Positions 1-64,000 of a stretch of DNA of 64,000 nucleotides are shown here, in pieces (position 1 is the first letter of the stretch; each line of letters starts with the position of its first letter). The stretch comes from Gemmatimonadota bacterium. Lineage in GTDB: Bacteria > Gemmatimonadota > Gemmatimonadetes > Gemmatimonadales > GWC2-71-9. The stretch spans positions 167,040 through 231,039 of the forward strand of contig JADJPD010000010.1 of the NCBI GenBank assembly GCA_016713435.1. Direction: 5' to 3'. The position numbers and the translations under genes are program-made. The notes under the pieces are model-generated. The model was not told where the DNA came from, made no database searches, and saw nothing but the letters and a program-made list of their open reading frames with translations.

Positions 1-522
1 GCCCGTCCCCGACTCGCCGGTGATGAGCACCCGCGCGTCGGTCGGCGCCACCTGCGCCACCAGCTGCCGCACCCGCGCGATCGGCTCGCTCGTCCCCACC
101 ATCTCGTCCCGGGGCGCCAGCGCCTGGCGCAGCGCCTTGTTCTGGGTCCGCGCCTTCCCGAGCTCGAGCGCCGCCCGCAGCGTCACCAGCACCGCCTCCG
201 GCGACAGCGGCTTCTCCAGGAACTGGAACGCGCCGAGCTGCGCCGCCCGCACCGCGTCGGCCAGCTGCGCCTTGCCGCTCATCATGATGACCGGCGTCTC
301 GAGCCCCCGCTCCCGCAGCTGCCGCAGCGTCTCGATCCCGTCGGGGCCCGGCGGCATCAGGAAGTCGAGGAAGATCGCCTCCGGCTCCAGCTTCTCGAGC
401 AGGATGAGCCCCGCCGACCCGTTCCCCGCCTCCTCCACCCCGAACCCCTCGGCGCGCAGCAGCGCCCCGAGCATCCGGCGGATGTTCGGCTCGTCGTCGA
501 TGATGAGCACGCGTGAGGGCAT
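1..522 (-). CDS. Sigma-54-dependent NtrC-family response regulator, N-terminal part (gene runs off the window start)
   Basis: Own minus-strand translation from ATG at 522: MPSRVLIIDDEPNIRRML...IFLDFLMPPGPDG (receiver domain with acceptor Asp) ...MVGTSEPIARVRQLV...ARVLITGESGTG (start of AAA+ Walker A). Lies 27 nt downstream of the kinase stop. Confidence 0.85.
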   Translation of the reverse strand, partial: MPSRVLIIDDEPNIRRMLGALLRAEGFGVEEAGNGSAGLILLEKLEPEAIFLDFLMPPGPDGIETLRQLRERGLETPVIMMSGKAQLADAVRAAQLGAFQFLEKPLSPEAVLVTLRAALELGKARTQNKALRQALAPRDEMVGTSEPIARVRQLVAQVAPTDARVLITGESGTG

Positions 523-549
523 GGCCGGAATCTACCTGTGGAGGGGCAC

Positions 550-1752
550 TCAGCGGGGTCGGCGCACCGGCAGGGTCACGACGAACGTGGCGCCGCCGCC
601 CGGCGTGTCCTCGAGGCGGATGCGCCCCCCGTGCGCCTCCACCGTCTGCCGCACCAGCGCCAGGCCGAGCCCCTGGCCGCCTTCCTTCCCGCCCGTCACG
701 TACGCATCGAAGAGCGTCTCGCGGAGCGCCGGCGCCACCCCCGGCCCATGATCCACGATCCGCACCTCGGCCCCGTCGGGCCCGAGCGGCGCGCAGCTCA
801 CCTCCAGCACCAGCGGCCCCGTGGCCGCTTCCACCGCGTTCCGGAGCAGGTTGCCGAACGCGCGCCGCAGCGGCTCGTAGTGCCCCGTGATCCGGGGCGT
901 CGTGGGGTCGAGCGTCAGCGTGGTGCGCACACCGCGCGGCAGGCTGGTCCGCACCAGCTCCGCCACCAGCTCGCCCAGGTCCACCTCGCTGGCCGGGCCC
1001 TCCGTCAGGCGGCCCATCTCGGTGAACTCCCGCGCCAGCTGCTCCAGCCGCGCCGACTCCGCCTGCAGCACCTCCAGCGACTCCTGCTGCTCCGGCCGGG
1101 CCGAGCGCGCGAGCGCCGACACCGCGAAGCGGATGGGCGTGAGCGGGTTCTTCATCTCGTGCGCCACCCGCCGCGCCACCTCGCGGAAGGCGCGGAGCCG
1201 CTCCGCCTCCAGCTGCCGCGTCCGCGCCTCCGCCAGGCCCCGCGCCATCTCCCGGAACGCCCCCCGCAGCGCCGCGAACTCCGGCGCGCCCCCCTCGCGC
1301 GGCTCCGCCGGCAGTGGCTCCTCCCGCTGGATGAGGCCGGTCCACTGCACCAGTTCATCAATCGGCTTGGTGAGCTGCCGCGAGAGATACCCGCCGAGCC
1401 GCACCGAGAGGTACAGCACCAGCGCCCCGAGCCCCAGGATGATGGCCGCGAGCGTCGGGGCGTAGTACGCCGCCAGCGTCTCGCTCCGCTGCACCCGCGA
1501 GAGCGCCTCGTTGAGCGCGCGGGTGTGCTGGGCCAGCGCCTCCCGCTCTCCCCGCGACAGCCGCGTGGAATCGATGGTCTGCACCAGCGCCCGGCCCGTC
1601 GCCGCCACCTCGGCCACGGCCTGGCGGGTGGTCTCCGCCGGGCTCGCGGGCGAGCGCACCGTGAGCGCCCACCCGATCACCGCGATGGCCGCCGGCACCG
1701 TGCCGAGGGCGATGAGCGCGTAGAGGATCCGCCGGCGGAAGGGGAGGGCCAT
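550..1752 (-). CDS. Sensor histidine kinase (2 TM + HAMP + HisKA + HATPase)
   Basis: ORF 550..1752, 400 aa. H-box [13 protein letters not shown]-box LLRNAVEA, G-boxes DHGPGV and [10 protein letters not shown]. Two hydrophobic segments flank a periplasmic stretch. Confidence 0.9.
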
Positions 1753-1755
1753 GTC

Positions 1756-3006
1756 CTAATCTACTGTCGGGCGGGGCGCCCCACCCCAGGTCCGCGCCAC
1801 CACCCAGCCGAGCAGCCCGCCGAGGAGGCTCCCCGCCCAGAGACTCGGCGCCGCGAGCGGGATCCCCGCCAGCCGCGTCGCGATCCCGAGCCCGAGCGAC
1901 ACCGGCAGGCAGAGCACCAGCACCGCGCTCCCCCGCCGCGTGGCCCACCCCACCCAGTAGCCGGCCGGCAGCAGCAGCAGCCCCAGCGCCAGCGCCTCCA
2001 CCACCCACGACGAGGGCATGATGCGCCGCACGAACGGGTTGAGCGTGGTCACGATCCAGGCCGGCGACCGCGCCCAGCGGTGCTCCTGCGTTACGTGCCC
2101 CGACGTGGCGCGGAGGAACAGCTCCCCCCGCCGGTGCCCCGCCGCGATGTGCACCGTGTCCCCCGGCCGGCTGCCCGGGAAGGCCGGCAGGTGCACCGTC
2201 TGGCCCGCCAGCTCCACTTCCTCGAGGCCGGTCCGCTCGGCAAAGGAGAGCCCCTGCTCGTCCTGCAGCAGCGCCAGGATCTGCTGCTGGTTCTCGTCGA
2301 AGATGCTCAGGATCGGCGCGGGCCCCGCGGGCGCCGGGCCGCTCACCACCGTGGCCCGCACCACCAGCGAGTCGCCGAGCAGCACCGCGCGGAGCCGCTC
2401 CGAGTCGTTCACCCGCCCGTTGGGGAAGGGGACGCCCGCCACGAACGACTCGAGCAGCTCCCCCTCGTAGATCTCGAACTGCCCCAGCTCCGCCACGTGC
2501 TGCCCCCAGTACACCGTGTGCGGCATCGAGGGCCGCACCCCCACCGCGCCGAAGGCCACCACCAGCAGCCACGCCGCCATGGCCCCCGCGGCGAGCTGCG
2601 CCGCGCGCCGCGCCGTCGGCCGCAGCAGCGCCATCCCCTGCTCGGCGAGCAGGATGCCGAGCAGGCCGCCCAGCGTGTTGGTGAGGAGGTCCCGCAGGCT
2701 GGCATCGCGCCCCACCAGCGCCAGCCATTGCGTCCCCTCGATGCCGAAGGTGGCCAGCACGCAGAGCAGCGCGGTGATCCCCCGCGGCAGCCACAGCCGG
2801 AGCACCAGCCCGAGCGGGACGAACATCACCACGTTCAGGATGGCGTCCCGGAGCCCCTCCACCCCGCAGGGATACAGGCACAGGAAGGCGCTCCGCGCCG
2901 CCGCCTCGGCATCCGCGGGCGCCGGCCGCAGCGTCAGCCACGCGATGGCCAGCACCACCACCCCGGTGAGGAGCGGGCCCACCCATCGTCGTGGTGTCCC
3001 TGCCAC
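1756..3006 (-). CDS. VanZ-like family membrane protein with extended C-terminal TM region
   Basis: ORF 1756..3006, 416 aa. VanZ-like N-terminus (LNVVMFVPLGLVL...RDASLRDLLTNTLGGLLG) and multiple TM helices. Its stop is 3 nt from the kinase start, so probably one operon. Confidence 0.6.
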   Translation of the reverse strand: MAGTPRRWVGPLLTGVVVLAIAWLTLRPAPADAEAAARSAFLCLYPCGVEGLRDAILNVVMFVPLGLVLRLWLPRGITALLCVLATFGIEGTQWLALVGRDASLRDLLTNTLGGLLGILLAEQGMALLRPTARRAAQLAAGAMAAWLLVVAFGAVGVRPSMPHTVYWGQHVAELGQFEIYEGELLESFVAGVPFPNGRVNDSERLRAVLLGDSLVVRATVVSGPAPAGPAPILSIFDENQQQILALLQDEQGLSFAERTGLEEVELAGQTVHLPAFPGSRPGDTVHIAAGHRRGELFLRATSGHVTQEHRWARSPAWIVTTLNPFVRRIMPSSWVVEALALGLLLLPAGYWVGWATRRGSAVLVLCLPVSLGLGIATRLAGIPLAAPSLWAGSLLGGLLGWVVARTWGGAPRPTVD

Positions 3007-3049
3007 ACGCCCTCCCTTAATGTCCCCGGAAATCCAGCGCTTGCGCGCG

Positions 3050-3065
3050 TGGCACTATAACTGCA
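3050..3065 (+). promoter_or_regulatory. Candidate sigma-54 (-24/-12) promoter
   Basis: TGGCACTATAACTGCA. GG and GC are separated by exactly 10 nt as in the TGGCACG-N4-TTGCW consensus. Lies 55 nt upstream of ATG 3120. Confidence 0.55.
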
Positions 3066-3119
3066 CTATCCTCGACTCGGATAGTCAGTCCGTTTCCCCA
3101 ATCCGTCCCCGGTACCCCG

Positions 3120-6100
3120 ATGGCCCGACTCGCGGTTGTCCGCCGAGACCTTCGTGTGCGCGCCCTCGGGGCGCTCCTGCTCGGCCTGGTCCTCGCCATG
3201 CCCCTCGCCGCGCAGAGCCTCACCGGCGGCGCGCTCCGGGGCGAGGTGGTGACCGCCGACGGCATCGGCGTCCCGGGCGTGACGCTCACCCTCGAGGACT
3301 ATTCCGGCCTCGAGCTCCGCCAGCTCCAGACCGACCCCCACGGCCGCTTCGCCATCCCGCTGCTCGAGCCCGGGCGCTACTCCCTCCTGGCCGAGCGGGT
3401 CGGCTTCCAGCCGCTCCGGCAGCGGGGCATTGACGTGCTGGCCGAGGTGCAGACGGCCGTGGTCATCCGGGTGGAGCGCCGGCCGCCGCCCATCACCAGC
3501 GTGGTGGAGGTTCCGCTCGCGGACCAGCGCTTCACCCCCAACACGCCCCGCATCGCCGAGCGGCTCGGGGATGGGCCGGGGCCGTGGTGGGCGCCGGTGG
3601 CGGGCATCGCGGTGGACGGCCGCACCTCCGCCCTCGTGGCCTCGCCGTTCGACAGCCGCCGCGGCCTGGGGCTGGCCATCGGTGGCCTGCCGCAGTCGCA
3701 CAGCCGCCTGCTGGTGGACGGGCTCCCCGGCTCGTGGATCCGCCACCCCGGCCTCCCCAACGAGCCCGCGCCCACCCCGCTCCTCTCCCGGCTCCTCGCC
3801 CAGCAGGCGGTGCTGGCCGTCTCCACCAGCGACGGCGAGTGGTCGGGCGGCAACGGCGCCATGCTCGGCGTCGTCTCGCGCCCGCCCACCGCGCGGCGGC
3901 GGGCGGAGCCGTTTGCCTACTGGAGCCCCGGGATCGGGCGGCGGAGCGCCGACAATCCCGGGGACTCCTCGTCCGCGTCCTACGCCGTGGGCCTCACCGC
4001 CAGCGGCCCGCTGGTGCCGGGGCGCGCCAACGTCATCGTGGGCTTTGCGCTGGAGCGGGAGCAGATCCCCGGCGCCCGCCCCTGGACCGTGGACAGCGCC
4101 CGCCTCAACGGCGGCACCGTGAACCTGACGGACGCCCTCGAGTCCGTGGCCGGCGCCCAGGGCACCAGCCTCCGCGGCGGCGCCCGGCCCGCGGTGCGCG
4201 ACACCCGCGGCGGCACCGGCGGCTTCCGGGTGGACTGGCGCCTGAGCCCCAGCTGGATGCTCACCACCCGCGCCACCCTCGCCCGCTACCGCGAGCGCGC
4301 CCCGCTCCTCGGCCCCGACCTCTCCAACGGCGCCGGCAGCCGGCTCGAGGCCAAGGACTACACCATCGGCACCAGCTTTTCCTACGCCAAGGGCGACTGG
4401 GGCAACGAGCTCCGCTTCGGCTTCCGCGGCACCGAGCGCAACTGGTCCGCCGGCCCCCTGCCGAGCACCCTGCTCGCCGCGGAGGGCATCGGCCTCGGTG
4501 GCCTGCCGGCCACCCCCGGCGAGTTCCGCTACCGCGGCGCCGACCTCTCCGAGGGCTTCCAGTACACCTTCGGCCGCCAGCGGCAGCACCGCCTCAAGGC
4601 CGGCTTCCAGTACTCGAGCGGCTTCTGGACCCAGGACCACCTGGCCGGCGAGCAGGGCGTCTTCACCTTCGGCAACCTCGACGGCTTCGAGGACCTGCGC
4701 GGCGCCTTCTGGGTCACCGAGGCCGCCAGCACCCGCGCCCGCTTCAAGCTGGTGGAGGCGGGGATCTTCTCCCAGCTCAGCTGGGGCCTGGCGCCGGGCG
4801 TTACCAGCATCCTCGGCGTCCGCTACGACCGCCAGAAGTTCCCCCAGGGCAACAACCAGTACATCCAGGTGGACCAGCAGTTCGGCACCGACTTCGGGCT
4901 GCCCAACTTCGTGGTGCCCACCGACAAGAAGGGCTTCACCCCGCGCCTCGGCATCACCTGGGTCCCGGAGCGGGGCCGCTGGACCGCCAGCGTCTTTGCC
5001 ACCCGCACCACCGGCGAGCTCAACCCCGCCTACTTCGCCGAGGCCATGCTGATGGACGGCGGCGTGACGGTGCGTCGCGCGGTGGGCGCCCTCGGCAGCT
5101 GGGGCACGCTGCCTGACAGCACCGTGGCCCCGGTCACCGGCCGCCGCTTCACCATCTTCAACCCCGACAGCGGCTACCGGCAGCCCCGCACCACCAAGGT
5201 GGACGCCGAGTTCACCCGGAGCCTGGGCAGCACCGGCGCGGTGCGCTTCATCGGCGGCTACCACCACACCGACTATCTCCTCCGCCGCACCGACCTGAAC
5301 CTGCTCGGCGCCGGCACCGGCGTCACGCAGGAAGGCCGGACCGTCTACGGCACGCTGCAGCAGGAGGGTGGCTTGCTGGCCGCGGTGCCGGGCAGCAACC
5401 GCCGCGTGGCGGGCTACGACATGGTGTCGGCGCTGGTCTCCGACGGCTTCCAGGACTACTACCAGGCCGGCACCGAGGTGGAGGCGCAGGTGGGCCGCGG
5501 GCTCTCCGTCTCGGCGAGCTACCTCTGGAGCCGGACCCGCGACAACTGGCTCACCGCCACCACCGGCACCGCCGAGGACGAGCTGTCGCCCTTTGCGGGG
5601 CAGAAGTCGGGGAAGAGCGAGTGGGCCTACGGCGTCTCCGACTTCGACGTGCCGCACCGCGCCGTGGTGGAAGCCACCTGGCGGGCGGGCGGCGGGCTGC
5701 CGCTCCGGATCGGGGCGCGCTACCGGATCAGCTCGGGGCTCCCCTTCACCCCGGGCTTCCGCCCCGGGGTGGACGCCAACGGCGACGGCTCCGGCCGCAA
5801 CGACCCGGGCTACCTCGATCCCACCATCCCGGGGATGCCGGCCCTGCTGGCCCGCAATCCCTGCCTCGACGAGCAGTCCGGCCGCATGGCGGCGCGCAAC
5901 AGCTGCCGCGAGGCGGCCAACCACGCCCTCGACCTCTCATTTGCGGTGGGCCTGCCGCTCCGCTCCCTCGGCGGCCGCCTCGAGCTGCTCGTGGACGTCT
6001 TCAACCTCGCCTCCAGCGAGATGGGGCTGGTGGATCGCGCCGTCGTCCTCGTGGACCCGGCGGGCACCCTCACCACCGACGCGCTGGGCAACGTGACCCT

Positions 6101-6191
6101 GCCGCTCGTCGCCAACCCGCACTTCGGCAAGCTGCAGAGCCGCCGGATCGACCCCCGGGTCGTCCGCTTCGGCCTGCGGCTGGCGCCGTGA
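3120..6191 (+). CDS. TonB-dependent-receptor-like outer-membrane beta-barrel with N-terminal carboxypeptidase-regulatory-like domain
   Basis: ORF 3120..6191, 1023 aa. Signal peptide ...LVLAMPLAAQS. CarboxypepD_reg-like GEVVTADGIGVPGVTLTLED...PGRYSLLAERVGFQP. Long Gly/Tyr/Arg-rich beta-strand region. C-terminal ...RVVRFGLRLAP. Confidence 0.8.
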   Translation: MARLAVVRRDLRVRALGALLLGLVLAMPLAAQSLTGGALRGEVVTADGIGVPGVTLTLEDYSGLELRQLQTDPHGRFAIPLLEPGRYSLLAERVGFQPLRQRGIDVLAEVQTAVVIRVERRPPPITSVVEVPLADQRFTPNTPRIAERLGDGPGPWWAPVAGIAVDGRTSALVASPFDSRRGLGLAIGGLPQSHSRLLVDGLPGSWIRHPGLPNEPAPTPLLSRLLAQQAVLAVSTSDGEWSGGNGAMLGVVSRPPTARRRAEPFAYWSPGIGRRSADNPGDSSSASYAVGLTASGPLVPGRANVIVGFALEREQIPGARPWTVDSARLNGGTVNLTDALESVAGAQGTSLRGGARPAVRDTRGGTGGFRVDWRLSPSWMLTTRATLARYRERAPLLGPDLSNGAGSRLEAKDYTIGTSFSYAKGDWGNELRFGFRGTERNWSAGPLPSTLLAAEGIGLGGLPATPGEFRYRGADLSEGFQYTFGRQRQHRLKAGFQYSSGFWTQDHLAGEQGVFTFGNLDGFEDLRGAFWVTEAASTRARFKLVEAGIFSQLSWGLAPGVTSILGVRYDRQKFPQGNNQYIQVDQQFGTDFGLPNFVVPTDKKGFTPRLGITWVPERGRWTASVFATRTTGELNPAYFAEAMLMDGGVTVRRAVGALGSWGTLPDSTVAPVTGRRFTIFNPDSGYRQPRTTKVDAEFTRSLGSTGAVRFIGGYHHTDYLLRRTDLNLLGAGTGVTQEGRTVYGTLQQEGGLLAAVPGSNRRVAGYDMVSALVSDGFQDYYQAGTEVEAQVGRGLSVSASYLWSRTRDNWLTATTGTAEDELSPFAGQKSGKSEWAYGVSDFDVPHRAVVEATWRAGGGLPLRIGARYRISSGLPFTPGFRPGVDANGDGSGRNDPGYLDPTIPGMPALLARNPCLDEQSGRMAARNSCREAANHALDLSFAVGLPLRSLGGRLELLVDVFNLASSEMGLVDRAVVLVDPAGTLTTDALGNVTLPLVANPHFGKLQSRRIDPRVVRFGLRLAP

Positions 6192-6202
6192 TCGAGGCCC
6201 GC

Positions 6203-7182
6203 ATGCGCGCCCATCGTCTCCTCCCGCTCGCGCTCCTTTCGCTCGGCGCGGCCGCCTGCGGCAACGCCGGCGAGGATCTCGGCGTGGCGCTCCCCGGCAA
6301 CGGGGCGCTGCAGGCCCAGTTCTTCGTGGACCGCGACTGGAACGGCAGCTTCAGCGCCGGTGACACCACCATCGCGGGCCTCAACGTGTACCTGATCACC
6401 GGCGGCGGGCGGGACACCGTGGCCACCGGCCAGACGGCGGCCACCGGCGCGGTGCTCTTCACCGGCCTGGTGCCCGGCCCCCCACCGTGGCGCTCGACTC
6501 GGTGCTGGTCCTCGGCGACTCCTTCTCCACCACGCTCAACCCAGTGCGCGCCACCGTGGCCAACAGCGGCCAGGCACCCACCATCCTGGGCCGGGTGGGG
6601 TTCCCGCAGCTGACGCTGGCCCAGGCGCGCGCGGCGGCCCCGGGCAAGCGGCTCGTGGTGCTGGCCACCCTCACGGGCGCCCCCTCGAGCTTCAGCGACA
6701 GCACGGCGCACCTCCGTGACGCCTCGGGGAACCTCCGCGTCACCCGCATCGTGGCCACCGCCGGCGGCCCCTTCATCCCCGGCGACATCGTCCGGGTGCT
6801 GGGCCACGCCGCCAGCCGGGGCGGCCAGCCGGTGCTCGACAGCACCCGCGTGGCGCTGGCCGGCCTCGGCACCGGCGCGCCGGTGCCGGACACCCTCACC
6901 ACCGCCGAGGCGGCGGGGGCCAGGGCGGGGGCGCTGGACGCCGGGCTGGTCTACATCCAGGACGCCGAGGTGCTGACGGCCGTGGGGCAGAACGGGGACG
7001 TGGTGGTGACCGTGGACGACGGCAGCGGGCCGGTGGAGATGCGCATCGACAAGATCCTGCAGGCCACCCCGAGCCTCTTCTTTCCGGGTGACAGCGTGAA
7101 GGCCTCAGGCGTCCTCGTCTCCACCGGGGCGGGGAGCTGGGAACTCCGCCTCCGCAGTGCGCAGGACCTGACTATCTTCTAG
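6203..7182 (+). pseudogene. Lipoprotein (beta-sandwich plus OB-like repeats), frame broken in a C6 run at 6478-6483
   Basis: MRAHRLLPLALLSLGAAACGN lipobox in the frame of ORF 5621..6613. The sequence continues sensibly only in ORF 6487..7182 (...TGLVPGP | TVALDSVLVLGDSF...). Confidence 0.65.
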
Positions 7183-7256
7183 CCCGCCGACGGGCCGGCC
7201 GGGGCACCCGCCCCGGGGGGGACCCGTGCGGTGGCAACGGCGTGCGAGGCAACAGC

Positions 7257-7749
7257 ATGGCAACTTCGGCAGTGGCGCGATCCTCCCGATCCGGCGTGGC
7301 CCTCGCGGTCACGGCGCTCCGGGCCCTCGGGATCGTCTTCTTCGTCGTGGCCCTGGCCGACATCCTGACCTCCTGGCTGCCCCCGTTCTTCGGGAAGCCG
7401 GAGTGGGAGCTCGGCGTCTCGGCCGGCTTCTTCGATCGCTTCCCGCTCTTTCGGCCTGGGGCTGGCCATCCTGATCGCGGATGGGGTGGCCCAGGGCCGC
7501 AAGCTCCGGGTGCGGACCCTGGCCGTGCTGGCGGTCCTGGTGGCCGTGACCATGTGGCTGGTTTTCACCCTGTTTGCCACCACCTGGCCCATGAGCCTGC
7601 GGGCGATGGCCGGGAATCCGCCGGCCATGACCGTGATGAAGAAGGCCGGCGCCAAGGCCCTGGTGCAGGCGGCGTTCTACCCGTTTGCCCTGCTCTGGCT
7701 GGCGGGGGCGGCCTGGAAGGCCACCTTGACCCGGCGGCGGCGGGGCTGA
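7257..7749 (+). pseudogene. Small polytopic membrane protein, paralog A of 7933..8433; frame broken near 7449-7453
   Basis: MATSAVARS...LTSWLPPFFGKPEWELGVSAGFFDRFPLF (frame of ORF 7242) continues as GLGLAILIADGVAQGRKLRV... (ORF 7486..7749). Colinear with the intact neighbour (LTWYPAGFGNREWEFGTVSAVFDGLPLFAMGLAL...). Confidence 0.65.
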
Positions 7750-7875
7750 GTGTCCCGGAGGTGTTGTAGCTACACCACGACACCCGCCCGTCATCAGGAC
7801 TTCATGTAGTCGGCACCGGTTTCCTAAGTTGTTGTTTCACAAGGCCTTGACGTCGTGGCACGCGGCGCCGGATTC

Positions 7876-7891
7876 TGGCCTGAACCCTGCA
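7876..7891 (+). promoter_or_regulatory. Candidate sigma-54 (-24/-12) promoter
   Basis: TGGCCTGAACCCTGCA with correct GG-N10-GC spacing. Lies 42 nt upstream of ATG 7933. Confidence 0.45.
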
Positions 7892-7932
7892 ATAATGAGC
7901 GGCGGTCGCACGAGGGCCGCCACGAGGCTTCC

Positions 7933-8433
7933 ATGACTGCTCCGCGGATCCTGGTGAAGACCGAAGGCCCGAGTCACGCCGAGATGGCCCCGGCGCCCGA
8001 AATCGGGTGGTACCTGTTGGGTGGGATGGGGCTGGTGTTCGCCCTGGTGGCCGGCGCGGATCTGGCGCTGACCTGGTACCCGGCGGGGTTCGGCAACCGG
8101 GAATGGGAGTTCGGGACCGTGAGTGCGGTCTTCGATGGTCTCCCGCTGTTCGCGATGGGCCTGGCGCTCTCCTTCGGCGCCGCCGTCGCCCGCGGCAAGA
8201 TCGGCCTGCTGAAGTTCTGGTCGATTGTCCTGGTGCTCGTGGCGGTCGTGCTCCTCGGACTCCTCGGGCTGTACGCCCGGACCATCCCGGTGGCTCTGGC
8301 CAGCACCACCGATGCCCTGGTGAAGGTCGGCCTGCAGAAGGCCATCGCCAAGGCGCTGTTGCAGGGAGTGGGTTACACCGCCGCGTTCCTCTGGACCGGC
8401 ATACTCGGATGGAAGCACGCGAAGTCCGCGTGA
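7933..8433 (+). CDS. Small polytopic membrane protein (paralog B), unknown function
   Basis: In ORF 7855..8433. Start chosen at MTAPRILVK (ATG 7933). About 4 TM helices and an EWEFG motif shared with paralog A. Confidence 0.7.
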   Translation: MTAPRILVKTEGPSHAEMAPAPEIGWYLLGGMGLVFALVAGADLALTWYPAGFGNREWEFGTVSAVFDGLPLFAMGLALSFGAAVARGKIGLLKFWSIVLVLVAVVLLGLLGLYARTIPVALASTTDALVKVGLQKAIAKALLQGVGYTAAFLWTGILGWKHAKSA

Positions 8434-8470
8434 CGCCATAGTTCACCAACTGACGACAAGGACAACCCCA

Positions 8471-9220
8471 ATGATCAAGACCGGTCGACTCCTGGCTCTC
8501 GCGAGTGCGCTCGCCGTGGGCCTCCCGGCGGCGGCATACGCCGACGGGTTCCAGAGTTACAAGGTGTGCGGGGGGCTGAACTTCAGCACCTGCGCCGCCG
8601 TCAGCATCAACGTGGTCGGCAGCAGCGTGACCGTGCGCGTGTGGAACCTCTCCGGCAACGGGGCGGCCACCTACGGCGTCGGCTCCACCGTCGCGGCCAA
8701 CACCGTCTTCAACGGCATCGGCTTCTACAACACCGGCGGCGTCAGCGCCGTCAGCGGCACCCTGCAGACCACCGGTCCGGTCCGCGCGGGTGACACGCCC
8801 TCCGGCTGGGGCCTCCAGAACAACGCCACCCTCGGCTTCTCGGTGGACTGGAAGACCATCTCCCCGGGCAAGGGCGGCGCCAACGGTATCGCCAGCGGCT
8901 GCGCGGCCATCCCGACCAACATCGAGGTCTGGCAGAACCCCTGCACCGGCAACCTGGGCAACACCGCCGACTACGTCACCTTCTCGTTCCAGATCTCCGG
9001 CACCTGGGATCCGACCACGAGCGACGTCGTCCTCCGCGGCATCAACCCGGTGAGCGGCTCCTCGACGGAGTGCTGGACCGGCAACAGCCCGAATGGGGCG
9101 CCGTCCACCTGCACCACCGTCACCCCGGAGCCCGTGACCATGTCGCTCCTCGCGACCGGTCTCGCCGGGATGGGTGGCGCCGGCTTCCTCCGCCGTCGCA
9201 AGCAGAAGCAGACCGCCTGA
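8471..9220 (+). CDS. PEP-CTERM sorting-domain secreted protein (exosortase substrate)
   Basis: ORF 8471..9220. Signal peptide MIKTGRLLALASALAVGLPAAAYA. C-terminal VTPEPVTMSLLATGLAGMGGAGFLRRRKQK is the classic PEP motif + TM helix + Arg cluster. Confidence 0.9.
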   Translation: MIKTGRLLALASALAVGLPAAAYADGFQSYKVCGGLNFSTCAAVSINVVGSSVTVRVWNLSGNGAATYGVGSTVAANTVFNGIGFYNTGGVSAVSGTLQTTGPVRAGDTPSGWGLQNNATLGFSVDWKTISPGKGGANGIASGCAAIPTNIEVWQNPCTGNLGNTADYVTFSFQISGTWDPTTSDVVLRGINPVSGSSTECWTGNSPNGAPSTCTTVTPEPVTMSLLATGLAGMGGAGFLRRRKQKQTA

Positions 9221-9242
9221 TCTGACCGTCGGTTGGTGAACT

Positions 9243-9277
9243 GGCCCCGGGGTTCGTCACCCCGGGGCCGCTGTTTT
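9243..9277 (+). terminator. Rho-independent terminator after the PEP-CTERM gene
   Basis: GGCCCCGGGG-ttcgtca-CCCCGGGGCC: perfect 10-bp stem followed by gcTGTTTT. Confidence 0.7.
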
Positions 9278-9326
9278 CCCCCCGCGCCGCTGCCCCACGC
9301 TTCCTCCTTCCGCTAGCTTCCCTGCC

Positions 9327-10229
9327 GTGACCGCCGCCCCCGCCTTCCGCCCGCTTCCGCCCCGTCCCGGCACCCCGCACCTCTTCTCGGTGGACGTCGA
9401 GGACTACTTCCAGGTGGTGGCCTTCGAGGGCCTGGTGGCCCGCGCCGACTGGGACCGCCACCCGAGCCGCGTCGAGGCCAACACCGACCGCCTGCTGGCC
9501 CTCCTCGCCGAGCGGAACGTCCGCGGCACCTTCTTCACGCTGGGCTGGGTGGCCCGGAAGTGCCCCGCGCTGGTGGCCCGCATCGCCGCCGCCGGCCACG
9601 AGGTGGCGTCCCACGGCGAGTGGCACCGCCGCGTCACCACCCTCACCCCCGACCAGTTCCGCGAGGAGCTCCGCGCCTCCAAGGCCGACCTGGAGAGCGC
9701 CGGCGGCCGGGCGGTCCTCGGCTTCCGGGCGCCGAGCTTCTCGATCATTCCCGGGCTGGAGTGGGCCTTCGACGTGCTGCTCGAGGAAGGCTACCGCTAC
9801 GACTCGAGCCTCTTCCCCATCCACCGCCCCGACTACGGCTACCCGACCGCCCCCGCGGTGCCCTTCCTGATCGAGCGCCCCGGCGGCACCCTGCTCGAGA
9901 TCCCGCTGGCCACCACCAGCGTCCTGGGCCTCCGGGTCCCGGCGGCCGGCGGCGGCTACCTGCGGCAGTTCCCCCTGGGCCTCGTCCGCCGCGCCTTCCG
10001 TGAGGCGGAGGGGCAGGGATTCCCGGCCGCCTTCTATATCCATCCCTGGGAATACGACCCCGGCCAGCCCCGCCTCCCCTGCGGCCGGGTCACCGCCTTC
10101 CGGCACTACCGGAACCTCCACCAGACCTGGCCCCGCATGGCGACGCTGCTCACCGAGTTCCGCTTCGGCTCCATCCAGGACGCCTACGGCGACCTGCTCG
10201 GCCTGGCCCCGGCGCGGGGGGCCGCGTGA
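9327..10229 (+). CDS. Polysaccharide deacetylase (resembles the PEP-CTERM-locus subfamily)
   Basis: ORF 9327..10229. FSVDVEDYFQV..., NVRGTFFTLGWV, HEVASHG, then the C-terminal extension typical of the EPS-locus deacetylases described with the PEP-CTERM/EpsH system. Confidence 0.85.
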   Translation: MTAAPAFRPLPPRPGTPHLFSVDVEDYFQVVAFEGLVARADWDRHPSRVEANTDRLLALLAERNVRGTFFTLGWVARKCPALVARIAAAGHEVASHGEWHRRVTTLTPDQFREELRASKADLESAGGRAVLGFRAPSFSIIPGLEWAFDVLLEEGYRYDSSLFPIHRPDYGYPTAPAVPFLIERPGGTLLEIPLATTSVLGLRVPAAGGGYLRQFPLGLVRRAFREAEGQGFPAAFYIHPWEYDPGQPRLPCGRVTAFRHYRNLHQTWPRMATLLTEFRFGSIQDAYGDLLGLAPARGAA

Positions 10230-11249
10230 GCCTCACCGTGGCGCCCTTCACGGGCGCGGCCGCCGAGTGGGATGGGTTCGTCAGGCAGCAGGCGGGTTCA
10301 CCCACTTCCACCTGCACGGCTGGAAGGGGATCTACGAGGGGACCGTCGGGCACGAGTGCCTCTACCTGGAGGCGCGGGAGGATGGCGTCCTGCAGGGCGT
10401 GCTGCCGCTGGTGCGGGTGAAGAGCCTGCTCTTTGGCCACTACCTGGTGTCCATGCCCTTCGTGAACTACGGCGGGCCGCTCGGCACCGACGCCGCGGTG
10501 CAGGCGCTGGCCACCTGGGCGGCCGAGCGGGCGCAGGCGGATGGCGTGAAGCTGCTGGAGCTCCGCAGCCGCCGCGAGCTGCCGCTCTCGCTCGCCTGCT
10601 CGCACCGGAAGATCACCGTGGTGCTGGACCTGCCGGGGACCCCCGAGGCGCTGATGAAGAGCTTCGAGTCCAAGCTCCGCAGCCAGGTGCGCCGGCCGGG
10701 GAAGGAGGGCGTGACCTACCGCTTCGGGCCGGACCAGGTGGAGCCGTTCTTCCAGGTCTTTGCACGCCACATGCGGGACCTCGGCACGCCCACGCAGCCC
10801 CGGCGCCTCTTCCAGGCCATCGCCGACACCTTTCCCGACGCGTGGTTCGGGACGGCCTGGCTCAAGGACGAGCCGATCGCCTGCGGGGCGGGGTTCGTGT
10901 GGGGGCGCGAGTTCGAGATGACGTGGGCGTCGTCCCTCTACAGCCACCAGAAGATCGCGCCCAACATGGGGCTCTACTTCGCCTTCATGGAGCGGGCGAT
11001 GGCGGAGCAGCTCACGCTCTTCAACTTCGGCCGCTGCTCGCCGGGGTGGGGACGCACCGCTTCAAGAAGCAGTGGGGGAGCCGGGACGAGCAGCTCTGGT
11101 GGTACCAGGCGGGCGCGGCGGCGGAGGAGGGCGGGGGCACCCCGTCGCCGGACCAGGGCGCCTACAGCTGGGGCCCGCGGGTGTGGCAGAAGCTCCCGCT
11201 GCCGCTGGCCACGGCCATGGGGCCCATGATCGTGCGCGGCATTCCGTGA
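10226..11249 (+). pseudogene. FemAB-family (peptidoglycan-bridge-like) acyl/aminoacyl transferase, PEP-CTERM-locus type; two frame breaks (~10291-10298, ~11041-11050)
   Basis: VSLTVAPFTGAAAEWDGFVRQQAG (ORF 10226) -> FTHFHLHGWKGIYEG...LFNFGRCSPG (ORF 10000..11229 frame) -> VGTHRFKKQWGSRDEQLWWYQ... (ORF 10272..11249 frame). GTGA overlap with the upstream gene. Confidence 0.75.
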
Positions 11250-12430
11250 GCTGGCGGCGGCTCCCTCCCGTCCACTCGCCGCTCTCCGCGGCGGCCATCG
11301 GCGCCGGCTTCGGCGCCGCGCTCATTCCGGCCCGGGCCGCGCTGGCGCGGGCGGAGGTGGAGCAGTGGCTGCAGGCCACCTACGCCCCGGCCGCCTGGCG
11401 CTGGACCGACAGCGGCACCAGCGCCCTGGCGCTGGCGCTCCGCCTGGCCAGCGAGGAGGGGCGCCGGCCGGTGGCGCTCCCCGCCTACGGCTGCTACGAC
11501 CTGGCCACCGCCTGCGACGCCGCCGGGGTGCGTGTCTTCCTCTATGATGTGGACCCCGCCACGCTGGGCCCCGACTGGGCCTCGCTGGAGCAGGCGCTCC
11601 AGGCGGGCGCCGGCGTGGTGGTGGCGGTGCACCTCTACGGCGTGCCGGTGGACCTGGACCGCCTGGCGGAGCTGGCCGGGCGCCACGGCGCGGTGGTGGT
11701 GGAGGATGCCGCGCAGGGGATCGGCGGGAGCTGGCGCGGTCGCCCGCTCGGCGCGCACGGGGCGCTCAGCGTCCTGAGCTTTGGCCGCGGCAAGGGCAAC
11801 ACGAGCGGCGGCGGCGGCGCGCTGCTGGTGCACGACGCGCGCTATGCGGGGCAGCTGCCGGACCTGCCGCCGGGCGGGGCGGGGATGGTGGCGGTGGCCA
11901 AGACGGGGGTGCAGTATCTGCTGGCGCGGCCGGCGCTGTATGCGATCCCGGCGTCGCTGCCGTTCCTGGGGCTGGGGGAAACGGTGTATCACCCGGCACA
12001 CCCACCCCGTGGAATGAGCTCCAGCGGTTTCGGCCTCCTCTCACGCAGCCTTCTGGAGGTCGACGGTGACGCCGCCGTCCGTCGGAGGAATGCCGTACGC
12101 CTGACTGCCCTCATCGGTCGCCCCGTGCGGCCGGCCAGCCCGAGCGCCGGTGGTAACCCCGGCCACCTCCGCTTTCCTGTTGTGGTCGATCCCGATCTTC
12201 GGCCTTCCGCGCTCGAGGCCGGACGCCGGCTCGGCCTTCAACCGGGATATCCCACCTCGCTGCCCGCCTTGGGTGAGCCGTTTGTGAGTCATGCCACAGC
12301 CCAAGGCACCCTACCTGGCGCTACCTTACTCGCCCGGGCGGTAGTCACGGCGCCCGTCCACGCTTTCATGTCTGAATCTGAGCTAGCCCTGCTGGCGATG
12401 ATGATCCGGCAGGCGCTTCCGCGCGCCTAG
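11246..12430 (+). CDS. DegT/DnrJ/EryC1/StrS-family PLP-dependent aminotransferase-like protein
   Basis: Frame of ORF 11072..12430. GTG 11246 overlaps the FemAB stop. ...TDSGTSALALAL..., VVEDAAQGIGG, SFGRGKGNTSGGGGAL (PLP-Lys region). Codon usage drops in GC3 after ~12000. Confidence 0.7.
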   Translation: MSWRRLPPVHSPLSAAAIGAGFGAALIPARAALARAEVEQWLQATYAPAAWRWTDSGTSALALALRLASEEGRRPVALPAYGCYDLATACDAAGVRVFLYDVDPATLGPDWASLEQALQAGAGVVVAVHLYGVPVDLDRLAELAGRHGAVVVEDAAQGIGGSWRGRPLGAHGALSVLSFGRGKGNTSGGGGALLVHDARYAGQLPDLPPGGAGMVAVAKTGVQYLLARPALYAIPASLPFLGLGETVYHPAHPPRGMSSSGFGLLSRSLLEVDGDAAVRRRNAVRLTALIGRPVRPASPSAGGNPGHLRFPVVVDPDLRPSALEAGRRLGLQPGYPTSLPALGEPFVSHATAQGTLPGATLLARAVVTAPVHAFMSESELALLAMMIRQALPRA

Positions 12431-12683
12431 GCAGACTTGGCCCACCCCCGCAAAAAGGGGTATGTGGGCTCCCTGCTTCAGGTCATGGTACGAAAGCCGC
12501 CTTGACGCGTGGTAAACAATTGAGTCACTTTAGCTTGCAGGCCAGAATCCCGATGCCCCGTTGGGCATGGCACTGCGAAGATGCCGTGGCCCGAGATGTG
12601 AAGCAGGAGAGCATCGACTGGTCGGAATGGCGCCGCCCTGTCCTGGTTGTCTGGCGGCTTGGGCATTCTCGTGGGTACCCTGC

Positions 12684-13514
12684 ATGCGGATCTGGCGGTC
12701 TTCCCGCTCGCTGCTCGTGTTGTTCTTCCTGACTTCCGGTGCCTGCGCGCCCGCGCGGTTGACCGGGCAGTCGACTTGCGAAGGACCCACCCCCCTCCCA
12801 CCTCGACCCAACGAGCCGGGGGGCTTCATCTGCATCACGAACCGTAGCTTCGGCGCTCGCGAGGAGCCGGGGTGGAGCACTCGCCGGGGCAACACCTTCA
12901 CGATCGTCGAGGACAAGTCGGCTCCGGTGTCGCCCCCCTTCGTGGGGCGCGCGCAATTCCCGGTCGGGTATGTGGGCGGAAGCGGGCCGATCAACACTTC
13001 CGCGCAGTTGCGGGGCAAGCGTGTCCGCGAGCTCTATCTCGCGTTCTGGCTGAAGCTCCCTGAGGGCTTCGAGGGGGCCCAGAGCGCCGGCATCAACAAG
13101 GTGCTGCACATCTGGCTGGGCGAACGAAGCGTCGTGGTATTCTCGGCCCAAGGCCGAGGCAGGAACGCGCTGACGCCCCAGATGCGCCTCCAGAACGTCC
13201 GCGCTGACCGCCGGGGAGTGTCTTTCAACCTCAACCCGCAGCGAGAAGCCGTTCCCCAGATCCTCCGGGATCGCTGGTATGAGGTCGAGATTCACCTTCG
13301 CCTGAACTCACCGGGTGAGAGCAACGGCATCGTGGAGTGGTGGCTGGATGGGCGCCCCGCCGGCGAGTATCGCAACGTCGGCTTCCTGAATCCCGGAGAC
13401 GATCTCTATTGGAGTGAGATCTCTTGGAATCCGACATGGGGCGCGCCCAAGGACCGAACCGCCCGGGAGATGTCGATGCTGGTGGACCATTTCTACGTGA
13501 GCGCGAAGCCCTAG
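12684..13514 (+). CDS. Lipoprotein with concanavalin-A-like (polysaccharide-lyase-like) domain, paralog 1
   Basis: In ORF 12561..13514. MRIWRSSRSLLVLFFLTSGACAP signal/lipobox. ...YLAFWLKLPEGFEGAQSAGINKVLHIW...WYEVEIHLRLNSPGESNGIVEWWLDGRPAG...WNPTWGAP... The family assignment is from memory of the Polysacc_lyase/ConA-like fold, not from a search. Confidence 0.6.
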   Translation: MRIWRSSRSLLVLFFLTSGACAPARLTGQSTCEGPTPLPPRPNEPGGFICITNRSFGAREEPGWSTRRGNTFTIVEDKSAPVSPPFVGRAQFPVGYVGGSGPINTSAQLRGKRVRELYLAFWLKLPEGFEGAQSAGINKVLHIWLGERSVVVFSAQGRGRNALTPQMRLQNVRADRRGVSFNLNPQREAVPQILRDRWYEVEIHLRLNSPGESNGIVEWWLDGRPAGEYRNVGFLNPGDDLYWSEISWNPTWGAPKDRTAREMSMLVDHFYVSAKP

Positions 13515-13594
13515 TCGCGCTGCAGTTTCCCGAGATCAGGAAGAAGCCATGAGGTACGAAGGGATGCCGTCTCAACGGCGCGGTATGTGGGCGC

Positions 13595-16001
13595 GTGCAG
13601 CGCCTTGTCTTGCTCGCAGTGGGCAGCCTGAGCTGCACCGCCGACCTGCTGAACACCAGCGGTGGCAACCAGCCGCCGCCGGGCGTGCTGGTCGTGGCAC
13701 CGGTGCAGTTCGACCTGAACGCACAGGTTGGCCAGGGAAACCTGGTGCCCATCCAGGTACAAGTCACGGCGGGCACCACCGACGACGTCTCGGGCCTCAC
13801 GCTGGGCAATCCGCAGTTCGTCGGCCCATCCGGGTGGCTCTCTGCCCAGCTCAACGGCACTACGGCGCCCAGCCACACTGACACTGAACCTCGCCAACAC
13901 CTCGTTGGCCGAGGGGTACTACTCAGCCACGATCCCGATCATCTCTGCCAGTTCGGGCAACAGCCCGCAGAACGTCATCGTCACCCTGACGGTCGCGTCG
14001 GCTCCAGTCATCGAGCTGTCCGCGGACACGGCCCACTTCGCGGCGACGTCCGGCGGCTCGAATCCCGCCGCGGTGACGGTCCAAGTGGACAACGGCGGCA
14101 CGGCCACGCTGAACCAGCTCACGGTCCTCTCCACCACCTACTCGCCAGTGGTCGGCACTCCTTGGCTGACGGCCAACCTCGGCGCGGCAACGGCACCCAC
14201 CACCTTGAACTTGTCCGCCGCGGTGGGCGCGCTTACGGCCGGGAGTTACGGTGCCAGGGTGATCCTGCAGGGTGTCGGCGGCGTTCGGGACACGCTCGAC
14301 GTTGGCTTCGACGTCGCCGCGGCACCCGTGCCTCCCCGCATCGCGATGGTGCAGGACTCCGCTGATCTTCACGGCTACGAGCGGAGGGAACGACCCGAAT
14401 TCCCAGGTCGTCAACATCACCAACACCGGTGGCGGCACCCTGAGCGCCCTCAGCCGGACCATCACCTATCAGGCAGGGGGATCCGGGCTGGCTCACCGCG
14501 ACACTCGCAGCACCACGGGACCCACGACGCTGACCTTCGCACCGCAGACCGGCCAGCTTGCCGCCGGGACCTATCGTGCGACGGTGGTGGTGACCGATCC
14601 GGCGTCGGCCAACTCTGACAGCGTACGAGTCCGGTTCACGCTGAGCGCACCGCCGCGCATTGGCGTAAGCCCCGCCACGGTGGCTTTCGCGGCCGCCAGC
14701 GGTGGCGCCAACCCCGGCGCAGCAGCGGTTTCTGTCACCAACACGGGCGGCGGGTCCGTCACGGGTCTGCAACTCGGCACCATTGCTTACGGGGCCGGCC
14801 AGCCGACCAATTGGCTCACGGCCACCCTGAACGGCACCACCGCGCCTGCCACGATCACCTTGCGCGCCACGGTCGGTGCCCTCACGGCGGGCCTGTACAC
14901 TGCGAGCGTGCCCGTCAGCTCGGCACTCGGCATCCCGTCGCAGGTGGTGAACGTCAACTTCACGCTCTCCGGCGGCCAGGGCGCGATCGTCGGCCTGCTC
15001 GGGCTCAACCAGAACGGCTTCACCGACTCCGTCCTGCCCCAGCAGGTCGTGGTCCGGGTCCTTGATGCCAACAGCAACCCCGTGGTGGGGGCCACGGTCG
15101 GCTGGACTCCCGGCCAGGGCGGCAGCATCGTCAACGCCACGACCGTGACGGATAACAACGGCGAAGCCAAGACCTCGTGGCGACTCGGGCCTGCGGCCGG
15201 GCCGCAGACGCTCACGGCGACGTCAGGCGGTCTAACTCCGTATGTCGTCAACGCGGTGGGCAGCAGCGCTAACGGGGGCAACTACCCCGGGGAGCCACCG
15301 GGCTTCACCGTCATCAGCAACCGGCGCTTCGATGCGAAGGTCGAGGACGGCTGGTTGGATCGTGGAGACGCCAACTTCTCGATCGCCACCGACGCTTCCG
15401 CGCCGATCTCGGCGCCCAATGTCGGACAGTCCCTGTTCCCCCAGGGCTTCACCGGAGGCCGCGGGCCGATCAACACCTACCGCGTGATCGGGCAGTACAA
15501 CCGGAAGCAGATGTACCTGTCCTTCTGGTTCAAGCTGTCCCCAACTGGTACGGAGGGGCTACGAACGGGGTGAACAAGGTGCTGCATCTGTGGATCAACG
15601 GCGGGAGCGTGGTGGTCTTCTCGGCTCAGGGCCAGACCACGAACTCGATCGCGCCCCAGATGCGGCTCCAGAACATCGAGGCTGACGCTCGAGGCATCTC
15701 CTTCAACCTGAACCCGAACCTCTTGCCCACGGCACGCCTGATCCGTGGCCAGTGGCACCGGGTCGAGATCCTCCTCAAGTCCAACACTCCGGGCGTTCAG
15801 GACGGAGAGGTGGACTGGTGGTTGGATGGGGTGAAGATCGCCGCCTACACCGATGTCGGCTTCGTTGCCTCGGGCAACGTGACGCCGGGCGCCGTGAACT
15901 GGCAGCAGGTCTCCTGGAATCCGACGTACGGCGGGCCCGCGGACGTGGTGCCGGCCAATCAGTACATGCAGATCGACCAGTTCTACATCAGCGGCAAGTA
16001 G
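13595..16001 (+). pseudogene. Large lipoprotein: 4 tandem ~108-aa Ig-like repeats + Big-like domain + ConA-like domain (paralog 2); at least 3 frame breaks (13868-13871, ~14352-14362, C4 run 15539-15542)
   Basis: VQRLVLLAVGSLSCT lipobox. Pieces in ORFs 13595, 13728, 14272 and 15570 join colinearly. The C-terminus ...FKLS|PNWYGGATNGVNKVLHLWINGGSVVVFSAQG...WHRVEILLKSNTPGVQDGEVDWWLDG matches paralogs 1 and 3. Confidence 0.7.
13682..14970 (+). repeat. Four tandem ~324-nt coding repeats (Ig-like/BACON-like modules)
   Basis: Each unit: ..F.A.SGG.NP....V.V.N.GGG.L..L......Y......WL(T/S)A.L.G(T/A)TAP.T(L/I).L......L.AG.Y.A.V.V..........V.F(T/D)(L/V). Unit boundaries ~13682, 13995, 14316, 14644, 14970. 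Confidence 0.75.
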
Positions 16002-16014
16002 AAGGGGGGGTCAC

Positions 16015-16919
16015 TTACAGGGCCCGAATCCAACTTCTCGACATGACGGGCCGTCCTCGTCCAGGCACCACGTCCTGAGATGAGGGCGGCCCGCAAGCCG
16101 ACCACCCCACGCCACACTGCATAGCCGGGGGAGTCGGAGGAGGGCGCTCACTGTAGCGCCGGGTTCCGGGGTGAGAGCGGAGCGCGAGGGCCGCGTACAG
16201 CGCTGGCTGGAGGGCCCCGGTTGAGAAGAGCGCGGCACTCAGCTCCCAGCCTTCGGTGATGGTCTCCACCCGCCACGGCTCACGGCGGAGCAGCGTGGTA
16301 CCGAGCACCGTGCCATCGCCGGTGAGCGGGACGTTGAGCCCCGCGTGCACCTTGAGGGGCATGGCGATGCCGTAGCGGGAACGGGTGAGCAGGCCGGCCA
16401 GGCGTGTCAGCCAGTTTTCGAACTCGTTGCTCATGCCATCGTAGCTCTGGACGGCCTTGTCCTCGAGCGGGGCGAAGCGCATCAGCTCCCGGCTGTACTG
16501 GGAATCGAGGATGGTGTCGGCGTCCACGATGACCACGGCGGCCCACCGCTCGAGGGGCAGTTCTCGAGCGCCCACTTGATCGCGTGGCCCTTCCCGCGAT
16601 CCGTGGCCGAACTACGCTCCAGCACCACGGCTCCGGCCTCGCGCGCGAGCTCCGCAGTACGGTCGCTGCAGTTGTCGGCGATGACCGCCACGGTCAGCAG
16701 CTCAGGCGGGTAGTCCTGCGCCAGCAGGGAGCGCACGGCGCGCTGGACGAGCATCTCCTCGTCGTGGGCCGGGACGATGAACACGAGCGGCTGGGGCTCC
16801 TGCCGCGGAGGGTCGGGACGCCGTCGGCCAAGGCCAGCCAGCATCATCGCAAAGTCCGCGACCGCGGGCAGCGCGACGACCATCGAGAGCACCAGGGCGA
16901 CCAGGCCAAGAACGAGCAT
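16015..16919 (-). pseudogene. Family-2 glycosyltransferase (membrane-anchored), frame break ~16561 and apparently truncated/degenerate C-terminus
   Basis: MLVLGLVALVLSMVV...PLVFIVPAHDEE...VIADNCSDRT...DRGKGHAIKWALE (ORF 16482..17099) -> LPLERWAAVVIVDADT...ITEGWELS (ORF 16015..16575). No clear QxxRW or C-terminal TM helices before it abuts the convergent gene end at 16001. Confidence 0.65.
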
Positions 16920-16930
16920 GCGATCCGGGA

Positions 16931-17896
16931 TCAGGAGGTGGAAAGCGCGGGGCGTCGAAGGCGCCAGGCCGCCGGCAGGGCGACCGCCCGTGCCGCAAAG
17001 TACACCCAGTAGAGCAGCACGCCGAGCACGATGGGCGGCCATCGACGCGCCATCACCCCACGGTACACCACGGTGACGAGCGGAACGGCGAGAAACCATG
17101 CAACTCCGGCCAGGCGGGCTGTCGGCGAAGCCCCCGCCAGAATCATCCCCACGCCGGCGGCTGTCGTGGCCAGAAAAGCGAGCGTCATCAGGAACGGCCG
17201 GTCAAGGCTGCCGAGCCGCACTGTTCCCAAGGCGCCGAGCGCGTGCCAATACTCCTTGCGAAAGAAGGCCCCGAGGGACCGGGGATTCCCGAGGTGCTGG
17301 GCCGTGATCGAACGGTCCTGCCAGAGGACGGCTCCGCGGTCCGCCAGCCGCTGGCACAGCTCGGCGTCCTCTCCGGTGGGCAAGATCTCGCTGAAGCCGC
17401 CTGCCGCCGCGAAGATCGCTCGCCGCACGGCGAAATTCCCGGCGTTGATCATGCCGGCTGGCCCATCCTGGGCGGGGAAGTGCAGGCGGTCCCAGGCAGT
17501 CTCGAGCTGGGTCGGGAGAGCCGGAAGCGCATAATAACAGCCCACTGCGTCTGCCCGGCGCTCCGAAAGAACCTGTCGCACGCGCTCAAACCAGTCCAGG
17601 CTGATCACACAATCCGCATCCACAAAGCAGCAGATCTCTGAATCCGTCGCCGCCGCGCCGGCATTACGCAGGGCGCCGACCGTGAGGGTGGGGCGGTCAA
17701 GAACCGTCACCGCATCCGGGAAGTGCGCCCGGACCACGTCCGGAGTCCCGTCCCGGGAGCCGTTGTCAACGACCGTCACCGCGATTCCCCCCACCCGGGC
17801 GTAAGCCTGCAGAACGGCCGCCAGGCAGGGCAGGATGGTGCTCTTGGCATCCCGGGCAGGGATGATGACAGCGAACTCCCGGCGCGGGGCGGGCAT
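16931..17896 (-). CDS. Family-2 glycosyltransferase
   Basis: ORF 16931..17896, 321 aa. FAVIIPARDA..., VVDNGSRDGT, CCFVDADCV (DxD), TGEDAELC. C-terminal TM helices. Confidence 0.85.
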   Translation of the reverse strand: MPAPRREFAVIIPARDAKSTILPCLAAVLQAYARVGGIAVTVVDNGSRDGTPDVVRAHFPDAVTVLDRPTLTVGALRNAGAAATDSEICCFVDADCVISLDWFERVRQVLSERRADAVGCYYALPALPTQLETAWDRLHFPAQDGPAGMINAGNFAVRRAIFAAAGGFSEILPTGEDAELCQRLADRGAVLWQDRSITAQHLGNPRSLGAFFRKEYWHALGALGTVRLGSLDRPFLMTLAFLATTAAGVGMILAGASPTARLAGVAWFLAVPLVTVVYRGVMARRWPPIVLGVLLYWVYFAARAVALPAAWRLRRPALSTS

Positions 17897-18045
17897 CTCG
17901 GGTGTCAGGAGCCTCGGTCAGGGCCATGTAACGTGACCCAAGTTTATGTACCACAAGGACTTGCTGAAAATGAACTGGCCGTAGTCTTCCTGCAACATGC
18001 CACGGAGATTGCGGTCCGCTCGTCGCCAAGCCACGTTTCGGCCCC

Positions 18046-18061
18046 AGCAATGTCGGTGCCA
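18046..18061 (-). promoter_or_regulatory. Candidate sigma-54 (-24/-12) promoter, minus strand
   Basis: The reverse complement reads TGGCACCGACATTGCT (one mismatch to TGGCACG-N4-TTGCW). Points toward the GT2 operon (start 17896), about 150 nt away. Confidence 0.6.
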
Positions 18062-18065
18062 CGGG

Positions 18066-18081
18066 CGGCCCCGAAATTGCT
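18066..18081 (+). promoter_or_regulatory. Candidate sigma-54 (-24/-12) promoter, plus strand
   Basis: CGGCCCCGAAATTGCT with correct spacing. Lies 55 nt upstream of GTG 18136. Near-identical to the minus-strand element at 30252..30267. Confidence 0.4.
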
Positions 18082-18135
18082 ACGGGGACAAGGAGTTAGC
18101 CTCCCCCTCCTCTGGAGCGATCCGAACCTCGATGG

Positions 18136-19579
18136 GTGCAGCCCCTGAACGCGAAACTGGTCGGCATTCTCAAGCCGACGGCGGACGGATACCGGAACAT
18201 CGTTGCGGCGCTGATGCTCATTTCCATCAGCCGCCTGCACCAGCATTTCAAGTTCCTGAATCCGCTGCGCCCGGCCATGACGCTGGTGCTGCTTGCTGCG
18301 TTCTACGCGTTTGCCAACCCGAAGATGCTGTCGACCGCGCTGGCAACCAAGACGTGGGCTGCGCGCATGATCGCGGCCATCGGGATCATGGCCTGCATCT
18401 CGACGCCGTTCGGGATCTCCATGGGGAACTCGGGGACGTTTATCCTGTACGAGTACTCCAAGACCATCCTGTTCGCCTTTCTGGTGCTCTTCGCCATCCG
18501 CCAGGCCAGCGACCTCTTCCAGTTGGTCTGGGCCGTCGTGCTCGCCGGGGGGGGTCTGGCCTACCTCTCGCTCTTCGTCTTCAAGATCCGTGCGGCGACC
18601 AGCGACGGCTTCGCCCGGATCCAGAACGCCTACAGTTACGACTCGAACGACCTGGGATTCGTCTGCGTTCTCTGCCTCGTCCTCGCCTTGCTGGCCTGGC
18701 AGACCTCCGGTCCACGAGGCAAGACGGTCGCGACCGTGATCATGGCGGGACTCGGTGGTGCCATCGCCCGGACGGGTTCGCGCGGCGCGTTCCTCGCGCT
18801 GGTGGTGGTCGGCGCCGCCATGCTGGTGCTCGTGCGCGGTGTCTCGGTCGGGAAGAAAGTGGCCTTCGTCGGCGTGGTGATGGTGGGGCTGCTGTGGTTC
18901 GCTCCGGCGGGGTACTGGGAGCAGATGAACACCATGAGCAACCCGACGGAGGACTACAACTGGACCTCGGAGACAGGCCGCAAAGCCGTGTTCAAGCGCG
19001 GCATGGCGTACATGATGCAGTTCCCCATCGCCGGGCTCGGGATCGACAACTTCGAGCGCGCCGAGGGTATGCTAAGTGAGCGCGCCAAGGCGCAGGCGCT
19101 GGACCCGTCGTTGCCCGGCATCAAGTGGTCCGCTGCCCACAACTCCTTCCTGCAGGCCGGGGCGGAGATGGGTATCCCCGGCCTTGTCATCATGTGCATC
19201 ATGGTGTTCTCGCCGATCTTCATCTGTGCACGGCTGCGCAAGCAGATGAAGGGCTGGGCCGAGGGCGATGCCGAGCAGCGCTTCCTGTACTTCACTGCCC
19301 TCTACATGCCGGTGGCCTTCATTGGCTTTGGCGTGGGCGGGTTCTTCGTCTCGTTCGCGTACCTCGACCCCCATATACGTGCTGGTGGCGTTCATCGGCG
19401 GGCTTCAGCTTTCCTTTGAAGCTCGCCTGCGCAAGGAAGCGGCTTTGGGTACTGATGGCGCGGTCACCGCACAGGCCGCGTCGCAGTCAGCGCGGCGATA
19501 CCGGGGTGGTCTGCCCCCGGCAGGACCGCGTCAGCCGTCTCCGCTCCCGCCGCCAGTGATGTACCCGCGCGCGCAATGA
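18136..19579 (+). pseudogene. O-antigen ligase/polymerase-like (Wzy_C-type) membrane protein; frame break in C5 run 19368-19372
   Basis: ORF 18136..19419 (about 10 TM; ...RTGSRGAFLALVVV..., GLGIDNF..., AHNSFLQAGAEMGIPGL) continues as ...FAYLDP|IYVLVAFIGGLQLSFEARLRKE in ORF 19268..19579. Start codon uncertain (GTG 18136). Confidence 0.75.
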
Positions 19580-20492
19580 TGGTCCGAGCGACAACGAAGG
19601 CGGTGATGGAACGCCTGCTCGCTCAGGCCGGGCCCGCCGCCCTCTCGCGGCGGGCCTTCCGTCGCCGGGGGCTGGTGCTCGCCTACCACAACATCCTCCC
19701 CGCCGGCCAGGCCGCCCCCGCCGACCACTCGCTGCACCTGGCCGAGGCCACCTTCCGCGCCCAGCTCGACCTGCTGGAGCAGCACGCCCACATCGTCCCG
19801 CTCGCCGACTTGCTCGCCGGCAAGCTCATCGGCGAGGGCCCGTACGTGGCCCTCACCTTCGACGATGCCTATCGCGGCGCCGTCACGGTGGGCCTCCGCG
19901 AGCTGGCGCACCGCGGCCACCCCGCCACGCTCTTCGTGACGCCGGGCTGCCCCGGCGGCGGCGCCTTCTGGTGGGACCGCATCAGCGACGGGAAGACCGG
20001 CGGCCTCCCGCCGCCTTCCGCGCCCGCGCGCTCACCGAGGGCCGCGGTCGCGGCATCGACGTGCTCGGCCTCGCCGCGCAGGCCGGCCTCTCGGTGCTCG
20101 ACGTCCCGGCCCACGCGCTCCCCGCCAGCCTCGAGGAGCTGACCCAGGCCGCCCAGGCCCCGGGCCTGGTGCTCGCCGCCCACACCTGGACCCATCCCAA
20201 CCTCGCCGCGCTGCACGGCGCCGAGTTCGAGGAGGAGCTGCTGCGCCCCCTCACCTGGCTGCACCAGCGCTTCGACCGGGTGATGCCATGGATTGCCTAT
20301 CCCTACGGCCTCACCTCCCCCGAGGGCGAGGCCGCCGTGGAGCGGGCGGGCTACGAGGCCGGCTTCCTGGTGGCTGGCGGCTGGCTCCCCGAGGGCGGCT
20401 GGCCGCGGCTCCGCATCCCGCGCCTCAACATCCCCGCCGGCCTCAGCGAGGCGGGCTTCATCGTCCGGATCGCCGGCCTCATGGGCGCATGA
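19576..20492 (+). pseudogene. Polysaccharide deacetylase family protein; frame break ~20000-20012
   Basis: ORF 19576..20142 (LVLAYHNI..., VALTFDDAYRG..., PATLFV) -> ORF 19971..20492 (...AAHTWTHPNLA..., IAYPYGL...). ATGA overlap with the upstream gene. Confidence 0.75.
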
Positions 20493-21679
20493 CGCGGACG
20501 GTCCTCGTCACCGACGGCGAGCAGCGCGCCGCGCTGGCCGTCACCCGGAGCCTGGGCCTGGCCGGCCACCGCGTGCTCGTGGCCTCGGCCAAGGCGGCGC
20601 CGCTCGCCGGGGGCTCGCGCGCCGCCGCGGGGGAGTTCCAGGTCCCCGACCCGCTCCACGATCCCGCCGCCTTCGCGGCCCGCGTCGGGGCGCTGGTGCA
20701 GCAGGAAGGCATCGAGGCCGTGCTCCCCGTCGCCGAGCCGTCGGTGCTGGCGCTGCTCGAGTACCGCGACTGCCTGGGCACGGCGCGCTTCCCCTATCCC
20801 GACCTGGCCCGCTTCCGCGCCATCTCGGACAAGGCCGCGCTCCTCGCGGCGGCGCCCGCGCTCGGCATCGCGGTGCCCGCCCAGGTGCGCGTGGAGACGA
20901 AGGCGGACGCCGCCGCGCTCGACGCCGCCACGCTCCGCTTCCCCCTGGTGCTCAAGCCCGCCCGCTCCGTGAGTGGAGCCGACGGGGCCCGCGGCAAGTT
21001 CGGCGTGAGCCACGCGGCCACGGCCGCCGAGCTCGAGCGCCACTTGGCCGAGTATCCGGAGGCCGCCTATCCGGTGCTGCTGCAGCAGCGGGTGGTGGGG
21101 CCGGGCGTGGGGATCTTCCTGCTGGTGTGGGACGGCGAGACGCGCGCGGTGTTTGCCCACCAGCGCCTCCGGGAGAAGCCGCCGGCCGGCGGCGTGAGCG
21201 TCTACCGCGAGAGCATCCCCGCGGAGCCCACGCTCGTGGCGCGCTCGCGGGCGCTGCTGGACCGGTTTGAGTGGCAGGGCGTGGCCATGATCGAGTACAA
21301 GGTGGACGCCGCCACCGGCACGCCCTACCTCATGGAGATCAACGGCCGCTTCTGGGGCTCGCTCCAGCTGGCGGTGGACGCCGGGGTGGACTTCCCGCGG
21401 CTCCTGCTCGACGCCATGTTCGGCGCGCCGGCGGCGCCGCCCCCGGCGTACCGGCCCGGCGTCCGCAGCCGCTGGTGGTGGGGCGACGTGGACCACCTGC
21501 TGGCCCGCGTCCGGAAGAGCGACGCCCAGCTGGCCCTGCCGCCCGGCTCCCCCAGCCGGCTCCACTCGTTGCTCGACTTCCTCGTCCTCTGGCGCCCCGG
21601 CGACCGGAACGAGATCCTTCGGCTGGCAGACCCCGGACCCTTCTGGCGGGAGACACGCGCGTGGCTTCGGAGGGAGTAG
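20489..21679 (+). CDS. ATP-grasp domain protein
   Basis: Frame of ORF 20288..21679. MTRTVLVTDGEQRAALAVTRSLG..., FPLVLKPARS..., VLLQQRVVGPGVGIFLL..., GVAMIEYKVD...PYLMEINGRFWGS. Confidence 0.8.
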   Translation: MTRTVLVTDGEQRAALAVTRSLGLAGHRVLVASAKAAPLAGGSRAAAGEFQVPDPLHDPAAFAARVGALVQQEGIEAVLPVAEPSVLALLEYRDCLGTARFPYPDLARFRAISDKAALLAAAPALGIAVPAQVRVETKADAAALDAATLRFPLVLKPARSVSGADGARGKFGVSHAATAAELERHLAEYPEAAYPVLLQQRVVGPGVGIFLLVWDGETRAVFAHQRLREKPPAGGVSVYRESIPAEPTLVARSRALLDRFEWQGVAMIEYKVDAATGTPYLMEINGRFWGSLQLAVDAGVDFPRLLLDAMFGAPAAPPPAYRPGVRSRWWWGDVDHLLARVRKSDAQLALPPGSPSRLHSLLDFLVLWRPGDRNEILRLADPGPFWRETRAWLRRE

Positions 21680-21702
21680 CTCGCGGCCCCGGCCGCCTGG
21701 GC

Positions 21703-22449
21703 GTGGTGCACGTCCACAGCGGCTGGAGCCATGACGGCAAGGACACGCTGGAGGCGCTGCACGACCTCTCGCGCGGCCGCGGCATCCGCTTCGTAGGGCT
21801 CACCGACCACGCCGAGGACTTCACCGAGGCGCGCTTCCGCGAGTATCAGGCGGCGTGCCAGAAGGCGTCGTCCGAGCACGTGCAGCTCATCGCCGGCCTC
21901 GAGTACCGCTTTGCCGGCCTCAAGGGCCTGCACCTCCTGGCGCTCGGCATGGCCGCCTGGATGAACCCGGCCACGCCGGCCGAGTTCATCGCGGAGGCGC
22001 GGCGCGTGGCGCGGTTCACCATCGCGGCGCATCCCATCCTGTACCGCCACGAACTGCCCGAGGTGGTGGAGCAGGGCATCGACGCCATCGAGATCTGGAA
22101 CGCCAGCTACAACACCCGCTGGCTCCCCGACCCCCGCGCCATCGAGCTGCTCAAGCGGGTGCAGGCGAAGCGTCCCGAGGTCACCGGCATCGCCGGCCTG
22201 GACCAGCACGACGCGAAGAACGACCGCGAGACCCGCGTCCTCCTCCTCAAGGCCGACGAGTCCCTCGATCCGCTCGCCGAGCTCAAGGCCGGCCGCTACG
22301 TGAACCTGGGCCGCACCATGGAACTCGGCGCCTCCGAGGCCATGAGCCCCACCGCCCTCGGCATGCTGCACCTGGTGCGCTGGGGGTTTGATGGCGTGGA
22401 GCGGACCCAGGACAAGCTGACGCGGCTCCTGCGCGGGGATCCGCGATGA
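21703..22449 (+). CDS. PHP (polymerase/histidinol-phosphatase-like) domain phosphoesterase
   Basis: Frame of ORF 21271..22449. VVHVHSGWSHDG..., VGLTDHAEDF..., AAHPILY..., IEIWNASY. Start codon (GTG 21703) uncertain. Confidence 0.65.
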   Translation: MVHVHSGWSHDGKDTLEALHDLSRGRGIRFVGLTDHAEDFTEARFREYQAACQKASSEHVQLIAGLEYRFAGLKGLHLLALGMAAWMNPATPAEFIAEARRVARFTIAAHPILYRHELPEVVEQGIDAIEIWNASYNTRWLPDPRAIELLKRVQAKRPEVTGIAGLDQHDAKNDRETRVLLLKADESLDPLAELKAGRYVNLGRTMELGASEAMSPTALGMLHLVRWGFDGVERTQDKLTRLLRGDPR

Positions 22450-23565
22450 GCCGCCGGCTCCGGGTGCTGCACGTCATCCAGAACCTCCACTACGGCGGCA
22501 TGGAGCGGCTCTTCGCCGACATCGTGCGGCTGCTCGATCCGGCGGAGTTCGAGTCGCACGTGATGGTGCTCGGCTTTTTGGGGCACTTCGGCGAGGGGCT
22601 CGATAAGTACGCCACCATCCACCACGCCGTGAAGATGTCGCGCCTTTCGATGGTGCGGCCGGCCGGGCTCGCGGCGCAGATCCGCGCCATCGCGCCGGAC
22701 GTGGTGCACACCCACCAGGGCTGCTGGTACAAGGTGTCGCTCGCGGCGCGGATGGCGGGGGTGCCGTGGATCGTGCATACGGAGCATGGGCGGCAGAAGC
22801 CGGACCCGTTCATTGCGCGGACGGTGGCGCGGCTGGCGTCGGGGCGCACCCACGTGGTGGCGAGCGTGTCGGGCGCGCTGGCGGAGCACCTGAAGACGGC
22901 GGTGGGCGTGGACGGGCGCGCGGATCCGGGTGCTCACCAACGGCGTGGACACCGAGCTCTACCAGCCGGGCGGCGATCCCTGTCCCATCCGGAAGGAACT
23001 CGGCATCGCCGACGACACCCCGATCATCGGCAGCATCGGCCGGCTGGAGCCCATCAAGGGCTATGACGTGGTGGTGGACGCGTGGCTCAAGCTCCGCGAG
23101 ACGTGGCAGCGCGGCCCGCTCCCGGTGCTGGTGGTGGCCGGCGACGGCTCCGCGCGCGCCGATCTCGACGCGCGCCTGGCCGCCGCCAACGCCGGCCCCG
23201 GCGTCCGCCTCCTCGGCTGGCGGAGCGACATGACGGCGCTGCACGCCGCCTTCTCCCTCTTCACCATGGGCTCCCGGAGCGAGGGCACCTCGGTCAGCCT
23301 GCTCGAGGCCATGAGCGCGGGGCTCTGCCCCGTTGTCACCAACGTGGGGGGGAACGCCGCGGTGCTGGGCCCCGCGCTGCAGCACCGCCTGGTGCCCCCC
23401 GTGAACCCCGACGCCCTGGCCGCCGCCTGGACCGACGCCCTGACCAACGACGCCCGCCGCGCCGCCGACGCCCGCGCCGCGCGGGAGCGGGTGCTGGCCG
23501 AGTTCAGCGTGGGGGCGATGGTGCGGGGGTACGCGGCCATATATAAGGAGTGCCCGGCGCGATAG
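22446..23565 (+). pseudogene. GT4-family (GT-B) glycosyltransferase; frame break ~22915-22925
   Basis: ORF 22446..23066 (RVLHVIQNLHYGGMERL...) -> ORF 22930..23565 (RIRVLTNGVDTELY...GRLEPIKGYD...SEGTSVSLLEAMSAGLCPV, E-x7-E). Confidence 0.8.
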
Positions 23566-23656
23566 CGCTGGAGAATCACAGCGTGTTCACCATTGGCCCC
23601 GCGGGCAGTGCGCCTGCGGGGCCGGCTCATTTTGGGGTAGTCCCGAAACCCGAGTG

Positions 23657-24036
23657 CCAACGTCGTGACGCGACCGCCCCAGGTGCTTCCCGGAGTCACC
23701 GCCGCGGTGACGCACCCGGCCGGGTCACTTCCCGGGTTTGCCGCCGTGGTGACGGGCTCGGCCGGAGCCCTTCTCGGGTCCACCGGCGCAGTGTCGAACT
23801 CTGCCCGGGCACTTTCCGGGTCTGCCGTCGTGGTGTCGAGGCTCGCCCGGAGCACTTTCCGGGTCTGCCGTCCTGGTGTCGGGCTCGTCCGGCGCACTTT
23901 TCAGGTCCGGGAACGTGGTGGAAATCTCGCCGGAGCACTTTCCAGGTCCGCCGGCGTGGTGTCGAGGTCGACCGGAGGACTGCTCGGTGCGGCCGACGTG
24001 GTGTCCGGGTCGGCCGTTGCGCACATCTGGTTCATC
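23657..24036. repeat. Degenerate tandem repeat array, ~9 units of 40-43 bp
   Basis: Units start at 23657, 23699, 23741, 23783, 23825, 23868, 23911, 23951, 23993. Consensus ~CCGnCGTGGTGTCGAGGCTCGnCCGGAGCACTTTCCGGGTCTG. Each unit has two mini-palindromes (CGAG-g-CTCG; CCGGA-gcactt-TCCGG). Confidence 0.85.
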
Positions 24037-24351
24037 GGAGGGGTGCGGGGCGGTGCCGAGGAGTCGCGTGCGCCCAGCGGGTGGTCAGGGGCGTGGGCAT
24101 TGCGGAGCGGGGAGACCCCGACCTGAGACTTCATGCACCCCAGTGACGTGCCGGCCGGGCGTCCCGCGGCCGTTCAGGGGTGGAACGTTTTCGGGTGTTT
24201 TCGGGTGGAGTCCGGCGCGCGTCAGAGCGAGAAAATCACTTTTCGTGCGAGTTAGGCAATGCAGTCCCACGCCAGGCGCGCGAATCCTAACATGTTGCCG
24301 GGCAAGTCGTTAGCGCATGTTTATGCACGTTTTGCCCTCGTGAGGCGGACG

Positions 24352-24367
24352 TGGTATGCCATTTGCG
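24352..24367 (+). promoter_or_regulatory. Candidate sigma-54 (-24/-12) promoter
   Basis: TGGTATGCCATTTGCG with correct spacing. Lies ~107 nt upstream of ATG 24474. Confidence 0.5.
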
Positions 24368-24473
24368 TCCTCCCCCTCCTGCCGGGATGCGGCGCGGAGC
24401 ACGCTCCCGGTGATCAGGGCATCGTCTGCAGGGGTGCATGCGTGCCTGACCCGCTCCGCGCACGGAGGTGTGT

Positions 24474-25172
24474 ATGGCGATTCGGTCTTCCGTGCTGCTG
24501 AAGGTGGTCCAGCTCATCCTGGACTTCTTCGCAGCGCACCCGGAGATGAGCCCCGGGCTCACCGCGGCGCTGGCCAAGCTGAGGACCCTCGGCGAGACCT
24601 TGCGCGGGCTCACCACCACCACGCAGGCGGGGACGGCCCGCAGCCAGAAGGGGGCGGAGCGGTTCCTCGACCAGCAGCAGCAGCTCAAGTTCATCTTCCT
24701 GCAGCCGCTCGCCTCCCTCGCCCGGAGCGCGTACCGGGGCTTCCCCAAGCGGATCGCGGAATTCCGGATCGGGAAGCTGACCGACGACTCGCGGGAGGGG
24801 TTCCTCACCCGGTGCGACGCCATCCAGCTGGCGCTGGTGGCCAACCTCGCCGATTTCCTGGCGCTCGGCATGGACCCGGCGGTGCCGGACCAGTTCGCCG
24901 TGGCGCTGGCGGAGCTGCGGGCGCTGCCCGCCGAGGTGAATGGCGGGCGTCTGGCCCGCAAGCAGGCTCGGGGCGACATCGACCGGACGGCCGACCAGCT
25001 CATGGCCGTCATCCACCAGCTCGACGGCCTGGTGCGGCTCAAGTACCGGGACGACGTGGCGACCCTCGCGGCGTGGCAGGTGGCGCGTCACATCCCGTGG
25101 GCCAACCGGGCCACGGCCCCTGACACCCCGGCGACCGGCGCGGCGCCGGCGGGCGGGACCCCGGCCACCTGA
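24474..25172 (+). CDS. Hypothetical protein (232 aa, predicted all-helical, Pro/Thr/Ala-rich tail)
   Basis: ORF 24468..25172. GGAGG lies 5 nt upstream of ATG 24474. High-GC3 codon usage; no motif I recognise. Confidence 0.6.
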   Translation: MAIRSSVLLKVVQLILDFFAAHPEMSPGLTAALAKLRTLGETLRGLTTTTQAGTARSQKGAERFLDQQQQLKFIFLQPLASLARSAYRGFPKRIAEFRIGKLTDDSREGFLTRCDAIQLALVANLADFLALGMDPAVPDQFAVALAELRALPAEVNGGRLARKQARGDIDRTADQLMAVIHQLDGLVRLKYRDDVATLAAWQVARHIPWANRATAPDTPATGAAPAGGTPAT

Positions 25173-25191
25173 GCCGTCCTGCGGTGCACGC

Positions 25192-25236
25192 ATCGCCCCC
25201 GCTCCCGGGTCCGGGAGCGGGGGCGATGGTGTTTAT
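25192..25236 (+). terminator. Rho-independent terminator
   Basis: ATCGCCCCCGCTCCCGG-gt-CCGGGAGCGGGGGCGAT: perfect 17-bp stem followed by ggTGTTTAT. Confidence 0.75.
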
Positions 25237-25302
25237 GGGGGCTGGGGCGGGGGCTGTCACAGGCCGCTGGTAGCGTGTGTCATGCGCCCCAAGGAGGCAG
25301 GC

Positions 25303-26118
25303 ATGCCCTGGTTTCGGACACTCGTCCCGGAAGCCCACTATCACCAGCCCCAGTACGCGGAGGCCCTGTGGCCGGCGCTGCCGGAGTGCGGGACGTGGCT
25401 CGACCTCGGCGCGGGCAGCCGCATTCACGGCGGCTGGCTCGGGCACGGGCCGGAGGCGCTGCGGCAGCGGGTGCGGACGCTCGTGGGCGTGGACCTGGTG
25501 GCGCCGCACCTGCGCCAGCACCCGCATCTCACCGGCGGCGCGCTGGCGGAGGGGGAGACGCTGCCGTTCCGGGACGGCAGCGTGGACCTCGTGTCGGCCA
25601 ACATGGTTCTGGAGCACCTGACGGCGCCCGCGAGCGTGTTCCGGGAGGTGGCGCGGGTGCTCCGGCCGGGTGGGGCCTTCGTGTTCGTGACGCCGAACCG
25701 CGCGCACCCCGTGATCCGACTGCTGGCCCTGCTGCTCCGCCCGGGCGCGCGGCGGCTGCTGGCGCGGGTGGTGGAGTCGGGCCGCGGGGCGGACCGGGTG
25801 TTCCTGACGCACTACCGCGCCAACCGGGTGCTCGACCTGCTGCAGCTGGGGTGGGAGACGGGGCTCAACGTGGAGCGGCTGGTGCCGTTCTCGAGCCTGC
25901 CGATGTTCCCGCGGCTGCCGCCGCTGCTGGCGCTCGAGGCGGCGTGGATCCGGTGGTTTGCGCGGCCGGGGGGGTGGTATCCGGAGGGAGGGTCGAACCT
26001 GCTGGGGGTGATGCGGCGGGCAGTGGAGACCCACTCCCCCGCGGGGAGCCGCCGGGACGGCCCTCCGCGGGAGTCTGGTGGACAGGGCTACTTCGCGCTC
26101 ACCCGCACGGCGCCGTAG
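25303..26118 (+). CDS. Class I SAM-dependent methyltransferase
   Basis: Frame of ORF 24940..26118. AAGGAGG lies 6 nt before ATG 25303. WLDLGAGSRIHGG (motif I), DGSVDLVSANMVLEHL, VLRPGGAFVFVTPN. Confidence 0.8.
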   Translation: MPWFRTLVPEAHYHQPQYAEALWPALPECGTWLDLGAGSRIHGGWLGHGPEALRQRVRTLVGVDLVAPHLRQHPHLTGGALAEGETLPFRDGSVDLVSANMVLEHLTAPASVFREVARVLRPGGAFVFVTPNRAHPVIRLLALLLRPGARRLLARVVESGRGADRVFLTHYRANRVLDLLQLGWETGLNVERLVPFSSLPMFPRLPPLLALEAAWIRWFARPGGWYPEGGSNLLGVMRRAVETHSPAGSRRDGPPRESGGQGYFALTRTAP

Positions 26119-27045
26119 CGAATGTACTGGGCCGTCTGGACCTTCCCGGTGCCACCGTAGGTGGGATTGAGCTGAACCGCCGTCCAGCGCTTGCCGGTCC
26201 GTGCGGCCCCGCTCCAGGTCAGGTTCGAACGCTGCATGCAGAGCGTGCCATTCACCCACATCTTGGCCACGCCGTTGGCACTGCCGCTCGAATTCTGGGT
26301 CAGGAGCACCTCGACCCGGTCCCAGCGATTCCTGGCCGCCGCAGCGCACCCCAGATTGAAGCTGATCACGCCGCCGTTCTTCGTGCTCATGTTCTGCAGG
26401 CGCAACTGATGGGAGAGCGAGCCCGTGCCCACCCCGTACAGAGACGGGACCGCCTGGGAGGCGCCCGACGCGGACGCATCCGACGTACCCCAGATGTGGA
26501 ACAGCTTCTGGACTCCGCTCGTCGAACCGTAGTAGTTGGCCGGAACCCAGACACAGTATCGCAGGTACAGCTGGGTGAACGTCCCCTGCTTCAGAAACCA
26601 CGACCCGCTGCTCCCCACCGCCATGTGTTCTGGGCCGCTGCCCTGCGTGAATCCTGCGGGACGGTCACTTGAAGCACGCTGGTGGAACCACACCCCGCAG
26701 TCGCATCAACGATCACCTTCCCCGTGTTGCTTAAGCCTGGTAGCGGTACCACCCACTGAAGGTCCCGCCGGTGGTCGGTGTGGCCAGGGAGAATCCAGTC
26801 CAGTCATTGCTGGTCAAAAGCTTCATGCCAGCGGGCTCAAGGTAGGTCATGGAGGAGAACAGAGACTCTTGGGGCAGCTGCTCTGCGGGCCCCAGCGTCC
26901 GGCCGGGATCCGAACACCCGGCGAGATTTGTGAGACCGAGTGCGAGCATCAGGGCCGTGAGAGAGCGGCTAGGAACGCGGAAGGAGGGGGAGACACCCAC
27001 GGGGAACTCCTGCGTCAGCGGTGGCTGCAGCCGACTTGGGTACAA
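26088..27045 (-). pseudogene. Lipoprotein with ConA-like (polysaccharide-lyase-like) domain, paralog 3; at least 2 frame breaks (~26655-26660, ~26730-26740)
   Basis: ORF 26731..27045 (...LTALMLALGLTNLAGCSD lipobox...) -> third frame (SNTGKVIVDATAGCGSTSVLQVTVP) -> ORF 26088..26693 (AGFTQGSGP...VPANYYGSTSGVQKLFHIW...WDRVEVLLTQNSSGSANGVAKMWVNG). The 3' end overlaps the methyltransferase by 31 nt. Confidence 0.6.
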
Positions 27046-27393
27046 TCGTGGTGATGTACCTTCGGGCGTGCGGCCACTTCCTAGGCAGGCTGGGTGCCTT
27101 TGCTCCTGCTCAGTTGTTGGGTGGTGTCACGGTCATCGACATGTTCGAGAATCGCGATGATTCACGCATGAAGCTGACGAACATCACCGGGCCGAGGTGA
27201 TGCACCGCGTGCCGACCGGCAGCAGGATGGGCCCGGCGTTAGGACCGCGCGCGGACGCCCTTCATGGAGGGAATGGAGCTGACAGGTGGCGCTGAATCGG
27301 GCGGCAGGAACGTGCGGCAAGACCTGCCGTAGCGGGGCGGCGGGAGGGACGGGGGTGCTGGTGGGCGTCGGCCGTTGTCCTACGCGCGTGCGG

Positions 27394-28143
27394 TCAGGAC
27401 GGGGTTGGCTCTGCGAGACTGGCGCGCTCGGCCAGCGGGAGCGGGGCCTGGTCGCTGATGTCGCGAATCACCCGCGCGGGGTTGCCCGCCACGAGGGTGT
27501 TGGCGGGCACGTCCTTGGTGACGACGCTTCCGGCGGCCACGATGGAGTTGGCCCCGACGCTGGCCCTCAGGATGAGGGCATTGGACCCGATCCAGACGTT
27601 GTCGCCGATGGTCACCTCGCGGGCGTCGTCGAGGGCGATCGAGTCGTGCGCGAGCCGACGTGCGGGGGAGACAGGGTGGCTCGGGTTGTCGAAGATCTGG
27701 GTGTTGCCGGCGATCATCACGTCATTGCCGATCGTGACCCGCCGAGCCACGCTGATGATCGTCTGGTAGTTGATGCTCGTGCGGTCGCCGATGAGGAGGG
27801 CGGGATCCGTGGAGATCTTGAGGCCGACGACCCAGGTGTTGCGCGTTCCGATGCGGACGTCGTCGCCAACCTCAATGCGGCCGTCACCGATGACCTGCGG
27901 GATCTGGCCCTCGAGCACCAGCCGGCGTCCGGCCCGGTCGCAGCGACTGCGAAAAACGGGATCGCGATAGCAGAAGGTAGCGAGCCCGTGAAGCAGACCC
28001 TCCACACCCCGCACGCTCGCCCCCACCACCGCCCAGAGTGGCCTGATTGCGGGCAGCCGGAGTTCGCGCAGGGCGCGCCGCACGGCGCGCATGCCGAGCA
28101 GGCCCCGGCCGAAGCGGGCCTCGTTGATCCAGTGCTTTATCAT
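27394..28143 (-). CDS. Hexapeptide-repeat (left-handed beta-helix) O-acetyltransferase
   Basis: In ORF 27394..28308; start at MIKHWINEARF (ATG 28143). Repeats IGDGRIEVGDDVRIG..., IGNDVMIAGNTQI..., IGDNVWIGSNALI..., VAGNPARVIR. Confidence 0.8.
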   Translation of the reverse strand: MIKHWINEARFGRGLLGMRAVRRALRELRLPAIRPLWAVVGASVRGVEGLLHGLATFCYRDPVFRSRCDRAGRRLVLEGQIPQVIGDGRIEVGDDVRIGTRNTWVVGLKISTDPALLIGDRTSINYQTIISVARRVTIGNDVMIAGNTQIFDNPSHPVSPARRLAHDSIALDDAREVTIGDNVWIGSNALILRASVGANSIVAAGSVVTKDVPANTLVAGNPARVIRDISDQAPLPLAERASLAEPTPS

Positions 28144-28748
28144 GCCGTATCCTCCGGGGCGCCAGGATGGGACGTACGACCGTGGCCAGGTTTGCCGGCG
28201 ATGATCACGTTCGCGGGGAATTCCCCGCTGCAGACCGCCCCGAAACCCACGACGCTGTTGCGCCCCACCCGGGTTCCAGGCAGCAGGCCGGCCTGGGCAG
28301 CCACCCACACGTTCTCCGCGAGCGAGATGGGGGCGACCTTCACTGGGGCCTCGGGGTTGTGCCGATCGGCGCCGGTGCTATGGAAGTTGGTGTCCATCAA
28401 CATGGCCTGGGCGAGGATGCCGTTGTCCCCGACCTGAATCGACTGGAAGCAACCGAAGCGAGTGCCGTTCAGGAAACAGTTGTTGCCGATCTCAATGCGG
28501 GCGTCAGGGTGGTGCGTGAAGGGGGTCACGAGCATGTCGATCCGCACGTCGTCCCCGAAGATCACTTCGCCGGGGCCGGACAGCTTGAGCTGGCCGAAGA
28601 TCCGGAAATTGCGGCCCGCGCGGACGCGGAAACCCCGCAGGCGGTACCACCGCACCGTAAGCCAGCCACGGGCGAGGGCGATGATCGCGGCAAGCGCGCT
28701 GGTGGGAGACTCCCGCAGGCGCGAGACGACCCTGGCGGCTGTGGCCAT
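28140..28748 (-). CDS. Hexapeptide-repeat acyltransferase
   Basis: In ORF 28140..28769; start MATAARVV (ATG 28748) preceded by AGGAGG. IFGDDVRIDM..., IGNNCFLNGTRF..., VGDNGILAQ..., ENVWVAAQAGLLPGTRVGRNSVVG. Confidence 0.75.
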   Translation of the reverse strand: MATAARVVSRLRESPTSALAAIIALARGWLTVRWYRLRGFRVRAGRNFRIFGQLKLSGPGEVIFGDDVRIDMLVTPFTHHPDARIEIGNNCFLNGTRFGCFQSIQVGDNGILAQAMLMDTNFHSTGADRHNPEAPVKVAPISLAENVWVAAQAGLLPGTRVGRNSVVGFGAVCSGEFPANVIIAGKPGHGRTSHPGAPEDTA

Positions 28749-28749
28749 G

Positions 28750-30094
28750 TTACGTCCTCCTCGCCGCACCGAGGCTCCGGACGCGGTCCACGAGTTGGGC
28801 CATCTGTTGCTCCGCCGTCAGGGCGGCTAGGCGAGGGTCGTCGATGGCGACCTGGCTGCGGCCCTCGCGCAGGCTGGCCTCGAGGAAGGCCAGCGTGGCC
28901 GAGTCGTCCGGGCGAGTGGCCAGGTGATGGCCGGGGAGAGGCCGAAGGAGAGAGGCGACCTCGCCTTCTTCGTCCGCATACGCGAGCACCGGACGGCCGG
29001 AGCCAGGCACTCGTACACCTTGTTCGGGACTTGGTCGGGCTGCTCCTGGGCGAGCACGAGGAGCAGGTGACTCTCGCTCATCAGGCGGAGGGCGGTGTCG
29101 CGGGGACCCCAGTCGTCCAGGTGCAGCATCCCCCCGAGCCCAAGGCTCGCCGCAAGGGTGGCCAGATCGTCCCCCGCGAATGCCCGGCACATCCCGACGA
29201 AGTGGACCTCCACGTCCGCCGGGCCGAGCCCGAGACGCTTCACGGCAGCGGCGAGGGTGCGCAGGAACTGGCGAGGATCCCGCCCGTAACTGCAGGTTCC
29301 CGCATGCATGATCCGGAAGGGGCGCGGTGGCAGGGGTGGGGCGGCGGTCAATCCGTCAATGCCATTCCGAATCATCACGCACTTGTCCTGCAGTGCTGCC
29401 GGGAGCTTCCGGCTCATCAGCCGGTCGATGCCGCTCGACACGCTTACGACGAGGTCCGCCGCTTCGAGGCACTTGCGTTCGAGACGAGCGTCGAGCCAAT
29501 CGGTCAACTGGCTCCGCACATGGGCGGGTTTCTGCGGGTTGTCGACCCACGGATCGCGGAACTCAAGGACCAGCGGGATGTCCGCGGCCCGCTTGGTTCG
29601 ACGTGCGGCGAGGTGGGGAGAGAGCGGCGGGGCGCTGGAGTAGATGACCGAAGGCCGCTCCGCTGCCAGCCGTCGCGCCAGTTGGACCGCCGGGCGGATG
29701 AATCCTGGACATCACGCGGGAGCCAGAGGAGCGAGAAGAAGTATCGCTTCAGTGAGGAGGTCCGCACGGGGCCGGGCGAGGCGTCAGCCGCCGCCGACGC
29801 ACTGGGCGCGTCCCCAGCAGGGGCCTCGGCGACCTGGCCGCGGAGGCGGCGACGGAGGTGATTCACCCACTCCCGGGGGCTGCGGTCGGGGGGAACCAGG
29901 TGCCGCGTGAGGTTAGGGCCATCCGCGATGGTCGCGGCCGCGCCCCCAGCGCTGGGAATCGTGAGTACGTGGACATCGTGGCCGGCCGCAGCCAATGCCT
30001 TGGCCACCTTGGCCGTGCGGATGGCCCCCACGGCCGGAGACGGTGGGTAATGGTAGGCCAGCAGGATGACGCGTCGAAGGGTGTTGGCGACCAT
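28750..30094 (-). pseudogene. GT-B fold (GT4-like) glycosyltransferase, tandem paralog a; 2 frame breaks (~29703, ~29003-29005)
   Basis: MVANTLRRVILLAYHYPPSPAVGAIRTAKV...LWLPRDVQ (ORF 29504..30127) -> FIRPAVQLARRL...EFRDPWVDNP...NKVYECL (ORF 28827..29519 frame) -> GSGRPVLAYADEEGE... (ORF 28750..29190). Colinear with 30310..31607. Confidence 0.7.
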
Positions 30095-30251
30095 GAAATC
30101 GAGGCCGTTCCTCGGGCAAGACGGCAATCCGCGTGGCTCGACCGACCGCCTCCAGGACGGGCGCGGTGCGGATGCGAACCTTCGATGTCCGGGCGGGCGG
30201 TGCGAGACCGCTGGGGAATATCGCTCAGGGATGTCGACGCGTCAGCCCTCC

Positions 30252-30267
30252 AGCAACTTCGGGGCCC
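30252..30267 (-). promoter_or_regulatory. Candidate sigma-54 (-24/-12) promoter, minus strand
   Basis: The reverse complement reads GGGCCCCGAAGTTGCT. Correct spacing; 14 of 16 positions identical to the element at 18066..18081. Lies ~160 nt upstream of ATG 30094. Confidence 0.4.
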
Positions 30268-30309
30268 GCATGCCGGACCGGCCCCCCGGGGGGACCGGCC
30301 CGGCCGGGT

Positions 30310-31607
30310 TCACATCTGGAGGGCGTGGACGAGGCGCCGCATCTGGGCCGTGGTGGTCCACTCCTCCAGGCGGGCGGTGGCGGGCTCGGGGAGCCGCCGC
30401 CCTGGAGCGAGGCCGAGGGCGAGTTCGAGTCCGTTGGCCGCGTCGGCCGGCAGACCCGTCGTCACCAAGGCATGGCCGCCTACCTCCCGAAGCATGCGCG
30501 CCGACTCTCCTTCCTCGTCGACGAACGCCAGGATGGGTCGTCGGCTCCCCAGGTACTCATAGAGTTTGTTCGGGACCTGGTCGGGCTGACGCTGGGCGAG
30601 GAGGAGCAGGACGTCTGCCTCGTTCACCAAACGTTGGCAGGCGTCATGGGGGAGCCAGTCCTCGAACTGCACGAATGCCGAAATCCCGGCGTCGCGCACC
30701 AGAGCCTCGATCGAACCGCCCGCGTACTCACGGCACTTCCCGACCATCAGCACCTGCAGCCGGGCGGGGGTGAGGCCGTGGCGCCGGATCACCTCGGCCA
30801 AGCCCAGCACGAACGGCCGGGGATCACGCGCACCGTAGCAAGAGCCGACGTGCACGACTCTCTGGGCGGTGATGGGTCGGGGGCCAGGCAGGGCCGGGGC
30901 CAAGGCCTCGATCCCGTTGCGGATGAGGATGACCCGCTCCTGCTCCCGGGGCGGGAGCTTGCGACGGAGTATCCGGTCAATGCCTTCTGATGCCACGACC
31001 ACACGTTCGGCCAGGCGGAGCGTCTCTCGCTCGAGCCAGCGCTCGACCTTGTCGCTGAGTCGACTGCGATGAATGGCGGTCTTCCACGGATTGTCGGTCC
31101 ACGGATCACGGAACTCGGCGATCCACCGGACACGGCGCGCTGCCAGCATGAGGCCGGTGAGGTGGACCGAGAACGGTGGAGCGCTGGTGATGACAAGGTC
31201 CGGGCCACGGCCGCCGTGGCTGCGGCGGGCGGCGGCGTAGGCGGGATAGATGAAGCCCTGCAGGTCGTCAGGCAGCCAGAGCAGGGAAAAGATCCAGCGC
31301 TTCCAGTTCGGGACGATACTCGGGGTGGCGGAACTCGAAGTGGAGGCCGCGGCCGGCGGCGCGGATCGGCGCGCTCGCGTGCGCCAGCGAACCCAGAGCT
31401 GCCGTGGGCTTGGCCAGGCAATCACGCGCTCCACCAGGATGCCGCTCGCCGTCACGAGGCGAGGACAGGGCGCTTCGGGGACCTGCGCGGCGATGACATG
31501 GACGTCGTGGTCAGCGGCGCGCAGCGCCTCGGCGTCCTTCTCGGCACGGAACCCGCCGACCGCGCGGGGGCTGGAGGATAGTGGTACGAAATCAAGGCGA
31601 TCCGCAT
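30310..31607 (-). pseudogene. GT-B fold (GT4-like) glycosyltransferase, tandem paralog b; frame break in G5/C5 run 31566-31570
   Basis: MRIALISYHYPPAPA (ORF 31452..31700 frame, ATG 31607) -> VGGFRAEKDAEALRAADHDVHVIA...EFRDPWTDNPW...NKLYEYLGSRRPILAFVDEEGES... (C-terminal part of ORF 30310..32979). Confidence 0.75.
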
Positions 31608-33142
31608 GCCAGTCCTGGGGCTTAGGTGGCTGGCGCGGATCCCCCTGACGAATAGTGGTAACCACCGCCAGCAGTCGCTTGCGGTAGATGGTTCCCGCAA
31701 GGACCGCGTAGGTGACGGCGCCGACCGCCACTTGGCCCACTAGCCTGACAACACCCGACCATTCGCTCGGCGTGAACGCCTGCCACGCCAGCACCGCCCC
31801 CGCCATCACCCCCGTCGCCACCACGGCCGGGAAGATGGCGCCCACGTAGTCGCGCCAGCGGCACTCCGCCACCTGGAGCGCCAGCCGGTACATCGGCAAC
31901 GCCACCACCGGGTAGCCGATCACCCACGCCCAGCCCACGCCCGCCAGCCCCCAGTGCGTCCCCAGCCAGAACGCCGGCGGCAGCACCACCAGCGCGTACA
32001 GGCTGAACCGGAGCGCCTCCCCCGCGCGTCCCACCGCCTGCAGCAGGAACGGCAGCAGCGCCGCGATGGACCGGATGCCGCTGTACGCCGCCAGCACCTG
32101 CAGCGGCACGATGGCCGCCGTCCACTCCGGCCCGAGCCCCACTTCCACCAGGTCCTTGGCCACCAGCGCCAGCCCCGCCGCCATCGGGAAGGCGAAGAAC
32201 GCCACGCCCTCCGTGAGCAGCAGCAGGTAGCGGCGCAGCGCCGGCGGCTCGTCCTGCACCGCCGAGAAGATCCCCGGCACCACCTGGCCCAGCAGGCCCG
32301 TGATCCGGCCCACCGGGATCGTGGCGATGGTCCAGCCGAAGTTGTACGCGCCCAGCGCCGCGGTGCCCAGCACCTTGCCCACCACGAAGAAGTCGGCGTT
32401 GCTGTAGCCGTACCACGCCACCCGGCCGCCCATCACGTGGGTGCCGAAGGTGAGGTGCTGGCGGATGTCCCGCAGGTGCGAGGGCCACGCCAGCCGGTGC
32501 GGCCGCACCTTGAGCGCCACTGCCGTAGCCACCACGCTCCCGATGATCCCGCCCAGCACCAGCGACCAGTAGCCCCAGCCGAGCAGCGCCAGCGTCAGCG
32601 TGGCCGCGGCCGAGACGATGCCCTCGCTCGAGTCCACCATGGCCACCCTGCGGAACTCGAGCTCGCGCGTCAGCAGCGCCCGCGGCAGGGTGCGGAGCGC
32701 GCTGGTCACGAAGGTGACACCGAGCACCGCCACGACCCCCGCCACCTTGGGCTCGTTGAAGAACCAGGCCAGCGGGAAGCCGAGCAGGCAGGAGAGCCCC
32801 CAGCGCCACGCCCACCGCCAGCGAGATCCCGCCCAGCTCCGCCACCGGCCGGCCCTCGAGCTCGCGATGCTTGACGATCGCCGCGCCCACGCCGAACTCG
32901 TTGACCAGCTGCACGAAGCCGATGTAGAGGGTGCCGTAGCCCACCAGCCCGTAGTCGGTCTTGGTGAGCAAGCGCGCAATGAGGAGGGTGGCCGCCCAGC
33001 TGAAGATCTGCGTGCCCCACCGCGCCAGCCCCGTCCACGCCACCCCCTTCACCAGCGCGCGGTCCAGCGAGCGCCGGTCGGGGGCGGGGGGCGGCGGGGT
33101 GGTGTCGGGCGCCGGGGAGGCGCTCGGCGGGGTAGTGGTCAT
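31608..33142 (-). pseudogene. MOP-superfamily polysaccharide flippase (Wzx-like); frame break in C5 run 32797-32801; 3' end unresolved
   Basis: MTTTPPSASP...LVKGVAWTGLARWGTQIFSWAATLLIARLL...GISLAVGVALG (ORF 31622..33187) -> LSCLLGFPLAWFFNEP... about 12 TM (ORF 30310..32979 frame). That frame has no stop before running into the next gene. Confidence 0.7.
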
Positions 33143-34878
33143 CCGGCTCCGGTGGGTGGCCGCGAAAAGATACCACCAGCCGAGCACGAAACGAGGGCCG
33201 ACCGGAATCCGCTTCCCCCTTCCGGGAGAGTGACCTCGCCCGGCTCCACCAGCACGCAGCCCGTGGGACAGGTGGCCGCCAGCCGCCGCACCTCAGGGAT
33301 GCTCGCCTGCTCGGCGGGGGTGGGGGCGTAGCGGGCGTTGAGGACGGCCACGAGGGCGGCCACCTCGTTGGCCATCCCGCGCTCCACCGCCCGGAAGCCC
33401 GCCACCACGTCCGCCACCAGTTCCGCTGAGGGTGTTCGGGTGCCCCGGCCAATGCCGGCGTACTGGCGCGGGGCGGCGTCGCCCGGTTGCCAGGCATTGC
33501 AGGCGTCGAACACCTGCGTGGCCCGGCGCGCCAGCGCCAGCAGCGCCGCGCGCCCGTCATGGTAGTCCCGGTGTGCCGCACACAGCACCAGCACCTCGGC
33601 CGGCGCCACGGCGCCCGCCAGGTCGCGGGTGAAGAGTTCGGCCAGGCCCGCGCGGCGGAGCTCGGGGTCGGTGGGATAGACGTGCGGGTCGTGCAGCGTC
33701 ACCCGCGCGCCGAGACCCAGGAGCAGGCGCGCCAGCACCAGGGCGGGGGAGTGCCGGGTCTCGCCGGCGTTGGCGCGGTAGGCGGCGCCGAGCAGCACCA
33801 CGGCGCGGCCGTTGAGGGGGCCGAGGGCGTGCTCCATCTGGGCCAGCACCTGGCGCGGGGCCTCGTCGTTGAGGCAGCGGGCGGTCACCACCACGCTCCG
33901 GTCGCGGGGGACCCGCACCTCGCGGGCCGCGCCAGCGGAGCAGCAGGCAATCGCCCGGGGAGGCAGGGGCCGCCCACGCCCAGGGTGGGGATGAGGAGGC
34001 CGCCGCTCGGCACCGCGTCGCGGTTGGCGGCGGCGTCGTCGGCCTGGGCCAGGGCGGCGTTGGCCTCTGCGCGGAGGGCGTAGAAGTCCACGTCGTGGGC
34101 GTCGGTGAAGCGGGCCACCTCGCCGGTATAGGCCAGGCGCACGTCGCGCCAGCCGTTCTCGAGCGCCTTCACCAGCTCGGCCGTCAGGCAATTGGTGGGG
34201 TGGAGCGTGCCGCCCGTCACCACCCGGCGGAGGAAGGCGAGCGCGGCGGCGGTGGCTCGAGGGGTGGTGCCGGCCACCAGCTTGTCGGGTCGCCGGAGGC
34301 GGGCCACCAGGCGGCCGGGCTGGACGCGGCTCGGGCTCACCGCCAGCAGCAGGTCCTGGCCGTCCTCGAGGCCCAGCGTTGTGAGGCGGGGGCGGACCAC
34401 CGCGGCCATGGCCGAGGGCGCCAGGGTGCACTCGAGCAGCACCAGCGGCGGCGCGGCCGGGCGGCGGGGCAGGTGCGCGCCGAGGGCGTCGAGCGCGGCG
34501 AGGAGCGGCTCGTGGTCGGGCACCTCCGCCGCGGACGTCGGTCTGGGTGGCGATGACCACGACGTCGGCGGCGGCGAGCACCGCGGCGTCGTGGGTGGCG
34601 CGGAGGCGGCCGCCCGCCACGGCGGCGGCGAGGAGCTCGGGGAGCTCCGGCTCGTGGCCGCCCACCGGGGAGCGGCCGGCGTTCACGGCGGCCACCTTCC
34701 AGCCGCTCGCGGGGGAGTTCCGCTGCAGCAGCAGCACCTCGGGCGGCGGCTCGCTGCCCGCCCCGGGCGCCGAGGCGAGCAGCACCGCCATCGGCACGCC
34801 GACGGGGCCGGCGCCGATCACCACGATGCGATGCAGCGGCCGGCGACTCGCGGGCAGGGCGGAGGACTGCAGGGGCAT
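33139..34878 (-). pseudogene. UDP-glucose/GDP-mannose-dehydrogenase-family nucleotide-sugar dehydrogenase; at least 2 frame breaks (~34530, ~33945-33960)
   Basis: MPLQSSALPASRRPLHRIVVIGAGPVGVPMAVLLA (Rossmann) -> ORF 33885..34523 (...ELVKALENGWRDV...IPTLGVGGPCLP) -> ...VVLLGAAYRANAGETRHSPA... (UDP-binding domain, ORF 33139..34959 frame). Confidence 0.7.
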
Positions 34879-34902
34879 GAGGCTCAGGCGTCTGAGTGGG
34901 GG

Positions 34903-34922
34903 CCGGTGAGCGCGCTCACCGG
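34903..34922. promoter_or_regulatory. Perfect 20-bp palindrome in divergent intergenic region (candidate operator/enhancer site)
   Basis: CCGGTGAGCGCGCTCACCGG. Lies 25 nt upstream of the minus-strand ATG 34878 and ~190 nt upstream of the plus-strand -24/-12 element at 35114. Confidence 0.4.
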
Positions 34923-35113
34923 GGCGGCCCAAGATGCCGCATCGCGGCGCCGGCGGCAATGGCGCGCGGGCGCCTCGGTATGGCGCGGGTGCGGCTGGCG
35001 TTGTGGCGTCGGGACACCAGACGGCCAGGGGCCAGGGGATCGAGTCGCCCGAGCAGCGCTCGGGCTGCTCCGGGAGGTGCGGGCGGCGACGGGGCGTCCG
35101 GCGGGGACCTGGC

Positions 35114-35129
35114 TGGCACCCCTCTTGCG
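35114..35129 (+). promoter_or_regulatory. Candidate sigma-54 (-24/-12) promoter
   Basis: TGGCACCCCTCTTGCG (one mismatch to consensus). Lies 66 nt upstream of ATG 35195. Confidence 0.6.
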
Positions 35130-35194
35130 CTCGGTGTGGGGCAGGTCACACTTCCCGAGCGCCCCGCGGGCTGCGGCCCGCCTTCGAGTCCCCG

Positions 35195-36852
35195 ATGCTG
35201 CTCACGATGAGCCTCCCCAGAGCCCACGCCGGCCCCGGTCGCCGAGGCGACGCCAGGGCCCCGCCTCCCGCGGCGGACGCACCCGCGCCGCTCGGCGGCC
35301 GGGTGGTGGCCGCCGCGGCGGGGCTCGTGGTGCTGCACGTGGTGCTTGCCTGGCTGGTGCGCCAGCCGGCCGTGACCACCGGGAACGACGACGCGCTCTA
35401 CCTCCTCCTTGCCCGCGCCCTCCGCGCCGGCACCTATCGCGACCTCCACGTGCTGGGGCATCCCTGGCACTCGCAGTATCCGCCCGGCTACCCGCTGCTG
35501 CTGGCGCTCTTCGGCGGCACCCTGGGCCCCGGCATCACCGGCGCGGTGACGTTCGGGATCCTGGCGTCGGCGGTGACCCTGGTGGCGCTGTTCGACATGG
35601 CGCGCCGGCACCTGCCGCCGCTCTACGCACTCACGCTCCTCGCCCTGCTCGCGGTGTCGCCGCACCTGCTGGCCTTCGCGGGCTCGGTGCGGAGCGAGAC
35701 GCCCTACATCCTGCTCACCGTGCTCTCGCTCTGGCTGCTGGTGGTGCTGCCCGAGCGGCGCGCGGCGGTGGCGGCGGGCACCGCGCTGGCCGTGCTCGCG
35801 GCGCTCACCCGGAGCGTGGGGCTGGCCATCGTGCTGGCGCTCGGGCTGGTGTGGGTGTGGGAGCGGCGCTGGGTGCGGGTGGGATGGCTGGCGCTCCTCG
35901 GCGGGATCACGGTGGGGCTCTGGCTGCTGTGGATGTTCAAGGCGCCGGAGCAGTTCGAGGCCCGCTCCTACGGGGTGATGCTCAAGCTCGGCTCGCCCAC
36001 CGAGCGCACCACGCTCGGGCTGGTCCAGGGGCGCGTCATGCGCGCGGTGCAGGCCTTCCTGCTCGATGGCGGGCTCGGCTCGGCGCTCGGGCTGCCACGG
36101 ATCCCCGGGACCTCGCTCGACAACATCGTGGGCATGCTGGGCACCCTGGCGCTGGCTCTGGTGGGCCTGGTGGCCAGCCGGTCGTGGAGCCACTGGTGAG
36201 CGCCTACCTGCTGGTGTACGCCGGGCTGCTGGTGGTCTGGACCTACAAGCTGACCCGGTTCCTGATCCCCTCACCCCATCCTGCTCCTGTTCATGGTGGT
36301 CGGGACCTGGGCGGTGAGCCGGCGGTGGAAGCCGCTGCCGCGGGCACTGCTCCCGGAAGCGTGGCGCTGTTCTACCTGGCGGGCGGGGTGCAAGGATTCG
36401 GGCGAAACTACGCGGAGACCGGCGGCTGCCCGGCCAACGACGTCACCACCCCCGACGCCTGCCTCACCGACAACCAGCGCGACTTCTTCCGCGCCGTGCG
36501 CTACCTGCGGGACAGCACGCCGCCCGCGACCGTCGTGATCTCCACCAAGGAAGCGGTCCTCGGCCTCTATACCGGCCGCCCCGAGCTCCACGGGCAGGCG
36601 CTCCACCCGCGCTACGGGGAGCCGTTCCTGGACGGCCTGCGCCGGGAGGGGGACGCCATCTTCGTCCTCACCACCCTCCATCTCTGGCACGTCCCCGACG
36701 AGATGGTGGCCCAGTGCAACCAGTTCGAGCTGGTCCGCGCCTACGCCAACGGCACCGACCTGGTCCGCCTCAAGCCCGCCGGGGCCCCTGGCCCGGACGC
36801 CTGTCCGGTGATCCAGTACCACGCCGGCCGTTTCATTCCGCCCCTCAAGTAG
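35195..36852 (+). pseudogene. GT-C fold (GT39/ArnT-like) polytopic membrane glycosyltransferase-like protein; 3 frame breaks (~36170-36195, ~36270, ~36355)
   Basis: MLLTMSL...TTGNDDALYLLLARAL (first-loop acidic motif), about 9 TM in the ORF 34934..36199 frame -> PLVSAYLLVYAGLLVVWTYKL (f1) -> PILLLFMVVGTWAV (ORF 36293 frame) -> VALFYLAGG... plus a soluble C-terminal domain (ORF 34192..36852 frame). Confidence 0.6.
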
Positions 36853-37043
36853 GCCGCCAAGCCGCCCGATTATGGCACCGGTGCCCCACCGGTGTGGCGA
36901 AGTTCCCGCAACCTGATTATCCAATCCAGCACATTTGCGCCGACTGTAGCGCTTTGGCGACCGCCAGCCCGGTCGGGAAATGCGGGGGTGCCCCGGCGCG
37001 GCCGTCCGGGGCCCCCGGGAGGGGGCCTGCCGGTGTCTTTTCT

Positions 37044-37068
37044 CAAGACGTTGTCAGACAATGTCTTG
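37044..37068. promoter_or_regulatory. Near-perfect 12-1-12 palindrome upstream of a -24/-12 element
   Basis: CAAGACGTTGTC-A-GACAATGTCTTG (11 of 12 arm positions pair). Lies 50-75 nt upstream of the element at 37118. Confidence 0.4.
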
Positions 37069-37117
37069 GAGCCATGCACCCGGGTTCCGGGGCGGTTTTT
37101 CGTCCCGGGGCACGGTG

Positions 37118-37133
37118 TGGCATTTGGTTTGCC
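37118..37133 (+). promoter_or_regulatory. Candidate sigma-54 (-24/-12) promoter
   Basis: TGGCATTTGGTTTGCC with correct spacing. Lies ~100 nt upstream of ATG 37232, in a 380-bp lower-GC intergenic region. Confidence 0.55.
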
Positions 37134-37231
37134 CACAGGGGGGCCGGAGTGGTGGGGGAGCGTGGGGTGGAATTGCCACATCCCGTCTCCCGGCCGTCCC
37201 CACCGCCTCCGGATCGTCGTCCACCACCCAG

Positions 37232-37624
37232 ATGAGGGGTCCCCTGAGCGCCCGACCGAGCCTCACGCTCGTCCTGCTGGCCAGTCCCGGCCAATCCGGG
37301 CTGGAGCAGTGCATCGCCGACCTGGTTCCCACCTGCGGGGGCTACGGGGCGGAGCTGCTCGTGGCCGGTGCCAAGAGCTTCCCGGGGAGCTGGGAGGAGG
37401 GCGCCGTGCGCTTCCTCCCGGGCGGCCCCGGCGAGACGGCCCACGACCTCCGGGCCCGCGCCCTCGCGGAGTCGGGCGGGGACATCGTGCTCTTCCTTAC
37501 GGTGGCGCAGGTGCAGGCCTCGGACGTGGCGGAGCTGCTGGGGCATCGCTCGGGGATCGTGAGCGTGGACGGGCCGGAGGCCGACGCGGCGGCGGCGCCC
37601 GCGGGGCAGTCGTCGGTTGGCTGA
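37232..37624 (+). CDS. Small GT-A-like (N-terminal half only) glycosyltransferase-domain protein
   Basis: In ORF 36980..37624. MRGPLSARPSLTLVLLASPGQSGLEQCIADL...AELLVAG...VRFLPGGPGETAHDLRARALAESGGDIVLF. Colinear with the N-termini of 37644.. and 49298.. Confidence 0.5.
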   Translation: MRGPLSARPSLTLVLLASPGQSGLEQCIADLVPTCGGYGAELLVAGAKSFPGSWEEGAVRFLPGGPGETAHDLRARALAESGGDIVLFLTVAQVQASDVAELLGHRSGIVSVDGPEADAAAAPAGQSSVG

Positions 37625-37643
37625 GGGCGGGGGCCCGGGTGCC

Positions 37644-38566
37644 GTGACGGCGCCGGCCCTGGCCGTGGTGGTGCCGTCGGTGAACGGCTGGGCGCACCTC
37701 GAGGGGTGCCTCGCGGCGCTGGCGGCGGAGGGGCGGACGGTGCCGCTCGAGGTGCTGGTGGCGGACCGGCTGGGAGAGGAACTGCGGGCGCGGGTGCGGG
37801 CGGCCTTTCCCGCGGTACGCATCCTGCCTGCCTCCCCGGATACCACCATCCCCGACCTGCGCGCGCTGGCCTTCCAGGCGGCGACGGCGCCGGCGGTGGC
37901 GGTCATCGAGGATCATGTGCTGGTGCCGCCCGGGTGGGCGGGCCGGCTGCTGCAGGCGCTGGCGGCGGGGGAGGACGTGGCCGGGGGCGCGGTGGAGAAT
38001 GCCGCCACCGAGACACTGGTGGACCGGGCCGCGTTCCTGTGCGAGTACCATCAGCTGCTGCCGCCCCTCGTGGCCGGCGAGGTGGCGGGGCTGGCCGGCA
38101 ACAACGTGGTCTATCGCCGCACGGTGCTGCTGCGGGCCGAGGCGGCGTGGCGGGCGGGGCGGTGGGAGGACCACCTGCAGGCCGAGTTGCGGCAGGGGGT
38201 GCGGCTCCACCAGCATCCCGAGATCGTGGTGGGCCACCGGATGCCGTTCACGGTGGGCGGGTACCTGGCGCAGCGCTTCCTCTATTCCCGGGCGTATGCG
38301 GGGCTCCGCGCCGCGGGGATGGGCCGGGCGGGGCGGGTGGCCTACGGGGCCGCCGCGCTGGCGCTTAAGCGGTGCTGCTGCTGCGGATCGTGCGGACGCT
38401 GCTGGCCAAGGGCGGGCACGGGAAGGACGTGGTGCTGGGCCTGCCGCTGTTCGTGCTGTTCACGGCGGCGTGGGGGCTCGGTGAGGTGGCTGGCGCCTGG
38501 TTCGGCGACGGTGGCGCGTTGCGACGGATACGCTACGGATCCCTCTGGACCCGAAACGGAGTCTCG
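37644..38566 (+). pseudogene. Family-2 (GT-A) glycosyltransferase; frame break ~38366-38371; no stop codon before the next gene
   Basis: VTAPALAVVVPSVNGWAHLEGCLAAL...AVIEDHVLVPPGW...GNNVVYRR... (ORF 37617 frame) -> VLLLLRIVRTLLAKG...LFVLFTAAWGLGEVAG (ORF 38372 frame). That frame reads straight into MSAAPAS at 38567. Confidence 0.65.
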
Positions 38567-40060
38567 ATGTCGGCTGCTCCTGCTTCTCCCCGCGTGGTGT
38601 CCCAGCTCAAGCCGGGCGACCGCACCGTCGTCATCGGCGGTCCCGCGGGGCTCACGGCCGCGTACCTGCTCTCCAAGAAGGGCTACGCGGTGACCGTGCT
38701 CGAGGCCGACGACATCGTCGGCGGCATCTCGCGCACCGCGCAGTACAAGGGCTACCGCTTCGACATCGGCGGGCACCGCTTCTTCACCAAGATCAAGCCG
38801 GTCGAGGACCTCTGGTACGAGATCCTGGGCGAGGTCTTCATCTCGGTGCCGCGGCTCTCCCGCATCCACTACGACGGCAAGTTCTTCGACTACCCGCTCA
38901 AGGCCATGAATGCCTTGCGGGGCCTCGGGCTCTGGAACGCGATCACCATCGTGCTGAGCTACCTCAAGTCGCACTGGTGGCCCAACCCGGTCGAGGAAAA
39001 CTTCGAGCAGTGGGTCACCAACCGGTTCGGGGCCAAGCTCTACAACATCTTCTTCAAGACCTACACCGAGAAGGTGTGGGGCATTCCCTGCACCGAGATC
39101 CGCGCCGAGTGGGCGGCGCAGCGGATCCAGGGCCTGTCGCTGGCCAAGGCCATCCTCTCGGCCGCGGCCATCAACAAGCGCTCGACGAAGATCAAGACGC
39201 TCATCAACGAGTTCCAGTATCCGCGCCTCGGACCCGGCCAGATGTGGGAGACCTGCGTGGAGCGGATCCGCGGCATGGGCAACCAGGTGCTGCTCAAGCA
39301 CTACGTCACGGCGGTGGAGACGGTGAACGGCAAGGTGGTGGCGGTGCGCGCGAAGACGGCGGAGGGCGAGGTGCGCTTCCCCTGCGAGCACGCCATCAAC
39401 ACCAGCTCCATCCGCTCGCTGGTGCGGGCGCTCGACCCGCAGGTGCCGGCGCCCGTGAAGGTGGCGGGCGAGGGGCTCAAGTACCGGGACTTCCTGGTGG
39501 TGGCCCTGATGCTCAAGGCGGAGAACCTGTTCCCGGACAACTGGATCTACATCCACACGCCGGGCGTCAAGGTGGGCCGCATCCAGAACTTCAACAACTG
39601 GTCCAAGGCCATGGTGCCGGTGGAGGGCCACACCTGCCTCGGCCTCGAGTACTTCTGCTTCAAGGGCGACGGCCTCTGGGACGCGAAGGACGCGGACCTG
39701 GTGGCGCTGGCCAAGAAGGAGTTCCTGTCGCTCGGGCTCTGCGACCCGAACGTCGAGGTGGTGGACGGCGCCGTGATCCGGATGCCCAAGGCCTATCCCA
39801 TCTACGACTCGGAGTATCGCGGCCACCTGGACGTGATCCGCGAGCACATCGACGCCATCCCCAACCTCCACACCGTGGGGCGGAACGGGATGCACAAGTA
39901 CAACAACGCCGACCACTCGATGCTGACGGCCATGTTCGCGCTGGAGAACATGCAGGGCGCGTCGCACGACGTGTGGGCGGTGAACACCGACTTCGAGTAC
40001 CACGAGGAGCAGAAGCTGGACGACAAGCAGAACGTGGCCGTGGCCGCCGCGGGGCGGTAG
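38567..40060 (+). CDS. FAD/NAD(P)-binding oxidoreductase (amine-oxidase / UDP-galactopyranose-mutase-like fold)
   Basis: ORF 38372..40060. TVVIGGPAGLTAAYLLSKKGYAVTVLEADDIVGGISRT (GxGxxG + E). ...GHRFFTK..., FQYPRLGPGQMWE, TVGRNGMHKYNNADHSM. Confidence 0.8.
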   Translation: MSAAPASPRVVSQLKPGDRTVVIGGPAGLTAAYLLSKKGYAVTVLEADDIVGGISRTAQYKGYRFDIGGHRFFTKIKPVEDLWYEILGEVFISVPRLSRIHYDGKFFDYPLKAMNALRGLGLWNAITIVLSYLKSHWWPNPVEENFEQWVTNRFGAKLYNIFFKTYTEKVWGIPCTEIRAEWAAQRIQGLSLAKAILSAAAINKRSTKIKTLINEFQYPRLGPGQMWETCVERIRGMGNQVLLKHYVTAVETVNGKVVAVRAKTAEGEVRFPCEHAINTSSIRSLVRALDPQVPAPVKVAGEGLKYRDFLVVALMLKAENLFPDNWIYIHTPGVKVGRIQNFNNWSKAMVPVEGHTCLGLEYFCFKGDGLWDAKDADLVALAKKEFLSLGLCDPNVEVVDGAVIRMPKAYPIYDSEYRGHLDVIREHIDAIPNLHTVGRNGMHKYNNADHSMLTAMFALENMQGASHDVWAVNTDFEYHEEQKLDDKQNVAVAAAGR

Positions 40061-40063
40061 GCC

Positions 40064-41238
40064 ATGCGCATCGGGGTGGACGCCACCTGCTGGGCGAACG
40101 GGCGCGGCTACGGCCGCTTCACCCGCTCGCTGCTGGCGGAGATGGCGGCGCTCTCCCCGGACGACGAGTTCATCTGCTTCCTCGACCCGGTGGCCGCGCA
40201 GGGCTTCGACCTGGCGGGGCCCAACGTGCGCCCGGTGATCGTGCCCATGGGCGTGGCGCCCACCGCGGCCGCCGCGGCCGACGGGTACCGGGCGCCGCTC
40301 GACATGCTGCGGCTCACGCGCGCGGTGTGGCGGGAGCGGCCGGACGTGTTCTTCTCGCCGTCGGTCTACACCTATTTCCCGCTCCCCCCGGGGCAGCGGG
40401 CCGTGGTCACCGTGCACGACGCCATCGCCGAGCGCTTCCCCGAGCTGACGCTGCCGAGCCCCCGGGCCCGCCTGTTCTGGCGGCTCAAGGTGGGGCTGGC
40501 GCTCCGTCAGGCGCGGCTGGTGCTCACGGTGTCGGACTTCGCGGCGGGGAGATCGCGGAGGTGCTCGGCATCCAGAAGGGGCGGATCCGGGTCACCAGCG
40601 AGGCGCCGGCGGAGGCGTACGCGCCGAGCGAGGACAAGAAGGCGATCGCGGCGCTGGCGGCGCGGGTGGGGGTGCCGGCCGGGGCGCGGTGGTTCACGTA
40701 CGTGGGCGGCTTCAACCCGCACAAGCACGTGGATGCCATCGTGCGGGCGCACGCGGCCGTGGCCAAGGAGATGAGCGCCCCGCCGCACCTGCTGCTGGTG
40801 GGGACCATCGACAAGGACGTCTTCCACGGCGACCAGGCCAAGATCCGCCGCGCCATCAGTGAGGCGGGGACGGAGTCGCTGGTGCACTGGACGGGCTTCC
40901 TGCCCGACGGCGAGCTCCGGCACCTGCACAGCGGCGCCGTGGCGCTGCTCCTCCCCTCGGCGTGCGAGGGCTTCGGGCTGCCGGCGGTGGAGGCCGCGGC
41001 CTGCGGCACGCCGGTGGTGGCCACCACGGCGAGCCCGCTGCCGCAGCTGCTCCAGGGCGGCGGGATCTTCGTGGCCCCGGGGGACGAGCCCGCGCTCGAG
41101 GCCGCCCTCCGGACGCTCCTGACCGACGACCTGGGCCGCGCGCGCATGGCGCGCATTGCGCTCGAGCGGGCGCGGGCGCTGTCGTGGCGGCGCGGCGCGG
41201 AGGCGGCGATGGCCGCGCTGCACGAGGCGGCGGCGTGA
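40064..41238 (+). pseudogene. GT4-family glycosyltransferase; frame break in G4 run 40546-40549
   Basis: MRIGVDATCWANGRGYGRFTR...LTVSDFAA (ORF 40064) -> EIAEVLGI...FTYVGGFNPHKH...SACEGFGLPAVEAAACGTPVV (ORF 38977..41238 frame). Confidence 0.8.
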
Positions 41239-42542
41239 GCGGGCTCAAGTTCGGGTTCCTGACCACGTTCTACCCGCCGGAGAACTTCGGCGGCGACGGG
41301 ATCGGCATCCAGCGGCTGGCGCGCGGGCTGGTGAAGGCGGGGCACCAGGTGACGGTGATCCACGACCTCGATGCCTACCACGCGCTGCACCCGGGCCCGC
41401 CGCCGGCGGCCCCGGCGGAGCCGCCGGGGCTCGAGGTGGTGAAGCTCCGGAGCGGGGTGGGGACGCTGAGCCCGCTGCTCACGCAGCAGACGGGGCGGCC
41501 GGTGATGAACGGGCGGAAGATCGCGGCGCTGCTCGCGGCGCACGACTTCGACGTGATCACCTTCCACAACGTGTCGCTCATCGGCGGGCCCGGGCTGCTC
41601 AAGTACGGGCACGCGCTCAAGCTGTACATGGCGCACGAGCACTGGCTGGTCTGCCCGAGCCACGTGCTGTGGCGCTACGACCGCGAGCTCTGCGACGCGC
41701 GCGACTGCGTCCGCTGCCAGCTCAGCTTCAAGCGGCCGCCGCAGGCGTGGCGGGCCACGGGCTACCTGGAGCGCGAGCTCCGGCACGTGGACACCTTCAT
41801 CGCCATGAGCGAGTTCAGCCGGAAGAAGCACGCCGAGTTCGGCTTTCCGCGGGACATGGAAGTGCTGCCCTACTTCCTGCCCGATCCCGAGGCGGGGGGC
41901 GCCCGGGTGGGCGGGGCGCGGCCGCAGGAGCGGCCCTATTTCCTGTTCGTGGGGCGGCTGGAGAAGATCAAGGGCCTCGACGACGTGATCCCGGTGTTCC
42001 GGCAGTACCCGGACGCCGACCTGCTCATCGCCGGCGACGGCGAGTACGCGGGGCCGCTCAAGGCGCTGGCGGCGGGGCTGCCCAACGTGAAGTTCCTGGG
42101 GCGGGTGGCGCCGGAGGAGCTGCGGCGGATCTACGAGCACGCCATTGCGCTGGTCGTGCCGTCGGTGTGCTTCGAGACCTTCGGCATCATCCTGATCGAG
42201 GCGTTCAAGCAGGGGACGCCGGTGATCGCGCGGCGGCTCGGGCCGTTCCCGGAGATCGTGGAGACGGCGGGCGGCGGCGAGCTCTTCAGCACCACCGACG
42301 AGCTGGTGGCCGCCATGCGGCGGCTGCAGGACGATCCCGCGCGGCGGGACCGCCTGGCGGAGGCGGGCAGTGCGGCGTTCCTGCAGCGCTGGAGCGAGAG
42401 CGCCGTGGTGCCGCAGTTCCTGGACATCGTGGCGCGCTCGGCCCGCAAGAAGGGCGATGCGCGCGTGCTGGGCAAGTTGGGCTTGTCGGACCGCGCGAGC
42501 GGCCACCCGCCACTTCCGGCGGGCGCCACCGCGCGCGGCTAG
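41235..42542 (+). CDS. GT4-family glycosyltransferase
   Basis: Frame of ORF 40962..42542. GTG 41235 overlaps the upstream stop. KFGFLTTFYPPENFGGDGIGIQRLA..., FVGRLEKIKG..., SVCFETFGIILIEAFKQGTPVIA. Confidence 0.85.
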   Translation: MSGLKFGFLTTFYPPENFGGDGIGIQRLARGLVKAGHQVTVIHDLDAYHALHPGPPPAAPAEPPGLEVVKLRSGVGTLSPLLTQQTGRPVMNGRKIAALLAAHDFDVITFHNVSLIGGPGLLKYGHALKLYMAHEHWLVCPSHVLWRYDRELCDARDCVRCQLSFKRPPQAWRATGYLERELRHVDTFIAMSEFSRKKHAEFGFPRDMEVLPYFLPDPEAGGARVGGARPQERPYFLFVGRLEKIKGLDDVIPVFRQYPDADLLIAGDGEYAGPLKALAAGLPNVKFLGRVAPEELRRIYEHAIALVVPSVCFETFGIILIEAFKQGTPVIARRLGPFPEIVETAGGGELFSTTDELVAAMRRLQDDPARRDRLAEAGSAAFLQRWSESAVVPQFLDIVARSARKKGDARVLGKLGLSDRASGHPPLPAGATARG

Positions 42543-42565
42543 CGGGACGGACCGGGAGAGTTCCC

Positions 42566-43541
42566 ATGAAGGTGTTCATCACCGGCGGCGCCGGGTTCAT
42601 CGGTTCCCACCTGGCCGAGCGGCTGCTCGCCCGGGGCGACAAGGTGCTCATCCTGGACGACCTCTCGACGGGGACGATGGACAACATCGACCACCTCGTG
42701 GGGCGGCCCGGCTTCGAGTACCGGATCGGCACCGCGCTCGACCTCCCGCTCGTCACCGAGTGCGTGGACCGCTGCGACGTGACCGTCCACCTGGCGGCGG
42801 CGGTGGGCGTCAAGCTGATCGTGGAGCGGCCGGTCCATACCATTGAGACCAACGTGGGCTGCACCGAGACGGTGCTCGAGGCGGCGGCCAAGAAGCAGAA
42901 GCTGACGCTCGTGGCCAGCACCTCCGAAGTGTACGGCAAGAGCGCCCGCATCCCCTTCGGCGAGGAGGACGACCTCCAGCTCGGCCCCACCAGCCACAGC
43001 CGCTGGGCCTACGCCTGCAGCAAGGCGCTGGACGAGTGGCTGGCGCTGGCCTACCTGCGCGAGAAGCAGGTGCCGGTGATCCTGTGCCGCTTCTTCAACA
43101 CGGTGGGCCCGCGGCAGACGGGGCGCTACGGCATGGTGCTGCCCAACTTCGCCGCGCAGGCGCTGGCCGGCGAGCCGATCACGGTGTACGGCACCGGCAC
43201 CCAGTCGCGCTGCTTCGGCCACGTGCAGGACGCGGTGGAGAGCATCCTCCGCCTCCTCGCCACGCCGGCGGCGGTGGGGCAGGTGTTCAACGTGGGGAAT
43301 GACGAAGAGGTGAGCATCCTGCGCCTGGCGGAGCTGGTGAAGGAGGCGGCGGGCTCGAGCTCGGAGATCCGGCTCATCCCCTACAGCGAGGCGTATCCCA
43401 TCGGGTTCGAGGACATGCAGCGGCGGGTGCCCGACGTGCGGAAGCTCGAGAAGGCCATCGGCTTCCGGCCGCGGACGCCGCTGGCGAAGATCATCGCGGA
43501 CGTCGTCGCGGACCAGCGCGCGCGTGGCCGCGCGGGCGTAG
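42566..43541 (+). pseudogene. NAD-dependent nucleotide-sugar epimerase/dehydratase (SDR); 3' end uncertain (in-frame stop missing, likely indel ~43510-43540)
   Basis: MKVFITGGAGFIGSHL..., STSEVYG, YACSKALDE (YxxxK), FNTVGPRQ. As assembled the frame runs on to 43990 across the next gene. A TAG at 43539 sits in the adjacent frame. Confidence 0.75.
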
Positions 43542-43553
43542 CGCGCGGCCGGC

Positions 43554-44306
43554 GTGCGCGCGATCCTGACGGGACGCACTCGATCGACCCTCCGTGGGTC
43601 GGCGATTTCCGTGGCGCCGGAGGAATTCCGCCGGCACGTGGCGTGGCTGGCGTCGGGAGAGGTGCGGGTGGTGTCGCTGGAGGCGCTGCTCGGGCTCCCG
43701 GCGGAGGCCGAGGCGGTGGCGCTCACCTTCGACGACGCCTTCGCCAGCTTCGGGGAGGTCGCAGCACCGCTGCTCCGGGAGCACGGGCTCCCCGCCACGC
43801 TCTTCGTGGTGAGCGACCACGTGGGCGGCACCAACCGCTGGGGCGGCAAGGCCGACATGCGGGTGCCGGAGCTGCCGCTGCTCGACTGGCCGGCGCTCGG
43901 CCGCCTGGCGGAGCAGGGCGTCACGCTGGGGGGGCACACCCGGCGGCACCCGCACCTGACGCAGTGCACCGAGGCGCAGCTGCTCGATGAGCTGGCCGGC
44001 GGGGCGGAGCGGATGGTGGCGGAGCTGGGCCGGCGGCCGGTGGAGTTTGCGTACCCCTACGGGGACGTGAACCCGGCGGTGGCCCGGGCGACGGGGCGGG
44101 TGTTCGGCCGGGCGGTGACCACCGAGCTGCGCCTGCTCGGGCCGGCGGAGGACCCGCTCCTGCTGCCGCGGCTCGACATGTTCTACCTCCGCCAGGCCGG
44201 CGCCCTCGAGGCGTACGGCTCGGCGCGGTTCGCGGGGACGATGTGGATGCGGGCACAGGCGCGCCGGGTGCGCGCCGCGCTCGGGACTTTCGGAGGCCAG
44301 TGGTGA
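43554..44306 (+). CDS. Polysaccharide deacetylase family protein
   Basis: ORF 43554..44306. VALTFDDAFASF..., PATLFVVSDHVGG..., LGGHTRRHPHL..., FAYPYGD. Confidence 0.8.
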   Translation: MRAILTGRTRSTLRGSAISVAPEEFRRHVAWLASGEVRVVSLEALLGLPAEAEAVALTFDDAFASFGEVAAPLLREHGLPATLFVVSDHVGGTNRWGGKADMRVPELPLLDWPALGRLAEQGVTLGGHTRRHPHLTQCTEAQLLDELAGGAERMVAELGRRPVEFAYPYGDVNPAVARATGRVFGRAVTTELRLLGPAEDPLLLPRLDMFYLRQAGALEAYGSARFAGTMWMRAQARRVRAALGTFGGQW

Positions 44307-45436
44307 CCCAGAGGCCGTACCTCAGTGTCGTGATGCCCGCCCACCGGGCGCTCGCCGTCCTGCCGCGCGTCATGGACGCGCTGCTCGCCAGCGACCTGCC
44401 GCGCGAGGAGTGGGAGTTCCTCGTGGTGGACGACGCCAGCCCCGATGCCACGCCCGCGCTGGCCGCGCGCCACGCGGACGCGGTGATCCGGCTGCCCGGC
44501 CCGCCCCAGGGCCCCGCCTACGCGCGGAACCGCGGCGCCGAGGCGGCGCGGGGCGAGGTGCTGGTGTTCGTGGACAGCGACGTGTGCGTGCACCCGACGA
44601 CGCTCCGGCGCTTCGCCGAGCTGTTCCGCGCCCACCCCGACATCGGGGCGGCGTTCGGCAGCTACGACGACAAGCCGCCCGCGCCCGGCATCGTGTCGCA
44701 GTACCGGAACCTGCTGCACCACTACCACCACCAGCAGAACGGCGGCGACGCGGAGACCTTCTGGGCCGGCTGCGGCGCCATCCGGCGCGCGCTCTTCCTG
44801 CAGGCGGGGAAGTACGACGAGTGGCACTACCCCAAGCCGTCCATCGAGGACATCGAGCTGGGGCACCGGCTGCGGGCCATCGGCTGCCGCATCGTGCTCC
44901 GGCCCGAGATCCAGTGCACGCACCTCAAGCAGTGGACGCTGCAGAACATGGCCAGGACCGACCTCCACGACCGCGGGGTGCCGTGGATGCGGCTGCTGCT
45001 GCAGGAGGAGCGGATCGGCACCATGCGGTCGCTGAACCTGAAGCTGTCGGAGAAGGTCAACACGGCGCTGGCGGGGCTCGGCTTCCTGGTGCTGCTGGCG
45101 GCACCGTTCGTGGACTGGCGGCTGGTGTTCGTGACGGGGCTCCTCGGGCTCCCGATCTTCCTCACCAACCTGCCGCTCTACCACTTCTTCCGGCGGACCA
45201 AGGGGCTGGCGTTCACGCTGGCCATCATGCCGCTGCACTACTTCTACTACCTGCTCAACTGCGTGTCGGCGTCGCTCGGCATCGTGCTGCATCACGTGAT
45301 CGGCGAGCCGCACCCGCGGCCGTCGGTGCAGGCGTTCGCGGAGGTGGGGGTGTCGCACTGGCCGCCGGTGCCGACGCGGGGGAAGTGGCACCCGTGGAGC
45401 GGGTCGCGCCGGGCGGCGGGGGAGGGGACGCGATGA
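44303..45436 (+). CDS. Family-2 glycosyltransferase with C-terminal TM helices
   Basis: Frame of ORF 44243..45436. GTGA overlap, GGAGG upstream. LSVVMPAHRA..., LVVDDASPD..., VFVDSDVC (DxD), SIEDIELGHR. Confidence 0.85.
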   Translation: MTQRPYLSVVMPAHRALAVLPRVMDALLASDLPREEWEFLVVDDASPDATPALAARHADAVIRLPGPPQGPAYARNRGAEAARGEVLVFVDSDVCVHPTTLRRFAELFRAHPDIGAAFGSYDDKPPAPGIVSQYRNLLHHYHHQQNGGDAETFWAGCGAIRRALFLQAGKYDEWHYPKPSIEDIELGHRLRAIGCRIVLRPEIQCTHLKQWTLQNMARTDLHDRGVPWMRLLLQEERIGTMRSLNLKLSEKVNTALAGLGFLVLLAAPFVDWRLVFVTGLLGLPIFLTNLPLYHFFRRTKGLAFTLAIMPLHYFYYLLNCVSASLGIVLHHVIGEPHPRPSVQAFAEVGVSHWPPVPTRGKWHPWSGSRRAAGEGTR

Positions 45437-45521
45437 GCGCCGCCCGGCCTTGCCGCTGCCCGGGACGCCCGGCGATATTCGGGGCGTATCCCCTTGCCCG
45501 TCCGTCACTTCCGGGGGTTCC

Positions 45522-45896
45522 ATGCCCGTGACCCAGCGCCCCGAGACCGAGGCCCTTCCCGAGCCGCTCGTCCTGGCCTTTGCCCCGCTCGACAAGCGGG
45601 CGCTGGGCGTGGCCACGGGCCTGGCGCTCGGGCTCCTGATCTTCCTGGCCACCGCCATGACGCTGGTCCGCGAGGGCGGGCGGGAGGTCAACCTGTGGCT
45701 GCTCGCCAACTACCTCTCCGGCTACTCGCAGACCTGGCCCGGGGCGTTCATCGGGTTCGGGTGGGGGCTGGTGATGGGGTTCGTGGCGGGGTGGTTCATC
45801 GCCTTCTGCCGCAACTTCGTGATCGCGGCCTCGCTCTTCTGGATCCGGACGCGCAACGAGATGGACCAGACCCAGGACTTCCTTGACCACATCTGA
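45522..45896 (+). CDS. Small membrane protein (2 TM), paralog of the next gene
   Basis: In ORF 45450..45896; start at MPVTQRPETE. ...RALGVATGLALGLLIFLATAMTLVREGG...GYSQTWPGAFIGFGWGLVMGFVAGW. Confidence 0.6.
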   Translation: MPVTQRPETEALPEPLVLAFAPLDKRALGVATGLALGLLIFLATAMTLVREGGREVNLWLLANYLSGYSQTWPGAFIGFGWGLVMGFVAGWFIAFCRNFVIAASLFWIRTRNEMDQTQDFLDHI

Positions 45897-45903
45897 CCCG
45901 GCC

Positions 45904-46197
45904 ATGACCCAGACCGACACCGAGCTGCAGCAGGCCCTCCTCCGCCTCAACGCGCGTGCCTGGGGCATCGCCTTCGGGCTGCTGCTGGGGGGCGGGCTCT
46001 TCATCGCCACCGTGGTGCTGGTGATGCGGGGCGGCGAGAACGTGGGCCAGCACCTCGGCCTGCTCCGGGTCTTCTTCCCCGGCTACTCCATCAGCTACGC
46101 CGGCGCCATCATCGGCTTCATCTACGCCTTCGTGGTGGGCTACGCCTTCGGGCGGCTGGTCGGCTCGGCGTACAACTTCCTCGTCCGTCCCCGCTAA
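45904..46197 (+). CDS. Small membrane protein (2 TM), paralog of the previous gene
   Basis: In ORF 45883..46197. ...RAWGIAFGLLLGGGLFIATVVLVMRGGE...GYSISYAGAIIGFIYAFVVGYAFG. Confidence 0.6.
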   Translation: MTQTDTELQQALLRLNARAWGIAFGLLLGGGLFIATVVLVMRGGENVGQHLGLLRVFFPGYSISYAGAIIGFIYAFVVGYAFGRLVGSAYNFLVRPR

Positions 46198-46206
46198 GGC
46201 TCCCGC

Positions 46207-48042
46207 GTGAGCGACTCGCCGGTCCCGTCCCGGGCTCCCGACGCGCCGCTCACCGCGGGAGGCGCGCTCCGCCTCGCCGCCTGGCTCGGCGCCCTCGCCG
46301 GCTTCGGCGAGGTGCTGCTGCAGTACGCGGTCCGCTACGGCTGGCACCGGTTCAACTTCACCGGGCGCGACCTGCCCTGGCTCACCCCCGCCGCCTACAC
46401 GCTGCTCTTCCTGCTCCTCGGCCTGCTGCTCCTGGCCGCGGGCGCGGCGCTGCCGCGGCTGCGCCGCCCGGGGGTGTTCCTCGGCGTGCTCACCGTCCCG
46501 GCGGTGGCGAGCCTGGCGTTCATGTACCCGCCGCTCCACAAGGCGGCGGCGCTGCTGCTGGCGGTGGGCGTCGCGGTGCAGGTGAGCCGCTGGTCGGTGG
46601 GGGAGGGGTGGCTGCTGCGCCTGGGGCGGGCCACGTGGGCCGTGCCCCTCCTGCTCATCGTGGCGTGCTTCGCGGGGGTGCGGGGGAAGGCGGCGTGGGA
46701 CGAGCGGCGCGCGGTGGAGGCGCTGCCCTTCGCGCCGGTCGGGGCGCCCAACATCCTGGTGATCTTCCTGGACACGGTGCGCGAGCAGAGCGTGAACCTG
46801 GCGGACTCCGTCCAGGGCCCCACGCCCTTCCTGGCGCGGCTGGCCGGCCGGGGCACCCGCTTCAGTGAGGCACGCTCCCCCGCGCCCTGGACCCTGCCGA
46901 GCCATGCCAGTGCCTTCACCGGCAAGCCGGCCCGCGCGCTCGACGCGGACTGGATGACGCCGCTCGACCCCACCACCCCGGTGCTGGCCCAGGAGCTGGC
47001 GAAGCGGGGCTGGGTGACCGGCGGCTTCGTGGGCAACACCCTCTACTGCAGCCGCGAGACGGGGCTGGCGCGGGGCTTTACCTACTACCGCGACTACACC
47101 GCCGCCCCCGGCGAGTGGGTGCGGAGCGTGTCGCTGCTGCGGGTGCTGCACGGCACCCCGCTGGTGCGCCGGGTGCTCGGCATCGAGCAGCTGCTGGGCC
47201 GCAAGGAGGCGCCGTCGGTGAGCGACGGCTTCCTGGCCTGGCTGGACCGGCGGCCGCGGAACCGGCCCTACTTCGCGTTCCTCAACTACTTCGACGCGCA
47301 CAACCCCTACATCCCGCCGCCGGCGTTCCGCGCGGGCCTCCCGGACGGGCTCCCCTCCATGGAGCTCGAGACCATGGCCCCGGGCGACCTCCCCGGCGAG
47401 GCCGTGCTCGACGACCTGCGCACCCGTTACGAGCGCACCATCCAGGGGCTGGACCACGAGCTGGGCCGGCTGTTCGACTCGCTCGCGGCGCGGGGCGCGC
47501 TCGACTCCACCATCGTGGTGCTCACCTCCGACCACGGCGAGCAGTTCGGCGAGCACCGCCGGCTGGTGCACGGCAACAGCCTGTACCTGCCGGTGCTGCA
47601 CGTGCCGCTGATCGTGGTGCAGCCGGGGCGGGTGCCGGCGGGGCGGGTGGTGACGTCGCCGGTGGCGCTCTACGACCTCCCCGCCACCCTCATGGAGCTG
47701 GCAGGCATTCCGCGGGCGCCGTTCCCGGGCAGCTCGCTGGTGCCGCTCTGGGACGGCCGCGCGCCGGACCGCGCCGAGACCATCCTCGCGTCGGTCAACT
47801 ACTCGCCCCTCCTCCGCAAGGTGAACCCCGTGAGCCGGGGCGACATCACCGCGGTGGAGCAGGACGGCCACCGCCTGATCCGCCAGCGCGAGGACGAGGA
47901 GCTCTACGCCACCCGCGAGGACCCGGGGGAGCTCACCAACCTGGCGCCGGCCAACCCCGGCGGCCGCCTGACCCGGATGCGCACGGCGCTCGACTCGGCG
48001 CTGGCCCGCTGGACCAAGCCGGTCCGGGGAGCCCGGCCGTGA
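46207..48042 (+). CDS. Membrane-anchored alkaline-phosphatase-superfamily (sulfatase-like) hydrolase/transferase
   Basis: ORF 46207..48042. About 5 N-terminal TM helices. NILVIFLDTVR (metal Asp). PWTLPSHASAFTG (Thr at the nucleophile position, no C/S-x-P-x-R). LTSDHGEQFGEH. Confidence 0.8.
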   Translation: MSDSPVPSRAPDAPLTAGGALRLAAWLGALAGFGEVLLQYAVRYGWHRFNFTGRDLPWLTPAAYTLLFLLLGLLLLAAGAALPRLRRPGVFLGVLTVPAVASLAFMYPPLHKAAALLLAVGVAVQVSRWSVGEGWLLRLGRATWAVPLLLIVACFAGVRGKAAWDERRAVEALPFAPVGAPNILVIFLDTVREQSVNLADSVQGPTPFLARLAGRGTRFSEARSPAPWTLPSHASAFTGKPARALDADWMTPLDPTTPVLAQELAKRGWVTGGFVGNTLYCSRETGLARGFTYYRDYTAAPGEWVRSVSLLRVLHGTPLVRRVLGIEQLLGRKEAPSVSDGFLAWLDRRPRNRPYFAFLNYFDAHNPYIPPPAFRAGLPDGLPSMELETMAPGDLPGEAVLDDLRTRYERTIQGLDHELGRLFDSLAARGALDSTIVVLTSDHGEQFGEHRRLVHGNSLYLPVLHVPLIVVQPGRVPAGRVVTSPVALYDLPATLMELAGIPRAPFPGSSLVPLWDGRAPDRAETILASVNYSPLLRKVNPVSRGDITAVEQDGHRLIRQREDEELYATREDPGELTNLAPANPGGRLTRMRTALDSALARWTKPVRGARP

Positions 48043-48920
48043 CCACCACCCTCCGCGACTGGCTGCTGTTGCTGCGCCCGCAGCAGTGGGTGAAGAACGG
48101 CTTCGTGCTGGCGCCGCTGCTCTTCTCGGGGCGGATGCTGCAGGTGGACGCGATCCGCCTGGCGCTCGAGGCGTGCGCGAGCTTCTGCCTGGTGGCCAGC
48201 GCGGTGTACGTCTTCAACGACGTCATCGACCGCGAGCGCGACCGCGCGCACCCGGTGAAGCGGCTGCGCCCGGTGGCCAGCGGGCGCATCAGCGCCGGCG
48301 CGGCGCTGCCGGTGGCGCTGGCCCTCGGCGTGGTGGGGCTCGGCCTCGGGTGGCTGGTGCATCCCACGGTGGGCGCCATCCTGGGCAGCTACCTCGGGCT
48401 CAACCTGCTCTACACGCTCCGCCTGAAGCAGGTGGTGCTGCTCGACGTGTTCAGCATCGCCACCTTCTTCGTGCTGCGGCTCCTGGCCGGCGCCGAGGCG
48501 ATCCAGGTGGTGCCGTCCATCTGGCTGATCCTGTGCGGCGGGCTGCTGGCGCTCTACCTGGGCTTCGCCAAGCGGCGGCATGAGCTGATGCTGCTGGGCG
48601 GGGCGTCGGCGAGCCATCGGGGGGTGCTGGCGGAGTACAGCCCGCAGTTCCTCGACCAGATGAGCACGGTGCTGCTCTCGGTCACGCTGATCTCGTACGT
48701 GATGTACACGCTGTCGCCCGAGAAGCTGGCGGAGGTGGGGAGCTATGCGCTCACCTACAGCACCGGCTTCGTGCTGTACGGCGTGTTCCGGTACCTGTAC
48801 CTGGTGCACCAGAAGGAGCAGGGCAGCCCCACGGAGGCGCTGCTGACCGACCGGTCGCTGCTCACGGCGGTGGTGCTCTGGGCGGGGTACTGTGCCCTCG
48901 TGATCTACCGGGCCGTCTAG
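48039..48920 (+). CDS. UbiA-family prenyltransferase, decaprenyl-phosphate phosphoribosyltransferase (DPPR synthase)-like
   Basis: Frame of ORF 47115..48920. GTGA overlap. LRPQQWVKNGFVLAPLLFSG, YVFNDVIDRERD (NDxxDxxxD), GFAKRRHE. About 8 TM. Confidence 0.8.
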   Translation: MTTTLRDWLLLLRPQQWVKNGFVLAPLLFSGRMLQVDAIRLALEACASFCLVASAVYVFNDVIDRERDRAHPVKRLRPVASGRISAGAALPVALALGVVGLGLGWLVHPTVGAILGSYLGLNLLYTLRLKQVVLLDVFSIATFFVLRLLAGAEAIQVVPSIWLILCGGLLALYLGFAKRRHELMLLGGASASHRGVLAEYSPQFLDQMSTVLLSVTLISYVMYTLSPEKLAEVGSYALTYSTGFVLYGVFRYLYLVHQKEQGSPTEALLTDRSLLTAVVLWAGYCALVIYRAV

Positions 48921-48997
48921 GGTAGCACCACGGCCCCGGACCCCGCCCGGGTCCCGGGGACGAGAATCGCACCCGTCTGGAGGCGTCTCCGGGGGGG

Positions 48998-49013
48998 TGG
49001 AACGCCTCTTGCC
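48998..49013 (+). promoter_or_regulatory. Candidate sigma-54 (-24/-12) promoter
   Basis: TGGAACGCCTCTTGCC (one mismatch). Lies 94 nt upstream of ATG 49107. A perfect 10-bp-stem hairpin (49055..49079) lies in the predicted leader. Confidence 0.55.
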
Positions 49014-49106
49014 AAGGCAATATGCCGTAAACCGATCCCCGATTGGCCGTCGTGGGGGTGGCGGGCCGTCCGCCACCCCGAGTCCTGTATCCGTGCCGGA
49101 GTGACC

Positions 49107-49277
49107 ATGCTGAACTTCCAGCTCTTTGCGCTTTACGTGGGTCCCGACCAGCTGCTCCCGATCACCTCGATCCTCGGGGCCATCGGCGGGGCGATCATGA
49201 TCTTCTGGCGGCAGGTGGTCGGCTTCTTCCGGCGCGTGACGGGCGGGGCCAAGACGGGCGAGGCCAAGAAGGACTGA
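49107..49277 (+). CDS. Small (56 aa) single-TM protein, not in the supplied ORF track
   Basis: Own translation: MLNFQLFALYVGPDQLLPITSILGAIGGAIMIFWRQVVGFFRRVTGGAKTGEAKKD. GGAG lies 5 nt before the ATG. GC3-rich codons like neighbouring genes. TGA at 49275. Confidence 0.55.
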   Translation: MLNFQLFALYVGPDQLLPITSILGAIGGAIMIFWRQVVGFFRRVTGGAKTGEAKKD

Positions 49278-49297
49278 CGGACCGGGGGCACGGGCGG

Positions 49298-50198
49298 ATG
49301 CCTGCCTCGGTGGTGGTGGCGTCTTGCCGGGACCCGAAGCTCCTCGAGCGGCTGCTCGCGGCGCTCGCGCCCCTGGCGGAGCGCCACGGGGTGGAGCGGG
49401 TGGTGGCGCGGGCCGGGACGGCGGCGGAGGTGGCCGCGCTCGAGGCGCGGCATCCCGGGGTCCGGTTTGTCCGGGCGGCGCCCGGCACCGGCGTCCCCGC
49501 GCTCCGCGGCCTCGGCATGCAGGCCGCCACGGGGACCCGGTGGCGGTCACCGAGGACCACCTGGTCCCCGCGCCTGACTGGCTGGACCGGCTGGTGCCCG
49601 CCCTCGGGCCGGGGATCGGGGCGGCCGGCGGCGGCATGGCGAACGGCGAGGGCCTCGGGCTCCTCGCATGGGCGGCCTACTACTCGGATTACGGCTTCTA
49701 CAGCAAGGCGCGGCGGGACCCGCCGGGGACCATTCCCCTGCTCACCGCCGCCAACATCGTCTATCCCCGGCGGGTGGTGGCCGACGTGGCCGCCTGGTCG
49801 GTCGCCGGGGAGTGGGAAAACGTCCTGCACGACCGGCTCCGCGCCCAGGGGAGCGGCTGGCCTTCGTGCCGGAGGCGGTGGTGTACCACGTGCAGCGGTA
49901 CGGGTTCGCGGAGTTCTGCCGGGACCGCTACGAGCACGGGCTCGAGTACGCCCGGAGCCGCCTGGCGGAGCACCCGGAGTCCAACCGCTGGCTGCTGCTG
50001 CTGGCGGCTCCCCTGCTGGCGGTGCTCCTGTTCCTGCGGATTGCCCGGGCCAGTTGGCGGGAGCGGCCGGCCATCTTCCTGGCCGCCAGCCCGCTCACCC
50101 TGCTGCTGCTGGGCTGGTGGGCCATCGGCGAGGCGGTGGGGTACTGGCGGGGGCCGGCCCGGGCGCTGGAGGCGGGGATGGGGGCGCGGGCGGCCTGA
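49298..50198 (+). pseudogene. GT-A-like glycosyltransferase (paralog of 37644..); 2 frame breaks in G4 runs (49531-49534, 49848-49851)
   Basis: MPASVVVASCRDPKLLERLLAAL...GMQAATG (ORF 49043 frame) -> DPVAVTEDHLVPAPDWLDRL...LHDRLRAQG (ORF 49324 frame) -> ERLAFVPEAVVYHVQ... plus C-terminal TM (ORF 49668..50198). Confidence 0.65.
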
Positions 50199-50292
50199 TT
50201 CCCGGGCATTTCTGGGTTGCCGGCGCCACAGGTCATGCCGGACCGTGGCGCCCGCGCCACAGCTGGACGGGGCAATCGCTACTATGGTTGGT

Positions 50293-50308
50293 GGGTATGG
50301 GGTTTGCT
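50293..50308 (+). promoter_or_regulatory. Candidate sigma-54 (-24/-12) promoter
   Basis: GGGTATGGGGTTTGCT with correct spacing. Lies 62 nt upstream of ATG 50370 (AGGAG Shine-Dalgarno). Confidence 0.45.
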
Positions 50309-50369
50309 CGGTAAGGGGCGGCCATTCGGGCCGGAACCGGACTTTCGCTGAACGCCTGCAGGAGCGGGA

Positions 50370-51539
50370 ATGAACATCATCAGTCGCGTCGCCCGACACG
50401 CCCGGCTCACGAGCTACTCGTACCGGGACATGGACAGTCCGCCCTTCCTGGTGCTGTTCATCAACAGCATCTGCAACATGAAGTGCGAGCACTGCTTCTA
50501 CTGGACGAGCCTGAACAAGAAGGACGACCTGAGCAAGGAGGAGATCTTCGCGCTCTCCGACTCGCTCGGCATGATCGAGAACCTCAACCTCTCCGGCGGC
50601 GAGCCCTTCCTGCGGAAGGAATTCGGCGAGATCTGCCGCAAGTTCATCCAGACCAACGGCGTGAAGCAGATCTACGTGCCCACCAACGGCTACTTCACGG
50701 AGCGCTGCATCGCGGCGATCCGGGAGGTGCTCAAGGAGCCGGGGCTGGACCTGTTCGTGGCGGAGATCTCGCTCGACGGCATGCCCGAGTTCCACGACAA
50801 GTTCCGCGTGGCGCGGCACGCCTTCAAGAAGGCCATGGAGACGTACGATGCGCTGGTGAAGCTGCAGGAGGAGGACCCGCGGGTGCGGATCCACTCCATC
50901 TCCACCGCCACCGACGTGAACATGGAGGAGATCAAGAAGCTCACGACGTACCTGTACGAGCGCTGCCCCAAGATGGACCACCACAACCTGGCCATCATCC
51001 GGGGCGACCGGAAGAACCCGACGCTCAAGGGTCCGAGCCTCAAGCAGTACGAGGATCTCTACGAGTACATCCGCCGCCTCTGGGCCCCGCGCGAGCAGGG
51101 CCGCACGGGCTCGGCGGTGGAGCCGATGCTGCAGTGGGCCAAGACGGAGTCGGTGAAGCAGGAGCGGCAGGTGGTGCCGTGCAAGGCGGGGAAGATCTCG
51201 GGCGTGGTGTACGCCAACGGCGACGTGGGCGTGTGCGAGATCCACAAGCCGATCGGCAACCTGCGGCAGAAGACCTTCCCGGAGATCTGGCACTCGCCGG
51301 AGGCGAAGAAGCTGCGGCAGCAGATCGCCAACAAGGAGTGCTGGTGCACCACCGAGGTGTTCATGTGGTCGAGCATCGTGTACCAGCCGCTGCCGCTGCT
51401 CGAGGCCACGCTCAAGGGGAAGGTGTGGAGCAAGCCGCTCCCGCTGCATCCCTCGGAGCGGGTGCCGGTCTCCCTGGCCGACGGCCCGACCCCGGGCGAG
51501 GCGAGCGCGGAGGAACCCGCGGAGTCCACGGCGGGCTGA
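50370..51539 (+). CDS. Radical SAM protein with SPASM-like C-terminal Cys-rich domain
   Basis: ORF 50370..51539. [15 protein letters not shown] (CxxxCxxC), [10 protein letters not shown]-terminal [23 protein letters not shown]...[10 protein letters not shown] about 57-62% by hand count, below the locus average. Confidence 0.85.
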
Positions 51540-51561
51540 GGCCCGCCGCCGGCAGACCCTC

Positions 51562-51592
51562 CCGGCCCGGGCTTCCCGGGCCGGTTCTGTTT
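51562..51592 (+). terminator. Rho-independent terminator
   Basis: CCGGCCCGGG-ctt-CCCGGGCCGG: perfect 10-bp stem followed by TTCTGTTT. Confidence 0.7.
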
Positions 51593-51626
51593 CCCCGGGC
51601 GGTGGCGCGGTACCCCGGCCCGGGCG

Positions 51627-51642
51627 GGGCATGTAGATTGCC
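51627..51642 (+). promoter_or_regulatory. Candidate sigma-54 (-24/-12) promoter
   Basis: GGGCATGTAGATTGCC with correct spacing. Lies ~103 nt upstream of GTG 51745. A 9-bp-stem hairpin at 51699..51721 lies in the leader. Confidence 0.45.
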
Positions 51643-51744
51643 CCTCGGCAGGCGTGGTGCGGGTGCAAGGCCTTGTGCCCATGCCACTTACGATCCAGCC
51701 CCCCGGGCCACGCCCGGGGGGCCACCCTTGCGAGTGGGAGCACC

Positions 51745-53585
<1,841 letters not shown>

Positions 53586-53592
<7 letters not shown>

Positions 53593-54341
53593 ACTCGCAC
53601 TCGGCGGCGCAGGGCCGCCGGCCCGCCACGCCCCCGGCCGCCACGCTCCGGCTGAGCGTGGTGGTGCCGGTGTACAACGAGGCGGCCACCCTCGAGGACA
53701 TCCTGCGGCGGCTGCGGCTGGTGCCGCTCGCCCTCGAGGTCATCGCCGTGGACGACTGCTCCCGCGACGAGAGCCCCGCCATCCTGGCGCGGCTCCTGGC
53801 CGAGGGGGTGGTGGACCGGGTGCTGCGGCACGAGGTGAACCGGGGGAAGGGCGCGGCGCTCCGTACCGGCTTTGCCGCCGCCACCGGCGACGTGATCGTG
53901 CCGCAGGACGCCGACCTCGAGTACGACCCCTACGACTTCGTGGCCATGCTCGACGTGCTGGCGCGGGACGAGGCCGACGCGGTGTACGGCTCGCGCTTCC
54001 TCAAGGGCCGGTTCCATGGGCGCTACCTGGGCCACCTGATCGGCAACCGGGTGCTGACCTGGTGGAGCAACCGCTGGACGGGCCTCGGCCTCACCGACAT
54101 GGAAACCTGCTACAAGATGGTGAGGGCGCCGCTGCTCACGTCGCTGGTGCTCACCACCGACCGCTTCGGCATCGAGCCGGAGATCACCGCGCGGCTGGCC
54201 CAGGCCGGGGCGCGGGTGGTGGAGGTGCCGGTGAGCTACGCGGGGCGGAGCTTCGAGGCGGGGAAGAAGATCACCTGGAAGGACGGGCTCGCCGGACTGC
54301 TGCACGTGGTGCACTTCAGCCTGGTGCGGCCCACGCGATGA
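53586..54341 (+). CDS. Family-2 glycosyltransferase, polyprenyl-phosphate-sugar synthase-like (Dpm1/ArnC-like)
   Basis: Frame of ORF 52923..54341. [14 protein letters not shown]..., IAVDDCSRD..., [27 protein letters not shown]. Confidence 0.8.
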
Positions 54342-55645
54342 GCCGGGTGACCATCTCCCCCGACGCACTGGTGCGCCTGACGCAGATCGCCGGTGAGGCG
54401 GGCTGCGCCATCCTGGGCCACTACGGCAAGGGCGGCCCCGTCGAGACCAAGGGCGACAACAGCCCCGTGACCCTGGCCGACAAGGCGGCGCACGCCAAGA
54501 TCTCGGCCGCGCTCGCGGCGTGGGATCCGACGATCCCGGTGATCTCCGAGGAAGGGGAGATCCCCGGCCCCGAGGGGCGCGCGGGGTGGCGCCGGTTCTG
54601 GCTGGTGGACCCGCTCGACGGGACCAAGGAGTTCATCCAGCAGAACGGCGAGTTCACGGTGAACATCGCCCTGATCGAGGACGGGGTGCCGGTGCTCGGC
54701 GTGATCTACGCCCCGGCGCTGGACCTGCTCTACTACGCGGGGCAGGGCCTCGGCAGCTGGAAGCGCGAGAAGGGCGGGGCGCCGGTGCGGATCTTCTCCC
54801 GGCCGCCGCTGCCGCAGCATGCGCTCCGGGTGGCGGAGAGCCGGTCGCACCCGTCGAAGGAACTCGAGGAGTACCTCGCGACCATCCTCGTGGCGGAGCG
54901 GGTGCCGGCGGGGAGCTCGCTCAAGTTCTGCTGGGTGGCGGAGGGGAAGGCGGACATCTACCCGCGGCTCGGCCCCACCATGGAGTGGGACGTGGCCGCC
55001 GGCGACTGCATCTTCCGGAACTCGGGTGAGAAGAAGCCGCGCGCTTCCTCGCTGGTGTACAACCAGCCGGCGCTCAAGAACCCCGGCTTCGTCATCGGCC
55101 TCGACGACAGCGCGCTCGAGACGGGGAGCGGCGAGGGGCGGGTGGTGTGGTTCACCGGGCTCTCGGGCTCGGGGAAGAGCACCATCGCGCGGCAGGTGGT
55201 GGCAGCGCTCGAGGCGCGGGGCGAGGCGGTGGAGTACCTCGACGGCGATGCCATCCGCGACATCTTCCCCGCCACCGGCTTCACGCGGCCGGAGCGGGAC
55301 GCGCACATCCGCCGGGTGGGTTGGGTGGCGAGCCGGCTGGAGCGGCACGGGGTGACGGTGATCGCGTCGCTGGTGTCGCCGTACGAGGAGTCGCGCCGGT
55401 TCGTGCGCGGGCTCTGCCGGCACTACCACGAGGTGTACGTGAGCACCTCGTTCGACGAGTGCGCCCGGCGCGACGTGAAGGGGCTGTACGCGAAGGCGCT
55501 CAAGGGCGAGATCAAGCACTTCACGGGCCTCGACGACCCGTACGAGCCGCCGGCCACGCCGGAGCTCACCATCGACACGACCAACCTCCCGGTGGACGCG
55601 GCCGTCCAGCGGGTGCTGGCGTACCTGGACGGAGGCAGGGCATGA
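54338..55645 (+). CDS. Fusion: 3'(2'),5'-bisphosphate nucleotidase (CysQ-like) + adenylylsulfate kinase (CysC)
   Basis: Frame of ORF 54062..55645. ATGA overlap. N-terminal part: SPVTLADK..., [22 protein letters not shown]-terminal part from ~55140: [39 protein letters not shown]. Confidence 0.85.
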
Positions 55646-56541
55646 CCACGACCGTGACCATGGATCACCTGGACCAGCTGGAGCACAAGAGCGTCCACAT
55701 CTTCCGTGAGGCGTACGCCAGCTTCAAGAACTTGTGCATGCTCTGGTCCATCGGGAAGGACTCGACGGTCCTCCTCTGGCTGGCGCGGAAGGCCTTCTAC
55801 GGCCACGTGCCGTTCCCGCTGGTGCACATCGACACCAGCTTCAAGATCCCGGAGATGATCCGCTACCGCGACCGGCTGGCCGCGGAGTGGAACCTGAACC
55901 TGATCTACGGCCAGAACGTGAAGGCGCTGGAGGAGAAGCGCACCTTCCCCGACGGCGCGGTGGACCGGATCACCTGCTGCGGCCTGCTCAAGACCGAGGC
56001 GCTCAAGAAGACGCTCTCGGGCGAGTGGCCGCGGTGGAAGTTCAACCACGCCAAGAAGGCGTACGAGGTCGACAAGAACACCGAGCCGTACACCGGCGTG
56101 ATCGTGGGCGCGCGCGCGGACGAGGAAGGCAGCCGCTCCAAGGAGCGCTACTTCTCCCCCCGCAACCAGCAGTCCACCTGGGACGTCGGCGACCAGCCGC
56201 CCGAGTTCTGGAACCAGTACAAGACGGAGTTTGCGCCGGGCACGCACCTGCGCATCCACCCGCTGCTCGACTGGACCGAGCTCAACATCTGGGAGTACAT
56301 CCAGCGGGAGAACATCCCCACGGTGTCGCTGTACTACGACCAGGGCACCGGGATCCGCTACCGCTCGCTCGGCTGCGGCCCGTGCACCAAGGCGGTGGAG
56401 AGCACCTCGCGGAACGTCGAGGAGATCATCATCGAGCTCAAGACCGGCAAGTTCGCCAACATCGCCGAGCGGAGCGGGCGCGCCCAGGACAAGGACGACG
56501 GCGGCGGGCTCGAGACGCTGCGGCGCGACGGGTACATGTAA
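55642..56541 (+). CDS. cysD: Sulfate adenylyltransferase subunit 2
   Basis: Frame of ORF 55147..56541. ATGA overlap. [11 protein letters not shown]..., [56 protein letters not shown]. Confidence 0.9.
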
Positions 56542-56543
56542 CC

Positions 56544-57689
56544 ATGGACTTCGGCTTCCGCCCCGAGCAGCTCGAGTTCCGGCAGGCCACGCTCGAGTTT
56601 GCCCGGAAGAGCCTGCAGGACGACCTCCCCGCGCGCGAGAAGCGCGGGGAGTTTTCGCGCGCGCTGTGGCGCGCGTGCGGGGAGTTCGGGATCCAGGGGC
56701 TGCCCTTCCCGGAGCAGTACGGCGGCGGCGGCCAGGACGTCCTCACCACCATCCTGGCCATGGAGGCCCTCGGCGAGGGGTGCGCCGACAACGGCCTGCT
56801 CTTCGGACTGGCGGCGCAGATGTGGTCGGTGCAGATGCCCCTCTGGCGCCACGGCACCGAGGCCCAGCGGGAGCGCTGGCTCCCCGCGCTCTGCCGCGGT
56901 GAGCTGATCGGCGCCCACGGCATGAGCGAGCCCGACTCCGGCTCCGACGCCTTCGCCCTCCGCACCGTCGCCGAGAAGCGGGGCGACTGCTACGTGCTGA
57001 CGGGCACCAAGACGTTCGTGAGCGAGGCGCCGGTGGCGGACGTCTTCGTGGTCTTCGCCACCCTCGACCGGGAGAAGGGGCCGCTCGGCCTCACCGCCTT
57101 CCTGGTGGAGCGGGACACGCCCGGCTTCCGGGTGGGGCGCGGCATCGAGAAGATGGGGCTCAAGACCTCGCCGATGGCGGAGCTCATCCTCGAGGAGTGC
57201 GTGGTGCCCGCCGCCAACCGGCTGGGCCGCGAGGGGCGCGCGGCGCAGATCTTCAACGACTCCATGGAGTGGGAGCGGGGCTGCATCCTGGCCTTCAACC
57301 TGGGGACGCAGGCCCGGCTGCTCGACAGCTCCATCCGCTACTGCCGCGAGCGGCAGCAGTATGGCCAGAGCATCGGGAAGTTCCAGGCGGTGGCCGGCCG
57401 GCTGGTGGACATGAAGCTCCGGCTCGAGGCCAGCCGGCTGCTGCTCTACCGCGCGGCGTGGGCCAAGGAGCGGGGCCAGGACGCGGGGCTCTGGGCCGCG
57501 CTCTCCAAGCTGTACGTGAGCGAGGCCATGCTGGCGACCAGCCTCGATGCCGTGCAGGTGCGCGGCGGCTACGGTTTCACCACCGAGTACGAGGTGGAGC
57601 GCGACCTGCGCGACGCCGTGGGCGGAACCCTCTATTCCGGCACCACCGAGATCCAGCGCAACCTCATTGCCCGGAGCCTCGGGCTCTAG
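56544..57689 (+). CDS. Acyl-CoA-dehydrogenase-family flavoprotein
   Basis: Frame of ORF 55734..57689. GAHGMSEPDSGSD, TGTKTFVSEA, GIEKMGLKTSPMAEL, QFGQSIGKFQAV-like (QYGQSIGKFQAVAGRL), GGYGFTTEYEVERDLRDA, YSGTTEIQRNLI. Confidence 0.85.
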   Translation: MDFGFRPEQLEFRQATLEFARKSLQDDLPAREKRGEFSRALWRACGEFGIQGLPFPEQYGGGGQDVLTTILAMEALGEGCADNGLLFGLAAQMWSVQMPLWRHGTEAQRERWLPALCRGELIGAHGMSEPDSGSDAFALRTVAEKRGDCYVLTGTKTFVSEAPVADVFVVFATLDREKGPLGLTAFLVERDTPGFRVGRGIEKMGLKTSPMAELILEECVVPAANRLGREGRAAQIFNDSMEWERGCILAFNLGTQARLLDSSIRYCRERQQYGQSIGKFQAVAGRLVDMKLRLEASRLLLYRAAWAKERGQDAGLWAALSKLYVSEAMLATSLDAVQVRGGYGFTTEYEVERDLRDAVGGTLYSGTTEIQRNLIARSLGL

Positions 57690-57729
57690 CAAGCCGCCCG
57701 GGGCGGGGCACGGCCCCGGCACGGGGTGC

Positions 57730-57745
57730 GTTGCGGCGCCGCAAC
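57730..57745. promoter_or_regulatory. Perfect 16-bp palindrome ~105 nt upstream of a -24/-12 element (candidate enhancer/UAS)
   Basis: GTTGCGGCGCCGCAAC, in the 219-bp gap between the ACAD-like stop and the MBOAT start. Confidence 0.4.
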
Positions 57746-57847
57746 ATGCCGCATTCCCGCCCGGCCCTTCCGAGATATTCCTACCGCATCTTACCGCCAG
57801 ACAATGAGTTAGCTGGAGACCACCGGGCTGCCGGAATCGCCCGGGGA

Positions 57848-57863
57848 TGGCACGGCTTTGGCT
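57848..57863 (+). promoter_or_regulatory. Candidate sigma-54 (-24/-12) promoter
   Basis: TGGCACGGCTTTGGCT: perfect -24 box, -12 box TGGC instead of TTGC. Lies 46 nt upstream of ATG 57909. Confidence 0.45.
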
Positions 57864-57908
57864 AAATCCCGTGCATCACGTCCCGACGCTGGGGCCTCCA
57901 CACTCAGG

Positions 57909-60473
57909 ATGCGCATGACGTCACCGACCGCCCCGGCCGCGCCGACCGGGACCACCGCCGCACTGTCGCCCGAGGTCGCCGAGTCGCGCGTGAGTGCGGC
58001 GTCCCTGGCGCGGGTGGGGATCCTGGCGCTGCAGCTGGCCCTCACGGCGCTGGTGGTCCGCGAGCTCCGCATCGAGAGCTTTGCGCTCTACACGGTGATG
58101 GTGGTGGCGGCGGTGGCGTTCCCGGTGCACGCGCTGCTGGCGCCGGTGCTCCGGATGCGGGCGTTTGCGGTCATCTCGGTGGCCGGGCTGGTGCTGGTGC
58201 TGCAGCCCAAGGCGGCGCTGGCGGTGTTCGGGATCGGGGCGGTGCTGGTGGGGCTGGTGCAGCTGCCGGTGCGCTGGGGCGTGAAGCTGGCGCTCCTCTC
58301 GGTGGCCGGGGTGGGGCTGGCGCTGCTCCGCACGGGGACCATCCCGTCGCCGCTGCCGCACGCGCTGTGGCCGGTGCTCGGCGCCATCTTCATGTTCCGC
58401 CTGGCGCTGTATGCGCACGCGTGGCGGCACAAGGAGGCGCCCACGGGGTTCTGGCCCACGCTCGGCTACTTCGCCATGCTGCCGAACGTGGCGTTCCCGC
58501 TCTTCCCGGTGGTGGACTACAAGGCGTTCATCAGGAACCACTACGACGCGCCCGACTTCCTGATCTACGAGCGCGGCATGCGGTGGATCGCCCGGGGCGT
58601 GGTGCACCTGGCGCTCTACCGCCTGGTGTACCACCACGTGACCATGGACCCGCTCGACGTGCGGAGCCTGGGCCAGCTGGTGCAGTTCACCCTCAGCACC
58701 TTCCTGCTCTACCTCCGGGTCTCCGGCCAGTTCCACCTCATCGTGGGCGTGCTGCACCTCTTCGGCTTCAACCTGCCGGAGACGCACCACCTCTATTACC
58801 TGGCCTCGAGCTTCACCGACCTCTGGCGCCGCATCAACCTGTACTGGACCAACTTCATGATGAAGCTGGTCTACTACCCGGCGTTCTTCCGGCTCCGGAA
58901 GCACGGGCAGGAGACGGCGCTGCTGCTGAGCACCGCCATCGTGTTCCTGATGACCTGGCTGCTGCACGCCTACCAGACCTTCTGGCTGCTCGGCGCGCCG
59001 CACTTCACCGTGCCGGATGCGCTCTTCTGGGGCATCCTCGGCGTGCTGGTGCTGGTGACCACGGTCTACGAGAAGCGCCGGGCGCGCCGGCCCGCCCAGC
59101 GCCGGTGGGAGCTGGGCCGGGCGCTGCAGGTGATCGGGGTGTTCACGGGCATGAGCCTGCTCTGGTCGCTCTGGAGCAGCGAGTCGGTGACGGAGTGGGC
59201 CAGCCTGTTCCATGCGGCCGGCCAGACCAGCACCAGCGAGGTGCTGGCCCTCGGCGCGCTGCTCGCCCTCGCGCTCGTGGTGGCGGGATATCCCTGGGGC
59301 GCGGCGACGCTCGCCGCCGCGCCGGAGCCCGCCCCCGCGCTCGGTGCGCAGCTTCGCGCCGGTGGGCTGCGGCTGGCGCTGCTCGGCTCGGTGGCGGCGC
59401 TGGGGCAGCCGGCGGTGCGCTCGGCGCTGCCGCTCGCCCTCCGGCCCTACGCCGAGAGCGTGGGCGAGCCCGGCCTCAACGCGCGGGACGAGGCCATGCT
59501 CCAGCGCGGCTACTACGAGCAGCTCAACGCGGCCGACCGCACCGGCGGCCAGGTGTGGAACGCGGTGGCGGAGCGGCCGCGGGGCTGGGGGGCGGGCCTG
59601 ATGGAACTGGGCTGGACCCGGCCCGTGCCGGGCGTGCTCCTGGCGGAGCTGCCCCCCGACCTGCACCAGACCTACAAGGGCCAGCCGTTCACCACCAACG
59701 CGTGGGGCATGCGCGACCAGGCCTACACCCTCGAGAAGCCGGTTGACACCTACCGGGTCGCGGTGCTGGGCCCGTCGCTGGTGATGGGCTACGGCATCGG
59801 CGACGGCGAGCCGTTCGAGGCCCAGCTCGAGGCCATGCTCGCGGCGGAGGGCACGCACCCGAGGGTGGAGCTGCTCAACTTCGCGTTCGAGGGGCACAGC
59901 CTGACGCAGCAGCTGGCCACCTTCCGGCAGCGGGCGGCGCAGTTCCGCCCCGACCTGGTGCTGGTGACGCTCACGCCCATCGAGCACCGGGTGGCGGCCG
60001 AGCACGTGCGGCGGCTGATGGCGGCGGGGGCGTCGGTGGAGGTGCCGTACCTGGCGCGCGTCATCGAGCAGGCCGGGATCACGAGCGCCGACCGGCACGC
60101 CGACGTGGTGCGGCGGCTCCGGCCGTATGACGAGGACCTGATGCACCACGCGCTGCGCGCGCTGGTGGAGCAGATCGCCGAGGCGGGCGCCCGGCCGGCG
60201 CTGATGCTGGTGCGGATGCCCACGCAGCCGGCCGGCCCGCTGGCGCGGAGCGCGGAGCTCGCGGCCGAGGCCGGCTTCACCGTGCTCGACCTGTCCCACG
60301 CCTACGACGGCCACGAGGAGAACCAGCTCCGCGTGGGTCCGTGGGACCGCCACCCCAATGCCGAGGCCAACCGGCTGCTCGCCGTGGCGCTGCAGCACGA
60401 GCTCCAGCGGACCCGCCTCCTCCCGACATCGACCCCCGACCCGGTTTCCCCCGTTCCCTCCGGAGCCCGCTGA
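57909..60473 (+). CDS. MBOAT-family membrane O-acyltransferase fused to a C-terminal SGNH/DltD-like domain
   Basis: ORF 57858..60473 (start ATG 57909 or 57915). AlgI/DltB-like YFAMLPNVAFPLFPVVDY, LFGFNLPETHHLYYLASSFTDLWRRINLYW. C-terminal domain YRVAVLGPSLVMGYG (block I) ... PWDRHPNAEANRLLA (block V). Confidence 0.8.
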   Translation: MRMTSPTAPAAPTGTTAALSPEVAESRVSAASLARVGILALQLALTALVVRELRIESFALYTVMVVAAVAFPVHALLAPVLRMRAFAVISVAGLVLVLQPKAALAVFGIGAVLVGLVQLPVRWGVKLALLSVAGVGLALLRTGTIPSPLPHALWPVLGAIFMFRLALYAHAWRHKEAPTGFWPTLGYFAMLPNVAFPLFPVVDYKAFIRNHYDAPDFLIYERGMRWIARGVVHLALYRLVYHHVTMDPLDVRSLGQLVQFTLSTFLLYLRVSGQFHLIVGVLHLFGFNLPETHHLYYLASSFTDLWRRINLYWTNFMMKLVYYPAFFRLRKHGQETALLLSTAIVFLMTWLLHAYQTFWLLGAPHFTVPDALFWGILGVLVLVTTVYEKRRARRPAQRRWELGRALQVIGVFTGMSLLWSLWSSESVTEWASLFHAAGQTSTSEVLALGALLALALVVAGYPWGAATLAAAPEPAPALGAQLRAGGLRLALLGSVAALGQPAVRSALPLALRPYAESVGEPGLNARDEAMLQRGYYEQLNAADRTGGQVWNAVAERPRGWGAGLMELGWTRPVPGVLLAELPPDLHQTYKGQPFTTNAWGMRDQAYTLEKPVDTYRVAVLGPSLVMGYGIGDGEPFEAQLEAMLAAEGTHPRVELLNFAFEGHSLTQQLATFRQRAAQFRPDLVLVTLTPIEHRVAAEHVRRLMAAGASVEVPYLARVIEQAGITSADRHADVVRRLRPYDEDLMHHALRALVEQIAEAGARPALMLVRMPTQPAGPLARSAELAAEAGFTVLDLSHAYDGHEENQLRVGPWDRHPNAEANRLLAVALQHELQRTRLLPTSTPDPVSPVPSGAR

Positions 60474-60474
60474 C

Positions 60475-60729
60475 ATGCCCGACGTGATCCCGCAGGTGAA
60501 GCAGTACATCCTGGACCACCACCTCCCGGGTGAGAACCCGGCCAACCTCACGCTGACGACGCCGCTCGTCTCGGGGGGCATCCTCGACTCGCTGGCCACG
60601 CTGGACCTGGTGGCGTTCCTCGAGGGGCGCTTCGGCATCGAGCTCGAGGCGCACGAGGTGGACCGCGACCGGCTGGACACGCTCGAGAAGATCGCCGAGC
60701 TGGTGCAGGGCAAGCTGGCGCGGGTGTAG
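60475..60729 (+). CDS. Acyl/peptidyl carrier protein
   Basis: In ORF 60358..60729. MPDVIPQVKQYILDHHL...GGILDSLATLDLVAFLE (DSL phosphopantetheine site). 84 aa. Confidence 0.85.
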   Translation: MPDVIPQVKQYILDHHLPGENPANLTLTTPLVSGGILDSLATLDLVAFLEGRFGIELEAHEVDRDRLDTLEKIAELVQGKLARV

Positions 60730-60730
60730 G

Positions 60731-62324
60731 GTGACGACCGGGCTGCTGCACCCCGGCGTCCTGGCCGCCGCGCACCGCCATCCCGAGCGGGTGGCGGCCA
60801 CGGAGGCGGGCATGGAACCGATCCGCTACCGCGCGCTCGAGGCGCTGAGTGCCCGGGTGCGCGACTGGCTGGTGGCCCAGGGCGTGCGCCCCGGCGACCG
60901 GGTGGGGCTCTACCTGCCCAAGACCATCGACGCGGTGGCCGCGCTGCTCGGCGTGCTCCGCGCGGGGGCGGCGTACGTGCCGGTGGACCCGGGGAGCCCG
61001 CCGTGGCGCGCGGCGTACATCCTGAACGACTGCGCGGTGCGCGCCGCGATCGTGGACCAGGCGCTGCTCGCGGCGCTGGCGCCGGAACTGGCCACGCTCG
61101 GCGCGGCGCCGGCGCTGCTCCAGCTCGACGGGCCGGGGGGCGGGGTGGCGCTCGACGCGGCGCTGGCCCGCGCCGGCGCCCCGGCGGCGGCGGATGCCAC
61201 GGGCCTCACGCCCGCGTCGCTGGCGTACATCCTCTACACCTCGGGCTCCACGGGGAAGCCGAAGGGCGTGACGATCAGCCACGAGGCGGCGCTCGCGTTC
61301 GTGGACTGGTGCGCGGCGCGCTTCCAGCCGCGGCCCGAGGACCGCTTCTCCTCGCACGCGCCCTTCCACTTTGACCTCTCGGTGCTGGACCTGTACGTGC
61401 CGCTGCACCATGGCGCGTCGGTGACGCTCATCGGGGAGGACCTGGGGAAGGACCCGCTCAAGCTGGCGCAGCTCATCGCGGCGGAGCGGCTCACCGTCTG
61501 GTACTCGACGCCGTCCATCCTCAACATGCTGGTGCAGTACGGCCACCTGGACCGCTACGATCTCGAGGCGCTCCGGCTGGTGCTCTTCGCGGGCGAGGTG
61601 TTCCCGCTGCCGCAGTTCCGCGCGCTCAAGGCGCTGGTGCCGCATCCCGGCTACCACAACCTCTACGGCCCCACCGAGACCAACGTCTGCACCGCCTACG
61701 AGGTCCCGGCGGTGGTGCCGGCGGACCGGGTGGACCCGTTCCCGATCGGCGAGGTGTGCGCGCACTACCGGGGGCGGGTGGTGGATCCCGACGGGCGGGA
61801 CGTGGCGCCGGGCGCGGAGGGCGAGCTGGTCATCGCCGGCCCGGGGGTGATGAGCGGCTACTGGAACCTCCCCGAGCGGAACGCCGCCGCCTTCCTCGTG
61901 GATGATGCGGGCACGCGGTGGTATCGTACAGGCGACCTGGTGGTGGACGAGGGGGATGGCTGCCTGGTCTTCCACGGCCGCGCCGACCGGATGGTGAAGC
62001 GGCGCGGCTACCGCATCGAGCTCGGGCGAGATCGAGGCGGGGCTGGCCCGGCACGACGCGGTGCGCGAGGTGGCGGTGGTGGCCAGCGCGGACCCGGCTG
62101 CCGGCGTCCGGATCACGGCGTTCCTGAGTGCCCGCGCCGGGGTGACGGCGCCGTCGCTCATCGCGCTCAAGCAGTACGCGGTCGAGGCCCTGCCGCGCTA
62201 CATGGCGCCCGATGCCTATCGCTGGCTCGACGCCATCCCGCGCACCTCCACCGACAAGACCGACTACCAGCGGCTCAAGCAGCTCGCCGATCCCGCCCCG
62301 GGAGGTGTGCCGGCGGGCCGTTGA
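60731..62324 (+). pseudogene. Stand-alone NRPS-type adenylation enzyme (DltA-like AMP-dependent ligase); frame break ~62021-62027
   Basis: LAYILYTSGSTGKPKGV, NLYGPTETNV, YRTGDL, GRADRMVKRRGYRIELG (ORF 60731 frame) -> EIEAGLARHDAVREVAVV...IPRTSTDKTDY (ORF 62061..62324). Confidence 0.8.
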
Positions 62325-62377
62325 GCGCCCGCCGCCACCCTGGAGCCGTCGCTGCCCCTTCTCCTCCTGTCCATCGC

Positions 62378-63775
62378 GTGAGCGTCAACCGCGCCTTCCT
62401 GGCCCTCGGCGCGGGTGAGGCGCTCGCGCGCCTGCTCGGCTTTGCCGCCACGCTGGTGATGGCCCGCGCCCTCGGCGCCTCGGGCTACGGCATCGTGGGC
62501 GTGGCGATGGCCGTGACGCTCTACCTCAACCGCATCAGCGACCTCGGCTTCGACCTGAGCCTCGGCGTGCGCGAGGTGGCGGCGGATCACGGCTTCCTCG
62601 GGCGCGGCCTCACGGCGGTGGTGGCGGCGCGGCTCCTGGTGGCGGTGGGGCTCATCCTGCTGGTGCTGCTGGTGGGCCACCTGGTGCTGCCCGCCCCCGA
62701 CAGCACGGTGCTCGCGGTGCAGACGCTGACCCTGCTGGCGGTGGGGGGCGGGGTGCGGTGGGCGCTGGTGGGCCTCGGGCACACGCGGGCGGCCGCGGTG
62801 GGGATGATCGTCGGCCAGGCGCTGATGGCCCTGCTGGTGCTGGCCCTGGTGCGCGGCCCCGGCGACCTCGCGGTGGTGCCCGGCGCGCAGGTGGCCGGTG
62901 ACCTCGTGGCCGCGCTCGTCTTCGTGCTCGTCCTGCCGGCCGCGCTCCGCCGGCTCCCGGTGCGCCTCGACTGGCCGCTGGTGCGGGGGCTCCTGCCGCG
63001 CGCCAGTTCGGTGGTGACGAGCGCCCTGCTCGGCATCCTGATCTACAACGCCAATTTCTTCCTGCTCCGCGGCTTCCACGGCACCACGGTGGTGGGGTGG
63101 TATGCGGCGGGGTACACGCTGGTCACCTTCTTCCTGAACCTGGGCCAGGCGTACAACCTGAGCCTGCTGCCCGCGCTCACGCGGCTGCGGGCCGACCGGG
63201 AGGCGGCCGGCGCGCTGTTCCAGAAGAGCATGGCGGAGGTCTTTGCGCTCACGCTCCCGCTCGCGCTCGGCGGGTCGCTGCTGGCGGGGCCGCTCATTGC
63301 GCTCTTCTACGGGCCGGGCTACGCGCCGACGGCGCTGCCCTTCAGCATCCTGATCTGGACCCTGCCGCTCTGCTTCCTCCGCGACGTGCCCATCATGGGC
63401 CTCTATGCGGCGGGGGAGGAGCGGCAGGTGTTCCGCCTCACCCTGTTGTCCGCCGTGCTCAACCTGGGCCTCAATGCGGTGCTGATTCCCCGCTTCGGCG
63501 CCCCCGGGGCGGCGGCGGCCACCCTGTCCACCGAGGCCCTCCGGGCGGCCCTGGCCATCCAGGCGGTGCGCCGGCTCCACCTCGTTCCGCCCGGTCTGGG
63601 GCGGTTCGCCAAGGCCCTGGCGGCGGCGGGGGTGATGGGGGCGGTGGTGGTGGGCCTCGGGGGGTGGTCGGTCTGGCTGCTGGTGCCCCTTGGCGCGGTG
63701 GCCTACGTGACCACCCTGTGGGCGGTGGGCGGGGTCCGGGTGGGGGGTGGGGCGGGTCCGGCCCTCACGGTCTAA
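62378..63775 (+). CDS. MOP-superfamily polysaccharide flippase (Wzx/MurJ-like)
   Basis: Distal part of ORF 60731..63775 from GTG 62378. VSVNRAFLALGAGEALARLLGFAATLVMARALG... About 12-14 TM helices. Confidence 0.8.
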   Translation: MSVNRAFLALGAGEALARLLGFAATLVMARALGASGYGIVGVAMAVTLYLNRISDLGFDLSLGVREVAADHGFLGRGLTAVVAARLLVAVGLILLVLLVGHLVLPAPDSTVLAVQTLTLLAVGGGVRWALVGLGHTRAAAVGMIVGQALMALLVLALVRGPGDLAVVPGAQVAGDLVAALVFVLVLPAALRRLPVRLDWPLVRGLLPRASSVVTSALLGILIYNANFFLLRGFHGTTVVGWYAAGYTLVTFFLNLGQAYNLSLLPALTRLRADREAAGALFQKSMAEVFALTLPLALGGSLLAGPLIALFYGPGYAPTALPFSILIWTLPLCFLRDVPIMGLYAAGEERQVFRLTLLSAVLNLGLNAVLIPRFGAPGAAAATLSTEALRAALAIQAVRRLHLVPPGLGRFAKALAAAGVMGAVVVGLGGWSVWLLVPLGAVAYVTTLWAVGGVRVGGGAGPALTV

Positions 63776-63831
63776 CCCCTTTCGGCAGTTCAGGTTCGGG
63801 ATTCGTCCCCTGCCTCCATTCTGGCCCCGCG

Positions 63832-63847
63832 CGGCACGGCCATTGCT
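63832..63847 (+). promoter_or_regulatory. Candidate sigma-54 (-24/-12) promoter
   Basis: CGGCACGGCCATTGCT (only the first T is mismatched). Lies 64 nt upstream of ATG 63911. Confidence 0.55.
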
Positions 63848-63910
63848 GAGAAAAACCTCCGAATTTCCGCCCCGGGGCCCCTCCCGGGTGGCTCCCCAAT
63901 CCGGCAGGCG

Positions 63911-64000
63911 ATGAAGACCCAGGTCGGCGCAGGCTCGGCCCAGGCCCACGAGACGATGAACCGCTACGAGGTGAAGTACCTCGTGGCCACCCGGCGCGTG
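63911..64000 (+). CDS. Start of a gene running off the window; N-terminus resembles VTC/polyphosphate-polymerase-domain proteins (tentative)
   Basis: MKTQVGAGSAQAHETMNRYEVKYLVATRRV. NRYE(V/L)KYL(V/I) is a typical N-terminal motif of that family as I recall it. Alternative start ATG 63956. Only 30 codons are visible. Confidence 0.35.
   Translation, partial: MKTQVGAGSAQAHETMNRYEVKYLVATRRV

Follow-up and report, generated by a model that had tools for sequence, protein, structure and literature searches.

Predicted sigma-54 promoters at the head of transcription units in a Gemmatimonadota exopolysaccharide/PEP-CTERM locus

Results

The 64-kb stretch of DNA analysed here (the window) comes from an uncultured Gemmatimonadaceae bacterium and is an exopolysaccharide/PEP-CTERM locus. 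Eleven transcription units, which comprise about two thirds of the coding DNA of the locus, probably begin at sigma-54 (RpoN) -24/-12 promoters, a reading to which we give a probability of roughly 0.75. The sites exist, occur far above chance, are specific in spacing and orientation, and are conserved at orthologous positions. Their enrichment, orientation, spacing specificity and conservation support the view that the strong sites behave as genuine sigma-54 promoters, and we infer that RpoN would use them in vivo. The earlier note had described the whole locus as a sigma-54 regulon with a site in nearly every sizeable gap, which is overstated. About one third of the coding DNA is without a strong site, and of the 25 gaps that measure 100 nt or more on a generous map, 11 carry a strong site. 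The both-strand matrix scan found no strong site in the Wzy/ATP-grasp/GT4 block (18.1-23.6 kb), nor in the entire minus-strand block at 26.1-34.5 kb, which includes Wzx and the UDP-sugar dehydrogenase.

Matrix scan and placement of the sites

Both strands of all 64 kb were scanned with a 16-column sigma-54 matrix built on the Barrios-type consensus TGGCACG-N4-TTGCW; the matrix serves only as a scoring device. All 13 of the 16-mers previously proposed as -24/-12 elements were found exactly at their coordinates and strands. Eleven of them are among the top 12 matches (11.3-16.7 bits; Table 1), but the other two, 18066 on the plus strand and 30252 on the minus strand, score at noise level. The twelfth top match, 8930 on the plus strand, sits within the PEP-CTERM gene. 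The proposed promoter-like placement holds for every strong site: all 11 are intergenic, face the downstream gene and end 41-149 nt before its first plausible start codon. For the gene at 35195, the codon-position GC pattern indicates that coding begins after about 35150. The gap between the PEP-CTERM gene and its upstream neighbour is merely 37 nt, so this gene is probably co-transcribed from the 7876 promoter, in a unit that probably also takes in the XrtA-type deacetylase, FemAB and aminotransferase genes. The weak minus-strand site at 30252 lies 125 nt upstream of TTG 30127, the start of the longest ORF of a split GT4 gene (28827-30127) whose N-terminal domain is found in 29504-30127 on the minus strand.

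Table 1 Predicted promoters, candidate enhancers and associated genes of the locus.
Feature	Position	Strand	Sequence	Score	Context
NtrX-like response-regulator-type sigma-54 enhancer-binding protein, N-terminal 170 aa	1-510	-			remainder beyond window edge
Sensor histidine kinase, 400 aa, regulator's partner	550-1752	-		AtoS-like, 129 bits	
Predicted promoter	3050-3065	+	TGGCACTATAACTGCA	14.5 bits, rank 4	ends 54 nt before ATG 3120; 1023-aa outer-membrane beta-barrel protein (Pfam CarboxypepD_reg + OMP_b-brl_4)
Candidate enhancer	7762-7779		TGTTGTAGCTACACCACG	3 mismatches	114 nt upstream of 7876 promoter
Predicted promoter	7876-7891	+	TGGCCTGAACCCTGCA	12.5 bits	ends 41 nt before 166-aa HpsJ-like membrane protein gene
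PEP-CTERM protein gene	8471-9220	+	...TPEPVTMSLLATGLAGMGGAGFLRRRKQKQTA (translation, C-terminus)		
Predicted promoter	18046-18061	-	TGGCACCGACATTGCT	15.8 bits, rank 2	ends 149 nt before ATG 17896, GT2 glycosyltransferase
Weak site	18066-18081	+	CGGCCCCGAAATTGCT	9.1 bits, rank 28, within coding-region noise	54 nt before Wzy-like gene
Predicted promoter	24352-24367	+	TGGTATGCCATTTGCG	13.3 bits, rank 6	ends ~100-106 nt before hypothetical gene (24468/24474-25172)
Weak site	30252-30267	-	GGGCCCCGAAGTTGCT	8.65 bits, rank 37, coding-region noise level	downstream of Wzx stop
Candidate enhancer	35002-35019		TGTGGCGTCGGGACACCA	2 mismatches	112 nt upstream of 35114 promoter
Predicted promoter	35114-35129	+	TGGCACCCCTCTTGCG	13.7 bits, rank 5	ends 65 nt before ATG 35195, PMT_2/GT-C membrane glycosyltransferase
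25-nt near-perfect palindrome	37044-37068		CAAGACGTTGTCAGACAATGTCTTG		74 nt upstream of 37118 promoter
Predicted promoter	37118-37133	+	TGGCATTTGGTTTGCC	13.0 bits	ends 98 nt before ATG 37232; ~11.7-kb same-strand run: GT2, FAD oxidoreductase, two GT4, epimerase, deacetylase, GT2, two GtrA-like, sulfatase-family, UbiA-type
Predicted promoter	48998-49013	+	TGGAACGCCTCTTGCC	13.2 bits	ends 87-93 nt before conserved 56-59-aa membrane-peptide gene
Candidate enhancer	50244-50261		CGTGGCGCCCGCGCCACA	1 mismatch	49 nt upstream of 50293 promoter
Predicted promoter	50293-50308	+	GGGTATGGGGTTTGCT	12.5 bits	ends 61 nt before radical SAM/SPASM gene
Predicted promoter	51627-51642	+	GGGCATGTAGATTGCC	11.3 bits	ends 102 nt before GTG 51745 of CysNC; PAPS operon: CysNC, GT2, CysQ-CysC, CysD, acyl-carrier dehydrogenase
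Candidate enhancer	57729-57746		CGTTGCGGCGCCGCAACA	1 mismatch	119 nt upstream of 57848 promoter
Predicted promoter	57848-57863	+	TGGCACGGCTTTGGCT	16.65 bits, rank 1	ends 45 nt before ATG 57909; 854-aa membrane protein with C-terminal SGNH/GDSL domain, then acyl carrier protein, adenylation enzyme
Predicted promoter	63832-63847	+	CGGCACGGCCATTGCT	15.8 bits	ends ~63-66 nt before ATG of VTC-domain gene running off window

At a threshold of at least 11 bits, 11 matches fall in the 10.7 kb of generously defined intergenic DNA and one in the 53 kb of coding DNA. Across 1000 dinucleotide shuffles, 1.40 +/- 1.18 intergenic matches were expected and no shuffle reached 11. When the two blocks alone were scored, the native 4-nt spacer gave 11 intergenic matches of at least 12 bits, whereas spacers of 0-3 and 5-9 nt gave 0-3; the excess is confined to the canonical -24/-12 spacing. 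A count made without the matrix, which required GG and GC and agreement with at least 10 of 12 consensus letters, found six intergenic matches and none in coding DNA. Base composition fails to explain the excess, as T makes up 15.6% of the intergenic DNA and, on average, a similar 14.7% of the window. It had been estimated that TGG-N8-TTGC should be rare by chance; window-wide it is not over-represented (11 observed, 6.65 expected), which makes the signal a positional one, and the claimed excess in promoter-appropriate positions is borne out. About 37.5 kb of non-EPS (housekeeping) DNA from relatives yielded no match of at least 12 bits, compared with 11 in the window.

Conservation of the sites in relatives

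For nine of the 11 strong promoters, diverged Gemmatimonadota contigs (69-93% identity) carry a counterpart at the orthologous position; 18046 (minus strand) and 24352 are without an orthologous locus to compare. The conserved positions are the GG and TTGC blocks at canonical spacing, and the spacers drift. The 57848 site is identical in L002 and keeps its -24/-12 blocks around an altered spacer in L001, a 92% relative in which the 63832 site is identical and is followed by VTC and DUF4956 genes. Upstream of the same outer-membrane gene, L004 and L006 carry TGGCATCATAACTGCA as the counterpart of the 3050 site, and in L004 the 7876 ortholog, TGGCCCGGACTCTGCA, is a conserved island amid diverged intergenic DNA. 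The 35114 ortholog in L090 is TGGTATGCCGCTTGCC, and each of the three syntenic loci carries an orthologously placed counterpart of the 37118 promoter (L090, 15.65 bits; L091, 13.55; L092, 16.46). Orthologous sites precede the same small gene as 48998 does in L008 (14.9 bits) and L090 (14.7 bits). The 51627 ortholog in L008 is TGGCATGTGGGTTGCC (13.4 bits), whose 5' end lies 114 nt, and 16-mer end 98 nt, before the CysNC start. Most radical SAM orthologs of at least 69% identity have a site ending 38-83 nt before the start, and 18 of 73 radical SAM upstream regions reach 11 bits on the forward strand versus 5 of 73 on the reverse strand.

Candidate enhancers and the adjacent regulator

Sigma-54 promoters remain silent unless the closed complex is remodelled by an ATP-hydrolysing enhancer-binding protein (EBP) that binds some 50-130 bp upstream. 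Because of this silence, the units headed by the sites would come under an all-or-none signal. These units would supply the outer-membrane barrel protein, the membrane protein with the PEP-CTERM protein, glycosyltransferase units, the radical SAM enzyme, PAPS synthesis for sulfation, an ACP/adenylation acylation module and the VTC-domain gene.

A candidate enhancer, the 18-bp palindrome TGTKGC-N6-GCMACA, was observed 49-131 nt upstream of several promoters and is common to at least four of them (7876, 35114, 50293 and 57848). With at most one mismatch the pattern has only 16 matches in 456 kb, and 11 of these lie 49-131 nt upstream of a sigma-54 match in the correct orientation; it was first spotted by eye in the radical SAM and 57848 upstream regions, and independence from that discovery set holds only for the copies in L004, L005, L025 and L090. 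We read the palindrome as a putative EBP site. The L004 counterpart of the 7762 copy, TGTGGCGTCACGACAACA, has one mismatch, stands at 111 nt and forms an island conserved in the alignment. In L090, two copies, with 1 and 2 mismatches, stand 58 and 122 nt before the GT-C promoter. The copy at 50244 is one of only two in the window with at most one mismatch; among the radical SAM orthologs, perfect copies lie 107-131 nt upstream in L010, L011 and L012, and L015 has a 1-mismatch copy at 70 nt. The 57729 copy contains a perfect 16-nt palindrome, GTTGCGGCGCCGCAAC; its half-sites are kept in L001 and L002, and the 6-nt spacer varies (GGCGCC, ACCCGC, GGCGAC). Copies were looked for and not found at 18046 (minus strand), 24352, 48998, 51627 and 63832, a copy near 3050 is retained in neither L004 nor L006, and unbiased palindrome enumeration within the window failed to recover the pattern.

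The most likely activator of these promoters is the adjacent NtrX-like response regulator with its histidine kinase. A sigma-54-dependent response regulator had been proposed at the left edge, and this assignment stands: the receiver and the start of the AAA+ domain lie within the window, and orthologs carry PF00158, GAFTGA and HTH_8. Against NCBIfam, the fragment scores 127 bits as NtrX, 109 as AtoC, 96 as NtrC and 92 as PrsR, with an alignment that reaches the start of the AAA+ domain. Both PF00072 and PF00158 are found in homologs at 68-78% identity, and G[AS]FTGA is present in P0004, P0007, P0009 and the L004 ortholog of the regulator, which is split by a frameshift and carries HTH_8 on its second piece. 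The kinase was rejected as PrsK (TIGR02916, 84.7 bits against a cut-off of 300, profile positions 447-679 only, the catalytic end), and the regulator as PrsR, since the fragment scores higher as NtrX. The regulator-kinase pair keeps its synteny with the outer-membrane and PEP-CTERM genes in L004; adjacency and this conserved synteny suggest that the regulator drives the promoters. RpoN is present in the phylum, having been found in the one finished Gemmatimonadetes genome surveyed (PMC3372290, Table 1).

These observations also leave considerable room, at somewhat less than even odds, for real sigma-54 promoters served by several EBPs encoded elsewhere. In that case the adjacent NtrX-like system would control only some of the promoters or a different target, and the locus would combine several signals instead of forming one regulon. 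Of the 11 promoters, only 4-5 are accompanied by a copy of the candidate enhancer, and no motif shared by every upstream region emerged from k-mer and palindrome searches. A strong palindrome of another sequence, possibly the site of a separate regulator, precedes the 37118 promoter at 37044-37068. Radical SAM orthologs, moreover, retain the promoter and candidate enhancer in contigs with different neighbour genes (L007). However, no other regulator gene was seen in the window, the regulator-kinase pair still adjoins the locus genes in L004, and an enhancer may have a degenerate sequence or be placed within upstream coding DNA, in which it could not be told from background.

Discussion

We favour sigma-54 as the factor that reads the sites, and consider it improbable that they are read by another DNA-binding protein, represent a lineage-specific promoter class or belong to a dispersed intergenic repeat. 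We know of no experimental characterisation of Gemmatimonadota promoter classes, and in the low-GC part the 18046 (minus), 18066 (plus) and 30252 (minus) sites are alike in the spacer, a likeness that sigma-54 itself would not require; the last 15 nt of 18066 differ by one A/G substitution from 30252 and at two positions from 18046. Nevertheless, the flanks of the sites are unrelated to one another, so they do not form a repeat family, and it is exactly the GG and TTGC blocks that are conserved while the spacers drift. The locus also encodes an activator of the GAFTGA type, which works only with sigma-54, and a palindrome stands at enhancer distance.

Less probable still is that the locus is the PrsK/PrsR PEP-CTERM regulon of Haft et al. 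2006 transplanted to Gemmatimonadota. Those authors described sigma-54 sites upstream of PEP-CTERM genes, with a box reported only in Proteobacteria (PMC1569441). The window likewise has a sigma-54 site upstream of a PEP-CTERM gene, XrtA-system deacetylase and FemAB genes, and an adjacent two-component system with a sigma-54 activator. However, the match of its 400-aa kinase to PrsK is confined to the catalytic end and falls below cut-off, NtrX outscores PrsR for the regulator fragment, and the TTTACA hexamer of the proteobacterial box has no occurrence anywhere in the window. The earlier note had invoked the association of PEP-CTERM loci with NtrC-type regulators described by those authors; the two-component system of the window is not their PrsK/PrsR pair.

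Chance matching of a loose GG-N10-GC pattern, given false significance by intergenic-only scanning, is scarcely credible: GG-N10-GC alone is very common at 72% GC, TGG-N8-TTGC is not over-represented window-wide and 2 of 13 sites are at noise level, but the unbiased both-strand scan puts the claimed sites at the top, no shuffle reaches their count, the spacing control is clean and the orthologous positions are conserved.

Comparison with known systems

The NifA-type upstream activator sequence is TGT-N10-ACA. The candidate enhancer resembles it in being a TGT...ACA palindrome placed about 100 bp before a -24/-12 promoter, but it has the form TGT-N12-ACA with extended half-sites (TGTKGC/GCMACA), and the regulator has a receiver domain rather than a GAF domain. 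With the PrsK-PrsR-PrsT regulon, the locus has in common a -24/-12 motif before a PEP-CTERM gene, a putative upstream enhancer, the EPS context and a neighbouring two-component system with a sigma-54 activator. It differs in that the kinase falls short of TIGR02916, the regulator fragment is more NtrX-like, the TTTACA box is absent and sigma-54 sites head biosynthetic operons besides the PEP-CTERM gene. Sigma-54 control of biosynthetic genes is not a given, since RpoN1 is needed for the PEP-CTERM gene pepA of the betaproteobacterium Aquincola but reportedly not for its EPS biosynthesis genes (PMC9850573).

A genomic association of predicted sigma-54 promoters and activators with envelope pathways, those for EPS and LPS among them, has been described across phyla (Francke et al. 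2011; PMC3162934). Unlike that statistical cross-genome association, the present analysis maps the sites operon by operon in one Gemmatimonadota locus and adds orthologous footprints and a candidate enhancer. It had been supposed that per-operon sigma-54 wiring of a polysaccharide locus was undescribed, which is inaccurate in general, as the Vibrio fischeri syp locus of 18 genes contains four SypG/sigma-54 operons (PMC10162802). Both are polysaccharide biosynthesis/export clusters in several operons headed by sigma-54 promoters, with a response-regulator-type EBP encoded in the locus. They differ in phylum, in scale (11 promoters over 64 kb here, four over 18 genes in syp) and in the candidate enhancer, which is a different one here and is present at some promoters only; the Gemmatimonadota promoters, moreover, are predicted ones. 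The locus thus offers a further instance of an established way to switch on surface-polysaccharide genes, from a phylum that has received little study.

Predicted sigma-54 promoters in the locus

Genes were called by codon usage and annotated with NCBIfam and Pfam. By its gene content the window (G+C, 72%) is an exopolysaccharide locus, whose nearest public DNA comes from uncultured Gemmatimonadaceae and Gemmatimonadales metagenome-assembled genomes at 92-94% nucleotide identity. A sigma-54 promoter is expected to carry GG and GC exactly 10 nt apart, inside a match to TGGCACG-N4-TTGCW. An earlier note had listed 13 such elements, and all 13 strings are found in place, each with GG-N10-GC. Every position on both strands of the window was then scored, which removes the ascertainment bias of that reading, with a 16-column matrix modelled on the published consensus TGGCACG-N4-TTGCW and used as a scoring device only. 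Of the 12 best matches in the whole window, 11 are listed sites (11.3-16.7 bits), and the other two listed sites, 18066+ (9.1 bits) and 30252- (8.65 bits), are at noise level; matches below 11 bits lie nearly all in coding DNA. Placement and orientation are as had been described for all 11 strong sites, which are intergenic and gene-facing, with 41-149 nt between the end of the site and the first plausible start codon. Site 35114 is intergenic despite a long ORF that spans it, because coding begins only after ~35150 according to the codon-position GC pattern. The view that the whole locus is wired to sigma-54 stands for about two thirds of the locus and not for the remainder, with 11 sites instead of 13.

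Features annotated in the window; sites are named by start coordinate, with a minus sign for the minus strand
Feature	Position	Remark
Predicted sigma-54 sites, strong	3050, 7876, 18046-, 24352, 35114, 37118, 48998, 50293, 51627, 57848, 63832
XrtA-system polysaccharide deacetylase		TIGR03006, 322 bits, above cut-off
FemAB-family gene
DegT-type aminotransferase
Wzy_C-type ligase/polymerase
Wzx flippase
GT2 and GT4 glycosyltransferases		many
PMT_2 / GT-C enzyme
UDP-sugar dehydrogenase
Acetyltransferases		several
UbiA-type phosphoribosyltransferase
Sulfatase-family enzyme
Radical SAM/SPASM enzyme
PAPS pathway: CysNC, CysQ-CysC, CysD		CysQ-CysC is a fusion
Acyl-carrier dehydrogenase
Membrane protein with SGNH domain		854 aa
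Acyl carrier protein and adenylation enzyme
Outer-membrane barrel		1023 aa
PEP-CTERM protein gene	8471-9220	C-terminus ...TPEPVTMSLLATGLAGMGGAGFLRRRKQKQTA

The two weak sites are identical to each other at 14 of 15 nt, with a single A/G difference (GGCCCCGAA[A/G]TTGCT), and their spacers resemble that of the strong site 18046- (GGCACCGACATTGCT), which stands back to back with the divergent 18066+ with 4 nt between them. Sigma-54 does not require similar spacers, and duplication, or else another factor bound there, may account for this likeness.

Distribution of matches between intergenic and coding DNA

Generously defined intergenic DNA (10.7 kb) holds 11 matches of at least 11 bits, compared with 1.40 +/- 1.18 in dinucleotide shuffles of these regions, of which 0 of 1000 reach 11. 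The 53 kb of coding DNA holds one such match. When the two blocks alone are scored, the canonical spacing gives 11 intergenic matches of at least 12 bits, compared with 0-3 at each of nine other spacings. The excess is not explained by composition, since T content barely differs between intergenic DNA (15.6%) and the window (14.7%). A matrix-free count with GG and GC fixed finds six intergenic and no coding matches at 10 or more of 12 consensus letters, and at 8 or fewer letters the intergenic-to-coding ratio equals that of the DNA itself. In 37.5 kb of non-EPS DNA flanking the loci of relatives, no match reaches 12 bits, where ~6 would be expected at the density of the window (11 matches). 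Simple whole-window pattern counts are not significant alone: TGG-N8-TTGC was estimated to occur only a handful of times by chance, correctly (6.65 expected), and it is found 11 times. The signal is where good matches fall, not the TGG-N8-TTGC count.

The sole strong match in coding DNA, the remaining one of the top 12, is on the plus strand at 8930-8945 (TGGCAGAACCCCTGCA, 12.9 bits). It falls within the PEP-CTERM gene (encoded residues, WQNPC), and it resembles the 7876 promoter (…GAACCCTGCA). This is probably a chance match, with an internal promoter in the PEP-CTERM gene as a possible alternative.

Conservation of the sites in relatives

Syntenic contigs of Gemmatimonadota relatives were fetched via three anchor proteins: the regulator, the radical SAM enzyme and an FAD oxidoreductase. 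The regulator anchor recovered two loci, L004 (77% amino acid identity; contig of 472 kb) and L006. In these relatives TGGCATCATAACTGCA stands before the outer-membrane gene (window, TGGCACTATAACTGCA) and TGGCCCGGACTCTGCA before the HpsJ-like/PEP-CTERM unit (window, TGGCCTGAACCCTGCA), so that the orthologous sites of 3050 and 7876 form islands of identity amid diverged intergenic DNA. Directly after the 3050 promoter lies a hairpin-forming sequence (CTATCCTCGACTCGGATAG, 3066-3084), which begins with six bases, CTATCC, that do not vary in L004 or L006; 8 nt just upstream of the -24 block (CTTGCGCG) are conserved too. An Rfam search of the window returned no RNA family, indicating that the 5' leaders are not known riboswitches.

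The radical SAM anchor recovered 80 metagenome loci in addition to three long contigs. Among orthologs with at least 69% identity, most carry a site whose end is 38-83 nt from the start codon and in which GG and TTGC are retained and the spacer is free. Matches of at least 11 bits occur in 18 of 73 upstream regions on the forward strand and in 5 of 73 on the reverse. On one contig (L008), sites also precede the small membrane-peptide gene and CysNC. On another, the complete 4.2-Mb contig L009 with a 74% ortholog, the radical SAM gene overlaps an upstream gene within an operon, and the only match, a weak one of 10.45 bits 122 nt upstream, falls within that neighbouring gene; the result was to be expected and is uninformative.

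With the FAD oxidoreductase anchor, three further loci (L090-L092; 83-85% amino acid identity) were obtained, and a strong site precedes the glycosyltransferase operon in all three (13.6-16.5 bits). Counterparts of the GT-C and small-gene promoters are also found in L090. In a MAFFT alignment of the 37118 promoter region with these loci, the intergenic DNA proved too diverged to be informative, and the comparison was anchored on the sites instead. Sites 57848 and 63832 are retained in L001 (a 144-kb contig of a 92% relative) and L002, and the 57848 spacer is altered in L001 with both blocks intact; counterparts of these two come from close relatives only (92-94% nucleotide identity).

Altogether, nine of the 11 promoters have counterparts at orthologous positions, with GG/TTGC kept and spacers changed, and the aligned sites point to purifying selection on the -24 and -12 blocks. 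No orthologs were obtained for 18046- and 24352, both situated where the locus has lower GC and is apparently variable. In other genomes, sigma-54 matches also precede deacetylase, GT2 and GT4 homologs. A sigma-54-like site (11.4-11.7 bits) stands before a divergent deacetylase-GT2 fusion gene in L091 (8218, minus strand) and L092 (4307, minus strand); as this gene is absent at that position in the window, the set of sigma-54-headed units varies among related genomes.

A candidate enhancer

The palindrome TGTKGC-N6-GCMACA was spotted by eye in radical SAM promoters anchored on the sigma-54 site. With at most one mismatch, the window holds only two copies, at 50244 (49 nt upstream of 50293) and 57729 (119 nt upstream of 57848); 35114 and 7876 have weaker copies, at 112 and 114 nt upstream, respectively. 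In 456 kb of high-GC loci together with the window, just 16 matches pass this threshold, and 11 of the 16 lie 49-131 nt upstream of a correctly oriented sigma-54 match of at least 11 bits, although these instances are not independent because they are partly orthologous. Several were found after the motif had been defined: a one-mismatch copy 111 nt upstream of the 7876 ortholog in L004, copies in L005 (before a deacetylase gene) and L025, and two copies before the GT-C promoter of L090. The 57729 element keeps its half-sites in L001 and L002, with the 6-nt spacer changed.

In an unbiased enumeration of 5-nt palindromes with 0-14 nt spacers in the window, CCCGG/CCGGG hairpins dominated and the candidate enhancer was not among the results. 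The words found by a k-mer search in the 11 upstream regions were all GC-rich and low in information, and GTTGC-N6-GCAAC with two mismatches was not enriched window-wide (43 compared with 33.5 expected). Taken with orthologs, the candidate enhancer is supported at 7876, 35114, 50293 and 57848 and doubtful at 3050, that is, at 4-5 of 11 promoters. The main rival explanation is that several activators share the work at these promoters. At the other six of the 11, no convincing copy of TGTKGC-N6-GCMACA was found.

The enhancer-like match at 2990-3007 was not adopted for 3050; it falls among the N-terminal codons of a VanZ-like gene that runs divergently, and neither L004 nor L006 conserves it. 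A 25-nt near-perfect palindrome at 37044-37068 (CAAGACGTTGTCAGACAATGTCTTG), 74 nt upstream of 37118, is distinct from TGTKGC-N6-GCMACA.

The adjacent regulator and kinase

Activation at sigma-54 promoters would fall to an enhancer-binding protein, and the earlier note had identified a sigma-54-dependent response regulator at the window edge. The fragment at 1-510 (minus strand) comprises the first 170 residues of a response regulator; residues 1-120 match the receiver domains of many regulators, and the alignment enters the AAA+ domain, where the window ends. The best families are, in order, NtrX (127 bits), AtoC (109), NtrC (96) and PrsR (92). Homologs with 68-78% identity, all from Gemmatimonadota, carry PF00072 and PF00158; G[AS]FTGA is present in three of them and in the L004 ortholog (GAFTGA), and a second, frameshift-split piece of that ortholog bears HTH_8. 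By these features of homologs and orthologs, the regulator is very probably a genuine sigma-54 enhancer-binding protein. Indirect evidence that the genome encodes rpoN comes from this GAFTGA-type activator and from the presence of RpoN in the one finished Gemmatimonadetes genome surveyed (PMC3372290). The adjacent regulator may well act at these promoters.

In the PrsK/PrsR system, as predicted in Proteobacteria, sigma-54 sites and an enhancer precede PEP-CTERM genes (PMC1569441). A sigma-54 motif does precede a PEP-CTERM gene here, since 7876 heads the two-gene unit that includes it. PrsK is a ~679-aa kinase with a family-specific N-terminal membrane domain (TIGR02916); the partner histidine kinase of this locus has 400 aa and scores 84.7 bits (cut-off, 300), matching profile positions 447-679 only, at the catalytic end of PrsK. 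The 170-aa regulator fragment scores 92 bits against PrsR (TIGR02915), whose cut-off of 502.6 applies to the full length. Motif 1 of Haft et al. spans 17 nt, ends in TTTACA and lies ~63 nt upstream of the sigma-54 motif; the hexamer TTTACA occurs on neither strand of the window, the sole near match being TTTCACA, 41 nt upstream of 7876. The PEP-CTERM box with TTTACA was found only in Proteobacteria (PMC1569441). With a short kinase below cut-off, no TTTACA and a box reported only from Proteobacteria, membership in PrsK/PrsR was rejected.

Gene modules and sequence irregularities

A full PAPS pathway next to a sulfatase-family enzyme and glycosyltransferases (together at 46207-48042 and 51673-56541) suggests that the polysaccharide is sulfated. 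At 56544-63775, an acyl-carrier dehydrogenase that strongly matches L-prolyl-PCP dehydrogenase/PigA (433 bits) is accompanied by the SGNH/GDSL membrane protein, an 84-aa carrier protein and a 1014-aa adenylation enzyme. This looks like an acylation or aminoacylation module, and it recalls Dlt-type or OlsHI-type decoration, with the polysaccharide as the probable target here. The small gene 49101-49277, with its own predicted sigma-54 promoter, encodes a conserved 55-59-aa hydrophobic peptide (e.g. MLNFQLFALYVGPDQLLPITSILGAIGG...; also L008 9125-9292 and L090 19798-19965). In the window and L008 the radical SAM/SPASM gene follows it at a short distance, and in L090 CysNC lies downstream; its product may be either a small membrane protein or the substrate peptide of a radical SAM enzyme. 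Downstream of the last promoter, the window ends in a VTC-domain gene (63914-64000), followed by DUF4956 according to L001 (7777-10386). In L092 (13955-19674), a hypothetical gene comes after VTC and DUF4956 and is itself followed by the gene of a CotH/beta-helix protein; L008 (1-2405) encodes such a protein as well. This arrangement suggests a conserved polyphosphate- or kinase-related accessory module attached to the locus.

Two stretches, 12000-20000 and 26000-32000, have a G+C of 0.65-0.70, compared with 0.72-0.77 elsewhere, and weaker codon-usage scores. They house Wzy, Wzx, acetyltransferase and some glycosyltransferase genes, with just two strong and two weak sigma-54 sites, and are probably a variable, horizontally exchanged part of the locus. 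Several genes seem split across reading frames: 22446-23565 (+), 28827-30127 (-), 33139-34959 (-), 37232-38369 (+) and 40064-41238 (+). GT4 N- and C-terminal domains lie in overlapping ORFs (22446-23066 and 22930-23565), a second GT4 is split into 29504-30127 and 28827-29519, a GT2 into 37232-37624 and 37617-38369, and the UDP-sugar dehydrogenase gives profile matches in separated pieces. These are either assembly indel errors or pseudogenes, and they alter how intergenic gaps are drawn.

Proposed mechanism and comparison with known systems

In the proposed mechanism, RpoN holoenzyme would bind the -24/-12 elements to form closed complexes, which a phosphorylated enhancer-binding protein, placed ~50-130 bp upstream, would open using ATP, giving tight on/off control over about two thirds of the locus. 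The evidence is at the level of sequence (sites, spacing, orientation, conservation, a co-occurring palindrome and the regulator family), and RpoN use in vivo, the identity of the enhancer-binding protein and the signal are what we infer. The earlier interpretation is largely right but overstated: the regulator is a candidate activator of these promoters, and the two-component system does not belong to the PrsR type.

Gemmatimonadota abound in soils, but few experiments, to our knowledge, have addressed their gene regulation. We give a chance of roughly one in three to an undescribed, phylum-wide sigma-54 surface-polysaccharide regulon, in which an NtrX-like regulator at TGTKGC-N6-GCMACA would jointly switch on exopolysaccharide biosynthesis, sulfation, acylation, PEP-CTERM cargo and an outer-membrane component. 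If this holds, the proteobacterial PEP-CTERM/sigma-54 logic would be realised with non-orthologous regulators and a different enhancer, and would extend from cargo genes to biosynthetic operons. The association of sigma-54 with PEP-CTERM appears to reach beyond Proteobacteria, with different regulators. The result is a testable regulatory map, with eleven promoters to the base, a candidate enhancer and a candidate sensor-regulator pair, which could help to find the signal for matrix production and to annotate related metagenome loci. Nothing is overturned, as sigma-54 control of polysaccharide loci is already established.

Sigma-54 has been tied to exopolysaccharide and other envelope pathways by statistical, cross-genome association (PMC3162934). 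The present locus would work like the systems compared here but does not belong to PrsK/PrsR, and its sigma-54 sites precede biosynthetic operons too, in contrast to Aquincola, where exopolysaccharide biosynthesis genes reportedly do not depend on RpoN1 (PMC9850573). Among the systems compared, the closest precedent is the syp locus of Vibrio fischeri, an experimentally characterised multi-operon polysaccharide locus with four SypG/sigma-54 operons (PMC10162802). Both have several sigma-54-headed operons of one polysaccharide locus (here with 11 predicted promoters) and a locus-encoded response-regulator activator, a likeness of function only. A syp-like locus would carry the same enhancer before every operon, and the candidate enhancer here is found at 4-5 of 11 promoters. 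Relative to these precedents, this locus differs in phylum, in having 11 promoters in 64 kb and in its candidate enhancer, and its sites are found not only before the PEP-CTERM unit but also before operons for biosynthesis, sulfation and acylation.

Follow-up and report, generated by a model that had tools for sequence, protein, structure and literature searches.

The window, a stretch of 64,000 nucleotides of a Gemmatimonadota contig, carries a polysaccharide cluster whose genes include glycosyltransferases, a flippase and a Wzy-like polymerase, together with PAPS and acylation genes. The protein encoded at 9327-10226 scores 322 bits with TIGR03006 (XrtA-system polysaccharide deacetylase), above the cut-off of 276, and 8471-9220 encodes a PEP-CTERM sorting-domain protein by its NCBI name; no exosortase gene was identified within the 64-kb window. 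Nineteen genes of the cluster are interrupted by about 38 frame-disrupting indels of 1-2 nt. Breaks were detected by a GC3 frame HMM, by Pfam domains divided colinearly across frames, by alignment with orthologues (tblastn and frameshift-aware protein-to-DNA), and by DNA alignment against close relatives. The latter comprise independent contigs of the same species (L161-L163 and L172-L176, 97.2-98.6% nucleotide identity), which cover 16.1 kb of the window, and relatives at 89-94% (L164, L165-L167 and L168-L170), some of them MEGAHIT assemblies. The first-pass annotation had listed these 19 genes with at least 27 breaks; all 19 hold, with breaks at or a few nucleotides from the places it gave, and its count proves slightly low.

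At the start of the affected region, an SdrD_B-like gene (6203-7182, + strand) has one break, a 1-nt deletion within 6474..6483 that shortens G3 to G2 beside a C6 run; the lost base is the G at 6476, and relatives have intact genes of 325-326 aa in DNA alignment with L168 and the same-species contig L172 (97.4%). The HpsJ-like gene (7257-7749, +) has three, a compensated pair (+1 at 7412, -1 at 7417) and +1 at 7452, where L172, L174, L168 and L169 keep an intact frame of 163 aa; in the intergenic run at 7215..7221, the window has G7 and L172 and L174 have G6. Two 1-nt deletions fall in the FemAB-like acyltransferase gene (10226-11246, +): G4 to G3 at 10292..10297, seen against L168, L169 and L173 (97.8%) and at protein level, and G5 to G4 at 11041..11048, seen against L168 and as a frame switch in the alignments of 14 orthologues. 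Frameshift-aware alignment against L002_2583_5153 (59% identity) and L001 places five indels within 13865..15548 of a Big_1/polysaccharide-lyase-like gene (13595-16001, +; 857 aa): +1 at ~13870, ~14360 and ~14482, and -1 at ~14508 and ~15540 (the C4 run 15539-15542), so that between 14485 and 14508 a shifted frame supplies the seven residues GWLTATL. A GT2 gene (16015-17100, -) has two 1-nt deletions within 16128..16566, at ~16564 and ~16130-16145; positions 2-85 and 89-198 of its Pfam domain Glyco_tranf_2_3 lie in separate frames, and 15 orthologues locate a switch at 16558-64. The only break of the Wzy-like polymerase gene (18136-19579, +) is an extra C in the C5 run 19368..19372, close to the 3' end (tblastn junction 19370/19371); the proteins of relatives measure 480-494 aa, and an exact look-up finds the cut-off 427-aa product annotated by PGAP as MBK8005202.1. 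A polysaccharide deacetylase gene (19576-20492, +) has a 1-nt deletion at 20012..20018, indicated by its Pfam domain, divided 6-40 / 49-123, by 66 orthologues and by DNA alignment with L170.

Further downstream, a GT4 gene (22446-23565, +) has a 1-nt insertion at 22912..22921, G2 to G3, which puts its N- and C-terminal GT4 domains in separate frames; L170 is intact there (372 aa). The weakest pair of the catalogue, 1-nt deletions at ~26661 and ~26732 (26655..26736) in a polysaccharide-lyase-like gene (26088-~27100, -), comes from frameshift-aware alignment with three orthologues that are 26-34% identical. Two GT4-like genes follow on the same strand: that at 28750-30100 (-) has 1-nt deletions at ~29002 and ~29709 (28996..29711) relative to orthologues L023 and L024, and that at 30310-31610 (-) has one in its N-terminus, at the G5 run 31566..31570, where alignment with L034 and L024 joins ISYHYPP to PRAVGG. 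The flippase gene (~31630-33190, -) has two breaks in 31640..32806, a 2-nt deletion at 32804, adjoining a C5 run, and a 1-nt deletion four codons ahead of the stop, at 31642, which fuses the reading frame with the next gene; positions 2-65 and 71-292 of Polysacc_synt_3 (Pfam) lie in separate frames, and DNA alignment with L165/L166 gives an intact gene of 507 aa. Against the same two relatives, intact at 578 aa, the gene for UDP-glucose dehydrogenase (UGDH; 33139-34908, -) has three 1-nt insertions in 33925..34528, at 34526, 33953 and 33927, and two compensated pairs with their members 5 nt apart (34289/34293 and 33912/33917), and its N, central and C Pfam domains alternate between frames.

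Six indels in 35213..36361 (+1 at 35215; -1 at 35255, 36192, 36270, 36275 and 36357) disrupt the GT39/PMT_2 gene (35195-36852, +), for which L165, L166 and L167 have an intact 553-aa gene and P0261 is an exact match; its cut-off product of 334 aa is deposited as MBK8005217.1. A GT2 gene (37644-38560, +) has a 1-nt deletion at 38364..38368 relative to L167 (307 aa, intact) and L164. In the GT4 gene at 40064-41238 (+), G5 is reduced to G4 by a 1-nt deletion at 40546..40549; same-species contigs L161-L163 (98.3-98.6%) have G5 and the intact 391-aa protein P0001. The epimerase gene (42566-~43545, +), previously noted as having lost its stop, has indeed done so by a 2-nt deletion at 43516 (43514..43524), close to the 3' end, where L161 has (GC)5 and the window (GC)4. 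Beyond this point, the intergenic run 48991..48998 is G7 in the window and G9 in L176, and a GT2-like gene (49298-50198, +) has two 1-nt deletions, each G5 to G4, at 49531..49535 and 49848..49852, both relative to same-species L176 (98.6%), whose gene is intact at 300 aa. The last is an AMP-dependent ligase gene (60731-62324, +) with a 1-nt insertion at 62020..62028, which separates AMP-binding from AMP-binding_C (tblastn junction 62026-28).

Several other signals were set aside. At 25258 the change of frame marks the border of a gene, and at 28143-28192 it falls between two hexapeptide acyltransferase genes (MBK8005211 / MBK8005212); a signal at 26038 disappears in the alignment with L170, those at 4524/4586 and 43573/43592 are alignment effects (low identity or upstream junk), and a stop at 13552 precedes the true start of the 13595 gene and is no nonsense codon of it. 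When the repaired frames were examined, none of the 19 genes was found to contain a nonsense codon, a large deletion or an insertion element.

Comparison with orthologous loci finds every tested gene intact in independent assemblies. Only 11 indel events, all of 1-2 nt, separate the window from the same-species contigs over the shared 16.1 kb: nine lie in coding sequence, none of these being a multiple of three, and two in intergenic runs. Eight of the 11 are bases absent from the window; seven change the length of a G run (G5 in these contigs against G4 in the window at 40546-49, 49531-34 and 49848-51) and one that of a (GC)n repeat. All covered genes are intact in these contigs, which at 97-98.6% identity belong to other strains and hence cannot prove that the genes of the window's own strain are intact. 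The 89-94% relatives are intact at some 20 further sites, and the other broken genes that they cover, those for the flippase, UGDH, GT39, GT2 (37644), GT4 (22446), deacetylase and FemAB-like protein, are likewise unbroken in them. In these DNA alignments (97-98.6% and 89-94%), no lesion is common to the window and any relative. The low-GC part at 12-20 kb was checked at protein level only, since a protein search found no same-species Wzy protein (best match 84%); the Wzy protein retrieved no relative in a metagenome scan, the best among the matches listed in a genome scan had 70% identity, and a plasmid search returned nothing relevant.

The runs named earlier as sites of breaks are right or adjacent: C5 19368-72 contains the extra C, while 6476 and 32804 adjoin their runs. 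As to the wider proposal of a homopolymer-error pattern, it stands for seven of the 11 same-species events, whereas simple run-length changes make up only about one third of all DNA-resolved indels and the other two thirds are of other kinds; many of the sites resolved only against the 89-94% relatives (7452, 20016, 36270, 36275, 36357 and 38366) are not in runs. Judged from these contexts, a pure homopolymer model appears incomplete. Several indels replace GCCGGC of the relatives, a motif that is abundant (169 sites) and evenly spread in the window. The idea of a methylation motif found no support, as gaps at GCCGGC (7/115) compared with other GC palindromes (11/471) give an excess that is only suggestive.

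The same contexts bear on biological frame switching, by phase variation at contingency tracts or by programmed frameshifting. Polysaccharide loci are classic targets of phase variation and several breaks do lie in G runs. However, coding runs here are only 2-6 nt long, against the ~7 nt or more needed for useful mutation rates, and the sites lie at many points within gene bodies, as many as six in one gene, a good number of them outside repeats; the longer runs involved in the window are only intergenic (G6/G7 at 7215, G9/G7 at 48998). No conserved slippery-site context accompanies the breaks, and where the window shifts frame the relatives simply read on in an intact one. The location and context of the sites effectively refute this explanation, and we assign it next to no probability.

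Genuine recent pseudogenisation, with the exopolysaccharide island switched off by real slippage frameshifts and the PAPS and acylation genes still functional, would account for breaks that lie mostly within one 38-kb block and often in short runs, which real slippage also favours. Part of the region moreover seems to exist in a second, intact copy, apparently in the same bin, which could in principle be a functional paralogue: a 25-kb contig with neighbouring accessions (MBK8005446, MBK8005456 and MBK8005460) encodes intact GT39, methyltransferase and ATP-grasp copies, 86-91% identical to those of the window. Yet the flanks of the island are syntenic with those of relatives, which marks this as the orthologous locus and not as a surplus copy; no relative shares any lesion; the 38 frameshifts are accompanied by neither nonsense codons nor large deletions nor insertion sequences; and differences of the same run-length type occur in intergenic DNA (7215 and 48998). 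In repaired frame, broken genes have dN/dS of 0.00-0.24 and intact neighbours 0.08-0.45, so selection is not relaxed, and genes with 3-6 breaks still have 0.12-0.24, so that decay would require a ratio of indels to substitutions well beyond neutral expectation. If the polymer pathway were dead, moreover, the sulfation and acylation genes that are supposedly selected would have no substrate to act on. The previously raised alternative of a locus decaying beside selected PAPS and acylation modules finds no evidence in its favour, and pseudogenisation is very unlikely. We also consider very unlikely a partly biological pattern, either a low-abundance activated-sludge strain that is losing a sulfated/acylated XrtA-type island in a burst of slippage frameshifts or a population heterogeneous in G-run lengths. 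Under such a pattern, conspecific strains would retain the island intact.

The origin of the assembly points elsewhere. Twelve reading frames of the window match exactly proteins in the range MBK8005191-MBK8005232, deposited as 'MAG: ... [Gemmatimonadetes bacterium]' with locus tags such as IPK12_15090, IPK12_15105 and IPK12_15150 and encoded by a contig of 465,407 nt; frameshift-truncated products with out-of-frame tails are among the twelve. Protein accessions MBK6-MBK9 lead to JADJ/JADK assemblies, one of which, JADJUT, with a contig of 2,192,378 nt, appears in Supplementary Data 3 of Singleton et al. 2021 (PMC8012365). That study recovered activated-sludge MAGs from Nanopore R9.4.1 reads with CANU, Racon, two rounds of medaka and one Illumina Racon round, and among the rows listed there are two Gemmatimonadales MAGs at ~8-18x coverage. 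From the accession block and the 465-kb contig, the MAG of the window was very probably built by a pipeline of this type. Sereika et al. 2022 (PMC9262707) present homopolymer indels that need short-read polishing as a recognised weakness of R9.4.1 assemblies. The probable origin in a Nanopore-based batch, the intact same-species versions, indels blind to frame, a single lesion type and low dN/dS all agree with the sequencing artefact that the first-pass annotation had offered as one option, and we conclude with high confidence that the frame breaks are residual consensus errors of a long-read (Nanopore R9.4.1) MAG and not mutations of the organism.

The uneven distribution noted before is borne out: 33 of 36 breaks lie in the 59.5% of the window between 6.2 and 44.3 kb (binomial P=2e-5), about one 1-2-nt indel per kb in this ~38-kb block and an 8-fold difference in density from the remainder. 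The stretches 1-6200, 44303-49290 and 50370-62020, described as clean, indeed have no frame switch, and coding indels are absent from the DNA alignments that reach into them (L168/L172 over 1-6200, L176 over 46104-48054 and 50370-51799, L164 over 51799-55256). Composition, suggested as a cause, does not account for the difference, runs of at least 4 nt numbering 13.5 per kb inside the block and 14.3 outside, and no relation between GC content and break distribution was seen in the window. Conservation was also discarded as a cause, as clean and broken stretches have similar identity to relatives. The likely reason is coverage or polishing that was poor locally, possibly brought about by a second strain haplotype, that of the 25-kb contig. 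In the consensus-error explanation, CANU would have assembled low-coverage Nanopore reads that then received light polishing (Racon, two medaka rounds, one Illumina Racon); enough accurate reads at polishing would give a clean consensus, and too few over 6.2-44.3 kb, a strain-variable XrtA/PEP-CTERM exopolysaccharide island, would leave indels behind, reads having perhaps been split with, or lost to, the second haplotype, apparently in the same bin.

A variant of the artefact, in which two strains 2-10% divergent were blended during consensus and Racon polishing into a chimeric, locally garbled sequence, in place of an effect of low coverage alone, is possible and rather unlikely. The intact copies on the 25-kb contig speak for it, as do indels beside multi-base mismatches, such as GCCGGCG of a relative against T-TAAGCG of the window at 38366, and tight indel clusters (4 of 32 gaps at most 50 nt, P=0.045). 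Against it, mismatches within 10 nt of indels are not significantly enriched in the same-species alignments (4.2% vs 2.2% elsewhere, P=0.14), the one-bin origin of both contigs is deduced from accession order only, and the regions 6-20 and 37-44 kb, for which no counterpart was seen on the 25-kb contig, contain breaks as well.

The frame breaks themselves hold no new biology. The 19 genes should be treated as intact when the product of this XrtA exopolysaccharide cluster is inferred; this concerns glycosyltransferases, the flippase, the Wzy polymerase, UGDH, GT39, the epimerase and the acyl-AMP ligase. NCBI nr already holds cut-off or chimeric products of these genes as ordinary proteins, for instance the O-antigen ligase MBK8005202.1, with a false tail, and the GT39 protein MBK8005217.1, with 334 of 553 aa. 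In hybrid-polished MAGs, residual errors can concentrate in strain-variable islands, where genome-wide quality scores would hide them.

Among known systems, the window most resembles the residual indel errors of Nanopore R9.4.1 (meta)genome assemblies (PMC9262707; pipeline of PMC8012365): its indels are of 1-2 nt and, in the same-species set, biased to deletion and often found at G/C runs or in short repeats; reading frames are split by them, short-read assemblies of the species do not have them, and the contig very probably belongs to a long-read MAG batch of low coverage with a single Illumina polishing round. It departs from a uniform per-homopolymer error model by the many sites outside homopolymers and by the concentration in one block. 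With the pseudogene-rich decaying loci of reductive or niche-restricted bacteria it shares frameshifts in neighbouring genes of one pathway; it differs from them by the lack of nonsense codons, deletions and insertion elements, by unrelaxed dN/dS, by lesions not found in relatives and by genes broken several times with no matching substitution load. With phase-variable surface-polysaccharide loci it has in common changes of G-tract length inside glycosyltransferase genes; unlike in those loci, the tracts are too short, the sites are too many per gene and not near 5' ends, and many of them lie outside repeats.

ORFs from 160 related loci were aligned to the window with tblastn and a frameshift-aware protein-to-DNA aligner, and the closest relatives were aligned at the DNA level as well. 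All 19 genes that the first-pass annotation had listed as broken are indeed broken at the places it indicated, and its count of at least 27 breaks rises to about 38 indels, since several genes hold more of them than had been seen (five in the gene starting at 13595, three in UGDH, six in the GT39 gene, and three in the gene starting at 7257). The frame switches of a GC3-based frame HMM, used together with Pfam and NCBIfam scans to establish the gene content of the window, coincide with Pfam domains split colinearly across frames: profile positions 2–85 and 89–198 of a GT2 domain lie in different frames, as do positions 6–40 and 49–123 of Polysacc_deac_1, and the UGDH domains alternate between two frames. 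The lost stop reported for the epimerase goes back to the loss of 2 nt from a (GC)n repeat at 43516, and the flippase stop is lost through a 1-nt deletion four codons before the gene end. Some candidate lesions were rejected: the frame change at 25258 is a gene boundary, the switch at 28143–28192 lies between two genes that are also separate in the NCBI annotation, and what looks like a stop at 13552 precedes the true start and is not a nonsense codon. The regions previously described as free of breaks are clean by every test, and the uneven distribution is borne out, with 33 of 36 breaks within 59.5% of the window (P = 2e-5).

Logan contigs of the same species, from runs SRR13076506, SRR13076562–64, and SRR14271333–34, cover 3889–10312, 39527–43539, and 46104–51799 at 97.2 to 98.6% nucleotide identity, and that they are so long at a short k-mer size points to accurate short reads as their source. 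Over these 16.1 kb, we found about 2% substitutions and just 11 indel events, each of 1 to 2 nt and none a multiple of three. Nine fall in coding sequence (relative to these contigs, G3 to G2 at 6476, +1 at 7412, −1 at 7417, +1 at 7452, G4 to G3 at 10294, G5 to G4 at 40546, 49535, and 49852, and (GC)5 to (GC)4 at 43516) and two are intergenic (G6 to G7 at 7215 and G9 to G7 at 48998). Natural indels between strains at about 2% divergence would be filtered by selection toward intergenic DNA and multiples of three; this filter is not seen here, the nine coding events simply reflecting coding density. In every case, the same-species gene is intact and of the expected length (SdrD_B-like, 326 aa; HpsJ-like, 163 aa; GT4, 391 aa; epimerase, 325 aa; and GT2-like, 300 aa).

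Relatives at 89 to 94% identity (L164–L170), which include MEGAHIT and SPAdes assemblies, have an intact flippase (507 aa), UGDH (578 aa), GT39 (553 aa), GT2 at 37644 (307 aa), GT4 at 22446 (372 aa), FemAB-like gene (341 aa), and deacetylase, and their alignments locate the indels of the window to the base. A genuine decay of the locus is very unlikely: it would have produced some 38 small indels without a single nonsense codon in frame and without any large deletion or insertion element, and no lesion is common to any relative. Read in the frame of the relatives, the broken genes have low dN/dS (0.00 for the epimerase, 0.12 for the GT4 gene at 40064, 0.13 for the flippase, 0.21–0.22 for GT39, and 0.24 for UGDH; intact neighbors, 0.08–0.45), whereas six neutral indels in the GT39 gene should have brought dozens of unconstrained substitutions. 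The window flanks are syntenic with those of the relatives, which makes it the orthologous locus rather than a decaying spare copy. Furthermore, with a dead backbone pathway, the sulfation and acylation genes, supposed to stay under selection, would lack a substrate. A very recent and simultaneous inactivation is not the economical reading. We conclude that the frame breaks are not biological; their origin as an artefact is strongly favored and, on the evidence as a whole, highly probable.

The source of the sequence is in keeping with this conclusion. The 90%-identity cluster of the reconstructed GT39 protein led to MBK8005217.1 (334 aa), identical to the truncated N-terminal GT39 fragment of the window including its out-of-frame tail, and twelve window ORFs, this one and eleven more, match MBK8005191–MBK8005232 exactly. 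These entries, labeled "MAG: ... [Gemmatimonadetes bacterium]" (locus tags IPK12_15090, IPK12_15105, and IPK12_15150), come from a 465,407-nt contig, and JADJ/JADK assemblies encode the sister proteins MBK6420839, MBK6778015, MBK7925234, and MBK9067651. One such assembly, JADJUT (largest contig, 2,192,378 nt), is among the MAGs of Singleton et al. 2021 (PMC8012365; Supplementary Data 3), where Nanopore R9.4.1 reads were assembled with CANU and polished with Racon, two rounds of medaka, and then a single Racon round with Illumina reads; among the table rows listed there, two Gemmatimonadales MAGs have about 8 to 18x coverage. Going by its accession block and the size of its contig, we infer that the window belongs to the same batch.

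The same-species indels lie mostly in homopolymers (7/11), with deletions outnumbering insertions 8 to 3, a pattern that fits the R9.4.1 behavior described in PMC9262707. Many of the sites resolved only against the 89 to 94% relatives are single-base losses off runs or stand beside multi-base mismatches; a clustering of mismatches around indels is only suggestive (P = 0.14). At 35255, 36192, 36357, and 38366, where relatives L165–L167 have GCCGG(C/G), the window is one base short and has acquired A or T (for instance, GCCGGCG to T-TAAGCG). GCCGGC sites are gapped in 7 of 115 cases versus 11 of 471 for other GC palindromes, a 2.7-fold excess that is not significant, and these indels may, suggestively, be methylation-linked Nanopore miscalls. 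Counted by eye on the + strand, run-length errors number about 11 in G runs versus only about 3 in C runs (G-run examples at 6476, 10294, 11043, 31568, 35255, 40546, 48998, 49535, and 49852), which hints at a strand-asymmetric error dependent on read direction.

Composition, put forward as one cause of the uneven distribution, does not account for it, as runs of at least 4 nt occur at 13.5/kb in the break-rich block (6.2–44.3 kb) versus 14.3/kb outside; divergence from relatives is also alike inside and outside the block. A 25,215-nt contig, outside the window, bears intact copies of three genes: GT39 (MBK8005446, 549 aa, 91% identical to the window product), a methyltransferase (MBK8005456, 280 aa, about 86%), and an ATP-grasp protein (MBK8005460, 490 aa, about 90%), in reversed gene order relative to their counterpart at 20.5–37 kb. 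Its accessions are only about 230 above those of the window, so that it is probably in the same bin. This contig probably represents the central island of a second strain, a haplotype kept apart by the assembler; the bin would, if so, be heterogeneous in strain or contain a duplication. The two haplotypes would then have shared the reads, and we propose that the version in the window was thinly covered and poorly polished as a result. A related possibility is a consensus formed as a chimera of mixed strains; counted together with it, an artefact becomes somewhat more probable still.

In practice, the frame breaks serve as a warning to anyone annotating this locus or using the truncated proteins that it has already contributed to databases. 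NCBI nr lists two frameshift-truncated products as if they were ordinary proteins: MBK8005202.1 (18136–19419), an "O-antigen ligase family protein" of 427 aa whose C-terminal tail is false, and MBK8005217.1 (35195–36199), a "glycosyltransferase family 39 protein" with 334 of about 553 aa. In UGDH (33139–34959, − strand), three +1 insertions add up to +3 and no stop interrupts the wrong-frame middle, so that one long ORF (606 aa) persists; a gene caller would give it as a protein that seems intact but is garbled in its central domain.

The window has a G+C content of 72%, and among the matches listed all relatives belong to Gemmatimonadota. Its 12000–20000 segment is lower (65–68% versus 72–75%), and neighboring regions have relatives at 97 to 98% nucleotide identity. 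For the Wzy-like polymerase encoded there, a same-species relative was absent from 5.8 billion proteins (best match, 84%), and the segment probably resembles a serotype region, being specific to the strain and exchanged horizontally. A sulfatase and a radical-SAM/SPASM enzyme (46207–48042 and 50370–51539) adjoin the PAPS genes and make up the common pair of a sulfatase and its anaerobic maturase; two related loci (L081 and L164) are without the sulfatase, the GT2-like gene at 49298, and the radical-SAM gene at the corresponding position, and the module is thus variable. Two APS-kinase domains occur within 51673–53592 and 54328–55645: the second, matched in full, is joined to a CysQ-like inositol-phosphatase domain, and the CysN-fused copy, a partial match (profile positions 3–102 of 152), may be a degenerate, regulatory domain. 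The 871-aa protein at 57858–60473, earlier named MBOAT, has no MBOAT match in Pfam or NCBIfam; a weakly scoring C-terminal SGNH/GDSL-type domain is its sole scoring domain there, its large N-terminal part being without a family match.

The frame HMM and the domain and family matches show that the window holds a large XrtA/PEP-CTERM-type exopolysaccharide cluster. It comprises many GT2, GT4, and GT39 glycosyltransferases, a Wzx-type flippase, a Wzy-like polymerase, UGDH, and an epimerase, followed downstream by the sulfatase with the radical-SAM/SPASM enzyme, CysNC, a CysQ-CysC fusion, and CysD, and then by an acyl-CoA dehydrogenase, the 871-aa SGNH protein, an ACP, and an acyl-AMP ligase. No exosortase gene was recognized within the window. 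Two tandem small genes at 7257–8433, just upstream of a PEP-CTERM protein (8471–9220), match HpsJ-like proteins (Pfam PF28006) and, with a score under the cut-off, NCBIfam NF050013 "cyanoexosortase A-associated." The product of 9327–10226 matches TIGR03006, the polysaccharide deacetylase of the XrtA system, with 322 bits for a cut-off of 276.

Follow-up and report, generated by a model that had tools for sequence, protein, structure and literature searches.

A degenerate, non-coding repeat array with a 21-bp period upstream of a candidate sigma-54 promoter in an exopolysaccharide locus of Gemmatimonadota

The array described here lies in a Gemmatimonadota exopolysaccharide (EPS) locus, within a stretch of 64,000 nucleotides that was analysed as a whole and is called the window below. 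The locus is of the XrtA/PEP-CTERM type (TIGR03006 above cut-off) and encodes a histidine kinase and a sigma-54 response regulator. The upstream neighbour of the array is an exopolysaccharide glycosyltransferase operon, and the intrinsic terminator behind its GT4 gene forms the left boundary of the module; the terminator hairpin is also present in a related lineage (L004, at 340-370), where it aligns at 82%. On the other side, a conserved control region precedes the gene of a clade-restricted protein of 232 residues. This protein has no Pfam or NCBIfam match, carries no PEP-CTERM tail, and is rare: a search of 5.8 billion proteins gave only seven homologs, which are mostly encoded on short contigs (1-2.4 kb). 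Its AF2 model is all-alpha with moderate confidence (pLDDT 68.7), and no PDB fold matches the model at E<=0.001. The features of the module are as follows.

23593..23635, + strand: intrinsic terminator of the upstream GT4 gene/operon, a 14-pair GC-rich hairpin followed by CTCATTTTGG (terminator scan)
23634..23675, no strand: left edge unit u1, decayed (49-59% identity with the rest) and of doubtful membership in the array
23676..24011, no strand: core array of eight head-to-tail units (Tandem Repeats Finder, repeat search, register layout, identity matrix, periodicity against 1000 shuffles, unit alignment)
24012..24053, no strand: right edge unit u10, likewise decayed (48-60% identity with the rest)
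24125..24137, + strand: distal conserved box GAGACTTCATGCA (three-lineage alignment, motif search)
24187..24206, + strand: perfect tandem 10-mer GTTTTCGGGT x2 (Tandem Repeats Finder, motif search, three-lineage alignment)
24286..24327, + strand: promoter-proximal block CCTAAC..TTGCC..CAAG..GCATGTTTATGCA, conserved in the three-lineage alignment (also motif search)
24352..24367, + strand: candidate sigma-54 -24/-12 promoter TGGTATGCCATTTGCG (three-lineage alignment)
24368..24473, + strand: conserved 5' leader with two predicted hairpins (three-lineage alignment, consensus fold)
24474..25172, + strand: gene of the clade-restricted, all-helical 232-aa protein (GC3 0.95)

Tandem Repeats Finder (TRF) places an array of period 42 at 23726-23981, with 6.1 copies, 73% matches and a score of 228; overlapping rows of period 42, 83 and 85 together cover 23686-24003, and a repeat search gives start-to-start spacings of 42, 42, 43, 42 and 41. 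Laid out in register, the core units start at 23676, 23718, 23760, 23802, 23845, 23887, 23928 and 23970, and are 42, 42, 42, 43, 42, 41, 42 and 42 bp long. Pairwise identity reaches 91% (u5/u6), 84% (u5/u8) and 81% (u3/u5). The initial annotation, made from the letters of the window, had described nine units that decay towards the edges. The array is real and the decay is borne out, but the count is not: shuffled units score 51 +/- 4% identity and the edge units 48-60%, and since the edge units score so close to shuffled ones, the array is better described as eight clear units with one decayed unit at either edge than as a firm nine. The period of about 42 bp that had been given agrees with TRF, although it is not the basic one. 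Within every 42-bp unit there are two related halves of 21 bp, the first of type 2 (GnCCGGAGCACTTTCCGGGTC) and the second of type 1 (yGCCGnCGTGGTGTCGrGCTC); the true basic period is 21 bp, or two turns of B-DNA. The autocorrelation of the array is 0.553 at lag 42 and 0.424 at lag 21, and both values exceed those of all 1000 dinucleotide shuffles. The 24-nt unit core (<=3 mismatches) occurs three times in the 64-kb window, in the array only, against 0.00 expected. The whole array measures about 340-380 bp against a GC background of roughly 72%, with GC of at least 0.61 throughout the intergenic gap. It is a degenerate minisatellite, whose 21-bp unit has here differentiated into a two-part unit of 42 bp. 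A 1-nt frameshift in the neighbouring GT4 gene, at about 22913-22918, points to possible indel errors in the assembly, and the unit lengths of 43 and 41 bp may therefore be unreliable. The window array's own +1 and -1 units may be real or assembly errors.

The array is placed between the GT4 terminator and the conserved control region, 340-690 bp upstream of the -24/-12 candidate and, seen from the promoter, beyond two conserved 13-bp boxes. The distal box lies about 225 bp upstream of the -24 element, and its ACTTCATGCA varies little or not at all among the three aligned lineages; the second copy, at 24315-24327, is situated inside the promoter-proximal block. The gap holds two copies of the box motif GNNASTTYATRCA, and the remainder of the 64 kb a single one. 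The distal box is a candidate site for a regulator or enhancer-binding protein. The promoter candidate deviates by three mismatches from TGGCACG-N4-TTGCW. Such a match is not significant by itself, since consensus matches are not enriched in the window (82 against 99.7 expected); at the aligned position, GG and TGC are invariant in L001 (CGGCACGCCGATTGCA) and L004 (TGGCCTGAATTCTGCA). The position of the array upstream of this promoter, proposed earlier, is supported, and the promoter candidate itself now has the backing of a GG-N10-GC pattern conserved in two other lineages. The leader carries a GGAGG Shine-Dalgarno sequence at 24464-24468. The perfect 10-mer, present twice as had been reported, is confirmed by TRF (24187-24207) and resembles the type-2 core CTTTCCGGGT; it shows no conservation in the three-lineage alignment, being deleted in L001 and diverged in L004. 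Words like CTTTCCGGGT are not enriched outside the gap in the 64-kb window (60 matches against 51.6 expected). The three-lineage footprint of two 13-bp boxes and -24/-12 promoter, together with the conserved leader, represents a more immediately useful by-product of the analysis and is directly testable.

Array, control region and gene make up a module found in just three related lineages of Gemmatimonadota, namely the window, L001 and L004; conservation is thus thinly sampled, and the L001 copy is truncated by a contig end. In both relatives this site is again occupied by an array with a 21/42-bp period (autocorrelation 0.587 at lag 42 in L001 and 0.417 at lag 21 in L004, each beating 1000 of 1000 shuffles), and the array units are degenerate in all three lineages (62-78% matches by TRF). 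The L001 array is homologous to that of the window on the same strand (blastn E=6e-16; shared k-mers z=3.5-5.6). The L004 array shares no significant k-mers with the other arrays in either orientation (z<=1.8), while the 21-bp period is kept. The L004 array may be inverted, as hinted at by its AT skew (+0.46 in the L004 core, -0.37 in the window array) and by a few shared words (GTTTCCGG, GACGTGTT on the opposite strand); PWM, profile and k-mer tests were non-significant in both orientations. Similarity within an array exceeds that between lineages. In L001, 15 units stand in perfect 21-nt register despite 89 mismatches to the consensus at 315 positions (28%). Flanking non-coding DNA shows 8-18 substitutions per indel, so that 5-11 indels are predicted for L001 and the probability of none is 1.5e-5 to 0.007, provided that the units diverged where they stand. 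Over their shared part, four L001-lineage samples agree in copy number and sequence. Intergenic DNA of about 790-910 bp is kept in both full-length lineages. The neighbouring unconstrained spacer is scrambled and indel-rich across all three.

Presence of the array at syntenic loci of relatives, whose absence had been named as one mark of a neutral minisatellite, holds for these two lineages but not for more distant ones: relatives reached via GT4 homologs conserve the operon and lack the gap, the array and the gene. A search of genome and metagenome contigs by alignment to the downstream protein gave no further syntenic loci, and the 26-base conserved promoter pattern had no match in JGI metagenomes. 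A pattern of two units, run against 185,579 species genomes, recovered an array on the syntenic contig of the L001 MAG alone, the other 14 matches being without array signature.

Next, we weighed what kind of product or site the array could represent. That it codes, or recently coded, for a heptad-repeat protein, possibly as a pseudogene and with the window copy disrupted by assembly indels, would suit a period that is a multiple of 3, the indel errors that the window probably has, and an ATG in the conserved box that faces the array on the - strand. Additionally, 16 heptads stay in frame in L001, where the three codon positions have a GC of 0.79/0.55/0.86, and the NCBI record of L001 calls a 184-aa partial gene over the array. 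Read from the + strand, the putative heptad is [PA]-x-D-V-V-x-x, and read from the - strand it is xHHVGGx. Against this, the codon positions of the window array hardly differ in GC (0.67-0.81) and those of L004 (0.73/0.71/0.63) give no coding-like frame, compared with a GC3 of 0.92-0.99 in genes; the arrays show no autocorrelation at lag 3 or 6, unlike coding controls; and variability between units is not concentrated at third codon positions (unit-column entropy 1.02/0.99/0.99 in L001). Across the three lineages there is no consistent frame, start, Shine-Dalgarno sequence or stop and no shared peptide: ORF ends differ, and peptides from the conserved ATG are unrelated beyond 3-4 residues. Codon use is also wrong, the only coding-like frame having Phe codons TTT 3 : TTC 0, while the genes of the window have 11:166 and L001's own downstream gene 0:11. 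The tail of the L001 ORF is compositionally non-coding (0.70/0.71/0.64) and overlaps the promoter boxes, and the product of the L001 + frame has no homolog among 5.8 billion proteins. The ORF of the window's + frame, compared with 1.84 billion representatives, hit unrelated repeat proteins only (Ig-like adhesins, and heptad proteins with ARAVSGQ and SAQMVTG), which we treated as repeat-on-repeat artefacts. The initial annotation had doubted a repetitive protein, and this counter-evidence agrees with it, including the lack of an ORF shared by the three lineages and of third-position variability among the L001 units; its remark that all six frames are open is wrong, as three have stops inside the array. 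The protein-coding reading is largely refuted, and we hold it very improbable. Still more improbable is an RNA, that is, a small RNA or UTR with serial hairpins or a GGA-type sponge like CsrB/RsmZ. In its length (about 350 nt) and in how many short motifs it repeats, the array does resemble sponge RNAs, and central units could form a 5-bp hairpin, yet the structured RNA that had been suggested finds no support in the fold energies, which for either strand of two arrays equal the shuffled ones (z of -0.94/+0.16 for window +/- and +1.01/+0.84 for L001). There is no hairpin covariation and no Rfam family, the sole Rfam 15 match, to a miRNA and lying outside the array, being due to chance (E=0.034; 26 bits, where the gathering threshold is 77). 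No sigma-70-like promoter was found in 23400-24600, the sole terminator found is on the + strand upstream of the array, and the opposite AT skews of window and L004 make the motif orientation inconsistent between lineages.

The two palindromes per unit, CGAGgCTCG and CCGGA-N6-TCCGG, had been regarded as binding sites of a dimeric protein. If they were bound by a dimeric regulator, for example the response regulator of the locus, the array would be a multi-site enhancer; the locus does have a sigma-54 activator gene, with a conserved -24/-12 promoter downstream of the array. Both dyads are clear in the central window units, but in those only: neither the homologous units of L001 nor the L004 array has them. 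Over 16 units, 65% of cells show hairpin pairing, compared with 59.7% after shuffling, and the covariation score is reached by 85 of 500 shuffles. The part of the unit that is conserved is a direct repeat, CCGnCGTGGTG / GyryTTyCCGG, and the array motif was not found upstream of other genes of the window. Like a sigma-54 upstream activator sequence, the array lies upstream of a -24/-12 element, though at a greater distance than is typical. The two 13-bp boxes, conserved in three lineages and nearer to the promoter, already look like regulator sites and are the better candidates for activator binding. We consider an array of dyad sites improbable.

No bacterial description of such an array was found in the literature. 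A REP/BIME-like element, another earlier suggestion, does not fit a single copy in the 64-kb window that folds no more stably than shuffled sequence (z -0.94 to +1.01). Mycobacterial MIRUs are intergenic minisatellites/VNTRs dispersed at dozens of loci per genome, which sit inside operons, often with short ORFs overlapping the flanking stop and start codons. The array resembles them in its head-to-tail units in the 40-100-bp range, its intergenic site in a high-GC bacterium, and its degenerate copies with lineage-specific unit variants; unlike MIRUs, it is single-copy in the 64-kb window, follows a terminator, has no consistent ORF and keeps a strict 21-bp sub-period. Plasmid iterons are direct repeats of 17-22 bp in 3-7 copies, spaced by about 21-22 bp and bound by a Rep initiator. 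In all three lineages the array likewise consists of contiguous, direct, non-palindromic repeats at a spacing of two helical turns, which therefore puts all sites on one DNA face. It differs from iterons in its 8-16 copies, its place in a chromosomal EPS locus and the lack of a Rep-like gene, the 232-aa neighbour having neither a Pfam match nor a significant match to a solved fold; there is no A+T-rich unwinding region either, because GC does not fall below 0.61 in the gap, and PLSDB holds no plasmid similar to the array. Curved DNA with phased A/T tracts assists looping at sigma-54 promoters in place of IHF (nifLA/glnA literature), and in the known cases it spans tens of bp between activator sites and promoter. 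Here, too, A/T patches are phased at about 10.5 bp upstream of a -24/-12 candidate, and predicted curvature exceeds that of shuffles in two arrays and marginally in L004, but the array is distal to the presumed activator boxes, extends over about 350 bp and has weak tracts of 2-4 A/T.

It is known from PEP-CTERM loci that activator and sigma-54 motifs can lie in large upstream regions (PMC1569441). In Proteobacteria, a single, occasionally doubled 17-nt motif 1 ending in TTTACA precedes a sigma-54 motif 2, with a spacer of about 63 nt (Haft 2006, PMC1569441); the earlier statement that no element of the present kind has been described in such loci thus stands. Our locus shares with those regions the XrtA/PEP-CTERM-type EPS setting, an unusually long non-coding region before a single gene, a -24/-12 candidate promoter, and a sigma-54 response regulator with kinase. 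It differs in having a 350-bp tandem array and a downstream protein without PEP-CTERM tail. The likely counterparts of the Haft motif are the two 13-bp boxes rather than the array.

To return to the array itself, its A/T content is periodic at 10.5 bp in the window (z 5.3), L001 (2.3) and L004 (3.7), compared with -0.9 in the neighbouring control, and at 21 bp in the window (13.4) and L001 (8.5). Using a curvature model with approximate wedge parameters, the predicted ratio of end-to-end distance to contour length is 0.815 in the window (0.944 +/- 0.039 shuffled) and 0.849 in L001 (0.954 +/- 0.028), in each case with 0 of 200 shuffles as low, and 0.887 in L004 (0.939 +/- 0.042), where 8.5% of shuffles are as low and the difference is not significant. 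Under a second wedge model, the corresponding shares of shuffles are 7% (window), 0.5% (L001) and 7% (L004). Phasing and curvature are partly non-independent, because any 21-bp tandem repeat gives 10.5-bp harmonics and some predicted curvature. We tentatively favor a reading of the array as a helically phased, curved DNA segment with an architectural or protein-loading role, at a probability of roughly 0.4. The main rival, which we also regard as quite possible, is a functionless and slowly decaying minisatellite, which would go back to a 21-bp unit multiplied by slippage or unequal recombination in the lineages' common ancestor. Partial re-homogenisation in each lineage, present drift and an inherited period would complete that account. 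Neutrality is consistent with the degeneracy of the units (62-78% matches), with their greater similarity within arrays than between lineages, as in concerted evolution, and with an array that is unique in the 64-kb window and whose motif does not recur elsewhere in it (60 against 51.6). It also agrees with distant syntenic loci that lack the array and indeed the whole module, with palindromes that are not conserved, and with a phase relative to the promoter boxes that is not conserved (the distance to the distal box, taken modulo 21, leaves 2 for the window and 15 for L001). What argues against neutrality is that about 350 bp are kept at the same place in three lineages next to a scrambled, indel-rich spacer, that 15 diverged L001 units contain 0 indels where 5-11 are expected, and that the four L001-lineage samples are alike over their shared part. 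Moreover, the units should by now be too diverged to slip efficiently, so continued homogenisation is hard to explain.

According to the architectural reading, the array would act as DNA, without a product, and helical phasing would matter rather than the exact sequence. Because the short A/T patches within the roughly 72% GC background are spaced at 10.5 and 21 bp, small bends would add up on one helix face, and the result would be an intrinsically curved segment of about 350 bp upstream of the promoter. Equivalently, the array may be viewed as a one-sided platform of weak direct-repeat sites that could be coated or wrapped by protein. Such a segment might affect transcription by helping or limiting enhancer-promoter looping at the sigma-54 promoter, or by insulating this promoter from the operon that ends just upstream. 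What tells against this reading is the array's distance of 340-690 bp from the promoter, with the two likely regulator boxes in between, its unconserved phase relative to the distal box, and the +1 and -1 units of the window, if these are real. A bolder proposal, which we regard as rather unlikely, is an undescribed class of cis-element in which selection keeps the two-turn period and the length of about 350 bp while the unit sequence turns over. It would form a phased, curved or protein-wrapped scaffold that sets the geometry of, or insulates, a sigma-54 enhancer-promoter unit bordering an exopolysaccharide operon, and the co-inherited 232-aa helical protein might read it. Should the phasing be under selection, the array would be a bacterial regulatory architecture with conserved period and free sequence upstream of a sigma-54 promoter, with a bearing on enhancer-promoter geometry in GC-rich bacteria and on the control of biofilm/EPS loci in wastewater Gemmatimonadota. 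If it is only a decaying minisatellite, it matters little, and its main effect is the practical one that short-read assemblies break there. Three of the contigs from relatives end inside the array.

The ~908-bp gap between the end of the GT4 gene (23565) and the ATG of the next gene (24474) holds a tandem array, which is a real, single-locus, non-coding minisatellite of 21/42-bp period. Tandem Repeats Finder (TRF) detected a period of 42 at 23726-23981 (6.1 copies, 73% matches, score 228), with additional overlapping calls (periods 42, 83 and 85) together spanning 23686-24003, and no other array scoring >70 in the 64-kb window. A repeat search gave unit spacings of 42, 42, 43, 42 and 41, of which the 43- and 41-bp lengths may be unreliable because the adjacent GT4 gene carries a 1-nt frameshift. 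Pairwise unit identity is 91% for u5/u6, 84% for u5/u8 and 81% for u3/u5, u3/u6 and u6/u8, while the edge "units" at 23634-23675 and 24012-24053 show 48-60%, against 51 ± 4% for shuffled units. None of 1000 dinucleotide shuffles reaches the autocorrelation measured for the array at lag 42 (0.553) or at lag 21 (0.424). These data confirm the array placed in this gap by the initial annotation; its nine ~42-bp units, however, become eight clear units with two decayed edges, and the period of 42 stands with each unit composed of two related 21-bp halves. The array begins past the end of the upstream transcription unit, since an intrinsic terminator lies directly 3' of GT4:

23593-23635: intrinsic terminator, 14-pair hairpin and T-run
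23676, 23718, 23760, 23802, 23845, 23887, 23928, 23970: starts of the array units, in register

The 232-aa protein encoded downstream (24474-25172, +) has only seven homologs among 5.8 billion proteins, whose contigs represent two additional lineages. One comprises contigs L001, L002, L003 and L005 from four samples, with identical upstream DNA over the shared part; the other, contig L004, encodes a homolog 72% identical and extends from the 3' end of GT4 across the entire gap to the gene. In each lineage a periodic array occupies the equivalent site, consisting of 16 consecutive 21-mers in L001 (TRF period 21 and 42) and of a more degenerate 21-bp repeat at ~400-715 in L004 (TRF period 21 at 568-646). 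In all three arrays, autocorrelation peaks at lags 21, 42, 63 and 84 beat 1000/1000 shuffles, and these peaks are absent from adjacent non-coding DNA. The array of the window and that of L001 are homologous in the same orientation (blastn E=6e-16, several registers), with shared 6- to 8-mers at z=3.5-5.6 and a profile match of 0.458 (null maximum, 0.442). Word sharing between the L004 array and these two is not significant on either strand (z<=1.8), and L004 keeps the period and the site; period and position are therefore conserved where sequence is not. Contigs with more distant GT4 orthologs of 60-64% identity (L006-L009) retain the Wzy-deacetylase-ATP-grasp-(PHP)-GT4 operon and have no gap, array or 232-aa gene downstream, so that array, control region and gene constitute one lineage-restricted module. 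Sequence comparison of the only three lineages available thus shows array position and period to be conserved within a narrow Gemmatimonadota clade. Additionally, the A/T skew of L004 400-715 is opposite (+0.46 in the core vs -0.37 in the window), and GTTTCCGG- and GACGTGTT-type words lie on the opposite strand; the L004 array may thus run in the opposite direction to those of the window and L001, the statistics being significant in neither orientation.

The control region was delineated from A2, an alignment of the three lineages 3' of the array:

24125-24137: distal box GAGACTTCATGCA, conserved in A2
24286-24327: block CCTAAC..TTGCC..CAAG..GCATGTTTATGCA, conserved in A2, with the second 13-nt motif copy
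24352-24367: candidate -24/-12 element, GG and TGC invariant in A2
24368-24473: 5' leader of ~105 nt, conservation higher than in the promoter, GGAGG ahead of the start codon

The 64 kb contain three copies of the 13-nt motif, one of them outside the gap; the two in the gap, GAGACTTCATGCA (24125-24137) and GCATGTTTATGCA (24315-24327), are 190 bp apart, and both are conserved and aligned in L001 and L004. These two boxes are the best candidates for where the sigma-54 activator of the locus, or some other regulator, would bind, and the array lies beyond both, 340-690 bp from the promoter. Since the sigma-54 consensus is not enriched in the window (82 matches vs 99.7 expected), the promoter call rests on conservation, which upholds in three lineages the -24/-12 candidate previously proposed at 24352. 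Other matches with one mismatch are found at 18046-18061 (-), 63832-63847 (+) and 57848-57863 (+). The leader at 24368-24473 has two predicted hairpins with compensatory changes in 6/32 pairs across only three sequences, matches no Rfam family, and may have a regulatory role. Haft et al. 2006 (PMC1569441) reported that PEP-CTERM genes of Proteobacteria are preceded by long regions in which a sigma-54 motif is accompanied by an activator motif, in some cases present more than once. Unlike at the present locus, no tandem array is described there, in agreement with the earlier remark that no such element was known from PEP-CTERM loci.

A repetitive protein had been judged improbable, and the coding analysis agrees. 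The GC frame plot is flat over the gap (0.62-0.83 in every phase; GC3 of the flanking genes, 0.95-1.00), and GC by phase in the L004 array is 0.73/0.71/0.63. Autocorrelation peaks at multiples of 21 only, with lags 3 and 6 at background; coding controls peak at many multiples of 3. Stops occur inside the array in three of the six frames, all of which had been described as open. The sole coding-like case is L001, in which 16 heptads follow one another in frame without a stop, at a GC of 0.79/0.55/0.86 by codon position. Against coding, its unit variability is equal across codon positions (entropy 1.02/0.99/0.99); its Phe codons are TTT 3 : TTC 0, compared with 11:166 in the window genes and 0:11 in its own downstream gene; and its ORF runs 73 codons further with non-coding composition (0.70/0.71/0.64), over the conserved promoter boxes. 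On the minus strand, the conserved box GACTTCATGCAC contains an array-facing ATG that opens three different, sequence-unrelated repeat frames; a Shine-Dalgarno comparable to the GGAGG of the 232-aa gene is missing before this ATG and also before the GTG at 23665, which opens the + ORF. A search of 5.8 billion proteins with the L001 array product gave no homolog at E<=0.01, and the window array ORF, searched against 1.84 billion representatives, gave only five matches, all unrelated repeat proteins. With no peptide common to the three lineages in six-frame translations and no codon-position bias in the unit variability of L001, a conserved ORF through the array was rejected, and a coding remnant is very unlikely. 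P0131 and P0132, matches to the array + frame, contain long runs of 7-aa repeats (ARAVSGQ, SAQMVTG) that probably stem from 21-bp DNA repeats elsewhere.

The structured RNA, palindromic sites and REP/BIME-like dispersal suggested initially also fail to find support. Folding of the window and L001 arrays is no more stable than that of dinucleotide shuffles on either strand (z = -0.94, +0.16, +1.01, +0.84), and Rfam gave nothing over 22500-25500 but a chance miRNA match outside the array; a function as RNA is extremely improbable. In A4, an alignment of 16 units from window and L001, pairing of the CCGGA-N6-TCCGG hairpin is seen in 65% of cells vs 59.7% in shuffles, and its covariation score is reached by 85/500 shuffles. 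CGAGgCTCG, whose loop would be 1 nt, is essentially limited to a single unit. The shared feature of the window and L001 units is a direct repeat, with CCGnCGTGGTG in one half-unit and G-y-r-y-TT-y-CCGG in its partner, and palindromic regulator sites are accordingly unlikely. The unit core is confined to the array within the 64-kb window; a 24-base two-unit pattern has 15 matches in 185,579 species genomes, with the array signature only at the L001 contig, and no PLSDB plasmid is similar. The array belongs to none of REP/BIME, MIRU, iteron, CRISPR or any Rfam family; its geometry is iteron-like, and in kind it is similar to MIRU-type VNTRs. As a bacterial intergenic tandem repeat it is of a known kind; the conserved period and register without conserved sequence are worth testing.

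Two readings of the array have to be weighed. We tentatively favor, at a probability of about 0.4, that it acts as DNA: helical phasing would yield a curved or protein-coated architectural segment, which would affect looping at the sigma-54 promoter or insulate the promoter. A functionless decaying minisatellite is the main rival and only slightly less probable. The units are degenerate and lineage-specific, as in a neutral satellite under concerted evolution, the motif does not recur elsewhere in the window, and the array-to-distal-box distance modulo 21 is 2 in the window vs 15 in L001, so the phase differs. Against mere decay stands the retention of ~350 bp at the equivalent site in three lineages beside a spacer only 51-58% identical, with 7-10 gap events per 260 columns. 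Moreover, 15 units of L001 keep register with 89/315 mismatches to consensus and zero indels, where 5-11 would be expected at the 8-18 substitutions per indel found locally (P(0) 1.5e-5 to 0.007). Because a reading frame is excluded, helical phase is the fitting constraint on this register, 21 bp being two helical turns. A/T periodicity at 21 bp reaches z=13.4 in the window and 8.5 in L001, and at 10.5 bp z=5.3 (window), 2.3 (L001) and 3.7 (L004), against -0.9 in a neighbouring control. Two wedge models (Bolshoy-Trifonov and De Santis parameters) predict for each array a helix axis with stronger curvature than in dinucleotide shuffles, marginally so for L004, although phasing and curvature are partly automatic for any 21-bp repeat; a ratio of 0.82 corresponds to a ~125-degree arc.

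Predicted curvature of the arrays (end-to-end/contour)
Window: 0.815; shuffles 0.944 ± 0.039; 0/200 as low; second model 7%
L001: 0.849; shuffles 0.954 ± 0.028; 0/200 as low; second model 0.5%
L004: 0.887; shuffles 0.939 ± 0.042; 8.5% as low; second model 7%

The window represents an XrtA/PEP-CTERM-type exopolysaccharide locus, encoding an XrtA-system polysaccharide deacetylase (TIGR03006, 321.8 bits vs a cut-off of 276.2), Wzy_C, ATP-grasp, PHP-domain, several GT2 and GT4, flippase-like and sulfatase proteins. The 232-aa protein is 100% identical to a "Gemmatimonadetes bacterium" MAG protein (locus tag IPK12_15090). The frameshift in GT4 (22446-23565, TIGR03088-like) is a clean one at ~22913-22918, splitting the gene into two frames between residues 150/152 of the homolog P0015; either GT4 is a pseudogene or the assembly has an indel error here, and single-base length differences elsewhere, including the two odd unit lengths, are doubtful for this reason. 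The deacetylase/ATP-grasp/PHP ORFs (19456-22449) overlap, and their lengths are unusual (228, 579 and 392 aa, against 302, 403 and 261 aa in L007), which suggests more frameshifts in the window assembly. In the L001 ortholog of the 232-aa gene, 1069-1297 is a perfect 114-bp tandem duplication (38 aa). From 916 on, L001 differs at many positions from L002, L003 and L005, with the 900 nt upstream identical; judged by this comparison, the pattern is a recombination mosaic within one lineage. Finally, the product of window 1-1755 (-), with best partial matches to NtrX, AtoC, NtrC and PrsR, is probably the activator of the sigma-54 promoters of this EPS locus.
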